Assembly (NCBI GenBank): GCA_964016885.1
Contig: OZ024742.1
Span: forward strand, 99,882,001-99,946,000
Direction: 5' to 3'
DNA: 64,000 nt
Source: Eledone cirrhosa
Lineage: Eukaryota
Position 1 is the first letter of the stretch; each line of letters opens with the position of its first letter. Both the position numbers and the translations under genes were made by a program. Positions 1 through 64,000 of the stretch are shown here, one piece after another. Below the pieces are notes generated by a model. That model was not told where the DNA came from. It made no database searches and saw only the letters and a list, made by a program, of their open reading frames with translations.

Positions 1-11
1 ATATATATATA

Positions 12-108
<97 letters not shown>

Positions 109-380
109 GTATATGCATTGACAGACGTACAGATAAATATAAGTGTATAATGCAGACATGTGTAGCTCACGTGAAAAGGTCAGTCCAATGAGAAGGACAA
201 TTACGACAGAGAAGCGACTAGTTCAAACTATTAAGAATCAACTGCCAAGATTCTTTGTCATAGTTAAGACATCTTGGAGCCGGACATACCGAAACTTGTG
301 GCTTACATTCTCTGACACCCATACACACATTTATACACATATACACATATATACACTCACACGCTCTCATACATATATAC

Positions 381-470
<90 letters not shown>

Positions 471-545
471 GTATATACGTATATACATATATATATATAT
501 GTATATACGTATATACATATACATATATATATATATGTATATATG

Positions 546-579
<34 letters not shown>

Positions 580-620
580 CGTATATATATATATATATAT
601 ATATTGACACACACACACAT
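1..620. repeat. (TA)n / (CA)n compound microsatellites
   Basis: Long TA tracts at 1-110 and ~370-605. These explain the YIYI ORFs. Similar tracts recur throughout 1-34 kb. Confidence 0.95.
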
Positions 621-1441
621 ATGCCTATAGACATAAACATACACAGACATATCCATAGAAGCATCTATACAAATATCAACTTAAATACCTATAATATCTT
701 AGTCCATTTACTAATGACCCCTTCAGTAAGCGAAATATCAACCATATAAACCACGCATATACAAGAAATAAGATGACGGCCTCATTAGGCTATGGGCTTG
801 CTCATTTCTTCCCAGGGAAACTACACGAAAAGGCAACAATCTGTAATTATGTACTTATTCACGCACGCTATTTAGTGCGTGTGTATGTGTTTGTGTTTTC
901 TCTGTGCTTTCCACTATATATGATTGTTTAGTGTATATGAATGTGTGTGTGCGTGTGTGTGTGTGTGTGTGTTTCGATGTGTGTGTGTTTGTGTGTGTCT
1001 GTGCATGTATGCGACTGTGCATGCGTGCTTGCCTCTGTGTTTATTGATTGTGCCTGTTTGTGTGTATGTGAAAGAGATGTCTTCGTGTGTTGTTAGTGAT
1101 TCTGTATGTTTATGTATGTATGGCTTTATGTGTGTACTTAATACGTTTGAATGTTTTGTATCATTATGTGTGTGTATGTGTGCATTTCTGTGTTTCCAAG
1201 TCTGTTTGTGTATGTAATTCTGTTTATGTGGAGCAATACACATAAGCACGAGATCATATTCTTCGTGTCCTGTGACATACAATAATCACTAAAACTCTGA
1301 CCAACTGAGTCGGTGATGAGGTTTCGATTTTAGGGCTTCGTCAGTCACTTGGCTTACATATCGGAGGGGGGGGGGGGGTACATGAATGTTATAAGCTAAC
1401 ATTTCTCATAACACTTTCAGCTTTCAGATATTTAATGAGTG

Positions 1442-1646
<205 letters not shown>

Positions 1647-2640
1647 GTGGAAATTGTAGTGGAAACGCTGCCCTGTTACCAAACTGTAATATTTTTGATA
1701 GTTCAATAATTAATTCGCTGATCACGGGTTCAAATTCTACCTCGGGTGCACAATTCTACCTTGTATCTGCACAGATCGATATATATGCAATAGATCAATA
1801 GATAATAATTCCTATTTCCACTGCCTCCTGTAGATATTTGAAATATAGAAATTTGAAAAATTATGATGTTCTGACCTCATGTTTCGGTAAAGGAAATCAC
1901 TGGCCCCATGTGAGCACTATATTATACCTTCTAAATATAACAGCCAATTCTCCCTCAACACCATTCCGTTTCTGGAAAAGGAAGAGTATATAGGTTAATG
2001 TAATTCTATATATGCCTGAAAATACCTGAGTGTCATTGTTGGATATATTTGTCTATAAGGAAGCTCAATCGAGGCTTTCCTATGGATAACGAACAACAAC
2101 AATAACCACTACCTCCTGTTATTTCTCTTGGCCCCGTGACTTTCCATATTAACAATCCACGAGATCAGATAACAGTTTCTTAGCTTCCTATAAATAAGAG
2201 ACAAATCTTCCTTAAAGCAAAAGAGTTCTAGAAAATGAATACAAAAAAATAGATAGGACAGCGTTAATCGAAAACACAATTCAATAAGTAATCCTACACA
2301 ATAAGTAGTATGAATTGTTGTATATAGTTTATTTAATGTCCAGGCAAAGTGGGGACATTTTTAAGAAAATCAAACCGACATTCGACACGTATGTATTGGA
2401 ACCAAAGCTATGGGCATCTAACAAATTCAAATTAAAGCAATTTGTTCAACCCTATTTCAGATGTATCGCAATAAAATGAATAATTCGCTACAACGCAAAG
2501 TTAAGATATCTAAAATATATTTATAGAAAATATATTTCGCTCTAAGGTCTCTTCAAATAAAGGAATTTTCCTTACAAATAAAGCTGTTTAAGAAAGTTGA
2601 CGCCAAAAATAGTATCAAATTTAGCTATATGTACTTATAT

Positions 2641-2721
<81 letters not shown>

Positions 2722-3031
2722 GCATGAATGTATGTATGCACACACCACACACACAAACACACACGCATATATATATATATATATATATATATAGGTGCTG
2801 GCAAATGATGAATGATGATAGGAATAACTTTCCTAAAACTAAAACCAGTTTCCTGTGATCCAAAGGATAAAGTCTGGTAACGCTTAAATAAAAAGACTTC
2901 GGTTGAGGATAAACCGGAATTAAATATACATATACATATATACATACACTCACGCTGACACACCATATAGAGAGTGAGAAAGCTATATAAATAAAAGGGT
3001 GTGTACGGAGAGAAATGGATATTCATTCTTG

Positions 3032-3085
3032 CATACATACATACATACATACATACATACATACATACATACATACATACATACA

Positions 3086-3114
<29 letters not shown>
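3032..3114. repeat. (CATA)n microsatellite
   Basis: Perfect tetranucleotide tract. Confidence 0.95.
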
Positions 3115-3118
<4 letters not shown>

Positions 3119-3158
3119 GTGTGTTTGTGTGTGTATGTGTGTGTGTATATATATATAA

Positions 3159-3301
3159 GGTGGCTGCCAGCTCGTTTTCGAGTACGGCCACTACTTTATA
3201 TCCATGTAAGAGAACCCCTACTGATGCGCTGAACGAGTGTGACTTTTTAGTCCAGCCAGCGACTTGAAAACTCTGGTACAAACACTACACTTGTGACAAT
3301 T
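3159..3301 (-). mobile_element. Short non-autonomous retroelement, probably a LINE 3' end, encoding a C2H2 zinc finger
   Basis: Minus strand reads [24 protein letters not shown] near-identical copy with the same ends lies at 18443-18590. Confidence 0.6.
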
Positions 3302-3815
3302 ATTGACACATAGTGCTGGGCCCATGGCACCATGTGACGACAAGTGCAGAGAGGTCTCCAGATATAAAGCAATGCCTATCCCGTGAAGCTTTTATAGTGA
3401 GCAAAGGCACTGCACAAAGCCAGTCCCACTCTCTTAACCAAGATGATATTTACCAAAAAGAAGAACAAGTCAACATCATTGGATACCATCAGGGTTGCAG
3501 GTGTTATATCAGAGTTTTCCTTCTCCTAGAATTCTGCCTTGACAAAAGCTAAGGGGTCATCTCTCCCGGTCATTTTGGATGGCCATTGACTCTTAAGAGC
3601 TCCTTTGCCCTTTGACAAGTTTTGTTTTTAGTCCTGCAGGATGTCCAAAGTCACCCTCCTCACCAAGAAACCTTGGTGGGGTTGCCAGTTTAGTCGCCAA
3701 CGACCCGACCATGAGACAGGTTGTACTGGGATACATGTTTCCAGTAGCACCAACTGGTGACCTGACATACATACATACATACATACATACATACATACAT
3801 ACATACATACATACA

Positions 3816-6740
3816 CAAAAAAACCTCACTCCTCAGCAACAAAGAACAAAAACAAAAAAACACTCCTTACCAACAAAGAGCAAACACAAAAAAAACTCAC
3901 TCCTCACCAACAAAGAGTGAAAAATAAAATAGAGACGATGTTTGGTAACAGTAGAACCAGAACTCTCCAATATAAGCTGATCACCCTCAAACAAGAATTG
4001 AGAGCTGTTAGCGAAAACGCCGATAACTGAAGAAGGTAGATGAGAGAAAAATGCTTAATAAAAGATTCAGACGAAACAAATCATCAGTCTATAGAGATAT
4101 GAAGGGCAAAATAATAAGTGTCACTGAGGCCCCATCCCAGAAAGACATAGATTCCTTTTAGAGAAAAATATGGGGTGAAAAGGAAAATTTCAACCAGGAT
4201 GCAGTGTGGCTAAGAAAAATCCGAAAGAACTATTGCTCCTACACTACAACAAAAACATACGAAATAAGTGAGGGTACCCTTGAGACTGATATAGGAAAAC
4301 TCCAAGATAATAAAACACCAGGAAGAGACATGATTGTCGGCTACTGGTATAAAAAGCTAATATTCTATCGGAGGTATCTTACTCACCTCTACCATCAAGA
4401 TCTTAAGGGAGATACACTTATACCAGAATGGTTGACATTAGCACAAACGTTACTGGTCCCCAAGAACAAAGACATCCACTTGGCAAAAAACTACCGACCC
4501 ATTGCATGCCAGAACCTGATGTATAAGATGTATACAGCCTACCTGAACCTATTCCTCCAAGATCACTGTGAAAATAATAACATCATCACAGATGAACAAG
4601 CAGCTGGAAAGAAAGGGGTTTGGGAATGTGCTGAACAACTCCTAATCAACAAAACTGCGATGTCGGAGGTGCGACAACTTAGGAGGAATATGACTACAGT
4701 CTGGCTGGACTACAGGAAAGCTTTCGATTTTGTTCCCCACTCTTGGATGATAGAGGCCCTCCAACTTGCTATTGTCAAAGACATTATTGTCAGAGCCATA
4801 GAGAGGCTGTCTTCTTGAGCTACTATCCTAAGTTTAAAGACAGAGAGGGAGGACTCTATTTTCACTGATAAAATAAAATATTGCAGGGATATATTTCAGG
4901 GGGACAGTCTCTGTGTGATATTGTTCATCTTGTCATTAAACCCCTTGTCCTTTCTGCTCAAGAAATGTGAGGGATACATCATTGGCTCACAGGAGGACAG
5001 AAATACGAACCTAACACATAATTTTTTTGTGGATGATCTGAAACTCTATGCCAAGAACATGGATGGGATGAAGAAAAATCTTGACCTGGTTACAACGTTC
5101 TCAAAGGATATAGGAATGGAGTTTGGCCAAGATAAATGCTCATACATGACTGTAAAGCGGGGAAAAACAACAACCCAATCTAGCAACATTGTCATCAAAG
5201 GCCTAACTGTTTCACCAATATCTGATGAGGAACGCGTAACCAGGGAATACTACACCCGATTAAGAAATTTCTGGTCATCGGAACTCTCTGCGCAAAACAA
5301 AACAGTGGCTCACAATGTGTTTGCTGTGCCTGTCCTAACACCAACGTTTGGAATACTCAATTGGACGAGCAGTTGATGTTGGAACTCGAAAAATACTGAA
5401 CAACACCGGAAACTTCCACATCAACAGTGATATAGACCGCCTTTACTTTAAACGTAAGCAGGGAGGCAGAGGCCTAACATCAGTCCAGATAACATTTGAA
5501 TGTCGCATCATATCTCTCCGACAACATCTACGAACCTCGAAGCGTAGGAGCCCGTTTCTCGAGCAAGTCTATCTGCATGAAACAGATAAGATCATGAGAG
5601 TTGGGAAGGAACTCCTTGAGAGATATTCCCTGTGTGATAATCAAAAACTCACACCCAGGGATATCGCTCAGCAGTATCGCAGTAAATCCATGGATGAAAA
5701 ACTGCATACCTATCAGCAAAAAACCATGCATGGATATGTTGCCAGGAAGCTCCAGAGTGAGAGTAATATAGATAAGGAAAGTAGTCTATCTTGGACCAAC
5801 AACCGCTATATTGGCTCCCACTTTGAAGGATACGCTTTTGCAATCCAGGAACAGGAGATTAGCACGAAATACCTGATTCACAAAAGAGATAGGGATGCAG
5901 GCAAAACACCTAGATGTGATAACAAGTGCAGACTCTACAGAACTAACATCGAGGATATCACCCATGTCATCAGCAGCTGTCCAAAGATGTCATCGCGGTA
6001 CTATCTACCTATGAGGCATGATGTAGTGGCCAAAACACTGTACAATGCAGTTCGTAAAAAAGACAGCCCCGATAAACTCATTAAAAGCTACAAGAATGTG
6101 GAAGACATCCATGTAAATAATATGAAAGAGTACTGGTGGAATGTTTCAGTAAAAACCCCAATAAAATGCAGGCATAACAGACCAGATATTATGATATGGG
6201 ACAGGGAGAAGAAAGCATGCACAGTAGTGGAAGTTAGCTGTCCAGCAGATGCCAATATAATATCAAAGATTAGTGAAAAGGAGAATATTTATGCAGAACT
6301 GATGAGAAATCTGCAGATACTCTACCCTGATTACACCTTCAGATTTATGCCTGTGATTATTGGGGCACTGGGGTATGTTAGTAACTGCCTCAATACAAAT
6401 CTTGAGAAGCTAGGCTTCAAAGGAACAGAAAGAATACAACTAGTTAGGAAATTACAAGTACAATCCATTAATGGAACAGTAAAAATATGTAAAACATTCC
6501 AAAAATGTTGCATCTAATAACTGCATATACACATGTACAGATATAAAGCATGTACACATGCACACATACAACTCAAAACATCCACATCCACACATACAAT
6601 AACATCCATATCTACACATGCATACATACATATCTACCTAGTTGATGTTGTGTAAATTCCAATGAGAGAGTCTTGTGTCTATGTTAGAAACCGACTCTCT
6701 CTCTATTGGTAAAACTGTGTGAAATTATAAAACCAGAAGA
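3816..6740 (+). mobile_element. 5'-truncated R4/Dong-clade non-LTR retrotransposon (RT + CCHC + restriction-like endonuclease)
   Basis: RT motifs NYRPIAC, WLDYRKAFD, RGIFQGDSL, FFVDDLKLY. C-terminal CRL..EDITHVISSC, RHD, RPDI, VEVSCP. Flanked by (CATA)n at 3765-3815 and 6741-6792. Confidence 0.9.
4204..6517 (+). pseudogene. Disrupted RT-RLE ORF of the R4/Dong element
   Basis: ORFs 4204-4818 and 4915-5376 are in frame across TGA 4816-4818. Frameshift near 5370 into ORF 5348-6517. Confidence 0.88.
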
Positions 6741-7321
6741 ACATACATACATACATACATACATACATACATACATACATACATACATACATTATAAAGA
6801 TATCAAGCTATGAGACAACCTTTAGAGTTCTAATACCCTATTTGGTGTCTAAAGTTAGAGAAGGGTGGATATATCCTCGTATCAAATTTGCATGATGGAT
6901 TGTTTCCACAACTCAGAGTGGAACGTTCCGGATGGCGGTATTTGGTATGTTTTAAATAAATGCTGATATTATATATCTTTGGACCATTAGGTTTCTGTGG
7001 TGATTTATGCTCGATCTCAGAAAACTAACTAGATGTTTATTTGTTTATATAGGATCGCCACACCACCATATTTTTTTTGTGATTTTATATATGGTATTTG
7101 TTTGTGAATTGGTAGAGTTCCTATAACCTCAAATAAAAGGTTATACGGCGATCTGAGTTCAAATCGCATGAAGTTTAAATTTGATTTTCATCGATAAGTA
7201 AAGTATAGTATTGGTGTTCATGTTCTCATTGAAGGCATGTTAGAAATGTATGTTGGAAAAGCAGTGCTTATCGAATCGATAGACAGCCCGCTGTATATGC
7301 ATATATATATATATATATATA

Positions 7322-8291
<970 letters not shown>

Positions 8292-8405
8292 TCAGCTACC
8301 GCTGGAACAATGGTCATCTAATACGTGGTGTTTATTAGGCTATTTGCTGGCAAACACACCAAATATTAATATTATGATATTATTATAATATTAATATTCA
8401 CTCAC

Positions 8406-8492
<87 letters not shown>

Positions 8493-8549
8493 GAAGAGAG
8501 AAGAAACATTTAGATATAATTAGTAATAAAATGTATCATACCTAAACTG

Positions 8550-8787
8550 CTCCTAGATTCCTCGACTACGTAGTTTCGTGGCATATATCCAGGAGGTGTA
8601 ACTAGGAGTTACTGCAGGTTCACCCGGGAAAGTACTCGATGTTTAGGTTCACTTCTGTGATGAGGTGTAGAGCTATACAGAGTGTAATATATTGAAAGGA
8701 TAAGAAGGACGATTGATTACTCCTTCATTGCATTTATTGAAGTCATAAATGCAATGAAGGAGTAATCAATCGTCCTTGTTACCCTTT

Positions 8788-8794
<7 letters not shown>
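8550..8794. mobile_element. Penelope-like terminal remnant with a ~100-bp hairpin
   Basis: Hairpin 8688-8794. 8585-8690 resembles 20690-20795. Minus strand ~8560-8578 reads GAAAC-TACGTA-GTC-GAGG, a hammerhead 3' half. Confidence 0.5.
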
Positions 8795-8836
<42 letters not shown>

Positions 8837-9601
8837 TTGTTATGCGCTCATTCTGCGAGAGGCAGTTAAAAGTAATCAATATGTGTGTGGGCGGGTGTGG
8901 GTGTGTGTGTGTTTGTGTGTGTTTTCAATAGTGTGTGTGTATATGCGCTTGCATGATAGTGTATGAATATATATTTCTGTATATGTGTGCAAATTTTCAT
9001 CATTCCATCCAAAAATTGTAAATATTTAATGTATGTATGTCTATTTCGAGAGTCCTTTTGGAAGAAAAAACTGTAGTGAAATATTATGCATAACATTCAC
9101 TTCATTTAAACTGAAACACCCACCAACCATGTCCTATTTTCCATACCAGGGCTATATTCTCACCCCGCCTTCCCATGCCATCTATTATCCCTCTAGGATA
9201 TCGCCATATAGACATATATATTATAATATATTATATATACGTGTGGGTATGTGTATGTGTCTTTACAAACATAATTGAAATATTTAGAAGGAAGGAAGTA
9301 CAAAATAATGAAATGATCATTAAAAGACCCCTTCCAGTCCTGATATAGAATTTCAATATATGTATACATACATACCAACAAATATTCGCACGCACTTACA
9401 CACACATACATACACACATACACACATACACACATACACACACACAAACACACACACACATACACATATACACAGGCTCATGTATATACATATACACTGA
9501 CTCACTGATATATAAACGCACAGGGATATACACGTACAAACATATATATTGTACATATATATATACATCTATATATATGTATATATATATGTATATATAT
9601 G

Positions 9602-9670
<69 letters not shown>

Positions 9671-9787
9671 GTATGTATATATGTATATGTATATATGTGT
9701 ATATATATGAATATATATATATATATATATATATAAATATATACGCATACAAATACATACATATACATACACACACACGCACTCATA

Positions 9788-9872
<85 letters not shown>

Positions 9873-10054
9873 ATACAATAAATGAATGGGTACTCAATAC
9901 GTGTACGAAGAGTGCAAAATATATTTTCTTATTGGAATCGCGGCAGTGATTTCGAAGTTTTAACTTGGTTACAGATGATGCGACAAAACCGACATTACTG
10001 CCAATTTACTACTCAGACATTATCTATATCTCTATATATGTATCTATCCAGCTA

Positions 10055-10099
<45 letters not shown>

Positions 10100-10144
10100 C
10101 TATATTCATCTATCTATCTATCTATCTACCTATCTATCTATCTA

Positions 10145-10420
10145 GGGCGAGTAAAATCCCGAGATCCACGGACGAGTTCTCTCCAGTGGTTTCTGTCCCT
10201 CATTATCGCTGCCATGTCCTGCGTCTCCAACAGACCAGTGTCTGTCCTTAGGGCATCAACATACGCTAACCTTGGTCTTCCTCTTCCAGTGTGCCCACGG
10301 GAACACTGAATGCAGTGTCAACTCTGGATATCGGTGAGCATGTCCAGCCAACCTCAGTCTCCTCTGACTTTTGGGAGGCACCCATTCAGCTCTGAGTTTT
10401 TCATCCTCAGTGTATATTGA
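10145..10420 (-). mobile_element. RTE-type LINE 3' fragment
   Basis: Minus strand reads GRGRPRLAYVDALRTDTG...IMRDRNHWRELV, typical of the RTE C-terminus. Abuts (TCTA)n. Confidence 0.7.
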
Positions 10421-10448
10421 TTAATGTTCAGAAAAGAAATATAGAGAG

Positions 10449-10583
<135 letters not shown>

Positions 10584-11101
10584 ATATAAAGCATATATAT
10601 ACACGTATATACACAAATACATACATATACATTTATACATACATACAAAAATGGACTCAGACATACATACATACTTACATACCTACATACATACTTACAT
10701 ACCTACATACATATACGTTAATACATATATGCCCACAATCATACATAAGTATATAAATACATAACTACATACGTAAATACATTGTCTGCAATTACCACCA
10801 CCATCCATTCCAGCCTCCTTCCGTACTATTACCATTATCACGTTTCCACCCAGCAACCCCTCCACTGGCAGCACCCATCAGGCAATAAGGCAATAGGAAT
10901 GGGCCTACTCTGCTTCGTTCCCATCTGTAGAATAACTTGCATGGAACATACATCAAAATGACAGACGTTCTGACAAAGACGTCTTAACTTGCTAGACGTT
11001 CCAATGAGAGGAGCATTAATGTGTTTTTTATGAATATTTTACTCATTTATTGCTCACCAATTTCATCCGCCAATCCACCCATTCCCACGCATATACGTAA
11101 T

Positions 11102-11132
<31 letters not shown>

Positions 11133-11136
11133 TATA

Positions 11137-11230
<94 letters not shown>

Positions 11231-11477
11231 TATATAGCCTTATAGCTAGATACACGTATACGTATATGCACATACGTACGTACACGCTCTTGTTTCTTTA
11301 TGGCTCTTATTCTTCGACACTAACTTCCTCAGTATATCCGTCTGTCTGTCTCTTTCTGTTTCTCGTTTGCTTATCTAAGCCAAAAGTAATTAATGGCAGC
11401 ACACTACTACAACACCCTAGTCCCCCCCCCCCCGCACTCAAGCTCCCTCATACACACATATATACATATTTTCCCAA

Positions 11478-11566
<89 letters not shown>

Positions 11567-11642
11567 CCATTGTTACTAAACGCTTATACATCGTTCTCTA
11601 CGGGAAAATCCATCATATAAATAGTTGTGTGCCTATTTACAT

Positions 11643-11687
<45 letters not shown>

Positions 11688-11746
11688 TGTGTGTGTGAAT
11701 GTATATATATATATGACTATGAATATGTATATATATATTTATACAC

Positions 11747-11820
<74 letters not shown>

Positions 11821-12145
11821 AATGTAGTGCAATGTATGAATGTACATATATTTATATATACATAGATACATTAATGTGTGTATATGTATGAATTTATGCA
11901 TATATGTATTTATCTACATATATGTATGTATTTCTAGATGTAAAAGAAGTGTATATATGTAAAAGAGTGGGTGGAAGAGCCAACAAAATAATCCACAATC
12001 AGTAAAACGCAAGATGAAACTAGGATATATTGATTTTACCAATTCCCGATTCTATGTTCACACGTATGTTCAAACACACATAAACACACATGCACACATA
12101 CAGACTCACTCCCACATACACGTTCTCTCAACAGCCCTTAAATAC

Positions 12146-12179
<34 letters not shown>

Positions 12180-15074
12180 TGTTTGTTTTTGCCTGTATGT
12201 TTGTGTGAATAAGTGCGTGTGTGTATGTGTGCTTCTAGATTCTGGTCATTGCCATAATAAAATCGGCTGAGATGAACTTTAAGCCAAACAATTGCTCTAT
12301 CTGTGCATTTGTGGGTTAAACATCACGATAAAATCTTTTGAACTAATGTGTTTTAGTTTATGCTTCCTTGGGCTAAATAAAAGGGTTAGTATATTAGTAT
12401 TAGTACAATATTGTAGAATTATTCTGAAGCATTATGCTTGTGTTTTAATAATTGGGGTTGTGTATGTATAGTGAGAGGGACTAATTGAAATAGACAGTGT
12501 TATTACTGTATTGATCTAGTGCTCTGTGGTTATTTCATTCCGGTCAGCTCTGATCAAGAAGATTTATGATATAAATCAACCGAGCTGTGGCAATCACATC
12601 ATTTTTTAGACAATTTATTTTGTACTACTTCAACCGATATATTTGTTGTGATTTACATGGAATTTTGCTGCTTTTTCTAGTTGGTCAAGTAATCAGGAAA
12701 AGGCACACTCGCTGGTTTTGACCCTCTGTGAATATTATGCTTAGATATTTGATTGTGTACATATACAATCTGTAACAGCAGGGTGATTATTATTGTTATG
12801 GGCTCTGATTGGTGTATCTAGATATTTGGAAGACTACTAATGCCAGCAATGATTCAGTCTATTATAGTAGTGTGCTGTTGTGTTGTAGTAGTGTAGTAGT
12901 GTTCTTTGGTGCGGTAGTAGCGCTGTATTAGTGTTCTGTTTTGTTGTCGTAGTGTAGTAGTAGCATTCAGGGATGTTGTAATAGTATTGTAATATTGTCT
13001 TTTGATATTCCAAAGTGTTGTAGTACTGTTGCAGTGGTGTTCTGAGGTGTTAGTAGTAGTGGCGTAGTTATGTTCTGAGGTGTTTTAATAGTATTGTGTG
13101 GCGTAATAATGTTGAAGTACTGTAATGGTGATGTAGTAGATATGTCTAAGGGGATACGATTTATTACTTATGGTTCTAATGTTTGCAATAAGAACAATGG
13201 AAGTATACAACTTAGTTTAATGTGATTTCGATGTTGGTGAGGAAATTAATGCGCTTGATAGCTTAGTCAGTGGATATAGACTGTATCAATGACCTTTCTC
13301 AAGGTATTTGTGACTGGTGAACGGAAGCAACGAAGTGATCTTTAGGCTGGGGACATTGACAAAATAGTTACAACTAAGTAGGCGCTTTAAAAAACAGTCT
13401 AGGACCATATGACTATGTTAAACCGAGTTTTACCCCCAAAACAGGAACGGTCTCTTTGATGTGATTCCACATAATTTCCGTCAACCAAATTTTATTCACA
13501 TTCAACGAGGCTCTAGTAGAAGACACATGAGCAATGTGCTGCACAGTAGAATTGAACCGAGATAGATATACCTGCAATATGAGCCTCATAAACACACATT
13601 GATGATAGTTGTGTTAAAGCTTTTTTTTCACGGTTAATGTTACGAATATTTACAGAGTGGGGATATACTTATAGTATTAAGGCCCTCTTTAGACGGCTGG
13701 AGGGCCCGGAAATTGAAGTAGTTTGATACGGATAATTAAGTTTGAAATATTGAAGGTTGAATGTGTGAAGGTTAAATATAGACTGGGTAGTTGCTCCTGG
13801 CAAGTCTAAGACAGGAAGGTTATGGTAAACGTTTAGTAAGTAATACTTCCGTTTCTTTATATTTTATTTACTCTCGTTGTTGTAGCTTTTATTCTTGCTC
13901 AACTTGGATTGGAAGAATCGTTAAATGCTCTCCGGTATTTGTTCCGGCTTTTTACATTCTGAGATCAAATAACACTAAGATCAACTTTACTTTTTATATT
14001 TATGGGTCGATAGAATAAAGTAACACTTAAAGTTCCCTACTCCAGATCGTTAGTTTTATACCTGAATTAAAACCATTAATGTCATTTGACCAGACCTGCC
14101 ATGTGGTTGTTGCTGATCATTTTGAAGCTAGTTCTGTTGTCGTCGTTGTTTGGGTTTTTTTCTTTTTGGTTTGTTTTTACTTGTTTTTCTTGTCTCTGTT
14201 AATGTTAGTGTTGCTTTGAATCATATCCTGCTGAGGTCAGCTTACCCACTCACCTTTCCGGAGTCCATAAAATAAAACACCAGTCAAGTACAGGGCTTTT
14301 TATAATCAACGTCCCCTCTCCCAACAAATTCCAATTGTTTTGTTGTTTCTGATGTTTTTATCGTATCATATTGCGCAGATTATGTGTAATGTGAGTTGTG
14401 TTATTTTGTTAGGTGGTGTTTATTTTGCAAATGTGGATTACTTCATTTTATGTCTTTTGGTGTCAGGCAGTGTTTATGCGGAGTATTTGGTGTGTGGATT
14501 TTGTTATGTGGGCAATTGGTTAGAACTTGGGTTATGTAAGTTTGATGATTTGTTGGTATTATAGTGATGAGCAACAATTATGCAGGAGTTGTTATTTTAT
14601 CGAGTGTTGATCATGTATAGTATGTTTTTGCGGGTTTTTTTCTTTTTGGCGGGGAGGCGGGATTAAAGTGACAGATTTAAAATATTTCGGTTTTTTTTTA
14701 TATTCCTTGTTCAAACCTGGCCGATGTCATCTTTGTTTTTCATCCTTTCGGGTTCGATAATAAAATAGCAGGGCTATGGAATGACTGAATGGTTAGAATG
14801 GCGGCCATGCTGACTTCTGTTAACGCTTTCAAAGCTTTATATTTTGTGATCGACTGCGACGTCGCTGGGGCTAATCTGTATCGCCTGTTGCCATTCATTT
14901 AGCCTAAACCTGAGGCATGTAGAGGAGAGGCCGGCATGCATGGGTGACTGCATGTTTTTCACAACACCTTGCCCACCTCTAAGCATAAGAGGGGATCATT
15001 CCAAGTGCAGACCCATGGTCAACCATGGCCGAAGGCAGACTTAGATATGTTATCTAATTGGGTGGCTATCAAAC

Positions 15075-15350
15075 GTTTTAAGTTCAAATCCTAGCGTGCT
15101 CAACATTGCCTTTCATCCTTCCACAATCGATAAAAAAAATACCTGTCAATTACTAGTGTTAACATAATCGACTTTCCTCTCCCCAAAAACTGCTGACTTT
15201 ATGGTCTGAGTTCAAATCCCGCTGCGGTTAACTTTGCCTTTCACCCTTACGGGGTCGATAAAATAAAGCACCAGTAACGTACTGAGGTTGATTTAATCGA
15301 CCCCCCCCCCCAAAAAAAAAAAAATTACTGGCCTTGTGCCTATACAAGAA
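15075..15350 (+). mobile_element. Two tandem degenerate tRNA-derived SINEs (family 1)
   Basis: B-box GTTCAAATCC followed by core GCCTTTCATCCTT..GGGGTCGATAAAATAAAG..CCAG, twice. The core resembles the Meta-domain SINE core (recalled, not verified). Confidence 0.75.
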
Positions 15351-15745
15351 ATCATTATTATTATTATTAAGATGAATTTTGGGAAATGATTTAATTTGTT
15401 GTTTATTTGTTAGTATTCCTGGTGTTTGAAAATAATTATACTTCTATTTCCGAAAAAGAAATACATATAATAAATAATAAAAACAATTTTAATAACTAAA
15501 TTATCTTATGGCACTTTCTCACATCCAATTGATTCTCATTGACCCAAACCGCTGCCTAGGGTGACTTACTCTGGCGTTCCTGATTGCAATGAAAGCTGAG
15601 TTGTAATCTAAATACCTAACTTCTGGTGATAAATTTTCTTACTTACCTACTTCCGAACTGATTACCTCTTTTAACAATTCTCACTCTCTCTCTCTCTCTT
15701 TCTTACATATCTATTTTCCTATTCTCCCCGCCGGTTAAAATGCTG

Positions 15746-15875
<130 letters not shown>

Positions 15876-16300
15876 TAATACATATTTATATTCTCATACA
15901 TACACATGAAGATGTATACCGGATGTGTGTATGTGTGTGTATGTGTGTACGGGCGTGTATGAGTGTATGAGTGTATATTTGTGTCAGTGTGTCTCTCTGT
16001 GTGTGGGTATGTCTGTTTGCGTGTGCTTTACCTTCTTCTAGGAGGTTTCTCGGTAGTCTAAATGATAGGGACCACAGTCCGTACCCTGAAAAACAATGCG
16101 AAATGTATCATCTTGCTTAAGAACACAATGCGCAACCATATGATCGTGTGTGTCGGACACCCTAACCACTAGGCCAGGTGCCTTTAAGAGCACAGATACT
16201 CATACACAGATATACATCCACACATACATTTATACTTTTGTATCTATATATATATATATATATACATAAGTGAGTGTGCGAGAACATTTGTATGCATATA

Positions 16301-16341
<41 letters not shown>

Positions 16342-16832
16342 TGTGTGTGTGTGTGTGTGTGTGCCGCCCCCAATTCTACCAACACCACCACCGTCAACAC
16401 CGCCACCGCAGACGTCGTCGCAACACTATAATAATATTGTAATGTAGGTCTCATATGTCATACATTATCCATTGTCTTTCGTTCTGTCAGAGAAACATCT
16501 TAAATTCCCTATTCATATTATCTTTCTATTATTTTAACCTTTTACTAACGCTACCACAATACCACAATGTATATGTATGTATATATATCTATATATATAT
16601 ATATATTTATATGTGTGTGTGTGTATGTATATGTGTGTATATACACATATATATATTTGTGTGTGTGTGTGAGTATGAATAAATGTATGTATATATGTAT
16701 ATATATTTATATATATATATATATATTGTTATACTTTAGGAGGGTCATGTTGGCAATATATATATATATATATATAGGAAAAAGGTCAGGACCCCGACGG
16801 CTGAGCTCCGGCCGTTTCGACAGCTAGGTCTG

Positions 16833-16869
<37 letters not shown>

Positions 16870-16875
<6 letters not shown>

Positions 16876-18370
16876 AAAAGTTATATTTAAATTGTTGGAA
16901 TACAACAAGCAAATATTTTTATAACTGATATAAAGCACTCAACAAATTATTGGAGTAAAAATACGATATATTAACAAATGGAAACTATATTTATAAAACC
17001 ATATTTATTTCATTATATATATTTCAAGGACACCTAGTCAAATTATGGTGCGCTTTCGTCCGATAAAATATAATATAGATCAGTTTTATAAATAAATATT
17101 GACATACCCTTAAAGAATGCAACCATTTCTGTTGGAAGCTCCCGGATACTATCCGGGAGCTTCCAAATAATACTCTACGCCACAGACCACATCTTAAACA
17201 AAAAATCTGAGGCAATTTCGGCTTGTAAACATAAATTGCACAAAAGTTTCCTGTATTACAGCCCCACGTTATACCCTAACGGATAGTACGATCTATACGT
17301 GGATATTTTACGTCTTGATGTGGTAGCTAAGTATATGTTTTATTTATACCATTACTTATTTGCATAGGTAAGTATATATTACCTGTATGTTTTGTGAAGG
17401 TACGTATACCTTCTCGTACGTATATTTGATTGTATATGTTATGGCGTATAATTTTATATTTACTGGTACATATGGTTTGGTTATGTGTATACGGGTCTTT
17501 TGCGTTTGTGTGAGTATGCAGGTTCGTACGTATGTAGGGTCAGTGTATATGTGTACTCCATGTTTTGGTCTCCGAACATTTGTGTATTTACATGTAGGCA
17601 TGTGTGTGTGCTTGTTATATACGTATTTATTTATTTATATACGTTTATTTAATTATTTATTTATTTGTATACACGCATACACACACACATATTTATATGT
17701 GCGTGGTTTTGTATACCTATGGTAAGTGTTTTCACGTATGCTTGTGTATGTACGTATTTGTATGCGTGTATGTATTTATTTAATTTCTATTACCTCTGTA
17801 TTGTATTTATTTACTTTGTTCTTAACTCTGAAGCGGAGATTCATTCGGTCTCCTAGTTAGAATTTTAGTCTACGACGTCAGCTATACCATTTACGTGGTT
17901 TTGTCTTTGCGTGCAATTGTTCTCCACGCTCCACATATGACGTATTATCTTCGTTTTTTTCGTTCATTGCCAGAGAACGTCTCTATGAACCACCTAAGAT
18001 AACATTAGTCTACGACCTCTTTTATACCATAAACGTGTTTCTGTCTTTGCGTGTAATTGTTTTTCACCGCTCCTATTAATGACGTATTATATTCGTTTTT
18101 TCCCGTTCTTTACCATGGAACGTTTCCAAGAACCAAAGTATCGTCTTCCTGTCTTCCTCCGGCTGTAACGTTTTTTGAAATATCCACTTCTGCGTTTACA
18201 GATTGACTTTGTTAGTTTCAGAAGATCCCGTTAAGGGTGAAAGCAGCGATTCTTTGCTTAAACTTTAATCTATTATTTTAATAAATATTTGCTCTACGGT
18301 TCTTATATATTTGATATATATTTATCCTTATCGAGCCCTCTTTGGATTTTAGTCTTCAAATTTATTATTA
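16870..18370 (+). mobile_element. Penelope-like element 3' remnant (GIY-YIG C-terminus, 3' UTR, degenerate hammerhead)
   Basis: From 17164 reads QIILYATDHILNKKSEAISACKHK, matching the PLE LNKRSE..S.CRH motif. ~140-bp tandem duplication at 17865-18135. CAGAAGA-TCCC-GTTAA-GGGT-GAAA at ~18219-18242. Confidence 0.65.
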
Positions 18371-18371
18371 T

Positions 18372-18730
<359 letters not shown>

Positions 18731-19047
18731 AGATTTGTGATTTACTGAGGCGAGTACCAAACCCAGCACTCTGTTCTAAGTGTCAGAGTGTATATATTGA
18801 AAACAAAGCGAGGTTTCACATCAAGGTCTGTATTGATTATACAGTTACCTACGTCCGTTCTACTGATGGGTTGCTCAGGGTCTATATAAATGCTATAGAA
18901 CCGACTCCAGCCCGATCTGCTCACCAGATTTGTTAAGCAACAAAACCCAATATCTTATATACAGTATATATATGTAAGAATGCACACGTACATACACACA
19001 CACATATATACACACACACCCATACACACACACACACACTAAAAAAA

Positions 19048-19326
19048 GTCTAAAGTCTGTCTTAAGCCAGAAGGCTCATTTCGCCGATGCTTAACCCGGT
19101 TTCATGGCGTGAAGCGACTGAGAGTACAAGACTCCCCGCTGGACAGGACGCCAGTCCATCACAGGGTTAAACTTCCAGCTATTGCTGGTACTCATTTTCA
19201 GCTGAGTATACTGGAGCAACGTGAAATGAAATGTTTTGCTCAAAAACACAACACGCAACCCAGGAATCGAATCCACGACATTATGATCATAAGTCCAACT
19301 CTCTTACCACTAGGTCACCTGCCTCC
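19048..19326 (-). mobile_element. tRNA-derived SINE (family 2)
   Basis: On the minus strand, A/B-box head followed by GTGTTTTTGAGCAAAAC..CAGCTGAAAATGAGTACC core. Close copy at 37487-37760. Confidence 0.8.
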
Positions 19327-19875
19327 ACTACACACACATACACACTTATTTTAAAACCTACGCGGTTGAGTGCTTATTCGATTTGTGCTATCTATGCAAT
19401 TTTTTGTATGATATACACATATTGAATTCATTTGCCAAAATCTGGGGAATTTCCCCTTGTGAGTTACACATGTGCCTTTACGAGGTTCTGCGTCACTCAC
19501 AAAGTTGGTTGAAGAGCAAAATACCTGTTGATAACGTGATATTACTTGTTCGATCTTTATGCTGAAAGTTTATAGTTTTAAGCAGACAGTATTATTGATT
19601 TAGGTGTCATAGAAACCCTGCATTTGGATTTTACCATCAATTCCACTTGGGTCCAGGTCTGTTTACATCATTTATTTTGTTTGACCTGTTTAGCTTGACT
19701 TGTTTTTTGTCTTAGGTGGTTAATGCCTTCTTGACCACTTTTCAGTTTGTATGGCGTTTTAACATATTGTTTAGCTCTAGTTTTCTTGACGATTGGAGCG
19801 CTTGCCAGCATTTCTACGATTTTGCGTTTCGTTTCGCTTTTTCTACCGGCCAAAATACGATTCTCGCTGAATATA

Positions 19876-19943
<68 letters not shown>

Positions 19944-19961
19944 TACATATATATATGTTCT

Positions 19962-20462
19962 CATGGGTTATATTGAACATTAATAATTGTTTCTACTTTA
20001 GGCACAAGGCCAGCAATTACTCCAATGTATTACTGGTACTTTATTTTATCGACTCCGTAAGGATGAAAGGCAAAGTTAACCTCGGCGGGATTTGAACTCA
20101 GAATGGCAAGGGCCGTAACTCTATGCGTCCGACCCTCTACCGATAATAATAATGTTTGATTCGTTTGTAAATAAACGGCCAGTGTGGGACGGGCAGCTGA
20201 CGATCAGTCACCGGTACGGCACAGCTTACACACTGGCCGTTTGTTTACAAACGAATCAAGCATTATTATCAGTAGAAGGTCGGACGCCATGCTTTGCAGC
20301 ATAGAGTTACGCCCCTTTATGGTGTGAGTTCAAATCCCGCCGAGGTTCAATTTGCCTTTCATCCTTACGGGGTCGATAAAATAAAGTACCAGTAATGTAC
20401 TGGGGTAATTGCTGGCCTTGTGCCCATAGTAGAAACAGTTATTAATGTTCGATATAACCCAT
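19962..20462. mobile_element. ~500-bp fold-back with a family-1 SINE in each arm
   Basis: Termini ATGGGTTATATTGAACATTAATAA / TTATTAATGTTCGATATAACCCAT. SINEs at ~19985-20144 (-) and ~20268-20445 (+). Inner hairpin 20147-20270. Confidence 0.8.
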
Positions 20463-20571
20463 ACGTACATATGTATATGTATATGTATATGTATATGTGT
20501 GTGTGTGTGTACGTGTGCATACTTACATTGATGTATTGGCTGTGCTAAGATGAGAAATACAATTCTAATTT

Positions 20572-20977
<406 letters not shown>

Positions 20978-20983
<6 letters not shown>

Positions 20984-21452
20984 AAAAAGTAAAAAGGAAA
21001 AAAATACAATAGAAAATGGTGGAGGGATTTGTTCAGTATAAGATCAGAACATTTATTTATAAAGTGGAGATTTCCGCTTTTAATCGTGGTACCGGTTTCA
21101 GGATTATATATGGTTTTTCAACGACGGAAGTGTTAATTGCAGTTAAATTGTATTCTGTTGGTCAACTAGCAGAGAGCGAAAGAGAGCCTCGAACAGAAAC
21201 ATGAAATTTCCTCTATAAATAGGTATGAAAAAAACTAATAATGTTTCTTCTGCATTTTATTATCATTCGTATATATATATATGCAATTTAACTGCACTTT
21301 ACACTTCCGTCGTTGAAAAAGCATATAATGCTGAAACCGGTACCACGATTAAATGCGGAAATCCCCACTTTATAAATAAATGTTTTGATATTATACTGAA
21401 AAAATCCTTCCAGCATCTTCTACTGTATTTTTTCCTTTTTACTATTTGTTTA
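20978..21452. mobile_element. Fold-back element (~170-bp arms) between (TA)n tracts
   Basis: 20980-21150 is the reverse complement of 21283-21450. Arms carry a decayed hammerhead at 21308-21347: TTGAAAA-AGCA.TATAA.TGCT-GAAAC-CG-GTA. Confidence 0.8.
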
Positions 21453-21498
21453 TATATATATATATATCAACTCGTGTGTCACTTTTCTACATTACTTA

Positions 21499-21592
<94 letters not shown>

Positions 21593-21632
21593 TGTGTGTG
21601 TGTGCGTGTGTGTATTTATGCATGTGTGTGTG

Positions 21633-21678
<46 letters not shown>

Positions 21679-23599
21679 GTACGCATTCCCGATGGGTATC
21701 AAGAGGTGATCAAATATTTTAAAATATTTCTCAATACGTTAGTACAATATAGACATCTTCATGTCATATAGAAATTACTTTTAGAGGACAACAACTGGTT
21801 TATTTATGTGAAATAATCAGGAATGAATAATTCTATGTTTGTAAGACACGTCTATATAAAATGGCTTAGTGGTTAGAAAATTGGATCCACTATCGTGAGG
21901 TTGTGAGTTCTATTGCCATACCGCTCGGGGCGTTCTGACCTTCAGCAAGACGTTTATTTCCTGATGCTCATTTTGCCAGGAGTTGGGGCCGGTAGATAGT
22001 ATCAACAATAGAACCATTGTTTTCTTGCTCCGATTTGACATGTTCAACCCCACTTGGTAAGCGAATGAGTTGTGGCATCTTGTCGATTGTTAACACAAAA
22101 TATGCGTGTGTCTGTGTGTGTCTGTGTAAACATATATTGGCAAGCAAAAGTGACGACATCAGAAACAAAATTCTTATCAAGCACTTTCAATGAAACTTGC
22201 ACGAAAATATTCTTGTACTCTGTGAGTTTCGCTGCCTGTTCCTCGTGGCAATGTGTTAAGATTTCTCGATACACATTCTATCAATTCTCTTTGTTCTTTC
22301 TGTCATTGTTGTAATATTAATAGTTGGCTTCAGTGAAACTGTATCGGTGAATAGGTCGCAGACAGTACGACGAAAAGTCTGCACCACGGAATAAATGGAA
22401 GAAAAATTAACAATCTGGGCTTTTTGATTTGACTAGAATATTTCTTTCACGATGTAATTGCTTTCGTTTCAACTTCGTATGCTTGAAATATAATTCTTTT
22501 AAACCTCAGATAAACCATCAGTTAAAGTACCTTTCTCTCTTCATCTGTTTGCTTCTCCACCTCTTCTACTCTTTTTTTCTCTCTCGTTCTCCCCATCCGT
22601 TATTTCTGTTACACTAATTTCTCTCTTACGCTAACTGTTATCTAAGTTCTCGTGTTAACTGGATACACACTTCATCCAATACGGACTGCCAAAAATTTAC
22701 TCAAGTTACTGAATTCTCCCCAAAGAATCTCTACTAGAACTAGCGCCGCCAACAACATCACCATTTGAAGAGTATTTACTGCTTTTGTTACTATTATAGC
22801 CCATTATTTGATTAAATGTTAAATGTTGGATACAAAAGCAATTTTTACCCTCAAAGTGATAATATTTCAAATTATCAGCATTTTGACATTTGCGATACAC
22901 TTTGAATCTTCTCTTGCTTGCTGATGTATGCCCCAACAAACGTATATATTTTTTATACATGGTGTTACCTAGAAGCATGTTTTTATGTATAACAATATAT
23001 TTAGGAATATTAACTTTAGTTCTAATAGGTTCTAATATAGCCTGATTCATAATAGTGGTATTTACCTATGAAGGCGTACACGATATATTCAGATATGATT
23101 ATCTCTTTATATATATATATATATCAAATTACAAAATATGAGGAAATAATAGACAAAAATATACCTATTTTTTCTTCAAAGTCCCGACTGCGGTTTCACC
23201 GATCCGTGTGCTCCGAATTCTGCACTTTAAAAGTGCATCATCGCTGTGAGGTTGATACGGCTTATCAAGAGACCACTCAGAAAAAAGGACTGTTTCTTGA
23301 CGCGTATATAGCAAGTGAGAAAGTCTCAGAGGCGAAGGGAGAGATTAACACGTAATACAGGAGTTTAAAAAAAGGATTCTTTCTTTCGTACCAAGTGAGA
23401 ATTTCTCGAGAGGCGAGGAGAGAGATAAACACGATACAGTGGTCACAGAAGGAGAGTAAGGTGGACAGTGAGCGAATAACCTATTTGCTAGAAAAAGCAG
23501 TTAATACACTCGTCGTTAACTCGACCACAGGGGAATTTGGGACAATATAATAATGAAATACACACACATATTCATATGTAATTGTGTGTGTGTGTGGTG

Positions 23600-23640
<41 letters not shown>

Positions 23641-23698
23641 CATATATGTATATATACCACGATAAATTAACGGAGGCATAGGCCCCTTCAACATATTG

Positions 23699-23764
<66 letters not shown>

Positions 23765-23787
23765 TCTCATGTATATATAGATATTTA

Positions 23788-23896
<109 letters not shown>

Positions 23897-24894
23897 GTGT
23901 GTGTGTGTGTAAGTATGCATACGTACATACACACACATATATATATACACACACATATATACATATACATATGTACGCATGGATTATATCGAACATTAAT
24001 AATAATGCCTGTGTTAAGAGGTGAATATGTCACAGGTATCTCAGTAGCCGTATTGGAAAGCCAGGCAGGGTTCCAGGAATTTTCATATTTCATCAGTGAT
24101 ATTTATTAGCTCGGTACAGAGAGTAGAATAAGCTATAGTTTATATAAATAATTTTATGTGTATATTACATCTGTTGAAGAATTGCTGATGGTAGAGTGAT
24201 GGTGAGGAGATGGTAGGGTGGTTAAGGTACTAGTTGTTTTTAGGAGTTCATGTTCTTGATAATGTATTAAACACCATCTATTGTTTGTTTTTATTTCTTG
24301 TTGTCTTTATGAAAACCTCACTCAACGCAGAAATAAAAGCAAACAGAATTAGAAAAAAAATGCAGAAGCATAGCAAAAAAAAATAAAACATCAAAGAAGA
24401 AAAATAAGGCAACAATAACAAAAAGAAAAAATTTCTAAGCAATAAATGTAACAAAAAAACGTAAATGTAACAAGAAAACGAAATATATATAAGTTACCCC
24501 CGCAGGGTGACTGAACAGTCTTTATGTGTATATGTGCGTGATCCAATGTTTAAATGATAACAACGATACACACGAATCGATGAAAAGGTATTTTATAGTC
24601 TTTAAGTAACGTTTGATGAAAACACAGGTGTCTTTAAACTTCCCATCGTATAGAATCTTGTGTTGAAGATGTATACTTTCATGTCGCTATTGTTTGGACT
24701 GGTTGAGCAGCTAAGACTGCGTGATGTGTGCTCTGGATGGTTTTTGTTTTTTGTTTTTGATATATTGTTATATATAGTCATATATACTTAGTTAAATATT
24801 GCTTGCAAACGCCGAGACCTATTCAATCTTCCCTCTTCTGCAACCTCTGATGCTTTGATACATTTTACCTGACTGTTGATAAGTGCCTGGTCGA

Positions 24895-24966
<72 letters not shown>

Positions 24967-25053
24967 TCTCTATATATAAATAAATAAATAAATATACATA
25001 TATATATATATACATGTGTGTGTGATTCTCTCTCGTACATTATATATATATAC

Positions 25054-25101
<48 letters not shown>

Positions 25102-26104
25102 ATGTATGTGTATACATTATACATATGACGTGTTTGTAATTTTACACGGAAACATGTGTAAATCACATTTGAGTTAAAATTATGAAGAATCATTTATTAA
25201 TGTATATTATGTCAAAATAGAATATTATTTCCTTCTACTGGGTTCACATAATCTCACAGCTTCATGAGAATAAATGAAATGGCTGAGTGTTTAAGATGTT
25301 TTATTTTTTTGCATTCATGAGGTCCTCGGTTCAATCATGCTGGGTGACATCTTTTTACCATAGCCTCCACTTCAACCAGTACTAATGAGTGAAACTTGGT
25401 AGGCAAGAACTCTGTGGAAGCTGGTTGAAGGGATTCCACCTGTAATTCAAATACCTAGCTTTGTTATATTCTCCCGTGCCGATTCGAATTAGGAATTTCT
25501 TTAAGGGTACGCGAGTTTGTGGAATACTCAACGAAACTTTGATTTATGAGTCGGCTGTTCAATTGATCGAACGACTGAATACTCGTCACCGAAACCACCG
25601 GTGACTCTATCAGTATTAATAACCAATCAGATACGTAGGTTTACGAAAATATCTGTATCCACTTCTTTTCAACAATTGCTCTTGAGCCAAATTATGAAAT
25701 AATCGTCGTTATCATCAGTAGCAGCATCACTATCGTTGCTTTAACAGCAGCCTTAAAGCGTCTAACAAAATATTTTGCAGCATTTGCTTTGTCTCTTTAC
25801 AATTTGATTTAAAATCACGTCTAGGTAAACTTTGCCTGTCACCCTTCAAGAGTTGATAAAATAAAGTACCAGTCAAGTACTAGTGTGAATTTTATCGGCT
25901 TTTCCCACTCGCAAATTTCCGTGATCTGCTTAAATTAGAAACCGCTATTTATCTTGATTTTCTGTCTCGTCTTGCTGGTTTATTTAGCGTTCAAATCTAG
26001 TAATTAATGTGATAATTATAAATTATTACTGGTTCATTTACCCTATTGAATTTCATTATCTTGTTGTTTTAGTACTAATACAGTATATCCACCAATATGA
26101 GCAC

Positions 26105-26310
26105 AGTATTGGCAGAGGCATTAGAGCGTCGGACAAATGCATAGCAGTATTTTCACGGGTTCTTTAAGTTCTGAGCTTAAATTTCGCCAATTTCAACTTC
26201 GCTTTTCACACTTTCGGGGTCGATAGATTATTGTACCAATCAATTTCTGGAGATAATAAAATCGACGTTCCTCTTCACCCAAATTACTGGCTTTGTACCA
26301 ATGTTAGAAA
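26105..26310 (+). mobile_element. Degenerate family-1 SINE
   Basis: Head TTGGCAGAGGCATTAGAGCGTCGGAC and core CTTTCGGGGTCGATA..GTACCA. Another decayed copy at ~25800-25940. Confidence 0.6.
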
Positions 26311-26329
26311 TGATTTATGATATTCCATC

Positions 26330-27500
26330 TTAAACTTTTCTTCCATTAGTGTGAGTTGTACCCTACTTGAATCATTAATTTCTAACTATTTGCAACCTGT
26401 GTTTGCAATAATTCTCTTATTTATTATTCCTTATCTAACATGACTTCAATGTGCTTAATTAATTTTCTTCTCTTCAAAATTGTTTGTGTGAGTGCATGCC
26501 TGTTTAAAATTTTCATTAGGATTGTTAGCTGTGATTAGAAAAGGAGTGGAGAGAGGGACTAGTCTTGACACATGGAATTATTTTATGATTCTTTCCATCG
26601 TTATCGTGCATGGAATTGTTTACCATTCACTAATGACATTATATAATATATCAAATTATCATTTGCGCTATCTTACACATTCCTAATATTTCCAGAATAC
26701 ACATATGTAAAACGCTGCCAAAAACCTTCTTGAAGTCAATATATGTTATGCTTAAGTCCTACCATCTTCATTTATAGTTTTGTTGATTTGTAATTGATCT
26801 TTACAACCATATATACTTTTGCAGCTTCCTTCTCCTCTTCTGGAAATAATGTGGGCCCTTTTCCAGATGTTTATTATACACCACAATATTATTACAGTGA
26901 AAGCTTTCTAAACAGTTGGAAGGTGATTTATGTGCCTGTGGATTTTATGGTTTACCGTTTTTTTAGTCTAGGGAATTAAAATGGCTTTATCCCAGAGAGC
27001 CAGTCAAATCTTGTTTCCGGATTTTTAGTATGTTATTAAATATTTCTACAGTATTTTATGAGTGTTTCTTAAATATTTTAACCAGGTGTCAGGGGATTCT
27101 ATTATTCCAGGTGCTTACTATCTAGTAGCGTCTAGACTAACTGTTGTATTAATATGGTCTCCCACGAGTGTTCAAATTGTACGATGATTGTATTAAGCAA
27201 CATACGTTGTGATTTTTTTCTTCTGTTATTATCCATACTCGTCCCCAGTATTCTTTCTAATTTTTGCTATCAATGCTGCACAGATTTTTCTATTTTATTT
27301 TCTCATAATTCTCTATAAAATTGTTTTAGATAATCTTTAGCGTGACTATTTATTTTATTGTATGATTGTTGATAAAGCTGAAGCATCATCCTGTAATGTA
27401 GGAATCATGTCAGTATGAATGCTATTGAGGAATAAACCCTTATTTTGCAGGTACTTGATAGCACCACGATGCCAATTTTTTTGCATTTTCTAGAGAAGTT
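26330..27500 (-). pseudogene. Highly decayed R4/Dong-type RT fragment
   Basis: Minus strand, with frameshifts, reads PEEEKEAA..YGCKDQLQINKTI, ITYIDFKKVFGSV and SLSPLLF, homologous to the 4.2-5.3 kb RT. Confidence 0.6.
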
Positions 27501-28089
27501 ACAAGTAATATTTAAGTTTACTTTTACCAGTCAGATGTCAGTTTACTTGGACGGAAACAATGCATTTATTAATGAAAAGAGTTGAAATTAATGCATGCAA
27601 TATTTCACAGCCTTAGCATCACACCTTCATAGTCAGCCTATGAACGTTTCAGCCCACGCTCGTATAGTGTATGGTTTACCTGTATGGCGGTGTAGACAAA
27701 TTATTGTGTGGTTTATAGTATTGTATTCGAAGTGTTTTATTTATATGTCCTGACTCTAGTGGGAATAATACCTTTACTGTGTGTTAAGTTCTGTGGTTTT
27801 ATATGTTTGTTGGTGTGTTGATGCCTACGTTAATGGTTTAGATAATGGTATAGTTTTTATTTTCATATCACACATCTAGCTTATTTCAATTTCAATATCT
27901 TCTGCCCGTCATATATACCGAGAAAGGGGTCAGAAAGATCAAAACGTCTCTAAGACAGCAACACATTTTATTCATAATCTTGAGGAATATATCTGAATGA
28001 TCTGGCTTGATCTCAGTTACATTGAGAAAGATACGTCTAAAATAATTGCGACTAAGTCGTTCGAATTTACCATGTTTCAGACAAAATTA

Positions 28090-29040
28090 TACTTTCACTT
28101 CTCTGCTTTTCCCACAACCGAGAGGGAGTGCTTGGAGACTGGAATGTCTTCAGGCGTCCCAGCTCTCAGCTAATCGGGCTCTACGCTCGGTGGAAACTCT
28201 TCCTTAGCATTCTATAGAGGATTATTGGATGGTAAGAGCGACAATGTCTTTGCGGAGACATTAAGCGTCGATTAAAATCAACCAGCCAATGTCTTCCGGA
28301 GAACATCTTTGGGCGGATAATTTCCAGAAAATCTTGGCCTGGCTGCTACCGAGAAGCTTTGACAGTTAGCGATAAACTCGACAGGTATGGAAGGACGTCA
28401 ACCGGACATATCCGAAATGCGCGCAGGACGACGAAACCGTCCTGCACGCACTCATTCAGTGTCCGAGCATAGCTGACTTGTAGGTTTATGTCGAACATCT
28501 GCTGTCCAGTGTAGGTCGTATACGGTGACCAGCTGAGTCCATAGGGAAGATTGCCCTGCCATTTTCCTTTAGCGGGAAGGGCAAGCAGTTTTTATTTGCC
28601 TGGTGGTCATGGCGAAAGAGGTTGTGTGGTGGACACGGATTAAAGGGCTGTAGACGCGCACGTACCTCTGTTACGAAGCACTGATTTTTTCAAATTTAAT
28701 TCGAAAAGGAAAATCAGAGTGGAGAGGAAAGTGCTCCTTCCCCAGCAATTTGTTGAAAGATGGGTGAGAGTGGCGAGCATGACCGAGTGAAAGGGTCTGC
28801 TCTGAGTAGGCGCCTGTAGTCTGGAAATGGAAAACTGGGAGAGGGCCCTTGCCATGGTGTTCAGGGGCACCATGGATTTTTTGTGGGAATTCTCCACGAG
28901 TGACCCTCGGAAATCCCCACCCACATTGGGGAAATGTTCCTTTGTTTAATTTTTTATTAAATCCTTTGTTTTTGTTTTGGGTTTGTTTTTTTACATGAAG
29001 AAATACCCATTTGCACCGCCCTGTGCTGTCCTTAATGCTA
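28090..29040 (+). mobile_element. L1/Tx1-like LINE 3' remnant (zf-RVT region)
   Basis: GC-richer segment. ~28410-28470 reads YPKCAQDDETVLHALIQCP (CCHC-like). T-rich 3' UTR follows. Stop codons present. Confidence 0.65.
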
Positions 29041-29382
29041 TGCTTTATTATTTCTTCGAATGTTTCAGCAAACCTCTACTGCATCCCCAGGTGCACATCT
29101 CTGTTCTTGGGGTGTGTGCGTATTTTGATTTCCTTATCGAGTTTAACTTGTTTTTTCTCACGTCATTGTAAGGTTTGTATATGGAATGTGAGTTGTGTTA
29201 TTTTGTTGGGTGGTAAATATGTTCTGCATGAGTGTTGTAATCAGTGCTATGTGTCTCAGTGTCGGGTTTATCGCGTGTGACTTATGTAGCATTAAGGTGT
29301 TGCGGCTGTCTAGAATGCTGGTTCCATGAGATATTTATGTTGCTGCGTCAAATATTGTTTATAGAAGAGTATGTTTCGTTTT

Positions 29383-29435
<53 letters not shown>

Positions 29436-29490
29436 TGTCATCATCATCATCAGTATCATCATCAGCATCATCATCATCGTCATCATCATC
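29383..29490. repeat. (CAT)n microsatellite with a degenerate extension to ~29880
   Basis: Direct reading; source of the poly-H/I/M ORFs. Confidence 0.95.
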
Positions 29491-30205
29491 TTCAACATTA
29501 CCATTATCTTTATTATCGTTATCATAATCCCATATCCCAATATCACCAGCAGCATTTTAATAATCATCATCATCGCAAACATTATAGTTACACTCATGCT
29601 CATTTTCCTTCTCGTCCTCCTCCTCATCACCATCAACTTCGTTAAATTCATCGGCGTTGGTGTGTATACTTATATTTATTGCCATTAATCATTATTATCA
29701 TCAACATCAACATCACGAATACCTACATTAATCTTCTGTATTCCGTGCCATCAGGCTCATCGTATTAATCACCATCATCATCACCATCATCACCATCCTC
29801 ATCATCACCATCGCCATCACCATTCCAGTTACCATCGTCGTCGCTGTTGTCCTCATTATCAGCATCATCATTATCACGAACGATTTACAAATTATCCACC
29901 ACGACATCCAGTATGGATTATGATATAGTGTAAATGTAATTACGTTCCGCATTATCAAGTGTGGTGTATTCTGATATCACAAACGTGGAAATTGATATTG
30001 TATACACACACATGCCCACACATAGAGATACACATAATCATATACAAAAATATACACATATTCACATACACACACATCAAACATACACATATAGTCATGC
30101 ATACACACCCATGAAAAGATATAGAAAGAATGTTTACGTATAAAATAGTACGACGCCTATATATTTGCAGACAAAAATGTATATATGAATTTATATATAT
30201 ATATG

Positions 30206-30239
<34 letters not shown>

Positions 30240-30394
30240 AACGGAAAAAATGAAACGAAATTTCATTTCTCACTCTTAGTACGGCTGTTACTTAAATATA
30301 AGTATGTACACGTACGTACATATATGTATACAGACGTACAGTAGTATGTATATATATATACATACATGCACACATATATATATATGTACGTATG

Positions 30395-30794
30395 TATTCA
30401 CCGAACATTTATTATAATGCTCGGTGTGTTTGTAAACAAACATCCCGTATTAAGCTGTACAGTGTCTAGCAACCATCGTTGCGCATTTGTTCAACACTAA
30501 CAAAGGAACGCTGTACTAGTTTCAAGCTTATTAGCTATCGTCAGCAACGTATACCTTCCTGCCAGATGATTGAACGTCTGAAAGTTTTTCCGTTTATCGT
30601 TTTCGGTACGCCCGGCCGATTAACTCACTCGATATGCAAATTAGGCTGACGATAGCTAATAAGCTTGAAACTAGTACAGCGTTCCTTTGTCAGTGTTGAA
30701 CAAATGAGCAACGATGGTTGCTAGACACTGTACGGCTTAATTCGGGATGTTTGTTTACAAACACACCGAGCATGATAATAGATGTTCGGTGAAT
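30395..30794. mobile_element. Fold-back (~150-bp arms) containing hammerhead ribozymes; Penelope-like inverted termini
   Basis: 30395-30545 is the reverse complement of 30645-30794. Confidence 0.8.
30508..30550 (-). ncRNA. Minimal type-I hammerhead ribozyme
   Basis: ACGTTG-CTGACGA-TAGCT.AATA.AGCTT-GAAAC-TA-GTA^-CAGCGT. 6-bp stem I, intact core, palindromic stem III (ACTAGT). Mirror core on + at 30646-30682. Confidence 0.8.
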
Positions 30795-30887
30795 CCAATC
30801 GTACATATATACGTACAATAATACGTACAATAATATATTTGACGGTAATGAAAGAAGTAAATTATGAAATGTTGACTTATACCTCTT

Positions 30888-30929
<42 letters not shown>

Positions 30930-31005
30930 CAAAGGAATTGTGGTAAGGAACCAGATGGACCATAACGCACCAGAGTACTCAATACTTAGGGTAGTAGAGT
31001 GGGAA

Positions 31006-31123
31006 ATAGGAAAAAGTATGACCCCAACGGCAGAGCTCATGCCGTTTCGACGGCTATTTCTGGACTTAGAAATAGCCGTCGAAACGGATTGAGCTCTGTA
31101 GTCGGGGTCATACTTTTTCCTAT
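31006..31123. repeat. ~118-bp hairpin element
   Basis: ATAGGAAAAAGTATGACCCC...GGGGTCATACTTTTTCCTAT. A single-arm relative lies at 16774-16826. Confidence 0.8.
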
Positions 31124-31277
31124 ATATATATATACTTAGGTTAATAGGAGTTAGGTATTGTATACCCGTGTCCCTTTAAGGTATTGGCAGCATAATAATT
31201 AGCTCTATGCTTTGGAGCAGAGCCGTATATATGATAAAGAACACAAGAGCGTCTACAACATCAAAAGATTTTTATTG

Positions 31278-31322
31278 GCTTACAATGTTTCTTCCTTACG
31301 TAACCGTAGGATTCGTCAGAGC
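31278..31322 (-). ncRNA. Minimal type-I hammerhead ribozyme
   Basis: GCT-CTGACGA-ATCCTACG.GTTA.CGTAAGGAA-GAAAC-ATT-GTA^-AGC followed by CAATAAA. Confidence 0.7.
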
Positions 31323-31911
31323 TATAAAAGGGGTTTGATTGGTGTTATGGACTCTACCAACCAAATATTCAAGAACAAAGAGTAAAGAGAGTAAAGAGCA
31401 AAAGCAGGGGACGATAAGTCTAATTTTGGTGCGGGAGGATGGGGTGTGGGTCCTTGTTTACTAGCTGTGGTCATATTTATTCCCGGGAGTCGAGTGGTTA
31501 GTTGAGCCATAGATGGGGTGGCGTTGATAGTAGGGTGCAGAGGGTGTGCAGAGGCTACACACACACAAAGGGCATACAAAATATATATAACGGAGGAGAA
31601 AGTACATGAGGTAATTAGAAATGGAAAAAGAGCAATAATGATAATCTATAATTAATAATGTATAATAAGGCATGGGGAAGATTACACTATAATAAGGTAT
31701 AAAAGTAAGAATAAGGTAAAATATAAAGGAGGATAAAAGTAAAAATAAGAATAAAGATAAAAAATATATATATATAAATAAAAAAAAATAAATATATATA
31801 TATATATATATTTATATACAGATGCACCTAACATGTCGGTCGGCAAAGACACACATCTCGCCATCTCTCTTAACTATTCAAAATCATGAAACTTGTGAAA
31901 CCAGTAAAGTT

Positions 31912-32095
31912 ATTAATTGTTTCTACTTTTGGCACAAGGCCAGCAATTACCCAGTGCATTACTGGTACTTTATTTTATCGACCCCGTAAGGATGAAAGGC
32001 AAAGTTAACCTCGGCGGGATTTGAACTCAGAATGGCAAGTGCCGTAACTCTATGCATCAAAGCATGGCGTCCTACCCTCTACCGATACTGCCAAT
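31912..32095 (-). mobile_element. Family-1 SINE
   Basis: Same tail, core and head as 19985-20144 and 51208-51395. Confidence 0.85.
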
Positions 32096-32214
32096 ACATT
32101 AATTATTGTAAATAAAGCTTAAATACTCCAATTTCATTTTCAACTTCATTTTTCTATATATTTACCCCTGTGAGGTATATTAAAAACCCTTACTTTCGAA
32201 TATATATATATTTG

Positions 32215-32549
32215 CTTTGGCCCTACTCGGTCACGAATGACCATGGTTTTGCACCTAGAAAGTTTCCCTCCGAGGCACAAGTCTGAGCAAGGTTTGTTTT
32301 GTGGAAGACCAGCAGTCACCCATGCATACCAGTCTCCCCTCTCTACGCCACCGATGTTGTCCAAGGGAAAGGCAATGGCCGAATCAGCTTGGCACCAGTG
32401 ACGTCTCAACTCACTTCTACAGCTGAGTAAGCTGGAGCAACGTGAAATAAAGTGTCTTGCTCAAGGAGACAACGCATCACCCGGTCCGAGAATCGAACTC
32501 ACAACCTCTCAATTGCAAGCCTAATGCTCTAACCACTAAGCCCTGCGCC

Positions 32550-32552
<3 letters not shown>
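32215..32552 (-). mobile_element. tRNA-derived SINE with a family-2-like head/core and a different tail
   Basis: A/B boxes GGCTTAGTGG..GTTCGATTC, core CCTTGAGCAAGACACTTTATTTCACGTTGCTCCAG. Tail is related to ~14900-15030. Confidence 0.75.
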
Positions 32553-32587
<35 letters not shown>

Positions 32588-32607
32588 ACACAACCGACCA
32601 GTTTGAA

Positions 32608-32641
<34 letters not shown>

Positions 32642-32661
32642 ACACACATATATATATGTGT

Positions 32662-32700
<39 letters not shown>

Positions 32701-32701
<1 letters not shown>

Positions 32702-33082
32702 TGGTAAACGGAATAGAAAATGCTGACAAATTGTTCACAGTTGAAAATGGTTTAATTAGGAATAAAAGAGTATTAGTGATTGTATGGGTTAATATTCAGT
32801 TGTGGTTTTAAGTTTTTAAGTTTTTACCGGTTGCGCATTTCTAAATGCTTTTCAAAAACAATTTTGAGATAGTGTCCGTGCTCAGATCAGAGCAAACAGC
32901 ACGGACACTCTATCTCAAAATTGTTTTTGAAAAGCATTTAGAAATGCGCAACCGGTAAAAACTTAAAAACTTAAAACCACAACTGAATACTAACCCATAC
33001 AATCACTAATACTCTTTTATTCCTAATTAAACCATTTTTCAACTGTGAACAATTTGTCAGCATTTTCTATTCCGTTTACCAA
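32701..33082. mobile_element. Near-perfect fold-back (~180-bp arms) with a decayed hammerhead
   Basis: 32701-32880 vs ~32899-33082. 32923-32962 reads GTTT-TTGAAAA-GCATTT.AG.AAATGC-GCAAC-CG-GTA-AAAAC. Confidence 0.85.
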
Positions 33083-33117
33083 TATATAATAACTTGTGTG
33101 TTACACCTCTATTCTTT

Positions 33118-33161
<44 letters not shown>

Positions 33162-33501
33162 CATATATATATATACACACATCGTCACACACATATAACT
33201 AACTTGTTTTCATTTAATTTATTCTGCCACTTTTACTCCGGTTAACTTGCCCTCATTTGGGTTGGTTTCCATTGTAGCAAATGTGATTTTTGTGCAACGT
33301 ACTTTGCATTTTCCTCCCGAATACCTATCTATAGATAACACCGTGGTTTCTATTGATGTACTGGTGGGGAGTAGCCCTGTCTTTTAAACCGTCTGAAATT
33401 ATAATGATCCCCTTGCAAAACAGCTGATAAGCGGGAATTATCTATCCAATTGCTTGTCTCTTCCACGTTTTATGTTATTATACTTCTCCCCGTGCTTTTT
33501 T

Positions 33502-33549
<48 letters not shown>

Positions 33550-34696
33550 TTTCTGAATTTGTTTAGCAAGATTCTTTATCTGAAACGTGTGTTGAAACCG
33601 ATATTGTTATGCTTTGGGAGGGTCATGTTGCCAATAAGAAACACACTCACCAGTTGCTTTCACTGTGAAAGCAACTGGTGCGTGTGTTTCTTATATATAT
33701 ATATATATATATATTCTTATATTTGGGATGGTCATGTTGCCGGTATTGCCAATAGAAGGAAACAAATGCGCCATATAATTTTCACTTTATCTTTAATGTC
33801 CGTTATTCATTTGGTTATCAAAGTTCTTTCATCACACATTCTGTGACTTCCTCAATGATTATCTGTTTTGTGACTCCAATTTTTCCTGGTCTGAAATTTT
33901 TCCTTCATCTAGTTTATTTTGTGGTGCATTCTATGTGTTTTGTGGCTGTTCATGCGTTTGCGCATGCGTCTGTGTGGTGTGTGTAAGTGTTTTTGTGTGT
34001 GTCGTATCTATGTTTTTTTATGTGTGGAGGGTTTGCATCATTTGCTGTTTGTGTCTTTATTCTGTCTTCAGGCATTAAGGTGTGGGCTGTTACTACTCCA
34101 CTCGTGTTTTCAGTTTAAACTAGGGCATCTTCTATTATGTGAGTGGCCTCCGTAATTTGGCTGAGTGTTGCGTCAGTTCTATGTGTATATAGGATCTTTA
34201 TTTCTATGTTATCTTTGTTATCTTTTGAGATTTCCTGTTCTAGTTTGGCATGGTGGTATAGCACTGATAAGCCTTTCCCCTCCTTAAGTGTTCCTTTAAT
34301 ATCTCTGCTATACTACGGGCTGCATCTCCTATGTATGAAGTTTCAGGAAACACGAATTTGAACCTCAACGTAATATTTTGGTAAATTCATCCTGTTCTGA
34401 TCCTTATTTCTATATATTTTGGCAAAATATTACTTTTTTTTAAATATAAGTCTAATTTCGTTAAAATTTTTTTTGTAAAGACAATAAGTCTCGTGTTTAA
34501 TCAGTACTAGAAGAAATTTGATCATACGTTTGCTGGAAAACGGTTGACTTGCGTTAAAAAATATTAAGAGCCTTAGAAGCTAAAGAAACGTATTTAGATC
34601 GTTATACAACTGTGTCTAAATTTACACATCTTTCTCTGATTCCAAACAATTCTAAAAGTACGGGATAAGGCAATATTTGTTACGGTATAGCCATGC

Positions 34697-34760
34697 GGGT
34701 CCATGGTGTGGTGACTGCTTCATACGCAGAAGGTCTTGAGTTCGAGATTCGCTGGAACCT
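34697..34760 (+). pseudogene. tRNA-Val-derived pseudogene (D-arm deletion; loop reads CAT)
   Basis: GGGTCCATGGTGTGGTGACTGCTTCATACGCAGAAGGTC...TGGAACC. Confidence 0.75.
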
Positions 34761-35359
34761 ATGATAGTATCTAAGATTTTTCGAAAATTTATTGTTTGCA
34801 TTTTTAATTTTTTCTCATATTTCAGATGTTACTGATTATTTTGTTTTAATTATGGAAAGGCAATCTATATATTATAAGTTTGAAAATGAAATTAGCCTAA
34901 TTGTGTCTGACGTTAGTCTAAACAACAATATTAATTACATTCACCTGTTTATATTTAAACATTAACTTTCTTTAGATCGAGACCGTCCGTATGAATATCA
35001 TTCGAGAATAAACAGTTTGCACACACAAGATAGTAATATTCAAAATTATTTGATCATAAGTACGTACGTGATTCCATTGTGTAGCACTTAACACGTCTGC
35101 TTTAAAAACAGAAGACTGTGACTTTGATGCTCAACGGTATATTTTGGTGAATTCATTTATATTGTTCTGATGTTTATCTTCATATATTTTCGCAAACTAT
35201 TTTGAAAAACTAACGTTAATTTTATTAAAGTGAGTTTTAAAAAGTCAAAGAATCTCGAGTTTTCTTAGTACTAGAAAACATGTGTTTATACGTTAGCTGG
35301 GACGCAGCTGACCTGTATTTTAAAACAGTAAGATCCTTAAAACGTATCTGATTATATCT

Positions 35360-35810
35360 CCTTCATCATCTTCGAGCCCTAACTGGCGATTGGGGAAAGC
35401 TGTCCTCTCATCAAATACGCTGCTGTGGGTGCCGCTAGTTGACGGACTCCGATGATGATTTTCTTCCACGCATTTCTATCCATGGCGCTGACAATAGCAT
35501 GGTCGAGATCGATCGATGCAATTTCAGGTCCTTCTCGATTTGTTCTGCCCATGTCTTCTTCGCTGCGCTGCGCTGGGTTCCCCAATAAATAACTCACTGT
35601 CATGAAAAAAGTTGGTGCGGCAGTCTTCTGGTTTTTATCCTGAAGACGTGGCCACTCTACTATAGCCTTCCTTGCCGGGTTTGGTTTTCAATGGTCGGCT
35701 GCTGCTGCTGCTGCTGACATTGTTCTTGGGTGTTCTTGTTTGAGATTTGGTCACGTTGTGAGACACTAAGACAAGACACCAAGACACCTTTGGAGCATCT
35801 CGAGCTTATT
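35360..35810 (-). mobile_element. RTE-type LINE 3' end
   Basis: Minus strand reads DLDHAIVSAMDRNAWKKII and ends in a GAAGATGATGAAG tail. Confidence 0.65.
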
Positions 35811-35829
35811 CAGGTATTATTTGAGGATA

Positions 35830-37062
35830 GTCCAGGTCCCACCCCTTTAGAGGTGGGCAGGTAGGAACAGCCAGAAGAAATGACGGATCTTGATTCTTAG
35901 GGAGATATGAGGCTTCTTCCAGACACTCCAGTGAGGGGATCCAAACTCAAATGTCACAGACCCGATTTGATAGTTGATCTCTGCTATTGACGTCATTTTT
36001 TCCTCTGCACCCAGTGAGCCAAGATAATTGAACTCCCTAACCTACACAATCTGAAGGACGGTCCCAAGCCTGGCTCCAAAAGGAGGAGAGTGGATGCCCT
36101 GCCGAGGTCACCAGCACCAGCAAACTGAGGAAAATAGGTCAGAAACCCATTCATGCTACCGCATCCGGGGCAGCCGTAACGTCAGTATTGGTAACCCAGG
36201 ATATTGATGATAAAGGTACTAATGAACAAACCAAATAACTTTTCATGCTCTAGACAGGCATGTGACCGTCTGGAATGTTCGAACTTGACATCAAGTCAGG
36301 CAGAAAGAGCTCATCAACTGAGGACTCATCAATGTGGCATTTCGATCACGGCACTATCTGAACTGCGACTTACTGCCTCAGGAGCAATGGTCATCATCCC
36401 AAACACAACGTTAACACTCTACTATTCTGGTGGTGACAACCATGAAGCTGGGGTCAGCTTCATGGTTGACTAAATGGCTTCACACAGTGTAATCGCATTT
36501 CAACCAGTGTCCGACTACCAGACAGTCCTCACCATCAATGGAATTATCAATACACACATCCTCTCTGTCTATGTGCACACTGAGATCAGCTCATACACCA
36601 GTAAGGATGACTTCTATTATCAACTACAACATATGATGGACCTGATTCCACAAACTGAAATGACCATCCTCGCTGGCGACCTCAGTGCTCATGTTTGCTC
36701 GGACAAATCTGGTTGGGAGACTACCAAGGCCAATCTGGGGCAGGTAGAAATCAACGACAATGGGCTCTAACAATGGGCTTTCTACCATTCGCTACAACAA
36801 ATATCCTGATCATCTGGAACACCCACATCGAACATCTTCTAAATCATCAGCCCACGTCACGAAATCCGTCCGGAAAGGGGTCGATGATCCTAGACTATTT
36901 GCTTATCAGTGCTCAGTTCGGATCATCAGACCAGAATGTTCGAGCCAAAACTAGACCCGATTGCGGCTCTGACCACAACTTCGTTCGTGCCCGGATTCGC
37001 CTGAAACTCCAACAGGTAAAACGTAAATTGCCGGAAGTGACTAGATTGGACTGGATTCAGCT
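35830..37062 (+). mobile_element. RTE-type LINE 5' part: 5' UTR plus decayed AP endonuclease
   Basis: ITALSELRL, YYSGG..HEAGVSF, ILAGDLSAHV, NDNG, LDYLLIS, CGSDHNFVRARIRL across ORFs 36204-37099. Confidence 0.85.
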
Positions 37063-37486
37063 AGCTTTTCTCAGTCGAGGATCAATAAAATCTGAATAAA
37101 AAAACAAGCGGTTTAGAGTCACAAGATACGAACAATTCAATTAATTGATCAAACGTCTTCATATAGTTCGATAGTGTAGAGGTTATCACGTCTGCTTCAC
37201 TCGCTGAGGCTCGCAAGTTTGAACCTTTGCTTCTACAATCTTTTTTAATCATGTAGTGTCCTGTTTGTTAGTGTCTCATATATTTCACTTCCATTTCTCT
37301 ACACGATGATTTCAACTACCAGTTCTGTATATTTTCTCCATGCTATAACAAAGCTTATCTTCATCATACAACAGTACCAGTCTTTGATACTAAAGTTAGG
37401 TTACCCTTCATATCAACAGCTTATAAATTTACGCATCTTCCACTGAATTCAAACAAGTGTAAATGTGGTTGATAGGGCACTAAATC

Positions 37487-37760
37487 AGTCTAAAGTCTTA
37501 TATAAGCCAGAATGCTTATTTGGCCGATGCTTATCGCGGTTTCATGGTGGGAAGTGACTGAGAGTACAAGACTCTCCCCTTCACAGGACGCCAGTCCATC
37601 GCAGGTTTAAACCCCCAGCTATTGTTGCTACTCATTTTCACCTGAGTATACTGGATCAACGTGTAATGAAGTGTTTTGCTCAAAAACATAACACGCAACC
37701 CAGGAATCGAACCCACAACATTATGATCCAACACCCTTACCACTATCCATGTGCCTCCAC
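37487..37760 (-). mobile_element. Family-2 SINE inserted at the 5' flank of a tRNA module
   Basis: Close copy of 19048-19326. Lies just after the array's GATAGGGCA motif. A tRNA 5' stub follows at 37797. Confidence 0.85.
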
Positions 37761-38580
37761 TATGATGAGGCACTATGTGCAAGAAAATAACGAGGAGGTT
37801 CCATGGTGTAGTGATTATACGTTAGCTGGAACGGAGATGACCTGCAATATTAATCAGTAAGTGTCTTATGAACTAAAGATACATAAATGATTATATCATA
37901 CTATTTAGATCATGAAAGAAACGCAAACAAGCAAACATCTAAACACCCAAACCATGAAAAAAGTGCTCCAAAACGACGAGAACTTATGCAAAATAGGTAA
38001 ATTTTACCTAATGAAAGCTATACCCATTTTCCCAAGGAAGAAATGTCTCACCCACCCCAAAAAGGGCAGGAGATCTCATCGGACAGATGGAGTTTTACTG
38101 GTCTGGAAACGTTTCTAAATATACACATATTTCAGTAAATTGAAACAATTGTAAGAATATGTGATGAGGCAATATTTGTAATAATGTAATCGTATTATTC
38201 CATGGTGTAGAGGTTATCACATCTACTTAACAGGGAGATCGTGGAAACATTTTAGATTTCAATTCTAATAAAAAAAACTTATTTATTTGCATCTTTAATT
38301 TATTCATAACTTTTCCTTATTACTTCTGTTTTTAAAATTATTGAAAGACTCGTTATATAGAGAAGGTTTGAAAATGAAATATAGGAGCTCGTGTGTTCGA
38401 GGACATATGAAGGCAGGTCTAGACAAATCTACCTGTCTTAGAGCTGAACAACTACATTAAATATTTTAGAACTAAACTGAGTTTTATTTATGTAACCGTT
38501 CATAGCATAGTATTTAGATCGTAACTCAACAACTTCTAAATTTACACATCTTCCACCTTTTTATAAAGTTTAAATGTAAA

Positions 38581-38653
38581 TATTCCATAGTGTAGTGGTT
38601 CTCACGTCTGGTTCACACGCAGAAGGTCGTAAGTTCTAAATTCGCTGGAACCT
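38581..38653 (+). pseudogene. tRNA-Val(CAC)-like, degenerate
   Basis: Mismatches in acceptor, anticodon and T stems; T-loop TTCTAAA. Confidence 0.75.
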
Positions 38654-39414
38654 ATCAGAATATCTACACTCGTTAGAAACTTTTATTTTTTTATATTTCC
38701 ATCATTAATTTGTAGTTATTTTTATGATGTTACTGCGTATGTTTTAATTATTGAAAGCCAATATATTTAGAATATGTTTGAAAGATAAATTCATGGCGGC
38801 ATATTTTACAGAATATTACACCATTCACGACAGGTCTGTGAAATTGTGTCTGACCTAAGTCTAGACAACACAATTAATTACATTCACTCCTTTATATATT
38901 CACCTATTTCTCTTGTACAATATTTTTTTTAGATAGAGATCTTTCTCATGAATACTAATCGAGAATAAATAGTTTGCACACACAAGATACATATATTACA
39001 AAACTATTTGATTATAAGTAAGTATGCGACGTGACATATCACGTCTGCAGAAGACCCGTGTCCGAAACTCAACGTAATATTTTGTGTAAATTCATTTATA
39101 TTGTTCAGATTTTTATCTTCATATATTCTGGCATGGCAAAATATTACTATTGAAAACATAAGGCTAATTTTGTTAAAATGTGTTTTGAAAATATCGCATT
39201 TAGTCAAGAATGGAACCCATTTCGTCAAACGTTTGCTGGAACGAGTCTAACCTACGTTATAAAACAGTACCAAACTTAGACGCTAAAGTTAGCTAACAGT
39301 TCATAATAATATTCAGGTGATTAATGAACTAATTCAATTTTACACATCTTTCACTAAGTTGAAGCAAATGAAAATATTTTTGATAAGGAAATATTTGCAA
39401 CATCTGAATAACGT

Positions 39415-39487
39415 GGTTCCATGGTGTAGTGGTTATCACATCTGCTTAACACGCAGAAGGTCGTGAGTTCGAAACTCGCTGGAACCT
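39415..39487 (+). tRNA. tRNA-Val(AAC) on a Val-TAC-type scaffold, intact cloverleaf
   Basis: GGTTCCA/TGGAACC, GTG/CAC, TCTGC-TTAACAC-GCAGA, GTGAG-TTCGAAA-CTCGC; T at position 73. Confidence 0.85.
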
Positions 39488-39704
39488 ATGTTAGTATCTA
39501 AAATTGTTCTTTTTAGTAGCATCTGCAATTTTTTCTTTTATTTCAGATTTTATTGCTGATATTTTAATTATTGATAGCCAATGTATATAGAATGGATTTG
39601 AAACATGATATTCATGACGGCGTAGTTTCCAGGATATTGTACCTTTGAAGATAGGTTTGCGTAATTGTGCTGACCTACGAATAAAGAACAACATTAATTA
39701 CCTT

Positions 39705-39815
39705 CCCCCCGCCGAGGTTAGCTTTACCTTTCATCCTTACGTGGGTCGATAAAATAAAGTATCAGTAATGTACTGGGTAATTGCTGGCCTTGTGCCAAAA
39801 GTAGAAACAATTAAT
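39705..39815 (+). mobile_element. 5'-truncated family-1 SINE
   Basis: Core plus tail, flanked by a repeated ATTAATTACCTTC (possible target-site duplication). Confidence 0.75.
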
Positions 39816-40339
39816 TACCTTCACCTATTTATAAAAACATTCCCCTATTCATATTTGCAGATAATCGTTTCTAGATAGAAACCATCCTTATGAATATAAG
39901 TCGAGAAAAATAGTTTGAAAACACAAGATACGTATAATACAAAATGCTTTGATCAGAATTACGTTCGTGGATTCACGTCTGTTTTACAATCAGAAGACCC
40001 CTATCCGAAACTCAACGAAATATCTTGGTATATTCATATATGTTGTTCTGATTTCTATCTTCTAGTGAAATATTACTTTTGAAAAAATATGCTTAATTTT
40101 GTTGAAATGTGTTTTGAAAAGACATTAAATCTCGAGTTTGATCAGTACTAGAAAGCATTTGATCATACGTTTGCTGGAACTGGGCTGACCAACGTTAATA
40201 AAACAGCAAGAGACTTACAAGCTAAAGATAGGTACCTGATCATATCATAGTATCTACAACGTTAAAAAACTGTTTCTACATTTACACATCATTCACGGAA
40301 TCTAAACAATTCACAAAGAATGTGATACTGTAGTCGAGC

Positions 40340-40412
40340 GATTACATGGTCTAATGGCTATCATATCTACGACACATGCAGAAGGTCGTGAGTTCAAATC
40401 TCGCTGGAACCT
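40340..40412 (+). pseudogene. tRNA-Val(CAC)-like, degenerate
   Basis: Many substitutions in the 5' half; 3' half recognisable. Confidence 0.7.
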
Positions 40413-40550
40413 AATCAAAATGTTTTCAGAAACATTTATTTGCATCTTTTCCATATTACATTACCACGTACTTTTTATATAGAGCAGCTACATTAAGGAT
40501 CTTATGCAAATGTGCTTCATAATGCAATATCTTCAGAAAAATGAGCAAGG

Positions 40551-40623
40551 TGATCAATGGTGTAGTGGTTATAACATCTGATTTACACACAGAAGGTCGT
40601 AAGTTCGAAACTCGGTGGAACCC
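40551..40623 (+). pseudogene. tRNA-Val(TAC)-like, degenerate
   Basis: Broken acceptor and anticodon stems. Confidence 0.7.
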
Positions 40624-41269
40624 GAGAGAGTATCTGCAATGTTTAGAAACATTTTATATATGCATCATTAATTTTTTTTTATCGTTATTTTAAAGATGTT
40701 ACTGCGTATTCTTTAATTATTAAAAGCCTAAATAATAAGTTTGAAAAATAGAGTTCATGAATAAGTTTGAAAAGTGAAATTCATGACAGCATATATTTCA
40801 GAATATTACACCTTTGTAGGCATGTCTGTAAAATAAATTTGAAAGATAAATTTATGACGTCACATTTTACAGGACATTACAACATGGAAGACAGGTCTGT
40901 AAAATTGTGTCTGATTTAAATCTAGACGACAACATTTTTAAATATATTCACGTGTTTATACTTGTACATAAACATTTTTAGATTGAGACATTTCTTATGA
41001 ATATAAGTTGGGAATAAATAGTTTGTACACACAAGCTACATATAATACAAATTTATTTGATCATCTGTGTCCGTCGGGGACGAGGTGCTCCCAGTGAATG
41101 GAACGGCATTTTCTTATAATAGTGACTGATGTTGTGGGCGATGGATTCGGGGACAGTGACTATACCAACATTGTTGAAGTATTTTGTAGAATTTAAGGGT
41201 TGAATTATGAATGAACAAAGAATGAACTATCTTAATAGTAGTCAATATATATTACCCCAGTACGTATGT

Positions 41270-41341
41270 GATTCCATTGTGTAGCAATTATCAGGTCTGT
41301 TTTACAAACAGAAGACCACGAGTTCGAAACTCAACGGAATA
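41270..41341 (+). pseudogene. Diverged tRNA-Val(TAC)-like subfamily
   Basis: GATTCCATTGTGTAGCAATTATCAGG-TCTGT-TTTACAA-ACAGA..GTTCGAAAC. Relatives at 35070, 45615, 48841 (-), 55981 and 61219. Confidence 0.65.
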
Positions 41342-41691
41342 TTTTGTGTCAATTCATTTGTGTTGTCTAATTTTTACTTTCATATAATTTGGCGAAATAG
41401 TACGTTTTTAAAAATAAGACTAATTTCCTTAAAATGTGTTTTGCAAAGACAATAAATCTCGTGTTTTGTCAGTAATAGAAAATGTTTGATCATAGGTTTG
41501 CGGAAACAGGGCTGACTAGCATTACAAATAGTATGTGACATGGAAGCTGAAGACTCGTAATTGATTTTATCATAGTATATTTTTTAAATCCTGTAGTTTC
41601 ATGGTTGTTACATATCATATATTTCTTTCACGAAATAGAAGCAAATGAAAATGTGCTTGATATGTCAACGTATGTAACTAAACGCTGACGT

Positions 41692-41764
41692 GGTTCCATG
41701 GTGTAGTGGTTATCACATCTACTTAACACGCAGAAGGTCGTGAGTTCGAAACTCGCTGGAACCT
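41692..41764 (+). tRNA. tRNA-Val(AAC)-like, one anticodon-stem mismatch
   Basis: As 39415 but with TCTAC/GCAGA. Confidence 0.65.
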
Positions 41765-42130
41765 ATGAGGGAGTCTACAATGTGTAGAAACTTTTTATAT
41801 TTGCATCATTTTTTTTGTGATTTTAATATGTTACTGCGTATTCTTTAACTATTGAAAGGCAATATATATAGAATAAGTTTGAAAGATAAATCTATGACGT
41901 CATATTTTACATGACTTTATAATATTGAAGACAGTTCTGTGAAATTATGTTTGACCTAATTCTAGCAACAACATTAATGACATTCACCTATTTTTAAATA
42001 TATTCATGTTAAAGTTAGGTAACCGTTCATAATATTTAGGTCATTAATGAACTAATTCAATGTTACACATCTTTCACTAAAGTGAATGAAAATGAAAATA
42101 TGTTTGATAAAGCAACAATTGTAACCAAGC

Positions 42131-42203
42131 AATTCCATGGTGTAGTGGTTATCACATCAGCTTCACACGCAGAAGGTCGTGAGTTCGAAACTCGCTGGAA
42201 GCT
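42131..42203 (+). pseudogene. tRNA-Val(CAC)-like, broken acceptor stem
   Basis: AATTCCA/TGGAAGC; TCAGC/GCAGA. Confidence 0.7.
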
Positions 42204-42618
42204 AATTAAAACCTAGTTTCAGTGTTTTGAGAAACTTTTATTTGCCCCTTTTTTATATTAACTTACAACATACTCTTTATTTAGAACAACTACATTAAGT
42301 AGCTTAGAAATAAACTTAGATCAAAACTAGTTGTAACTTTTGCTTCTATATTTATTTTAATCCTGTAGCGTCGTATTTGTTAGTGTCTGATATATTTCTC
42401 CCGTTTCTCTACACGATTTCAACTACCAGTTCTGTATATTCTACCTATGCTGTAACTCAGCTCACTTGCATCATACAACAGTACCAGACTTTGACACTAA
42501 AGTTAGGTAACATTTAATATAGTATTTATATCGTAAATCAGCAGCTTCTAAATTTCCACTGAATCGATCAAATGTAAATGTGCTTGATAAGGCAATATCA
42601 GCAAGTATGGAAGCATGG

Positions 42619-42691
42619 GGTTCCATGGTGTAGTGGTTATCACATCTGCTTTACACGCAGAAGGTCGTGAGTTCGAAACTCGCTGGAACCT
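42619..42691 (+). tRNA. tRNA-Val(TAC), intact cloverleaf
   Basis: All stems pair; loop TTTACAC; A and B boxes intact; T-run about 27 nt downstream. Confidence 0.88.
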
Positions 42692-43484
42692 GAGAGAGTA
42701 TCTACAATGATTTGAAACTTTTTTTTATATTTGCCTCATTAATGTTTTGTTATGTTAAAGATGTTACTGCGCATGTTTTAATTATGAAAGGCAATATATA
42801 TATAGAATATGTTTGAAAGATAAATTCATGACGACATTTTTACATGATATTACACCATTGAAGACAGGTATGTGAAGTTATGTCCAACCTATGTCTAAAC
42901 TACAGCAGAAAGTTTTATATGCCACATTTTCATGTTACCTTACAACATACTTTTAATAGAGAACAATTACATTAAAGATCTTAGAAGTGGATTGAGGTTT
43001 ATATACACATTTAAGTTTACTATTCTGCCACACTAGCGTTTCTACGTTGAGAGCGTCCCTAAAAATCTAAATGAAGCATAAATATTTTACACTCTAAGGA
43101 TACATATTACAAAATTATTTGGTGAAATGTCTGTAAATGGTTCACAAGTGCTTGAAACAAAGATGTTCGAAACTCGCAGGAAACTTTGATAAACTGTGGT
43201 TTGATTATTCTTTTGGTAAGCCTGTAGTATTATGTTTGTTAGAAATCATACACCTCTTCCGTTTATCTATACTATGATTTCAATTTCCAGTTCTGTATCT
43301 TTTACCAATGCTGGGTAGGGCTGACCTCCGTTATATTAGAGTATCAGCCTTAGAGGTTAAAGTTAGCTAACTGTTCATAATATTTAAGTCATTATTGAAC
43401 TTATTAAATTTTACATATCTTTCACTAAATTGAAGCAAATGGACATGCATTTCATAAGGCATTATTTTCAACAGCTCAAAGCCC

Positions 43485-43557
43485 GGTTTCATGGTGTAGC
43501 GGTTATCTCATCTGCTTAACACGCAGAAGGTCGTGAGTTCGAAACTCGCTGGAACCT
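43485..43557 (+). tRNA. tRNA-Val(AAC)-like, D-stem mismatch
   Basis: GGTTTCA (G-U wobble); GTG/CTC. Confidence 0.55.
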
Positions 43558-44350
43558 ATGTTAATATCTAAACTTTTGGGGGGGGGGGGGTTTATTTGCA
43601 TCTGTAATTTTTTTTATTTCAGATTTTATTGCATATTTTTTTTTCAATTATTGAAAGCTAATGTATTTAGAATGGATTTGAAAAATGAAATTCATGACAA
43701 CATATGTTCTAGGATATTGTACATCTGAACGTTGGGTTGCGTATTTGTATTTGACCTATGACTAAACAACAACATTGATTACATTCACCAATTTATAAAT
43801 ACATTCACCAATATATTCACCTGTTATATTCACACATTATCTTTTCTAGATCGAAACCATCCTTTTGAATATAAGTCGAGAATAAATAGTTTGGAAAAAC
43901 AAGAAACGCATAATACAAAATTATTTGATCAGAATCACGTTCATGGTGCAGTATATATGACGTCTGTTTATAGGAAGAAGACCCGTGTCCGAAACTCAAC
44001 GGAATATCTTGTGTAGATTCATTTATGTTGTTCTAGATTTTATCTTCATATATTCCGGCAAAATATTATTGTTAAAAATAAGGCTAATTTTGTTAAAATC
44101 TGTGTCAAAAAGACAACAAATCTCTAGGTTGAGCAATAGTAGAAAAGATTTGATTACATGTTAGCTGAAACTTGACTAACCAGCAATATAAAACAATTAG
44201 AGACTTAAAAGCTAAAGATGGATACGTAACGGTTCATATAATAATGTTTATATCGTTAAACAAATGTTTTTAAAAGTACACACCATTCACGAAATTGAAA
44301 CAGTTCTCAAAGTATGTGATAAGGCAATATTTGTAATAGTGTTAACATAT

Positions 44351-44423
44351 AGTTCCATGGTGTACTGGTTATCGCGTCTGATTTACACGCAGGAGGTCGT
44401 GAATTCGAAACTCGCTGGAGCCT
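44351..44423 (+). pseudogene. tRNA-Val(TAC)-like, degenerate
   Basis: Multiple stem mismatches. Confidence 0.7.
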
Positions 44424-44865
44424 CTTTCTGTATACAATTCTGATAGAAAAAACTTCTTTTTGTGTATCTTTAATTAATTTCGTAATGTTTGTTTCTAAAA
44501 TGAATGAAAGACTCGATATATAGAGTATATTTGAAAATGAAATATCGTATATATGTATTCCAGGGTATATGAAGGCAAGTCTACATAAATTTGTGCCTGT
44601 CTTCGAGCTGAACAACTACATTAGATATGTTAGAAATAAACTGACGATTAGAAACACATTCAGGTTAATATATATCACACTAGTTTTTCTCAGTCGAGAG
44701 TATCAATATAAATCTGAGTCAAACAAAAGAGGTTTAGAGTCATAAGATATGTACAATACAAAATGATGTGATTAAACATCTTCATATAGTCCCATAGTGT
44801 AGTTGTTATCACATCTAATTAATAAAGTGAAGAAGGTTAGTTCAAAACTAATTATTGGAATAGAA

Positions 44866-45343
44866 TCTAAACTATAATAATGTAAGGAGTGCGGGACTGC
44901 GTCCAGAATATATTCTTTTATCCCGTTGGTAAAATAGGTTGTATTACTTTGAATAAATAATGAATGAATATTACATAATTTATCTACTAAATTTAGTTAT
45001 TCTTGATTAAATATAAATAATTTTGTTGTTTATTTTAAGATTCACTTCTTTAAAATTTTCAAATGTCAACACTTCCGGTTAGCGATCGCTTAAATACACA
45101 TTCATATATTTCCGTCACTAATTTTCTCTTAATGCAGTTTATATATAATATCGTCTTTTTTTAATGTATCATGAATTACATAAGACAGTGTAACGCAGTC
45201 TTCGTTCAATTTCTGTGGATATTGTCAATTACTATTCTATTTGATGTATCATATCTACATGCATATATACTTGCGTGTATAATATCAATATGCATACTAC
45301 ACATGCCAGCAGAAAACCACCCGAAGGGTGGTTTTTCTGCTAG
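44866..45343 (+). mobile_element. Non-autonomous Helitron
   Basis: Starts with TC after A. Ends with hairpin AAAACCACCC-GAA-GGGTGGTTTT then CTAG before T. Interrupts array sequence. Confidence 0.75.
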
Positions 45344-45614
45344 TATATATATATAATGTCTGATAGTCAAATTCATGACGACATATTTTACAGCATATTA
45401 CAACATTAAAGTAACGTCTGTGAAATTATGTCTGATCTAAGTCTAGACAACAACATTAATTACATTCACCGCTTTATAAATATATTCACCTATTTATACT
45501 TGCACATTGTCATTCTGGGATCGAGACCTTTCTTATGAACATAAGTCGAGAATAAATAGTTTGGACACACAAGATACGTATTATAAAACACTATTACATC
45601 ATAAGTATGTATGT

Positions 45615-45686
45615 GATTCCGTTGTGTAGCAATTAACAGTTCTGTTTTACAAACAGAAGACCACGAGTTCGAAACTCAACGGAATA
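45615..45686 (+). pseudogene. Diverged tRNA-Val(TAC)-like subfamily copy
   Basis: ATTCCG/CGGAAT acceptor pairing; TCTGT/ACAGA anticodon stem; D-loop GG lost. Confidence 0.65.
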
Positions 45687-46198
45687 TATTGTGTAAATTC
45701 ATTTATGTTGTCTAATATTTATCTTCATAATTTGGCGAAATATTACATTTAAAAAATAAGGTTCATTTACTTAAAATATGTTTTGCAAAGACAATAAATC
45801 TCGTGTTTTCTTAGTACTAGAAAATGTTTGATAATATGTTGGCTGAAACAGGGCTGACTAGCATTACAAATAGTATCTGCCTTGTAAGCTGAAGACTCGT
45901 AATTGATTATATCATAGTATTATTTTTTAATCCTGAAGTTTCATATTTGTTACATCTCATATATTTCTTCCCTTTATCTACACGATGATTTCAATTTCCA
46001 GTTCTGTATGTTTTACCAATACTGTGACAGGGCTGGCCTCTTTTATATGACACTACCAGCCTTAGACGTTAAAGTTAGGTAACAGTTCATAATATTTAGG
46101 TCATTAATGAACTATTTCAATTTTACACATCTTTCATTAAATTGAAGGAAAATGAAAATATGTTTGATTATGGAATGTATGCAGCTAAACAAAGAGGT

Positions 46199-46271
46199 TG
46201 TTCCATGGTGTAGTGGTTATCACGTCTGCTTAATACGCAGAAGATCGTGAGTTCTAAACGCGCTACAACCT
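46199..46271 (+). pseudogene. tRNA-Val-derived pseudogene (loop reads AAT)
   Basis: Acceptor and T arms broken. Confidence 0.7.
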
Positions 46272-46989
46272 ATCTTAATAATAAAAAGTATTTCTTTTAT
46301 TTGTATCTGCAATTTTTTTTATATTATTTCAGATTTTATTGCTTATATTTTAAAAGCCCATACATATAGAATGGATTTGAAAATGAAATTGATGAGGGCA
46401 TATGTTCCAGGATATTGTACCTTTGAAAGTATCTTTGCGTAATTGTGTCCAACCTATGACTAAACAACAACATTGATTACCTTCACCTATTTATAAATAC
46501 ATTCACCTATTATACTTGTACATTATATTTTCTAGATCGAAACCATCCTTTAGAATATAAGTCGTGATTATAAATAGTTTGGTAAAGCATAATACAAATT
46601 TATTGTTCAGAATTACGTTCATGTATTCATTGTGTAGCAAAAATGACGTCTGTTTATAGGAAGAAGACCCGTGTCCGAAACTCAGCGAAATATTTGGGTA
46701 GATTCATTTATGTGGTTCTGGAATTTATCTTCATATAGTTCTGCAAAATATTAATTTTCAAAATTGTTTGATCAAGCGTCTTCATCTGGTTCCATAGTTT
46801 AGGTCTTATCACCTCTAATTAACATGGTGAAGAAAGCTATTTCGAAACTAGCCGGGACAGTTAAAGTTAGGTAACTGTTCATAATATTTAGGTCATTAAT
46901 GAACTATTTCAATTTTAAACATCTTTTACTGTATTCAAGCCAATGAAAATATGTTTGATAAGGTAATGTATGCAGCCAAACACTGACGT

Positions 46990-47062
46990 CGTTCCATGGA
47001 GCAGTGGTTATCACCTCTGCTTAACACGCAGAAGGTCGTAAATTAGAAACTTGCTGGAACCT
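46990..47062 (+). pseudogene. tRNA-Val(AAC)-like, degenerate
   Basis: B box destroyed (AATTAGAAAC). Confidence 0.7.
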
Positions 47063-47775
47063 AGGCTAATGTCTGAATTTTTTTCTTTTATTTCAGATTG
47101 TATTGCTGATATTTTAACTATTGAAACCCATGCAAGGGATATGTTCCAGGATATTGTACCTTTGAAGTAGCTTTGCGTATATGTATCCAACGTATGAGTA
47201 AACACTAACATTGAATACCTTCACCTATTTACAAATACATTCACCTATTATTCTTGTACATTATCCCTTCTAGATCGAAACCATCCCTTTGAATATAAGT
47301 CGTAAATAAATAGTTTGGAAAAAAAAGATACGCATGATACAAACGTATTTGATCAGAATTATGTTCATATATTCATGGTGTAGAACATATAACGTCTGTT
47401 TATGAGGAGAAGAACGTTGTCCCAAACTCATCAAAGTATTTGGGTAGATTCATTTGTGTTGTTCTGGATGTTATCTTCATATATTCCGACAAAATATTGC
47501 TTTTGTAAAAATGAAGCTTATTTTGTTAAAATGTGTGTCGAAAAGACAATAAATCTCTAGGTTGAGCAATAGCATAATAGAAAACATTTGATTATACGTT
47601 AGCTGAAACTTTGCTGACCAGCAATATAAAACAGTAAGAAGCTTAGAAGCTAAAGATACGTAAATGTCCATTTATAGATCGTTAACGACGGCTTTTAAAT
47701 TTACACATATTTCACGTAAGCTAAACAATTCACAAATTATATCATAAGGCAATATTTATTACTCTGTAACTATGA

Positions 47776-47848
47776 GGTTCCATGGTGTAGTGATTATCAT
47801 ATCTGCTTCACACGCAGAAGGTGGTGAGTTCGAAACTCGCTGGAACCT
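47776..47848 (+). tRNA. tRNA-Val(CAC)-like, near intact
   Basis: Acceptor, anticodon and T stems intact; D-loop GG changed to GA. Confidence 0.55.
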
Positions 47849-49448
47849 AATTAAAGATGTTGTTTTTTTTTAGAAAGTTTTATTTCCATCTTTTTGATAT
47901 TACCTTACCACAAACTCTTTATATAGAACAACTAGAATAAAGATCTTAGAACTAAAACTGAGCTTTATAAACACATTAAAGTTTACTATACTGCCACATT
48001 AGCTTTTCTAAATCGAAAGCATCCGTAAAATTCTATGTCAAGTATTAACATTTTACACACACAAAATTATTTGGTGAAATATGTGTAAATGGATCTATAG
48101 TTTAATGGATTTCAGGTCTGCTTCGCATTAAATGTGTTCGAAACTTGATGGAACCCTTGATACACTCTTTTTTAACGATCTAAATATCGTCAGTTGCGTA
48201 TCTTTAGCTTCTAAGACTCTTACTATTTTATATTGCTGGTCAGCCAAGTTTCAGCTAACGTACAATCAAATGTTTTTTACTTCTGTCCAAACCCGAGATT
48301 TTCACAAAATAAGCATTATATTTTCAAAAGTAATATTTTGCCGGAATATATGAACATAAAATCCAGAACAACATAATTTCATTTTCCTAAATTTAGTGAA
48401 ATATGTGTCAAATTTAATTAGTTTATTAATGACCTAAACATTATGAACTGTTACCTAACTTTAACGTCTAAGGTTGGTACCCTAATATTACAGAGGCTAG
48501 CCCTGTCACAGTATTGGTAAAACATACAGTACTGGAAATTGAAGTCATCGTGTAGATAAATGGTAGAAATATATGAGATGTAACAACTATGAAACTTCAG
48601 GATTAAAAAAATATACTATGGTATAATCAATTACGCGTCTTCAGCTTACAAGGCAGATACTATTTGTAATGCTAGTCAGCCCTGTTTCAGCCAACTTATG
48701 ATCAAACATTTTCTAGTACTAAGAAAACACGAGATTTATTGTCGTTGAAAAACATATTTAAGGAAATTAGTCTTATTTTTTTTAAAACGCCAAATTATAT
48801 GAAGGTAAAAATTAGACAACACAAATGGATTGACACAAAATACTCCGTTCAGTTTCGAACTCATGGTCTTCTGTTTGTAAAACAGACCTGATAATTGCTA
48901 CACAACGGAATAACATACATACTGGAGTAATATAATCACTACTATTAAAATAATTCATTATTTGTTTTCATTGATAACTTTAAACCTTAAACTCTACAAA
49001 ATACTTCAGCAATACTGGTATAGTCGCTGCCCTCGACCTCCCCATCTCTCATTATTATAAGTAAATGGCCACCAATTAACTGGGCGCCCCGCGTCCCTGG
49101 CGGACACAGAGGATCAAATAAATTTGTATTATATGTATCTTGTGTGTCGAAACTACTTATTCTCAACTTGTATTCATGAGGACGGTTTCAATCTAAAAAT
49201 GATAATATATAAGTATAAATACCTGAATGTATTTTAAAACAGGTGAATGTAATGAATGTTGTTGTCTAGACTTAAATCAGACACAATTTCACAGAGCTGT
49301 CTTCAATGTTGTAATGTCCTGTGACATGTCGTCTTAAATTTATCAAACTTATTCTATATATATTGCTTTTTAATAGATAAAGAATACGCAGTAACATCTT
49401 AAAAATGACAAAATATAAAATGTTTCCAAACATTGTAGACACTCTCCT

Positions 49449-49521
49449 AGGTGCCAGCGAGTTTCAAACTCATGAGCTTCTGCATTTGAAGTAGACGTGA
49501 TAACCACTAAGCCATGGAAAC
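49449..49521 (-). pseudogene. tRNA-Val-derived pseudogene (loop reads CAA)
   Basis: Reverse-complement copy with many substitutions. Confidence 0.65.
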
Positions 49522-49783
49522 CTATTGTTATTTTCGTTCTGATATTACCTTATCAATAAAATTTACATTTGTTTGAATTCAATTTGGAAGCTAAATTTGG
49601 AAGCTGTTGTTTTATGATCTAAATACTATTTTTAATGTTACCTAACTTTAGTGGCAAAGGTTGGTACTGTTGTAAACTTGAAGGTGTATATAAACCTCTG
49701 TCTAGTTCTAAGATCTATATAAAGAGTATGTGGTAAGGTAAGATGAAAAAGTGGCAAATAAAACTTTCTAAAAGCGTTCAATT

Positions 49784-49856
49784 AGGTTCCAGTGTGTTTC
49801 GAATTAACGACCTTCTGTGTGTAAAGCAGACACGTTAACCACTACACCATGGAACC
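49784..49856 (-). pseudogene. tRNA-Val(TAC)-like, degenerate
   Basis: Acceptor stem intact; D, anticodon and T stems damaged. Confidence 0.7.
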
Positions 49857-50781
49857 TTATGATTAACGCGTAACAAATATTGCCTTATCACATACTTTGT
49901 GAACAGTTTCAATTCCGTGACAGATGTGTACATTTAGAAACATTTGGTTAATGATCTAAATATGGTCAGTTACATATCTTTAGTTTCTAAAGTTCTTACT
50001 GTTTTATATCGCCGGTCAGCCTCGTTCCGTTCCTACTGACATTGCCTCATCGCGTACATTTAAATTTATTTGAATTCAGTGGAAGATGTGTAAATTCAAA
50101 AGCTGTTGTTTTATGATCTAAATACTACATAAACAGTTACGTACAATTCGTGTCTAAGATTGGTACTGTTGTAAGTAAGCTCTGTTATTGCATTGATAAC
50201 ATATACAGAAGTGTTAGGTGAAATCATCGTCTAGAGAAATGGTAGTGAAATATGAGACTCTAACAAATACCACACTAAAGGATGAAAAAATTGAGAAGCA
50301 ATGGTTACAACTAGTTTCTAGTCAGCGATCTTCAGTGTGTGAAGCAGGCGTGATAACAACTACACTATGGAACCATATATAAACGTTTGGTCAAATAATT
50401 TCGTATTGTACTTATCTGGTGACTCTAAACAGCTTATTTTTGACTCAGTTTTATATTAATGATCTTGACTTAGAATCACTAGTGTGACATATATTAATCT
50501 GAATATGTTTATACTGCTCTGTTTAGTTTTAAAATATTTAATGTAGTTGATCAGTTCTAAGACAGATAGATTTATGGAGACCTGCCTTCATATGCTCTGG
50601 AAGACACGAGCTCCGATATTTTATTTTCAAACCTACTCTATACAACGAGTTTTTAATAATTCTGAAAACAAAAATAATTCTGAAAACAAAAATAATTCTG
50701 AAAACAAAAAAATAAGAAAAACTAATGAATAAATTAAAGTTTCCAATAATAAATTTTTAAATTAGAATTGTATATTGAAAG

Positions 50782-50859
50782 ATGTTCCAGCAAGTTTCGA
50801 ACTCACGACTTTCTTCGTGTTAAGTAGATTTGGTAACCAAATCACCACAACATGGAATC
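50782..50859 (-). pseudogene. tRNA-Val(AAC)-like, degenerate
   Basis: Insertion in the D arm. Confidence 0.65.
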
Positions 50860-50954
50860 ACACGATTACATTATTACAAATATTGCCGTTTATTACAATT
50901 GTTTCAATTTAGTGCGAGATGTGTAATTATGGAAACATTTGTTTACCGATCTAA

Positions 50955-51395
50955 ATAATTATTTCTACTTTTGGTACAAGGCCAGCAGTTATCCCAGTGT
51001 ATTACTGGTACTTTATTTTATCGACCTTGTAAGGATGAAAAGCAAAGTTAACCTCGGCGAAATTTGAACTCAGACCATAAAGGGGCGTAACTCTATGCTT
51101 CAAAGCATAGAGTTGAAAATGAAATATCGGAGCTCGTATGTTCCAGGGCATATGAAGGCAGGTCTACATGAATTTATCTTAGAACTGATCAACTACATTA
51201 AATCTAAATAATTGTTTCTACTTTTGGCACGAGGCCAGCAAATACCCAGTGCATTACTGGTACTTTATTTTATCGACCCCGTAAGGATGAAAGGCAAAGT
51301 CAACCTCGGCGGGATTTGAACTCAGATCGTAAAGGGACGTAACTATGCTGGAAAGCATGGCGTCCGACCCTCTACCGATTCTGCCAATCCACCAT
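50955..51395 (-). mobile_element. Two family-1 SINEs (50955-51110, 51208-51395) in the inverted array block
   Basis: Both tails follow ATCTAAATAAT, which recurs after the second head at ~51393. Confidence 0.85.
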
Positions 51396-52030
51396 CTAAA
51401 TAATATGATGTAGTTATTTATGGATCTTTTGCTTCTAAGCCACTTATTGTTTAATATTGCAGATCAACCACAGTCCAGCTAACGTATAATAACATGTTTT
51501 CAAGTACTGACAAAAATCGGAATTTATTGTCTTTTCAAAACACTCTTTAACTAAATTAGCCTTATTTTTTTCAAAAGTAATATTTTGACACAATATAAGA
51601 AGGTATAAAATCAGAACAACATTAATGAATTTACACAAAATATTCCATTCAATATCGAACACGTGGTCTTCTGCAGATGTGATATGTGCTACACAATAGA
51701 ATCGCGTACGTTCGTTATGATGAAATAATTCTGTATTATACATATCTTGTGTGTCCAAACTATTTATTCTCGACTTATACTCATAAGAACGGTCTCTATC
51801 TAAAATGGCAATATACAGGTATAAATAGGTGAATGTAGTGAATGGTGTTGTCTAGGCGGAGGTGAGACACAATTTCACAGACCTGTCTGTAAAATAGGCC
51901 TTCATGAATTTATCTTTCAAACATATCCTATATATATTGTTTTTAAATTATAAAAAATCCGCAGTAATTTCTTTAAAAAGTTAATGATGCAAATATTAAA
52001 AAAGTGTCTAAACATTGTAAACACTCTCTC

Positions 52031-52103
52031 AGGTTCCAGCGAGATTCGAATTAACAACCTTCTGTGTGTTAAGCAGATGTGATAACCACTACACCATGGA
52101 ACC
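52031..52103 (-). pseudogene. tRNA-Val(AAC)-like, T-arm damaged
   Basis: 5' half perfect; T stem reads GTTAA/CTCGC. Confidence 0.7.
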
Positions 52104-52943
52104 TCACGCGTGCTCCCCTGCTGGTATTACCTCATCAAACATATTTACATTTGTTTGAATTCAGTGAAAGATGATTAAATTTGGAATCTGTCGATTTATG
52201 ATCTAAATACTATATTAAATGTTATCTAATTTTAGCGTCAAAGGTTAGTACTGTTGTATGATGCAGGTGATCTGAGTTACAGCATAGGTAGAATATACAA
52301 AACTGGTAGTTGAAATCATCGTGTACAGAAATGGGAGAAATGAGACACTAACAAATACGACGCTATAGGATTAAAACAAATATAGAAGCAAAAATTCCAA
52401 CTAGTTTCGAATTTTAACGACTAAGGCTGGTACTCTAATATAACAGAAGGCAGCCCTGTCTCAGCAATGCTAAAACATACAGAACTGGAAAAATAATCAT
52501 TGTGTAGAGAAATGGAAGTGAAATATGGGACACTAACAAACACGGTACTGTGGGATTAAAACAAATAAAGAAGCAAAAGTTCCAACTAGTTTCGAACTAG
52601 CTTTTTTCACCTTATACTCTGGAACCATATGAAGACAAAGGTATTATACATATCTTGTGTGTCTAACCTAATTATACTTGTCTTAGAATTTTACAGATGA
52701 TCCCGACTTAGAAAAGCATTTTATCTTCATGTATTCCGGTAAAATATTACTTTTGCAAAAATTAGGCTAAATTTATACGTTAGCTGAAACTTGGCTGACC
52801 AGCAATATAAAACAGTAAGAGCCTTAAAAGCTAAATATACGTAACTGACCGCATTTACATCATTAAGCAACTGTTTTTAAATTTACACATATTTCCCGTA
52901 ACCTAAACAATTCACAAATTATATGATTTTTCAGTATTCATGT

Positions 52944-53016
52944 GGTTCCATGGTGTAGTGGTTATCACATCTGCATCACACGCGGAAGGTTGTGAGTTCG
53001 AAACTCACTGAAACCT
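52944..53016 (+). pseudogene. tRNA-Val(CAC)-like
   Basis: Acceptor C:A mismatch; loop ATCACAC. Confidence 0.65.
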
Positions 53017-53724
53017 AATTGAAATGGTTTTAGGAACTTTTATTTGCATCGATTTCATATTAACTTAAAACATACTCTTTATTTTGAACAACTACATTAA
53101 GGATCTTAGAACTAAACTGAGTTTTATAAAGACATTCAGGTTTTATATCCTGGCACACAAGCTTTTCTAATTCGACAGCATCCCTAAAAATCTAAGTCAA
53201 GTATAATTACTTTTCACACACAAGATATTATTTGGTGAAATGTCTATATAAATGTCTATAGCTTAATGGTTATTACGTCTGCTTTACACGCATTTGTACG
53301 AAACTAGATAGAAGCTTCGATACACTGTTCCTTTTTTTTTAAATCTAGTAGTGTTATGATTGTAACAAATCATAGATTTTTTCTCTTTATCTACACGATG
53401 ATTTCAATCGTAATTTATGTATGTAAAAGTATTAAGAAAAATAACAAAACAACGGCATAGTACATGGAAGAAATATATTAGCTTAACACTTGAAATAGCA
53501 GGAAGAAAGTCTCAACGATTCGGATGCTATTCCTATATTTTACATATATTGGAAAAAGGCTGACTGTGTTATACAACAGTACCTTCCTTAGACGTTCTTG
53601 TTAGATAACCGTTCATAATATTTAGGTCATGAATGAACTAATTGAATTTTACACATCTTATACTTAATTGAAGCAAATGAAAATGTATTTGATAAGGCAA
53701 TATACGTAGCCCCCACATTGGTGT

Positions 53725-53799
53725 GACTCCGTAGTGTAGTGGTTAAACCATCTGCTTTACACGCAGAAGTTTGTGAGTTAAAAAAAAATCACTGGATAC
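53725..53799 (+). pseudogene. tRNA-Val(TAC)-like, degenerate
   Basis: Anticodon arm intact; T loop replaced by an A run. Confidence 0.65.
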
Positions 53800-55543
53800 G
53801 TTGTTAGTACCTAAGATTAAGAATTTTAATTTTTCTGTTTTCCATTTTTTTCTTTTATTTCTGATTTTACAACTTAATTTTAATTATTTAACGCCAGTGT
53901 AGAATGGGTTTGAAATTGAAATTTAAGATATGTTTGTGTAATTGTGTCTGAACTATGACTAAATAACAACATTGATTACCTTCACCTGTTTATAAATACA
54001 TTCACCAATTAATACTAGCACATTATCTTTTCTAGATCGAAACCCTCCTCGTGAATATAAGTCGATAAAAACTAGTTTGGAAAAACAAGATACGCATAAA
54101 CTTGCATATTATCTTTTTTTTAGATCGAGACCATTCTTATGAATAAAAGTAGAGAATAAATAGTTTGGACACACAAAATACGCATTATATAAAACTATTT
54201 GATCATGTGTACATACGTTATTTCATTGTGTAACACATATCGGGTTGTTTTATAAATAGAAGACGTGTTCAAAACTGAACGGAATAATTTGTGTATTCAT
54301 TAATGTTGTTCTGACGTTTATTTTCATATATTCTGGAAAATATTTAGGAAACATACGGCTAATTTAATTAAAATACGTTTTGAAAAGACAATAAATTCAG
54401 GTTTTGGTCAGTACTTGAAAACATATTATTATACGTTAGCTGGAACGGGGTTGACCTGCAATATTAAACAGTAAGTGGCTTAGAAACTAAAGATACATAA
54501 ATGATTGTATCATACTATTTACATCGTGAAAGAAACGCACACCAGGAAACCTCTAAAAACTCAAACGGAGAGTACCATGAAAAAAGTGCCCCAAAACGCG
54601 GAGAAGTTAGCCAAAATATGGAGATTTTACATATTGAAAGACATACCCATTTCCACAAGAGAAGACATCCCTCACCCACAGCAATATTGTTACACGGAGG
54701 GAGGGAATTTTACTGGTCTGGAAACGTATCTAAATATACACATATTTCAGTAAATTGAAACTATTATAAGAATATGTGATTAGGCAATATTTTTAATAAT
54801 GTTCCTTGGTGTAGACGTTATTATCTACTTATCACGCGTGAGTTCGAGACTCCCTGCAATTTATTCGTTCATTTTTCTCATTTGTGTTTTATGAAAATAT
54901 TGAAAGACTTTTTATATAGAGTAGGTTTGAAACTGAATTACCTGTCATGTGTTCGAAGCGGGACACATACGAAGGCAGGGCAGCATAAAGGTAACCAAAT
55001 TAGTGCAGAACAACTGCATTAAATATGTTAGTATTAAACTGAGCTTTATACACACACAAAGGTTGATATATCTCACACTAGCTTTTCTCAGTCGAGAGCA
55101 TCAGTATATATATAAGTCAAGAATAAACAGTTTAGATTCCCAAGATACTTATAATACAAAATGATTTGTTGAAACCTTTGTATGTGCTTCTATATCGTAG
55201 AGTCTGTCACCTCTGCTTCACATGCCGAGGGCCGCTATTTCGAATCTCGCTGAAATCTTGTTTCTCTGTTGTTTTTTTAATTATGTTATGTAGTGTTTCT
55301 TACAGTACTATACATATCTTCCATTTCTCTATACCATGATCGCAATTACCAGTTCTGTATATTTTATCTATGATGTAACGGTGCTTACCTCCATCATACA
55401 ACAGTACAACTGTACCATGTAACAGCTTTTGTCGCTAAAGTTAGATCGTAAATCAACAGCTTCTAAATTTAGACATCTTCCACCGAATTCAAGCAAATGT
55501 AAATGTGTTCGATAAGGCATTGTCTGCAGGAAAATCAGCATGG

Positions 55544-55616
55544 GATTCCATGGTGAAGTGGTTATCATATCTACTTTACACGCAGAAAGTTGTGAGTTCG
55601 AAACTCGCTGGAACCT
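55544..55616 (+). pseudogene. tRNA-Val(TAC)-like, degenerate
   Basis: Mismatches in acceptor and anticodon stems. Confidence 0.7.
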
Positions 55617-56492
55617 ATGAGAGTGTCTAATACGGTTAGAAACTTTTTTTTAAATATATTTGCATCATTAACTTTTTGTGTTTAAGATATTACTGCGTAT
55701 TCTTTTATTATTGAAAGGCAATATATAGAGAATATATTTCAAAGATAAATTTATGATGTCATGTTTTACAGGACATTACAACATTGAAGACAGGTCTGTG
55801 AAATTGTGTCTGCTTTAAGTCTAGACAACACCATTAATTATATTCACCTATTTATAAATACCTATTTATACTTCACATTATCATTCTTAGATCTAGACCG
55901 CCCTTATCAATATAAGTCGAGAATAAAGTTTGGACACACATGATTGGTATTATACAATACTATTTGATAATAACATATGTGACTCCATTGTGTAGCAATT
56001 ATCAGGTCTGTTTTACAAGCAGAAGACCACGAGTTCGAATCTCAACGGAATATTTTGTGTGAATTCATTTATGTTGTCTAATTTTTACCTTCATACAATT
56101 TGGCAAAATATTACATTTAAAAAAAAAAGGCTAATTTCCTTAAAATGTGTTTTGTGAAGACAATAAATCTGGTGTTTTGTTTGTTAATACTAGAAAATGT
56201 TTGATCATAAGTTGACTGAAACAGGGCTGACTAGCATTACAAATAGCATGGGCTGTGGAAGCTGAAGACGAGTAATTGATTATATCATAATATATATTTT
56301 TAAATCCTGAAATTACATATCATATATTTCTTCCGTTTATCTATACGATGATTTCAATTGGTATAGTATACATGAACTTAATAAAGCTCAGTTTTAGTTC
56401 TAAGATGTTTCAGGTAGTTGTTCTATATAAAAGTATGTGGTAAGGTAATATGAAAAAGTTGAAATAAAAGATTCTGTAAAAAGATTTTAATT

Positions 56493-56565
56493 AAGTTCCA
56501 GCGAGTTTCGAACTCACGGTTTTCTGCATGTGAAGCAGATGTGATAACCACTACACCATGGAATC
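56493..56565 (-). pseudogene. tRNA-Val(CAC)-like
   Basis: GATTCCA/TGGAACT acceptor mismatch; the rest is mostly intact. Confidence 0.65.
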
Positions 56566-57157
56566 ATACGATAACTGAATAACAAATATTGACTTATCAT
56601 ATACTTTGTGAATTGTTTAGATTCCGTGAAATATGTATAAATTTAAAAACAATTGTTTAAAGATCTAAACATGGTCAATTACGTATTTTTAGCTTCTAAG
56701 GCTCTTACTGTTTTATATTGATGATCAGCCAAGTTTCAGCTATTTGAATAGGTTTAAAAAATTAAATTCATGACGTCATATATGCCAGAATAGTATACCT
56801 TTGAAGGAATTTCCGAAAATGTGTTTGACATAAAGCTAAAGAACATTAAATACATTCATCTATTTATATATATCGGAATATATATACTTACACATTATTG
56901 TTGCTTCATTGACACCGTCATTATGATTATAATTCGAACATGAAAATTTTGGACCAACAAGATACATACAATACACATTTATTAAACATCAGTGTCCAAG
57001 GGGCAGATAGTGCGTGGCCCCTATTTACTTATAAAAGTGAGAGTTGGGTGGGCGAATGAGAAGGTGGCAGTGACTAGGCGAGTATTGCTGAAGTATTTTG
57101 TAAAGTTTAAGGATTAAAGTGATGATAATGGAATGTATGCAACCAAAACAATAACGT

Positions 57158-57199
57158 GGTGCCATGGTGTAGTGGTTATCACATCTGCTTCACATTCAG
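57158..57199 (+). pseudogene. 5' half of a tRNA-Val(CAC)-like copy
   Basis: Truncated after the anticodon loop by a deletion. Confidence 0.65.
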
Positions 57200-57645
57200 T
57201 TTGGAAATACAAGATACACATAATACATAATTATTTGATCAGTATTACGTTCATGGATTCGTGGTTTTGTACATATGACGTTTGTTTATAGGAAGAAACC
57301 CGTGTACGAAACTCAACGAAATATTTTGTGTAGATTCATCTATGTTGTTCTGGATTTTATATTCATATATTCCGGTAAAATATTACTTTGGAAAAAAAAA
57401 GGCTAATTTTGTTAAAATGAGTTTCGAAAAGACAACAAATATCGAGGCTGGACAGAGGTAGAAAATATTTGATTATACGTTAGCTGAAACTTGGCTGAAA
57501 ACAGTAAGAGCGTTAGAAGCTAAAGATACGTAACTGACCATACTTAGATCTTTAAACAATTGTTTTTAAATTTACACATATTTCACGGATCTAAACAATT
57601 CACAAAGTATATGATAAGTCAATATTTGTTATTCAGATATCGTAT

Positions 57646-57705
57646 GGTTCCATGGTGTAGTGGTTATCACATAGAAGGTCGTGAGTTCGAAACTCGCTGG
57701 AACCT
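57646..57705 (+). pseudogene. tRNA-Val copy lacking the anticodon arm
   Basis: Matches the consensus except for a 13-nt deletion: CACAT|AGAAGG. Confidence 0.8.
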
Positions 57706-58083
57706 AATTAAAGCCTTTTTCAGAAACTTTTATTTCCATCTTTTTCATATTACCCTACCACATACTCTTTATATAGAACAACTATATGAAACATCTTAGA
57801 ACTAAAACTGAGCTTTATTAACACATTCATGTATACTATACTGCCACACTAGCTATTCTAAATCGAGAGCATCCGTAATATACTGTATAAAGTATGAACA
57901 TTTTACACTCACAAGATACGTAATACAAAATTATTTGGTGAAATTTCTGTAAATGGTTCTATATTTTAATGGATATCAGGTATGATTCACACAAATATGT
58001 ACGAAACCCGCTGGAACCCTTGATACACTGGGGGGTTTGGGGGGAGGGGGTGTTCTTGGTTAAATCCCGTAATGATATCTGTA

Positions 58084-58235
58084 CACGAATATATAATTAT
58101 ATATATATACATATATTAAAATAACAGATTAAAGTTTAAGCAAAGAATCGCTGCAAATAATCCCTTAACGGGATCTTCTGAAACTAAAATAATGAATCTG
58201 TGAACGCAGAAGTAAATATTTCGAAAAACATTACA
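58084..58235 (-). mobile_element. Penelope-like 3' terminal fragment
   Basis: Reverse complement of ~18165-18292. Confidence 0.6.
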
Positions 58236-58374
58236 CACTATATATATACACACACTATATATACACACACTATATATACATATATATACACACACATATA
58301 TAGCGTCATAATGTCGTATGCGGACAGCCAGACATACAGACAGATATTATAAGGGCGCAACGTTATATCTATGT

Positions 58375-58589
58375 ATCTATCTAAAGAGGAAGACTAAGAA
58401 TTATAGAGAGAGATCGCTAAATCGCCTAATGCGGTCCCTAGGGCATTGAACATTTGAAATTTCTTTTGCTCAAAACACTCATAGGACCATAAGTATTACA
58501 TGTGTAAAGTTTGAAAACAATCGGTTGGGTGGTTCTCGAGTTTTAGGGAGTCAGACAGACAGTCATTCTCTGTTTTAGATATATAGATG
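58375..58589. mobile_element. Probable Helentron/HINE-like non-autonomous fragment
   Basis: AAGTTTGAAAACAATCGG..GGTTCTCGAGTT..GACAGACAG..TATATAGAT end resembles DINE-1/HINE termini (recalled pattern). Confidence 0.45.
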
Positions 58590-58958
58590 ACGTCTGTTTA
58601 TAGAAAGAAGATCCGTGTCCGAAACTCAACGAAATATTTTGTGTAGATTCATCTATGTTTATCTAGATTTTATATTCATATATTCCGGTAAAATATTACT
58701 TTGGAAAAAAAAGGATAATTTTGTTAAAATGTGTTTCGAAAAGACAACAAATATCGAGGCTGGACAGAGGTAGAAAATATTTGATTATACTTTAGCTGAA
58801 ACTTGGCTGAAAACAGTAAGAGCGTTAGAAGCTAAAGATACGTAACTGACCATACTTAGATCTTTAAACAATTGTTTTTAAATTTATACATATTTCTCGG
58901 AATCTAAACAATTCACAAAGTATATGATAAGTCAATAAATGTTATTCGGTTATAGTAT

Positions 58959-59031
58959 GGTTCTATGGTGTAGTGGTTATCACATCTGCTTCACACGCAG
59001 AAGGTCGTGAGTGCGAAACTCGCTGGAACCT
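58959..59031 (+). tRNA. tRNA-Val(CAC)-like with a T55G change
   Basis: All stems pair (one extra G-U); T loop TGCGAAA damages the B box. Confidence 0.5.
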
Positions 59032-59653
59032 AATCAAAACCTTTTTCAGAAACTTTTATTTCCAGCTTTTTCATATTACCCTACCACATACTCTTTATAT
59101 AGAACAACTATATGAAATATCTTAGAACTAAAACTGAGCCTTATTAACACATCCATGTATACTATACTGCCACACTAGCTTTTCTAAATCTGGAGCATCC
59201 GTAATATACTATATCAAGTATAAACATTTTACACTCACAAGATACGTAATACAAAATTATTTGGTGAAATTTCTGTAAATGGTTCTATAGTTTAATGGAT
59301 ATCAGGTCCGCTTCACACAAATATGTACGAAACTCGCTGGAACCCTTGATACACTGGGGTTTATTTTGTATTGTTTTTTTTTTTTTTTCCTTGTTAAATC
59401 CCGTAATGATATGATTATTTGAAATCACACATCTCTTCCGTTTATCTACACGATGATTTCAATTTCCAGTTCTCCATGTTTTACCAATGCTGGGAGAGGG
59501 CTGACCTCCGTTATATTACAGTGCCAGCCTTAGTCGTTAAAGTCAATAATATTTAGGTCATTAATGAACTATTTCAGTTTTACACATCTTTCACTAAATT
59601 GATGGAAAATGAAAATGTTTCATAAGGCAATATTTGTAGCCACTGAATGTACT

Positions 59654-59726
59654 AGTTCCATGGTGTAGTGGTTTTCACATCTGCTTAACACGCAGAAGGT
59701 CGTAAGTTCGAAACTAGCTGGAACCT
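59654..59726 (+). pseudogene. tRNA-Val(AAC)-like
   Basis: A1:C72 and T-stem mismatches. Confidence 0.65.
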
Positions 59727-60779
59727 GTGATAAAAACTTGATAATTCTTTTTCTTTTTTTTTTTTTGGCACCTGTCTGAATCTTTTCTTTTATTTCAGAT
59801 TGTATTGTTTATATGTTAATTATTGAATGCCGCTGCATAGAGAATGGATTTGAAAACTGAAATTCATGAGAGCAGTTGTCCAGGATATTGTACCTTTGAA
59901 GGTATCTTTGCGTAATTGTGTCCGCCGTATGACTAAACAACAACATTGACCAGCTTCACCTATTTATAAATACATTCACCTATTATAATTACACATTATC
60001 TTTTGTAGATCGAAACCATCATTTTTAATATAAGTCGTAAATAATTTGGAAAATCAAGATACGCATAATACAAATTTATTTTAGCAGGATTACGTTCACA
60101 GATTCGTGGATTCAAGGTGTAGTAACGAAATATTTGGGTAGATTCATTTATGTTGTTCTGGATTTTATCTTCATATAGTCCAGCAAAATATTGCTTTTCA
60201 ACATTATTTGATCAAAAGTCTTCATATGTTTCCATAGTGTAGTTGTTATCACGTCTAATTAACAAGGTGAAGAAAGCTAGTTCGAATCTAGTTGGAACAT
60301 TTGCTTCTTTATTTGTTTTAATCCCACAGTACCGTGTTTGTTATTAAAGAGTTTCATATTTCATTTCCGTTTCTCTGATGATTTCAATTTCCAGATCTGT
60401 ATGTTTTACTAATGCTGAGACAGGGCTGACTCCCGTTATATTACTGTACCAGCCTTAGTCGTTAAAGTTCGAAACGAGTTGGAACTTTTGCTTCTATATT
60501 TGTTTTAATCCTATAGCATTTATTATAGTATTTAGTCTCATATATTTCTCCAGTTTCTCTACGATGATTTCAACTACCAGTTCTGTATATTCTACCTATG
60601 ATGTAACTCAGCCCACTTGCATCATACAACAGAGCCAACCTTTGACACTATAGTTCGGTAACATTTAATATAGTATTTAGATTGTAAATCAACAGCTTCT
60701 AAGTTTAGACATATTTCACTGAATTCAGACAAATGTAAATGTGTTTGATTAGGCAATATCTCCTGGCGAGTAAGTATGG

Positions 60780-60852
60780 GGTTCCATGGTGTAGTGGTTA
60801 TCACATCTGCTTTACACGCAGAAGGTTGTGAGTTCGAAACTCGCTGGAACCT
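60780..60852 (+). tRNA. tRNA-Val(TAC), intact cloverleaf
   Basis: Differs from 42619 only at position 48 (C>T). Confidence 0.85.
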
Positions 60853-61583
60853 AAGAGAGAGTCTGCAATGTTTAGAAACGTTTTATATTTGCTTTATTAA
60901 ATTTTTTTGTTAAAGATGTTACCGCTTATTCTTTAAGTATTAAAAGGCAATATATATAAAATAACTTTGAAAGATAAATTTATGACGTCATATTTTACAG
61001 GACATTGAGAACAGTTCTGTGAAATTATGTCCAACCTATATCTAAACAACAATATAATTATTAATTATATTCTCCTCTTTTTAAATATACGTCCACCTAT
61101 TTCAGTTTATATTATCTTTTTAGATCGAGATCGTTCTTATGAAAATTAGTCGAGCATAAATAGTTTGGACACACATGATACGTATTATGCAAAACTATTT
61201 GATCATAAGTACGTACATGATTCCATTGTGTAGCAATTATCACGTCTGCAGCAGACTCTTGTCCGAAACTCAACGCAATATTTTGTGTAACTTGATTTAT
61301 GTTGTTCTGGCAAAATATTACTTTTGAAAAAAATAAAATTAATTTTTTTTTTAATGGGTTTTGAAAAGACAATAAATATCGAGTTTCGTCGAGAATAGAA
61401 ACCATTTTGTCCTATGTTTGCTGGAACGAGGCTGACCAGCAATATAAAACAGAATCTAAAGATACGTAACTGACCAAATTTAGATCGTTAAACAAATGTT
61501 TTTGAATATACACATCTTTCATAGAATTGAAACTATTCACAAAGTATGTGATAAGGCAATATCTGTTACGGTATAATTTATAC

Positions 61584-61643
61584 GGTTCCATGGTGTAATG
61601 GTTAACACGCAGAAGGTTGCGAATTCAAAACTCACTGGAGCCT
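61584..61643 (+). pseudogene. tRNA-Val copy with a 13-nt D/anticodon-arm deletion
   Basis: GGTTA|ACACGCAGAAGG; TTA microhomology. Confidence 0.7.
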
Positions 61644-62074
61644 CATTAAATTCATTTTATAAAGTTTTATTTGCCACTTTTTCATGTTACTTTACCACAT
61701 ACACTTTATATAGAACTACATTAAGAAGCTTAGAACTGTACTGAGGTTTATAAACATATTCAGGTTTACTATATTGCCACATTAGCTCTTCTACGTTGAG
61801 ATCATCCCTAAAACTCTATGTCGAGCATAAATATCTTACGCTCAAAAGATACCTGTTTCAAAATTATTTGGTGAAATGTCTGTAAATTGCTCTAGAGCTT
61901 AATGGGTATCACGTCTGCTTCACGCGAAGATTTTCGAAACTCGCTAGAAATTTTGATACAGTGGGGTTTTTGGTAATTCTGTAGTGTCCTGATTGTTAGA
62001 AATCATACACCTCTTACGTTTATAATCATAAGGGTAATTTAGTGAAAAGGTGTTTCGAAAATACAACAATCTCG

Positions 62075-62081
62075 TATATAC

Positions 62082-62136
<55 letters not shown>

Positions 62137-62175
62137 CATACATATATATATACACATACATACATATATATATAC

Positions 62176-62252
<77 letters not shown>

Positions 62253-62286
62253 CATACATACATATATATATACACATACATACATA

Positions 62287-62328
<42 letters not shown>

Positions 62329-62393
62329 CATACATATATATATATATATACATACATATATATATATATATACATACATATATATATATATAT

Positions 62394-62466
<73 letters not shown>

Positions 62467-62495
62467 CATACATATATTTATATACATACATACAT

Positions 62496-62534
<39 letters not shown>

Positions 62535-62630
62535 CATACATATACATACATACATATATATATATATATACATACATACATATATATATACATATATGTA
62601 TATATATATATATACATACATATATATATA
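62075..62630. repeat. Compound (TA)n/(TACA)n microsatellite
   Basis: Direct reading. Confidence 0.95.
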
Positions 62631-62806
62631 GAGAATTTAGTATATCTACTAACATATGCGTACAGATGTACGCTAATGCTAGCAAATACACAGGTTATGT
62701 CATAGTACCTATGTGGTTCAATGCAGGAGGATGCAGAACAATAATATAAAAGACGTAAAATAAGAAAATTTTAAAAAATTAAAAAAATTAACTTACTAAA
62801 ATTTTC

Positions 62807-62888
62807 ACTCCAACTAATTAGTTTCTGCAATGGGATAAAGACAGTTACGTAATCTAACTGTCGAGAATTCATTGCGTCATCAGGGAGT
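62807..62888 (-). ncRNA. Type-I hammerhead ribozyme
   Basis: ACTCC-CTGATGA-C-GCAATG..(GACAGTT/AACTGTC)..CATTGC-A-GAAAC-TAATTA-GTT^-GGAGT. Confidence 0.8.
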
Positions 62889-63852
62889 CTATTCTCAGCT
62901 AAGTCTCCAGGCAATGCGCGGACACTGGGGACTCATATAAAAATAATAATCATTCGGTAGATGGAACAGCTAGCGGGGATTGGATTCCATGCACTGAAAA
63001 GCTCGCTGTAACTGGTCAAATGGCAGATTCTAAAGAATCAATCACGTGACACTGAGGCTAGTCGGTAGGAGTGGGATGGTAAAATGACAGAAGCCTACTA
63101 TTACACCAATAAATTAGTAGTGGTTTTGGCAGGTTTGCTCGACAAATAAGTAATTTGGAGATAAGTATAGAGAATTTAGTATATCTACTAACATATGCGT
63201 ACAGATGTACGCTAATGCTAGCAAATACACAGGTTATGTCATAGTACCTAGGTGGTTCAATGCAGGAGGATGCAGAACAATAATATAAAAGACGTAAAAT
63301 AAGAAAATTTTAAAAAATTTAAAAAATTAACTTACTTACTAAAATTTTCACTCCAACTAATTAGTTTCTGCAATGGGAGTGAAAATGGAGTGAACATTTT
63401 AGTAAGTAAGTTAATTTTTTTAATTTTTTAAAATTTTCTTATTTTACGTCTTTTATATTATTGTTCTGAATCCTCCTGCATTGAACCACCTAGGTACTAT
63501 GACATAACCTGTGTATTTGCTAGCATTAGCGTATATCTGTACGCATATGTTAGTAGATATACTAAATTCTCTATACTTATCTCCAAATTACTTATTTGTC
63601 GAGCAAACCTGCCAAAACCACTATTAATTTATTGGTGTGATAGTAGGCTTCTGTCATCTTACCATCCCACTCCTACCGACTAGCCTCAGTGTCACGTGAT
63701 TGATTCTTTATAATCTGCCATTTGACCAGTGACAGCGAGCTTTTCAGTGCATGGAATCCAGTCCTCGCTAGCTGTTCCATCTACCGAATGATTATTATTT
63801 TTATATGAGTCCCCAGTGTCCGCGCATTGCCTGGAGACTTAGCTGAGAATAG

Positions 63853-63934
63853 ACTCTCTGATGACGCAATGAATTCTCGACAGTTAGATTACGTAACTGT
63901 CTTTATCCCATTGCAGAAACTAATTAGTTGGAGT
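63853..63934 (+). ncRNA. Type-I hammerhead ribozyme (mirror copy)
   Basis: Same fold with stem I ACTCT/GGAGT; predicted cleavage between 63929 and 63930. Confidence 0.8.
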
Positions 63935-64000
63935 GAAAATTTTAGTAAGTTAATTTTTTTAATTTTTTAAAATTTTCTTATTTTACGTCTTTTACATATA

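Follow-up and report, generated by a model that had tools for sequence, protein, structure and literature searches.

Our analysis of a partly decayed tRNA-Val array in Eledone cirrhosa revealed an approximately twofold excess of substitutions at positions -20..-1 upstream of the genes, which most likely (probability roughly 0.88) arises from germline Pol III initiation mutating the opened DNA upstream of active genes. The variable segment alters by point substitution, keeps its ancestry and is most divergent at -13..-10, and the excess is lacking in long-decayed copies. The array occupies 34.7-61.9 kb of the window, by which we mean the whole 64,000-nt stretch of DNA that was analysed.

Organisation of the tRNA-Val array

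All 13 ARAGORN calls in the window are Val tRNAs with the anticodons AAC, CAC or TAC, and an Rfam scan of the window returned 16 matches to RF00005 and nothing besides tRNA. The Val identity of the genes had gone unnamed in the original prediction. As cytosolic tRNA-Val genes with a type 2 Pol III promoter should, they combine a cloverleaf carrying a Val anticodon with a downstream T4+ run, which in 18 of 18 modules follows after 8-43 nt and is frequent by chance in AT-rich DNA. A GATAAGGCAATAT-like motif, accepted with at most 4 mismatches and at most 60 nt upstream of a tRNA-like start, precedes 28 of 41 sites resembling tRNA 5′ ends; the window contains 77 matches to it, compared with 40.8 +/- 5.9 in shuffled sequence. 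At 21 of the 28 sites the distance between motif and tRNA is exactly 20 nt, and the remainder have 21 nt (n=4), 19 nt (n=1) and 12 or 9 nt (n=2), which bears out the predicted layout of motif, 20 nt and tRNA. One of the four 21-nt spacings is a probable chance match in a decayed copy. The five segments quoted in the original prediction occur in the window exactly as given, and the coordinates quoted with them mark tRNA starts or ends. Contrary to the original claim, the modules are mostly not young: flanks differ at about 0.2 of sites within families, and many tRNA bodies are decayed or truncated. Every module descends from a single tRNA-Val gene together with its 5′ flank, and this shared ancestor explains both the common motif and why the distance is usually 20 nt. 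The features are as follows, with the inner flank being the segment between motif and tRNA.

34664..61960, both strands: tRNA-Val array of rearranged, partly decayed modules, with motif-bearing tRNA-Val and older degenerate tRNA copies
34664..38240, +: family C modules whose tRNAs are broken (starts 34697 and 38196), plus a truncated copy (37797)
39382..39487, +: family A module; motif 39382-39394, 20-nt inner flank, intact tRNA-Val(AAC) 39415-39487 (62.2 bits)
41659..41764, +: chimeric module, upstream A-like and downstream B-like; tRNA-Val(AAC) 41692-41764
42106..42203, +: tRNA-Val(CAC) called by ARAGORN, inner flank reduced to 12 nt
42586..42691, +: family B module; motif 42586-42598, 20-nt inner flank 42599-42618, intact tRNA-Val(TAC) (65 bits)
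43453..43557, +: family A module, tRNA-Val(AAC), inner flank 19 nt
44318..44423, +: family C module, decaying tRNA-Val(TAC) (33.5 bits)
46166..47062, +: two decaying family A modules, tRNA starts 46199 and 46990
47743..47848, +: family C module, tRNA-Val(CAC)
49449..49889, -: decaying family B (tRNA start 49521) and family C (49856) modules
52031..52136, -: family B module, tRNA-Val(AAC)
52944..53016, +: tRNA-Val(CAC), motif deleted
53691..53797, +: family A module, T-arm damaged, inner flank 21 nt
55511..55616, +: family B module, tRNA-Val(TAC)
56493..59031, both strands: recent family C triplicate; 56565 (-) CAC, 57646 (+) anticodon arm deleted, 58959 (+) CAC
59621..59726, +: family A module, tRNA-Val(AAC)
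60747..60852, +: family B module, intact tRNA-Val(TAC) (65 bits)
61550..61643, +: family C module, internal tRNA deletion, inner flank 21 nt
35070..61960, both strands: long-decayed tRNA-Val copies of families D, E and F, serving as internal control
35070, 41270, 45615, 48912 (-), 51703 (-), 55981, 61219: decayed family E
37165, 44788, 46788, 50374 (-), 55186, 60228: decayed family D
about 43134, 48085, 53252, 57947, 59281, 61888: decayed family F

Divergence upstream of the genes

Families were chosen by hand and include 18 of the 24 motif-bearing modules and 14 of the 19 decayed copies. In families A-C, several members of which are themselves broken today, the inner flank at -20..-1 shows 0.433-0.438 differences per site (JC 0.65) compared with 0.200-0.220 (JC 0.26) at -110..-34 (column permutation, p=5e-5). 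The aligned modules thus confirm the anticipated excess over other flanks. Decayed families D-F, whose inactivity is taken from their sequence decay, show no such excess (0.206 inner vs 0.224 outer, p=0.67). The per-position maxima lie at -13 (0.78), -12 (0.72) and -10 (0.67); divergence at -20..-14 is below this peak, and +74..+83 just 3′ of the tRNA is also raised (0.41 per site, and 0.31 in decayed copies). The hypervariability is real, but it does not form the sharp 20-nt box that had been described. The 65 inner-flank changes, polarised by majority, comprise 30 transitions and 35 transversions; in this small and partly saturated sample, C>T and G>A changes did not stand out.

Such a profile could also arise without hypermutation, if -20..-1 were neutral and its surroundings were held back, either because selection acts on an extended upstream element or through gene conversion. 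Between family majorities divergence is indeed lowest at -33..-21 (0.09) and low at -58..-47 (0.16) compared with 0.61 at -20..-2, a comparison that is partly circular as the rows were anchored on the motif; within families, the difference between motif and outer flank is not significant (0.160 vs 0.200, p=0.17). However, the outer flanks of the motif-bearing families are about as divergent as the decayed-copy flanks (0.220 vs 0.218) and as the far-downstream flanks of families A and B (0.19 and 0.21), and so look like a neutral baseline. Since the inner flank is about twice as divergent as the far-downstream flanks, the data argue for acceleration and not only for relaxed constraint. Gene conversion tracts, moreover, would need to jump 20 nt between two converted blocks. 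We therefore consider constraint or conversion of the surroundings an unlikely explanation.

Ancestry of the 20-nt segments

All 24 compared segments are distinct, in line with the claim that they are nearly all different, but they are related to each other, with a mean identity of 0.40 vs 0.26 for shuffled segments. Inner-flank identity tracks the identity of the upstream (Mantel p=0.0005) and downstream (p=0.001) flanks. In the family C triplicate (56565/57646/58959) upstream flanks are 96-98% identical and inner flanks 80-95%, so that close paralogs, which had been thought to share a 20-mer, have similar and not identical segments. Nor are they the only ones, as the pairs 41692/46990, 46199/46990, 40551/55544 and 38196/44351 also reach at least 80% identity.

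CRISPR arrays and tRNA-processed multiplex guide cassettes combine a constant block, a 20-nt variable segment and a further constant block. The modules resemble them superficially, and their near-constant segment length between two conserved blocks would fit 20-mers that were inserted or acquired, either as CRISPR-like spacers or as footprints of an element targeting tRNA 5′ flanks. In contrast to CRISPR spacers, however, the segments are inherited: their identity follows module ancestry, alignments show substitutions and 1-nt indels and no replacement, and family-specific ends are retained. A search of the species' own genome with three of the 24 20-mers found no second exact copy that could have served as donor, and matches with two mismatches (3, 0 and 3) were at the level of reversed controls (0, 1 and 4), so that a donor or target of these three within this genome is unsupported. 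No associated genes were seen among the long ORFs of the window, read by eye. Acquisition of the segments is thus largely refuted and extremely improbable; on the alignments, the 20-mers are point-mutated, inherited homologs.

Other arrays and the motif genome-wide

A second, younger and independent Val array is located at G000:C1:266.95-267.10 Mb (C1 array). Its plus-strand genes show a diversity of 0.253 in the inner compared with 0.066 in the outer flank, or, in parsimony steps per site, 2.45 vs 0.88 (p=1.2e-4), with a wider peak at -15..-8. On the minus strand, 88 intact-looking Val-TAC genes taken together lack the excess (1.05 vs 1.04 steps per site, p=0.55); the mutagenesis reading here needs the added assumption that these genes are less active. 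The array contains 84 head-to-head tRNA-Val pairs, 121 bp apart, in which only one of the two intact genes carries the footprint: this gene has the motif 20 nt upstream, and its footprint-free intact partner has it 19 nt upstream. In a third, probably dead class the inner flank is nominally slightly higher than the outer one (0.081 vs 0.044). Among distinct C1 bodies position 34 is A, C or T and never G, and positions 35-36 are nearly fixed, a pattern that fits genes kept functional. TRF reported no repeat in one stretch of this array, the unit exceeding its 500-nt period limit.

In a Thr array without the motif, a narrower peak was found at -14..-10 (0.47-0.54) and a trough at -34..-22 (0.10); its whole -21..-2 bin is not higher than the outer flank (0.196 vs 0.243) in an ungapped comparison, in which indels inflate the outer bin.

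Exact genome matches to the motif followed by 20 nt and G numbered 112 compared with 10 for a control, and at least 72 of them (72 of the 100 listed) lie at the tRNA-Val arrays covered here. At a spacing of 19-21 nt the motif preceded none of 23 tRNA calls of other families (16 loci, mostly the Thr array and one dispersed repeat), which points to an inherited tRNA-Val flank. That the motif is a Pol III element used throughout the genome is rejected as far as sampled.

Relation to known tRNA footprints

According to Thornlow et al. 2018 (PMC6130373), the inner 20 nt of the tRNA 5′ flank are about 4x diverged with a peak 12-15 nt upstream, the footprint is about 5x stronger in active than in inactive genes, and variability drops at the TBP-binding position, about 25 nt upstream. 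Our array agrees in the affected region, in a nearly equal peak, in the weaker 3′ rise and in a much weaker signal in inactive copies. Near -25, divergence is lowest between families, as it is in the Thr array, and is not significantly reduced within families. Unlike that study, we compared paralogs within one genome and not orthologs or SNPs, activity was deduced from gene integrity, the effect is 2-4x and uncalibrated in time, and a C>T bias was not detected. The footprint has also served as an activity predictor (PMC6961574) and has been described in nematodes (PMC13010820). In the human germline, rare SNVs and de novo mutations, in place of the paralogs of one assembly used here, revealed a raised rate confined to active genes and not pseudogenes, without strong strand asymmetry, and TFIIIB-triggered hotspots were proposed upstream of RNU genes (bioRxiv 10.1101/2022.08.20.504670). 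The Arabidopsis Ser-Tyr-Tyr cluster (as described in PMC13437025) similarly has whole duplicated modules, flanks in position-specific families and an AT-rich upstream region at about -35..-20; our array differs in its animal genome, its one tRNA-Val body with three anticodons, its many decayed copies and its inversions. No title describing this array was among the matches listed for octopus tandem tRNA clusters, which is not proof of absence.

The original prediction had also raised the speculation that the cassettes make a library of distinct short guide RNAs, released as leaders by RNase P. The distinct segments of mostly 20 nt would suit such a library, and there are reviews on tRNA-derived small RNAs. 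However, the segments are point-mutated homologs, near-matches to three of them stay at control level, and the 93 genes of the larger C1 array share just 29 different segments, the most frequent of which occurs 16 times. Moreover, the same peak is present at the Thr genes lacking the motif, and with leaders of roughly 2-5 nt, as given in PMC6130373, the peak at -13..-10 would probably fall upstream of where transcription starts. A guide library is thus unsupported and highly improbable.

Together, the match to the published profile, its lack in long-decayed copies and its recurrence at other arrays support the predicted footprint of Pol III transcription-associated mutation. From established Pol III biology, TFIIIC would bind the A and B boxes inside the gene and set TFIIIB/TBP on the AT-rich stretch at -33..-21; the promoter would melt directly downstream, and the exposed strand would mutate, with selection purging changes in the tRNA body and not in the flank. 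By its position, the motif could plausibly place TFIIIB.

The phenomenon is already known, having been reported in human, mouse, fly, Arabidopsis and nematodes, and would thus not surprise a specialist. The array provides a clean example, since live and dead duplicated tRNA modules adjoin and the footprint can be read from a single assembly, with no second genome needed. The C1 head-to-head pairs represent a natural experiment on the determinants of Pol III activity and its mutagenesis. It is conceivable, though doubtful, that the footprint records, gene by gene, how Pol III is used in the germline and that only one gene of each C1 pair fires. If so, a one-base change in spacing, or mutually excluding TFIIIB complexes, would silence the whole Val-TAC set.

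Results

The window (G000:C3:99.88-99.95 Mb) belongs to an AT-rich genome of 3.0 Gb, and its repeats may be of cephalopod type. ARAGORN called 13 tRNA genes, spread over 39.4-60.9 kb of the window, all Val with AAC, CAC or TAC anticodons. The 16 Rfam matches in the whole window were every one tRNA, with no match to any other family. A BLAST search with one intact gene as query added many decayed copies, and a single tRNA body is common to every copy in the array. The window contains the following features:

4162-6517 (+): broken frames resembling a non-LTR retrotransposon reverse transcriptase with a C-terminal endonuclease (by eye)
34.7-61.9 kb (both strands): intact and decayed tRNA-Val copies
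35800-37100 (+): decayed LINE-like fragment (by eye), breaking into the array start
45298-45351: GC-rich hairpin followed by CTAG, detected as an inverted repeat, which we take to resemble a Helitron 3′ end
62622-63997: long, almost perfect palindrome with two 612-nt arms (98% complementary) separated by 30 nt and composed of a unit of about 540 nt; it may be a foldback element or have arisen in assembly

The layout described in the original prediction, a motif (about -33 to -21) at a fixed distance from the mature tRNA, was recovered. Of 41 candidate tRNA 5′ ends, 28 are preceded by the motif (at most 4 mismatches), with a spacing of exactly 20 nt at 21 of them, 21 nt at four, and 19, 12 and 9 nt at one each; a deletion removed it in three more modules. 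The five intervening segments quoted there are correct, and the statement that nearly all of them differ also holds, since the 24 segments compared (spacing 19-21 nt; modules 37797 and 41270 excluded) are all distinct.

These segments were inherited rather than acquired. Their mean ungapped identity is 0.395, compared with 0.264 ± 0.005 after shuffling, and it correlates with the identity of both the upstream (Mantel p=0.0005) and the downstream flank (Mantel p=0.001). By their flanks the modules fall into three families (A, B and C), each recognisable also by 20-mer ends of its own. A whole-genome search with three segments found no second exact copy, and this, together with the correlation with flank ancestry and the family-specific ends, counters acquisition. 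The more speculative proposal, that the array produces a library of short leader RNAs, is unsupported: the suggested target search, run for these three segments on the species' own genome, gave 3, 0 and 3 matches at two mismatches, the level of the reversed controls (0, 1 and 4).

To obtain per-position divergence, 18 of the 24 modules were aligned family by family, leaving out chimeric or replaced flanks (40551, 41692, 57158) and near-duplicates (50859, 57646, 58959). As the original prediction had anticipated, pairwise difference per site reached 0.433 in the inner flank (-20 to -1) compared with 0.220 in the outer flank (-110 to -34; column permutation, p=5e-5), with maxima at -13, -12 and -10. 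It was 0.173 in the tRNA body and 0.407 at +74 to +83; the motif, at 0.144, was not significantly below the outer flank (column permutation, p=0.17). Three families of long-decayed tRNA copies inside the same modules served as internal control (14 of 19 copies, after removal of one near-duplicate and of four whose upstream DNA had been replaced). These 14 show no inner-flank excess, the inner flank (0.19-0.21) and outer flank (0.22) being alike. Outer flanks diverge equally in motif-bearing and decayed families and can therefore fairly serve as the neutral reference, against which the inner flank has evolved faster. In the small, partly saturated sample of inner-flank substitutions, neither C>T nor G>A changes were over-represented, the excess fell mainly on A and T, and GC of the inner flank was 0.40 versus 0.27.

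A younger tRNA-Val array on another contig (G000:C1:266955000-267103000) comprises about 185 genes (187 ARAGORN calls in 170 kb), with 84 of 87 head-to-head pairs spaced 121 bp. Its plus-strand genes replicate the inner-flank excess: among these 93 genes, whose motif lies at 20 nt, 29 different segments occur, and inner-flank diversity is 0.253 versus 0.066 outside (2.45 versus 0.88 parsimony steps per site, p=1.2e-4). No overall inner-flank excess was seen in the 88 minus-strand Val-TAC genes (motif at 19 nt), although these appear as intact as their partners. On one tree of 57 distinct head-to-head units, the inner flank took 2.25 steps per site for plus and 1.10 for minus genes (p=0.009), with tRNA bodies at 0.97 for both. 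The minus-strand gene may be less active than its partner; recent homogenisation or small numbers could also explain the absent excess. A third class, 57 minus-strand copies of the Val body whose anticodon is AGC and whose acceptor stem has two mismatches, was amplified together with the array; these are probably pseudogenes, and still show a slight inner rise (0.081 versus 0.044). Intact minus-strand genes without the excess and an inner rise in a probably dead class run against the simple picture, as does the substitution spectrum described above.

Among Val-body copies in the window (39415-60852) and in the genomic stretches L031-L049, one body carries AAC, CAC and TAC through position 34; GAC was not seen, and CAT, AAT, CGC and CCC occur occasionally. 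In the younger array the wobble position likewise varies (A, C, T, never G), with positions 35-36 near-fixed.

None of 23 other tRNA calls is preceded by the motif at this spacing, and most exact matches, among the matches listed, lie at Val arrays; the motif is the ancestral Val flank, positioned where TBP is expected. A tRNA-Thr array (G000:C1:243640001-243700000; 79 ARAGORN calls) lacks it and has its own conserved AT-rich upstream stretch. In the main class there (43 of 110 copies, 37 distinct), variability peaks at -14 to -10 and is quiet at -34 to -22, the inner bin as a whole not exceeding an outer bin inflated by indels.

Intact tRNA-Val genes also occur at G000:C2:217.05 Mb (L048) and 216.76 Mb (L047); their upstream flank is like the one found in decayed family E of the window, and by eye their inner flanks vary between copies. 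Separately, a dispersed tRNA-like element, likely carried by a transposable element, lies at 10 unlinked sites on contigs C1-C5 and C28 (about base 1500 of stretches L053 and L055-L063), with near-identical flanks (60 nt upstream, 20 nt downstream) and GAC, AGC, GGC, GGT and GTC anticodons.

Discussion

The window copies share common descent and show an excess of point substitutions that peaks at defined positions and is missing in decayed copies, which supports the conservative reading of the original prediction, a mutational footprint of Pol III transcription. According to the literature, TFIIIC places TFIIIB upstream of the gene (PMC13437025), promoter melting begins near -10 relative to the start site (PMC6066478) and tRNA leaders are short (PMC6130373). 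These Val genes would be, or would formerly have been, transcribed in the germline, and the divergence peak may mark where the promoter opens, for the most part ahead of the transcript start.

The footprint described in PMC6130373 covers the same 20 bases of inner 5′ flank, with divergence about four times higher, a peak 12-15 nt upstream, close to the maxima found here, an effect in active genes about five times that in inactive ones, and reduced variability at the TBP site about 25 nt upstream. In other studies, divergence of the 20-nt flank serves as an activity predictor (PMC6961574), the footprint extends to nematodes (PMC13010820), and human germline data confirm Pol III mutagenesis, absent from pseudogenes (bioRxiv 10.1101/2022.08.20.504670). 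The array of Eledone cirrhosa is thus a fresh instance of an already known phenomenon.

Follow-up and report, generated by a model that had tools for sequence, protein, structure and literature searches.

Anticodon switching between isoacceptor tRNA genes has already been described: the first anticodon base is changed in 39 of 44 isoacceptor shifts, and among the human valine genes a TAC gene groups with AAC and CAC genes, which are themselves intermixed (Yona et al. 2013, PMC3868979; Rogers and Griffiths-Jones 2014, PMC3923123). In the latter study, shifts are recognized by synteny, from a different anticodon at the orthologous position in a related species. In studies of tRNA gene turnover, remoldings are found to be mostly recent, probably in dead genes, and the old ones preserve the amino acid (Velandia-Huerto et al. 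2016, PMC4981973). In the giant squid, valine is by far the largest isotype, with 3,203 loci, the next being Tyr with 860 (PMC6962438, Table S3). The nematode tRNA counts give 0 for GAC in three species. In the window analyzed here (64,000 nucleotides of the Eledone cirrhosa genome), a tandem array of paralogous units is found at 34,343–62,069, each unit having a few hundred bases and a live or dead tRNA gene of the Val-TAC type.

The array is about 28 kb in size, with about 50 copies, living and dead, of one valine-anticodon tRNA gene; the range of 38,196–60,852 given in the first-pass annotation is too narrow. Paralogous matches cover 87% of 34,001–62,100, and the paralogy of the units is tandem and seen on both flanks. 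No significant tRNA copy is present in the first 34 kb of the window. A search with nhmmer gives 55 hits at E ≤ 1, of which 52 are kept for scoring; the hits left out are two chance-level ones outside the array (21,855 and 32,476) and a 5' fragment (37,797). Rfam gives 16 tRNA matches, and ARAGORN finds 13 genes in the array (5 AAC, 5 CAC, and 3 TAC). The anticodons across the 52 scored copies are CAC (14), TAC (13), AAC (10), and non-valine (10), with the anticodon deleted in five copies and GAC, as first reported, in none. Counted by hand, the 29 copies with live-lineage flanks include 8 AAC, 7 TAC, and 8 CAC, exactly the approximate numbers given earlier. There are three main live flank lineages (classes A, T, and C), mostly fixed for AAC, TAC, and CAC, respectively. 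This association, previously noticed by eye, is beyond chance, as the observed change count is reached in 3 of 1000 shuffles for the downstream flank and in 0 of 1000 for the upstream flank. All 10 non-valine loops sit in copies with identity of at most 64/73, and the loops CAT (34,697), AAT (46,199), and CAA (49,449), earlier assigned to broken copies, are indeed in damaged ones.

The dead lineages (psi1, psi1b, psi2, and psi3), duplicated together with the live units, comprise 23 copies, such as the one at 41,270–41,342 (+); A9 is kept in psi2 and psi3. A dead psi2 copy (43,121–43,185, +) has a GAA loop and is the sole copy with G34 among the 47 scorable ones. Sequence matches also reveal an inverted block of seven copies on the minus strand (48,355–52,613, bounds approximate); a second inverted copy lies at 56,493–56,565, and the array is interrupted by a decayed LINE-type insertion (35,343–37,060, +), with a weak endonuclease match (E 0.0055).

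A canonical cloverleaf, with all stems intact and the invariant D- and T-loop bases kept, is found in only three of the 52 copies (three of the 13 ARAGORN genes). These are the AAC gene at 39,415–39,487 (+, class A, U73, T5 run at +23), the TAC gene at 42,619–42,691 (+, class T, U73, T8 run at +28), which is the reference copy, and the TAC gene at 60,780–60,852 (+, class T), in which C48T is the only change. The first two differ solely at position 34 (72/73 identical), as had been observed, and the AAC gene therefore has its closest match in a gene whose anticodon is different, which is how Yona et al. (2013) define a switch: outside position 34 it has 0 differences from the TAC gene and 1 from the AAC gene at 41,692 (counts, not tree distances). 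The latter (41,692–41,764, +) has one broken anticodon-stem pair and a class T downstream flank with an A-like upstream flank, but the chimera test is not significant (p-AU 0.41). None of the five CAC genes found by ARAGORN is fully intact. In the best CAC gene (58,959–59,031, +, class C), the T-loop/B box is broken by T55G; in another (47,776–47,848, +, class C), the second G of the D-loop GG is changed to A, together with C48G. A third CAC gene (42,131–42,203, +), with a damaged acceptor stem, lies in a recombinant unit having a class A upstream and a class C downstream flank (p-AU 0.006 and 1.5e-6, respectively). The U13.U22 pair of the D stem, a feature of eukaryotic cytosolic tRNA-Val (PMC9023262), is present in the reference copy as T13 and T22, and both bases are kept in 12 of the 13 ARAGORN genes. 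A Pol III terminator (T4 or more) lies at most 29 nt downstream of all 13, a weak indication in AT-rich DNA.

The identity between units drops exactly at positions 1 and 73, and the conservation peak is the 73-nt body. Between classes, the bodies differ at 0–3 of 72 sites, versus 28–38% in the flanks (P ≤ 1e-8). The body/flank divergence of the live classes is 0.42 (AAC), 0.45 (TAC), and 0.75 (CAC), whereas three dead lineages give 0.99, 0.97, and 1.48. In the dead psi1 control this ratio is also low (0.67), probably because the upstream flank is replaced in two psi1 copies, and in class C the body deficit reaches P < 0.05 in only 3 of 10 pairs. These comparisons support the view that the tRNA body has been under selection. 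The inner 5' flank behaves in the opposite way. In seven disjoint live pairs its divergence is 53/139 versus 89/555 (38% versus 16%, p 6e-8), a 2.4-fold excess, whereas seven dead pairs show 29/140 versus 110/551 (21% versus 20%, p 0.81). The excess is seen in each class (A, 0.46 versus 0.15; T, 0.44 versus 0.17; C, 0.37 versus 0.14) and persists at A/T sites alone (0.38 versus 0.13), which rules out base composition as its cause. A 5'-flank footprint of this kind is known for transcribed tRNA genes, as described in PMC13010820. The hyperdivergent segment (–20 to –1) is present in all live lineages, for example at 42,599–42,618 (+), and is preceded at –33 by the motif GATAAGGCAAT (42,586–42,596, +). 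Of 27 copies tested from the live lineages, 22 have this motif with at most two mismatches, 21 at –32 to –34, and it likely marks the TFIIIB site. All three anticodon lineages thus appear to bear the footprint of past, not present, transcription.

When changes at position 34 are counted on flank-based trees, as the first-pass annotation had proposed, 10 changes are obtained on either live-only tree (27 scorable copies), exceeding those at all 72 other columns, and repeated switching is supported. Both flanks reject the monophyly of A34 and of C34 (p-AU ≤ 1.6e-4), which rules out a single origin for each anticodon. A crossover joining units at the tRNA is demonstrated once (42,131); three other suspected chimeras are not significant (p-AU 0.41, 0.17, and 0.054). 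Ten changes exceed what the background rate would give (P 0.002–0.027) but are compatible with a 2.4-fold rate (P 0.12–0.41), so that the raised mutation rate is enough to account for their frequency. The within-class switches (at 38,581, 49,449, 52,031, 53,725, and 57,158) are all in damaged copies, such as the AAC copy of a class T/T unit at 52,031–52,103 (–), in which three pairs are broken, and some of them are therefore neutral decay. Position 34 is also variable in two dead lineages, psi2 and psi3.

It is probable that this is a tandem-duplicated, mostly decayed array of the Val-TAC type, in which the wobble base has changed repeatedly, likely through transcription-raised mutation combined with selection elsewhere on the body. 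A Val-TAC-type gene would have been duplicated in tandem, most copies decaying afterwards, and transcription by RNA polymerase III would raise the local mutation rate, generating the 5' flank excess and acting on position 34 as well. With all other positions of the working copies held by selection, the wobble base would be the one freely mutating site, which is likely why TAC, AAC, and CAC occur on the same body. The AAC and CAC lineages would have made working valine tRNAs, with A34 edited to inosine and U73 tolerated by the host valyl-tRNA synthetase, and crossover or conversion between near-identical bodies may contribute some reshuffling. As such a contribution, conversion is compatible with this explanation; it is rather unlikely that it was the main process, with two or three point changes making the anticodons, exchange of near-identical bodies spreading them across flank classes, and GAC missing for want of a donor. 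The significant recombinant at 42,131 agrees with this possibility, as does position 26, which is mostly A or G and has 12–14 changes on the flank trees: G26 occurs in 0/13 ARAGORN genes, in 5/14 other live-lineage copies (Fisher p 0.04), and in 17/23 dead copies, as if A26 had swept across the classes, and both T-class C34 exceptions have G26 as well. However, the identity ends at the mature-tRNA ends, the raised mutation rate by itself accounts for how often position 34 has changed, and G26 lies in a CpG, such that repeated mutation could look like conversion. The first-pass annotation had instead combined wobble switching or gene conversion with a translational filter. Its first part stands, given the repeated changes, the recombination at 42,131, and the selection on the tRNA body, but the filter against GAC fares less well, and we regard as doubtful its strong form, in which translation screens each switch and GAC alleles arise and are then purged as toxic. 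In the four-codon boxes of eukaryotes, tRNAs with G34 are almost missing, and they are toxic in human cells if bases 32 and 38 cannot pair (PMC7293025, where the tested tRNAs that are named do not include Val); these bases are U and C here, and G34 is found in 0/27 live-lineage copies, for which P is 0–0.035 from an A root and 0.04–0.14 from a C root. From the likelier T root, this probability under neutral change is 0.08–0.24, which is not significant; equally G-poor columns make up 3/31 and 4/38 of the variable flank columns, the within-class switches sit in damaged copies, where a screen need not operate, and one dead copy (43,121) does have G34. Selection against G34 is plausible from known biology, not from the array itself.

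The discriminator base differs from that of a canonical tRNA-Val. T73 is found in 45/52 copies and in all 13 ARAGORN genes, and A73 in one dead copy, whereas A73 is listed as a near-universal valine determinant (PMC9976931) and is present in 29/30 primate and 10/10 fly Val rows among those compared; the array gene is for this reason classed as Val-tRNA-like in its working, not as canonical. U73, like the transcription footprint as a source of mutation, is missing from the first-pass annotation. It could be argued, with a fairly low probability, that the array is transcribed without giving a working valine tRNA, U73 blocking or weakening the charging, the bodies being kept alike by conversion or by a nontranslational role, and position 34 being free in all four directions. 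The prevalence of U73, the fact that only 3/52 copies are fully intact, and the Val-type loci of the giant squid, suspected by the authors to be SINE-like (PMC6962438), point in this direction. On the other hand, the determinants A35 and C36 are unchanged in 13/13 ARAGORN genes while position 34 varies, wheat-germ ValRS acting on a viral tRNA-like substrate is indifferent to A73 (PMC9976931), and U73 is common to live and dead lineages and is thus older than the long period of body conservation. That the units are a tRNA-derived SINE or another mobile repeat family is very improbable, even if cephalopod genomes are SINE-rich (PMC13282606) and the giant squid Val loci strongly amplified: upstream as well as downstream DNA is common to the copies, the conservation maximum is on the 73-nt body, and the copies are confined to the array, such that a SINE origin is rejected for this locus by the homologous upstream flanks and the lack of dispersal within the window. 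Another type of mobile element with a tRNA, the Helenus-type LTR elements, is characterized by LTRs, a primer-binding site, and 5-bp target duplications (PMC10886601); the units of the array are homologous along their entire length. If the array tRNAs are charged, a near-universal listed valine determinant would have been dropped in an animal lineage, which is weightier than the wobble shifts. A further, doubtful possibility is that the whole valine set was rebuilt from one U73 TAC-type gene, with the usual AAC/CAC scaffold lost and ValRS no longer needing A73, the giant squid loci perhaps being the same family. A literature search, with subscription papers mostly outside its scope, gave nothing on valine arrays of cephalopods or on animal Val tRNAs having U73, and searching with the 5' portion of the gene sequence gave no paper. 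By eye, the T arm with position 73 matches fly Gln-CTG at 20/23 positions (51–73), and the T arm region matches a fly AGT-anticodon tRNA at 20/22 (44–65); a Gln or a Thr tRNA may thus have been the donor of the T arm and U73, but the two matches differ and comprise few independent sites. A Val-AAC/Val-TAC chimera as the source of G9, T16, and A26 was dropped, as each of these bases is found in primate Val-TAC rows.

Judged from these alignments, the body of the array genes is of the Val-TAC type. Its acceptor stem, its anticodon arm except position 34, and its variable loop match those of the Val-TAC genes of primates and Drosophila (PMC4981973, supplements 5 and 6), the identities by eye being 63/73 with a Val-TAC row of the gorilla, 60/73 with Val-TAC of the fly, and 54/73 with Val-AAC of the fly, but it has a T arm of its own and U73 for A73. 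The separate GTTTCCG scaffold earlier ascribed to animal Val-AAC/CAC genes is confirmed for primates and fly, although primates already have all three anticodons on one scaffold, in mirror form. The array, unlike human Val, has AAC and CAC on a TAC-type body, and in primates this body is seen in none of the 15 CAC rows compared out of 36. The underlying process is already known, and it is the setting (array, TAC-type body, and U73) that differs. As a natural experiment, the array is compact: the copies can be put in order by their flanks, the past transcription of a lineage can be read from its 5' flank, and position 34 reveals how a site that is free to change behaves within a transcribed tRNA. 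Genome-wide scoring would test selection against G34 directly, which is beyond the reach of the window by itself. The giant squid likewise has amplified Val loci, compared here by locus counts, and a kinship with the array would be conjectural. The rapid pseudogenization is as in birth-and-death turnover with tip remolding, but here it occurs in a single-family array in which the dead lineages have themselves been duplicated many times. The single changes at position 34 are also seen in the known isoacceptor switching systems; unlike there, they are packed in 28 kb and can be ordered by their flanks.

The array at 34,343–62,069 is composed of tandem units, each with a live or dead tRNA gene of the Val-TAC type, and ARAGORN finds 13 tRNA-Val genes in it, from 39415 to 60853 (five AAC, five CAC and three TAC); the 16 Rfam matches are exclusively to tRNA. 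With the TAC gene at 42619–42691 as the nhmmer query, 55 matches are obtained at E<=1, and 52 copies, named here by start coordinate, are retained once two matches lying beyond the array (E 0.43 and 0.066) and the 5' fragment 37797 are excluded. Their anticodons are CAC (14), TAC (13), AAC (10), non-Val (10) or deleted (5), and GAC occurs in none of the 52, as the first-pass annotation had noticed; the wobble base, position 34, is T in 17, C in 16, A in 13 and G in 1 of the copies in which it can be scored. The earlier tally by eye of 8 AAC, 7 TAC and 8 CAC is exactly the hand count over the 29 live-lineage copies, and 39415 (AAC) and 42619 (TAC) indeed differ only at position 34.

Self-BLAST shows that the units are paralogous on both gene sides, mostly at 62–83% identity (maximum 93%), with paralogous matches spanning 87% of 34,001–62,100. 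A SINE reading is ruled out by this local tandem arrangement, in which paralogy flanks each gene on both sides. The flank trees, from which the class names and memberships are our own reading, give the live lineages A (mostly AAC), T (mostly TAC) and C (CAC), the small groups C' and D, and four dead lineages with 23 copies in all. The dead copies (e.g. 41270, 50302 and 59281) retain G26 (17/23), A9 (11/22) and C50 (12/21), which are absent from the live genes and probably represent an older gene version. The youngest duplication is 57270–58033 versus 58582–59359 (93% identity), and copy 57646, within the former, has lost its anticodon loop since.

The array also holds a block in inverted orientation, the decayed remains of a LINE-type insert and a small number of dispersed short repeats recurring in the first 34 kb (37478–37762, 39708–39821, 50954–51393 and 58111–58235), as well as a 485-nt insertion (44854–45338) that has no paralog within the array and matches nothing in the first 34 kb. 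By our own pattern search, microsatellite runs cover 0.0000 of the bases of 34300–62050, compared with 0.086 on the left side and 0.151 on the right. TRF marks a single AC/AT-rich patch in the array, at 58232, inside an insertion. The window is AT-rich and microsatellite-dense, in which it resembles octopus genomes. Elsewhere it contains a degraded non-LTR retroelement matching reverse transcriptases (4162–6517), for whose ORF the single animal-named match among 107 is Octopus bimaculoides (59%), and a disrupted minus-strand transposase of mariner type (7622–8291; weak HTH_48 and HTH_32 matches). The base composition and the Octopus match point, weakly, to an octopus as the probable host. The near-perfect inverted repeat at 62744–63997 (612-nt arms, 98% complementary, 30 nt apart), of which an additional partial copy starts at 62622, is either a foldback element or a product of misassembly.

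On trees of all copies position 34 changes 17 times (downstream flank) or 15 times (upstream flank), compared with a mean of 6–7 for the other body columns, of which only positions 1 and 2 come near; flank columns placed on the opposite flank's tree reach its value in 3/110 and 10/93 cases. Trees restricted to the live copies give 10 changes at position 34, above every other column; the flank-based count proposed in the first-pass annotation does reveal repeated changes. In simulations, 10 changes have P 0.002–0.027 at the background rate and 0.12–0.41 at a 2.4-fold rate. A single origin of A34 or C34 is rejected, as monophyly fails on both flanks (22 copies). Recombination has also acted, 42131 being a recombinant unit; chimera tests of 41692, 34697 and 44351, with groups picked after the trees were seen, are not significant. 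Within-class switches are all in damaged copies, in agreement with PMC4981973, according to which the majority of remoldings are young and probably without function.

All stems and invariant bases are retained only in 39415 (AAC), 42619 and 60780 (both TAC), the '19T' flag of this scoring being a numbering offset common to every copy; the best CAC genes are damaged, 58959 by T55G and 47776 by a broken D-loop GG. The best bodies differ between classes at 0–3 of 72 sites, versus 28–38% in the flanks. Within classes, the ratio of body to flank divergence is 0.42 for A, 0.45 for T and 0.75 for C, and in the dead controls 0.99, 0.97, 1.48 and, for the dead lineage psi1, 0.67; this last value runs counter to our reading, and two psi1 copies have a foreign upstream flank. 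Class C shows a body deficit at P<0.05 in 3 of 10 pairs, which together with its ratio indicates weak constraint on the CAC class since diversification.

In the 20 bases upstream of the gene, seven disjoint live pairs have diverged at 53/139 positions versus 89/555 further out (p 6e-8), and seven dead pairs at 29/140 versus 110/551 (p 0.81), these pairs being hand-picked and using 28 of the 52 copies. The excess is present in classes A, T and C and persists at A/T sites alone, and the motif GATAAGGCAAT is kept near -33. At tRNA genes, raised flank divergence has been described as the mark of transcription-associated mutation (PMC13010820), and this sequence footprint suggests past transcription of each of the AAC, TAC and CAC lineages.

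Avoidance and toxicity of G34 are established (PMC7293025), and three nematode species have 0 GAC genes. The probability of no G34 in 27 copies, with change number matched, is 0.04–0.14 from a C root, 0–0.035 from an A root and 0.08–0.24 from a T root. The earlier caution that the missing GAC is weak evidence at this copy number was justified. The all-copy simulation gives P 0.04–0.48 for at most one G in 47; all these simulations presuppose a tree-like history, and the substitution counts are non-independent. Should a few founders have been spread by recombination, the lack of GAC would carry still less weight.

The observation is real, and mostly known processes account for it: tandem birth and death, wobble-position shifts and some recombination. 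As to the driver, we lean towards raised mutation of transcribed genes, which would hit the one free site. What is new is the mirrored scaffold, the flank footprint in all three lineages, and U73.

The scaffold was compared by eye with published tRNA rows (PMC4981973 supplements), the fly rows being sorted by anticodon because many in the fly file are mislabelled Val. In its acceptor stem, anticodon arm and variable loop, the body is of the Val-TAC type, and it matches a gorilla row at 63/73, fly Val-TAC at 60/73 and fly Val-AAC at 54/73 positions. The claim that animal AAC and CAC genes normally use another scaffold holds for 15/15 primate CAC rows compared (36 exist). That scaffold also carries 4/15 primate TAC rows compared (18 exist), so three anticodons on one body are already known in mirror form, as Yona et al. 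(PMC3868979) report for human Val. The T arm and 3' end (42662–42691) resemble, by eye, fly Thr-AGT (20/22 at 44–65) and Gln-CTG (20/23 at 51–73), both of which terminate in U73.

The discriminator base is T73 in 45/52 copies and 13/13 ARAGORN genes, unlike the A73 of 29/30 primate and 10/10 fly Val rows compared. A73 is a near-universal Val determinant, although wheat-germ ValRS is indifferent to it in a viral substrate (both PMC9976931). U73 is common to live and dead lineages and thus old, having been retained through the period of body conservation, and such long retention favours tolerance of U73. Nematode Val tRNAs may likewise terminate in U and be built on a single scaffold, which would lower the novelty. 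A candidate lead, with hypothetical kinship to the array, is the giant squid, for which PMC6962438 gives 3,203 Val-type loci.

Follow-up and report, generated by a model that had tools for sequence, protein, structure and literature searches.

Non-LTR retrozymes are described, in the accessible parts of the two relevant reports (Cervera and de la Pena 2020, PMC7229834; Li, Clavereau and Pollet 2026, bioRxiv 10.64898/2026.07.22.740005), as non-coding head-to-tail units of low GC content with one type I hammerhead each, which occur as dispersed short multimers as well as in long arrays and which co-occur with Penelope-like elements (PLEs). By definition they lack LTR, PBS and PPT, their RNA cleaves itself and is expressed in the form of linear and circular monomers, and homology to a pLTR is frequent. 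Their mobilisation by PLEs was inferred in these reports from the co-occurrence and from pLTR phylogeny, and insertion ends are not described in the parts mentioned. In the axolotl hammerhead, stem II begins with a U-U mismatch at its base (PMC7229834), and eight of nine Xenopus retrozyme dimers were found uncut (bioRxiv 10.64898/2026.07.22.740005). According to the accessible text of Cervera and de la Pena 2014 (PMC4209133), the minimal hammerheads of PLEs possess a short helix I, an extra base at A9/G10.1, the pair G10.1-C11.1 and a palindromic loop 3, and cut poorly in vitro.

Insertions of EN+ PLEs consist of head-to-head arms with 5' truncation, an inverted 5'-truncated pLTR, and an optional tail of 30-40 bp that extends one arm, as far as described in the sections available of PMC3846280 and PMC8557442; a (TA)n target is characteristic of the Hydra clade. 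Naiad and Neptune also favour microsatellites. For the Poseidon element PAc of Anolis carolinensis (Frangieh et al. 2024, PMC11167929), the accessible text reports that both strands are cut and extended in vitro and that two internal starts downstream of the hammerhead define the tail. The start site has no homology to the target there, the two sites did not differ in strand, hammerhead cleavage was dispensable, and neither RNA ends nor reads were found at the hammerhead.

The window analysed here is a stretch of 64,000 nucleotides (C3:99,882,001-99,946,000) of the genome of Eledone cirrhosa, which comprises 3.0 Gb, is AT-rich and is dense in microsatellites. Near its end, at 62627-63997, lies an element of two head-to-head arms, with 1.38 units on the minus strand followed by 1.13 units on the plus strand; the inverted segments 62744-63355 and 63386-63997 are complementary at 98% across 612 nt. 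The initial annotation, which had been made from the letters alone, had described about 1.4 tandem and about 1.1 inverted monomers, and this was borne out. Likewise, no recognisable open reading frame is present, as the only frames of at least 150 codons touching the element are those continuing into the (TA)n tract. The monomer length of 539 nt had to be corrected, since the unit from cut to cut measures 543 nt in both window arms and in the family; the shorter spacing is due to a 4-nt TAAG indel in the 3' units. This spot is variable inside many insertions of the family, for which reason a heterodimeric template, considered because both window arms carry the indel in register, was rejected.

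Unit coordinates are given with +1 as the G directly 3' of the predicted cut GTT^. The minus arm (62627..63378, about 752 nt; locus L001 741-1492) comprises unit 520 to 543, 1-543 and 1-189, and its 3' end at +189 merges into a (TA/TACA)n microsatellite of 556 bp (62075..62630, detected with TRF), which forms the left target flank. The plus arm (63387..63997, 611 nt) comprises unit 1-543 and 1-72, with its 5' end at +1 and its 3' end at +72, and is followed by a few AT bases and then by unique sequence. The motif GGAGTGAA occurs at 63376, 63387 and 63930 on the plus strand and at 63354 and 62811 on the minus strand. The predicted cut sites are read through in the complete hammerhead motifs of both arms (minus strand, 62807..62888, predicted cut 62812/62811; plus strand, 63853..63934, predicted cut 63929/63930) and also in a half hammerhead (its 3' part, unit 520-543 with +1; 63354..63378, minus strand, predicted cut 63355/63354) that constitutes the 5' end of the minus arm. 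Between the arms lies an 11-nt duplication of +1..+11 (63376..63386, plus strand), whose first three bases (GGA, 63376-63378) are common to the end of the minus arm and represent a microhomology. In the initial annotation the plus arm began at 63387 and was preceded by an 11-nt false start. The position and the duplication both stand, whereas the direction does not: reverse transcriptase travels 3' to 5' on the RNA, and 63387 is therefore the terminus of the plus-arm cDNA, so that the duplication was likely the last piece copied, presumably in a re-copying after run-off.

Target-site duplications are unreadable because the target is (TA)n, and no empty paralogous target site could be reconstructed for the window copy from the adjacent duplicated blocks. 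A tRNA-Val cluster (39415-60853) lies in degenerate duplicated blocks; ARAGORN called 13 genes there, with the anticodons AAC, CAC and TAC, and Rfam matched tRNAs 16 times. Elsewhere in the window, at 4162-6515 (plus strand), three open stretches of 185-392 codons show the motifs QGDSL and DDLKLY, which resemble those of reverse transcriptases; this region is probably a broken non-LTR retrotransposon.

The hammerhead proposed by the initial annotation could be assigned to type I in each arm. It is composed of a stem I of 5 bp, CUGAUGA (CTGATGA at 63858 on the plus strand and 62883 on the minus strand), one extra base, a stem II of 6 bp that is closed by a G-C pair and carries an insert of 39 nt (51 nt for the stem II region), one extra A, GAAA, and a stem III with GUU at its end. 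As had been claimed, the sequence of this stem (AACTAATTAGTT) is perfectly palindromic, with a predicted self-dimer of -10.8 kcal/mol and no stable hairpin as a monomer. In 11 distinct copies from seven clusters the three helices were paired in 96% of the cells, two of the six stem II pairs were altered on both sides across subfamilies, and the core is near invariant among subfamilies up to about 30% divergent; the covariation is supporting evidence, short of decisive because the sequences are few and related. All structural features of PLE minimal hammerheads listed above are present, in comparison to which the element adds an unpaired A before G12, which is unusual, and a structured loop II of 39 nt, and its activity is predicted. 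Rfam gave no hammerhead match at the gathering score or at E<=10, probably on account of the long stem II, and its scans returned only tRNAs and chance miRNA-like hairpins. In subfamilies 1-5 the predicted active fold is less stable than the minimum-energy fold by 2.5 kcal/mol. Furthermore, a helix between +1-7 and +191-198 is predicted for 13 of 13 aligned copies, which is invariant and hence shows no covariation; in the predicted fold bound by the reverse transcriptase this helix would close the local hammerhead. The flanks of many loci contain at least eight further families of type I hammerheads with palindromic stem III, several of them with stem II regions of 36-61 nt whose base lacks a standard pair, and hammerheads of this kind also occur in the window, at about 30500-30550 (minus strand).

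Exact patterns matched the genome 5,783 times for +1..+20 (directly 3' of the predicted cut), 4,542 times for about +91..+110, 4,063 times for the hammerhead core and 3,046 times for +49..+72; these are counts of units and not of insertions. From 48 full units seven clusters were obtained, with unit sizes of 508-571 nt and a GC content of 32-37% in the subfamily consensus units (37% for the unit of this element), which is under the 50% that bounds non-LTR retrozymes. Arms reach up to 3.9 units, with a median of less than one unit. A tandem array of about 72 kb was found on C12 (G000 C12:24,461,532 to about 24,533,180; L210-L214), with about 130 units as estimated from seven stretches of 10 kb. 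Its units measure 546-562 nt and are 3.6% apart; it begins at unit 451, stops near +32 and is flanked by TA tracts. An LTR-flanked layout was found in none of the mapped loci. With 543-560 nt the unit is longer than the 170-400 nt given in the accessible text of PMC7229834 and lies within the range of 51-972 bp of Li, Clavereau and Pollet 2026 (bioRxiv 10.64898/2026.07.22.740005), and in comparison to the retrozymes of these accounts the element has a long stem II and is known here from sequence alone. At the level of sequence the element fits the definition of a non-LTR retrozyme, which supports the class proposed in the initial annotation.

The 3' ends of the copies were examined in a positional sample of 96 individually mapped loci along C1, drawn from the listed pattern matches for +49..+72 and for about +91..+110; segments within TA tracts were removed before the counts. 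Among 108 called insertions, 61 were two-armed. In all two-armed insertions with both ends typed (57/57), one arm ended at +72 and the other at +186-189, and pairs of the same type did not occur; as one locus is a duplicate, 56 of the pairs are independent. The remaining four of the 61 had one atypical end and were left untyped, as were seven single-arm calls with atypical ends. Single-arm calls ended at +189 (23), at +72 (18) or elsewhere (6), and some of them conceal a very short second arm. Twelve two-armed loci from among the top matches likewise showed the +72/+189 pairing. The two sites lie 11 and 13 nt behind predicted long hairpins, located in the window at 63402..63447 (+16..+61) and 63511..63562 (+125..+176, with compensatory changes), both on the plus strand, and a folding z of -4.8 was predicted for unit +1..+204. 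Both sites finish in a TA motif and continue into (TA)n, with a median tract of about 40 nt at each; 67 of 72 +72 ends read directly into ATATATAT. One copy (L015 1324-2137) resides outside (TA)n, in a PLE coding region, and ends at +177 and +66, which are still paired.

This two-site rule is a more telling signal than the junction at the cut site. It shows the mark of PLE-type insertion, i.e. inverted 5'-truncated arms with a tail on one side and a (TA)n target, and lends support to the Penelope-type mobilisation assumed in the initial annotation; that the inversion is best read as two cDNAs primed from two fixed sites had not been seen there. Compared with EN+ PLEs (available sections of PMC3846280 and PMC8557442), the element lacks an ORF, and its tail amounts to 117 nt and occurs on exactly one arm in every typed pair. 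Relative to Poseidon PAc, as described in the accessible text of PMC11167929, it shows TA microhomology at both sites, a strict split of the sites between the two ends and genomic 5' ends that accumulate at the predicted cut. Its ends show directly the PLE pattern, which in the published retrozymes was deduced by other means (accessible parts of PMC7229834 and bioRxiv 10.64898/2026.07.22.740005).

The excess of 5' ends was determined genome-wide from copies that lose both of two diagnostic upstream bases. The initial family search had started at +1 and was ranked by coverage, which biases its counts of 5' ends, and these were excluded. At the cut site 121 of 5783 raw matches ended (three positions), in comparison to 18 of 4542 at a control site (three positions; p=4e-15), 58 of 4063 at a second control (four positions) and 58 raw matches in the seven positions just upstream of the cut site. 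As judged by eye, internal indels or duplications made up about 11 of the 100 cut-site matches listed and 5/18, 34/58 (19 from the C12 array) and about 8/58 of the control matches. The corrected rates per 1000 passes and position amount to about 6.1 at the cut site and 0.95, 1.5 and 1.2 at the controls, i.e. a 4-6-fold excess in the genome-wide test that the initial annotation had proposed; in relation to the overall rate of the positional sample (2.2 per 1000 nt) the excess is only about 3-fold. The initial annotation is thus supported as far as a non-random link between 5' ends and the predicted cut site is concerned. About 98% of the passes nevertheless continue through this site, and both window arms also read through an intact site, so that the template cannot simply have been one cleaved monomer.

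In the positional sample, three of 159 arms end at 543-+2 and 28 of 159 within +1..+30 (about 5 per 1000 nt, compared with 2.2 overall). Ends in +3..+11 gave 761 raw matches, a figure without a denominator to which other subfamilies and 1-nt deletions contribute many cases, and many of these matches sit at the palindrome AAAATTTT. Because the excess is broad and joints fall at a palindrome, microhomology or stalling contributes to it. It could even be argued that twin priming holds and that the entire +1 excess is caused by stalling of the reverse transcriptase at RNA structure and by AT-rich microhomology, with the hammerhead leaving the inserted templates uncut. The spread over +1..+30, which includes the palindrome at +7..+14, the pairing of +1-7 with +191-198 as a possible barrier and the dispensability of the hammerhead for the anole PLE in vitro (PMC11167929, accessible text) agree with this. 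Nevertheless, this explanation is unlikely. The end rate drops about 5-fold directly upstream of the site, and a stall would be expected 3' of the helix rather than at +1. Among the 100 matches listed, the partner arm also ends at +1..+4 in 17 of about 65 two-armed junctions (by eye; p=5e-10 against an assumed 4%), and in five loci (L104, L119, L120, L125 and L131) both arms are flush at +1. In addition, the re-copy junction with the 11-mer has seven matches in the genome (control 2), four of which lie inside element copies, including the window copy, and reach the same end. Of 26 arms with an end at +1, ten stop there on their first pass and 16 on a later one. Relative to the exposures in the sample, 124 first and 51 later passes, this gives an odds ratio of 3.9 (p=0.002); the count omits four of 30 loci, which are complex or have an internal deletion.

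How the two arms are related to each other can be seen from the pairs themselves. Of 73 ends at +189, 21 bear between 1 and 30 additional CT units that keep the phase of the TCTCT in the element, which is best read as slippage during initiation on the sense RNA. The arms are nested in 34 of 54 simple pairs and non-nested in 20, and the latter means that one arm is no copy of the other, finished arm. The lengths of the arms within a pair are uncorrelated (rho 0.00), arm-arm junctions mostly lie within 3 bases of blunt, and in 31 of the 32 long pairs both arms belong to the same subfamily, pointing to a single template or a single source. In the published model for head-to-head PLE palindromes (PMC3846280) the inverted arm originates from self-priming or fold-back on an antisense template, and the tail has been ascribed to endonuclease resolution (PMC8557442), as far as the accessible text of both sources shows; the fixed ends would then be cuts of the endonuclease in an intermediate. 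Nested pairs and the perfect palindromes at some junctions are in line with such a model. For this family it is nonetheless improbable, rather more so than stalling, since the in-phase (CT)n fits initiation on sense RNA, the non-nested pairs exclude copying of one finished arm, and the start sites of the anole PLE in vitro coincide with the tail ends (PMC11167929, accessible text). Moreover, antisense RNA does not contain the hammerhead, and fold-back therefore gives no reason for ends at +1.

A linked PLE frame, as the initial annotation had suggested to look for, was not found. About 11 kb past the end of the window, a broken Hydra-type PLE in partial tandem is located (L032 680-4100, minus strand), which shows RWR, DKT and CxCX5C. 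Its assignment to the clade rests on these motifs, as Pfam gave no name for any of three segments of it; the Hydra clade is marked by an RWK-like motif, DKT and CxCX5C and inserts into (TA)n, according to the available sections of PMC8557442. This PLE carries its own hammerhead with palindromic stem III and GUU triplet and ends about 38 nt past the predicted cut, within a CA/TA tract. A second Hydra-type family (L168-L202), scored from the best 150 of 44,948 first-look candidates, is very abundant and contains one open frame of 741 codons. In 27 of 30 of its copies TTGCATAG is followed by a GTAAGT-type segment, which is missing in L168, L173 and L177; it looks like an intron that is retained in the former and spliced out in the latter. 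Neither family has nucleotide similarity to the unit, and the mobiliser can therefore be assigned by class only. We infer that the Hydra clade is the favoured candidate, in view of the (TA)n target and the abundance of the clade here.

A search with Hydra-type queries only did not reveal a partner PLE, and at the loci examined no ORF for reverse transcriptase plus GIY-YIG was present in the unit or continuous with it. At L080 a PLE seemed to continue into the unit; this turned out to be an insertion of the element in the TA tail of that PLE. Since adjacent coding sequence was sought with Hydra-type proteins only, since pLTR fragments of PLEs yield the same inverted structures and since a long tandem array exists on C12, the repeat might be taken for the terminal repeat of an autonomous PLE that has escaped recognition, or for a satellite spread at the DNA level, instead of a self-contained mobile RNA. 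This is very improbable: arms that pass position 1 enter another unit, an all-against-all comparison of 65 5' flanks revealed no shared non-microsatellite sequence upstream of the junction, PLE ORFs adjoining element copies are separate insertions, and the combination of fixed 3' ends with scattered 5' ends, like the slippage, is a mark of retrotransposition. That the inverted structure at 62627-63997 is an assembly artefact deserves hardly any credence, even though its junction lies beside long microsatellites and is not covered by contigs of four public runs, since its two arms are not identical (12 differences in 592 sites), two other loci (L130 and L133) have arms ending at the same GGA, through which L130 is joined to +1, more than half of the insertions of the positional sample are two-armed under the same rule, and other head-to-head junctions occur in short-read contigs of one study, one of them mapping at 62812. 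The structure is genuine. Its youth, deduced in the initial annotation from the similarity of the arms, holds only in relative terms (2.0% between the arms, compared with 3.0% for two-armed pairs overall).

Taken together, the element is probably a non-LTR retrozyme for which a PLE-like enzyme primes both cut (TA)n ends on the same RNA. A PLE reverse transcriptase-endonuclease would nick both strands of (TA)n, whereupon one DNA end would find its annealing site in UAUAU at +72 and the second in CUAUA at +189, with occasional slippage. Both cDNAs would be extended toward the 5' end of the RNA, usually passing the hammerhead site on an uncut multimer, on a ligated circle or by a template jump, and would be joined head-to-head through short microhomology. 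In a minority of the templates, cleavage by the hammerhead would provide a free 5' end, and the cDNA would run off there, at +1. The +72 cDNA of the window copy may have crossed one intact site and run off at the next one (63387), re-annealed about 10 nt back and run off again, before it met the +189 cDNA through GGA. The +189 cDNA extends 24 nt past the equivalent site, so that a single cut linear RNA is insufficient for both arms, unless the nick was bridged by a jump or a second RNA took part.

As arms reach several units in spite of a median below one unit, multimers must be regenerated in some way. A circle or a long array could achieve this, and the array on C12 could supply linear multimers. 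Units diverge by 3.2% inside an arm and by 3.0% and 4.0% between arms, which does not separate circle from multimer, and units of the same locus are not clearly closer to each other than to those of other loci.

It is conceivable, though rather doubtful as a whole, that the family records the entire cycle, with an asymmetric dimer of the reverse transcriptase, stutter on UCUC and a hammerhead that is held shut acting jointly. The dimer would grip one RNA by the two hairpins and would thereby assign one start site to each target end, exceptionlessly. A telomerase-like stutter on UCUC before commitment would seed (CT)n microsatellites. The local hammerhead would be kept shut by the helix of +1-7 with +191-198, and mainly upstream hammerheads would cut, which would account for the 3.9x higher frequency of +1 stops on later passes.

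In the parts consulted of the open-access papers, a precedent was found neither for the strict pairing nor for the (CT)n stutter nor for a genomic excess of ends at the hammerhead. In the cited papers the origin of the inverted repeats and tails of PLEs, the cutting of hammerheads in vivo and the enzyme that moves animal retrozymes are open. This family offers countable answers, because one site is used per target end, slippage marks identify the starts and the fraction of templates ending at the ribozyme site can be measured. With its two mapped start sites, the non-coding RNA of 543 nt is furthermore a compact substrate for PLE reverse transcriptases in vitro.
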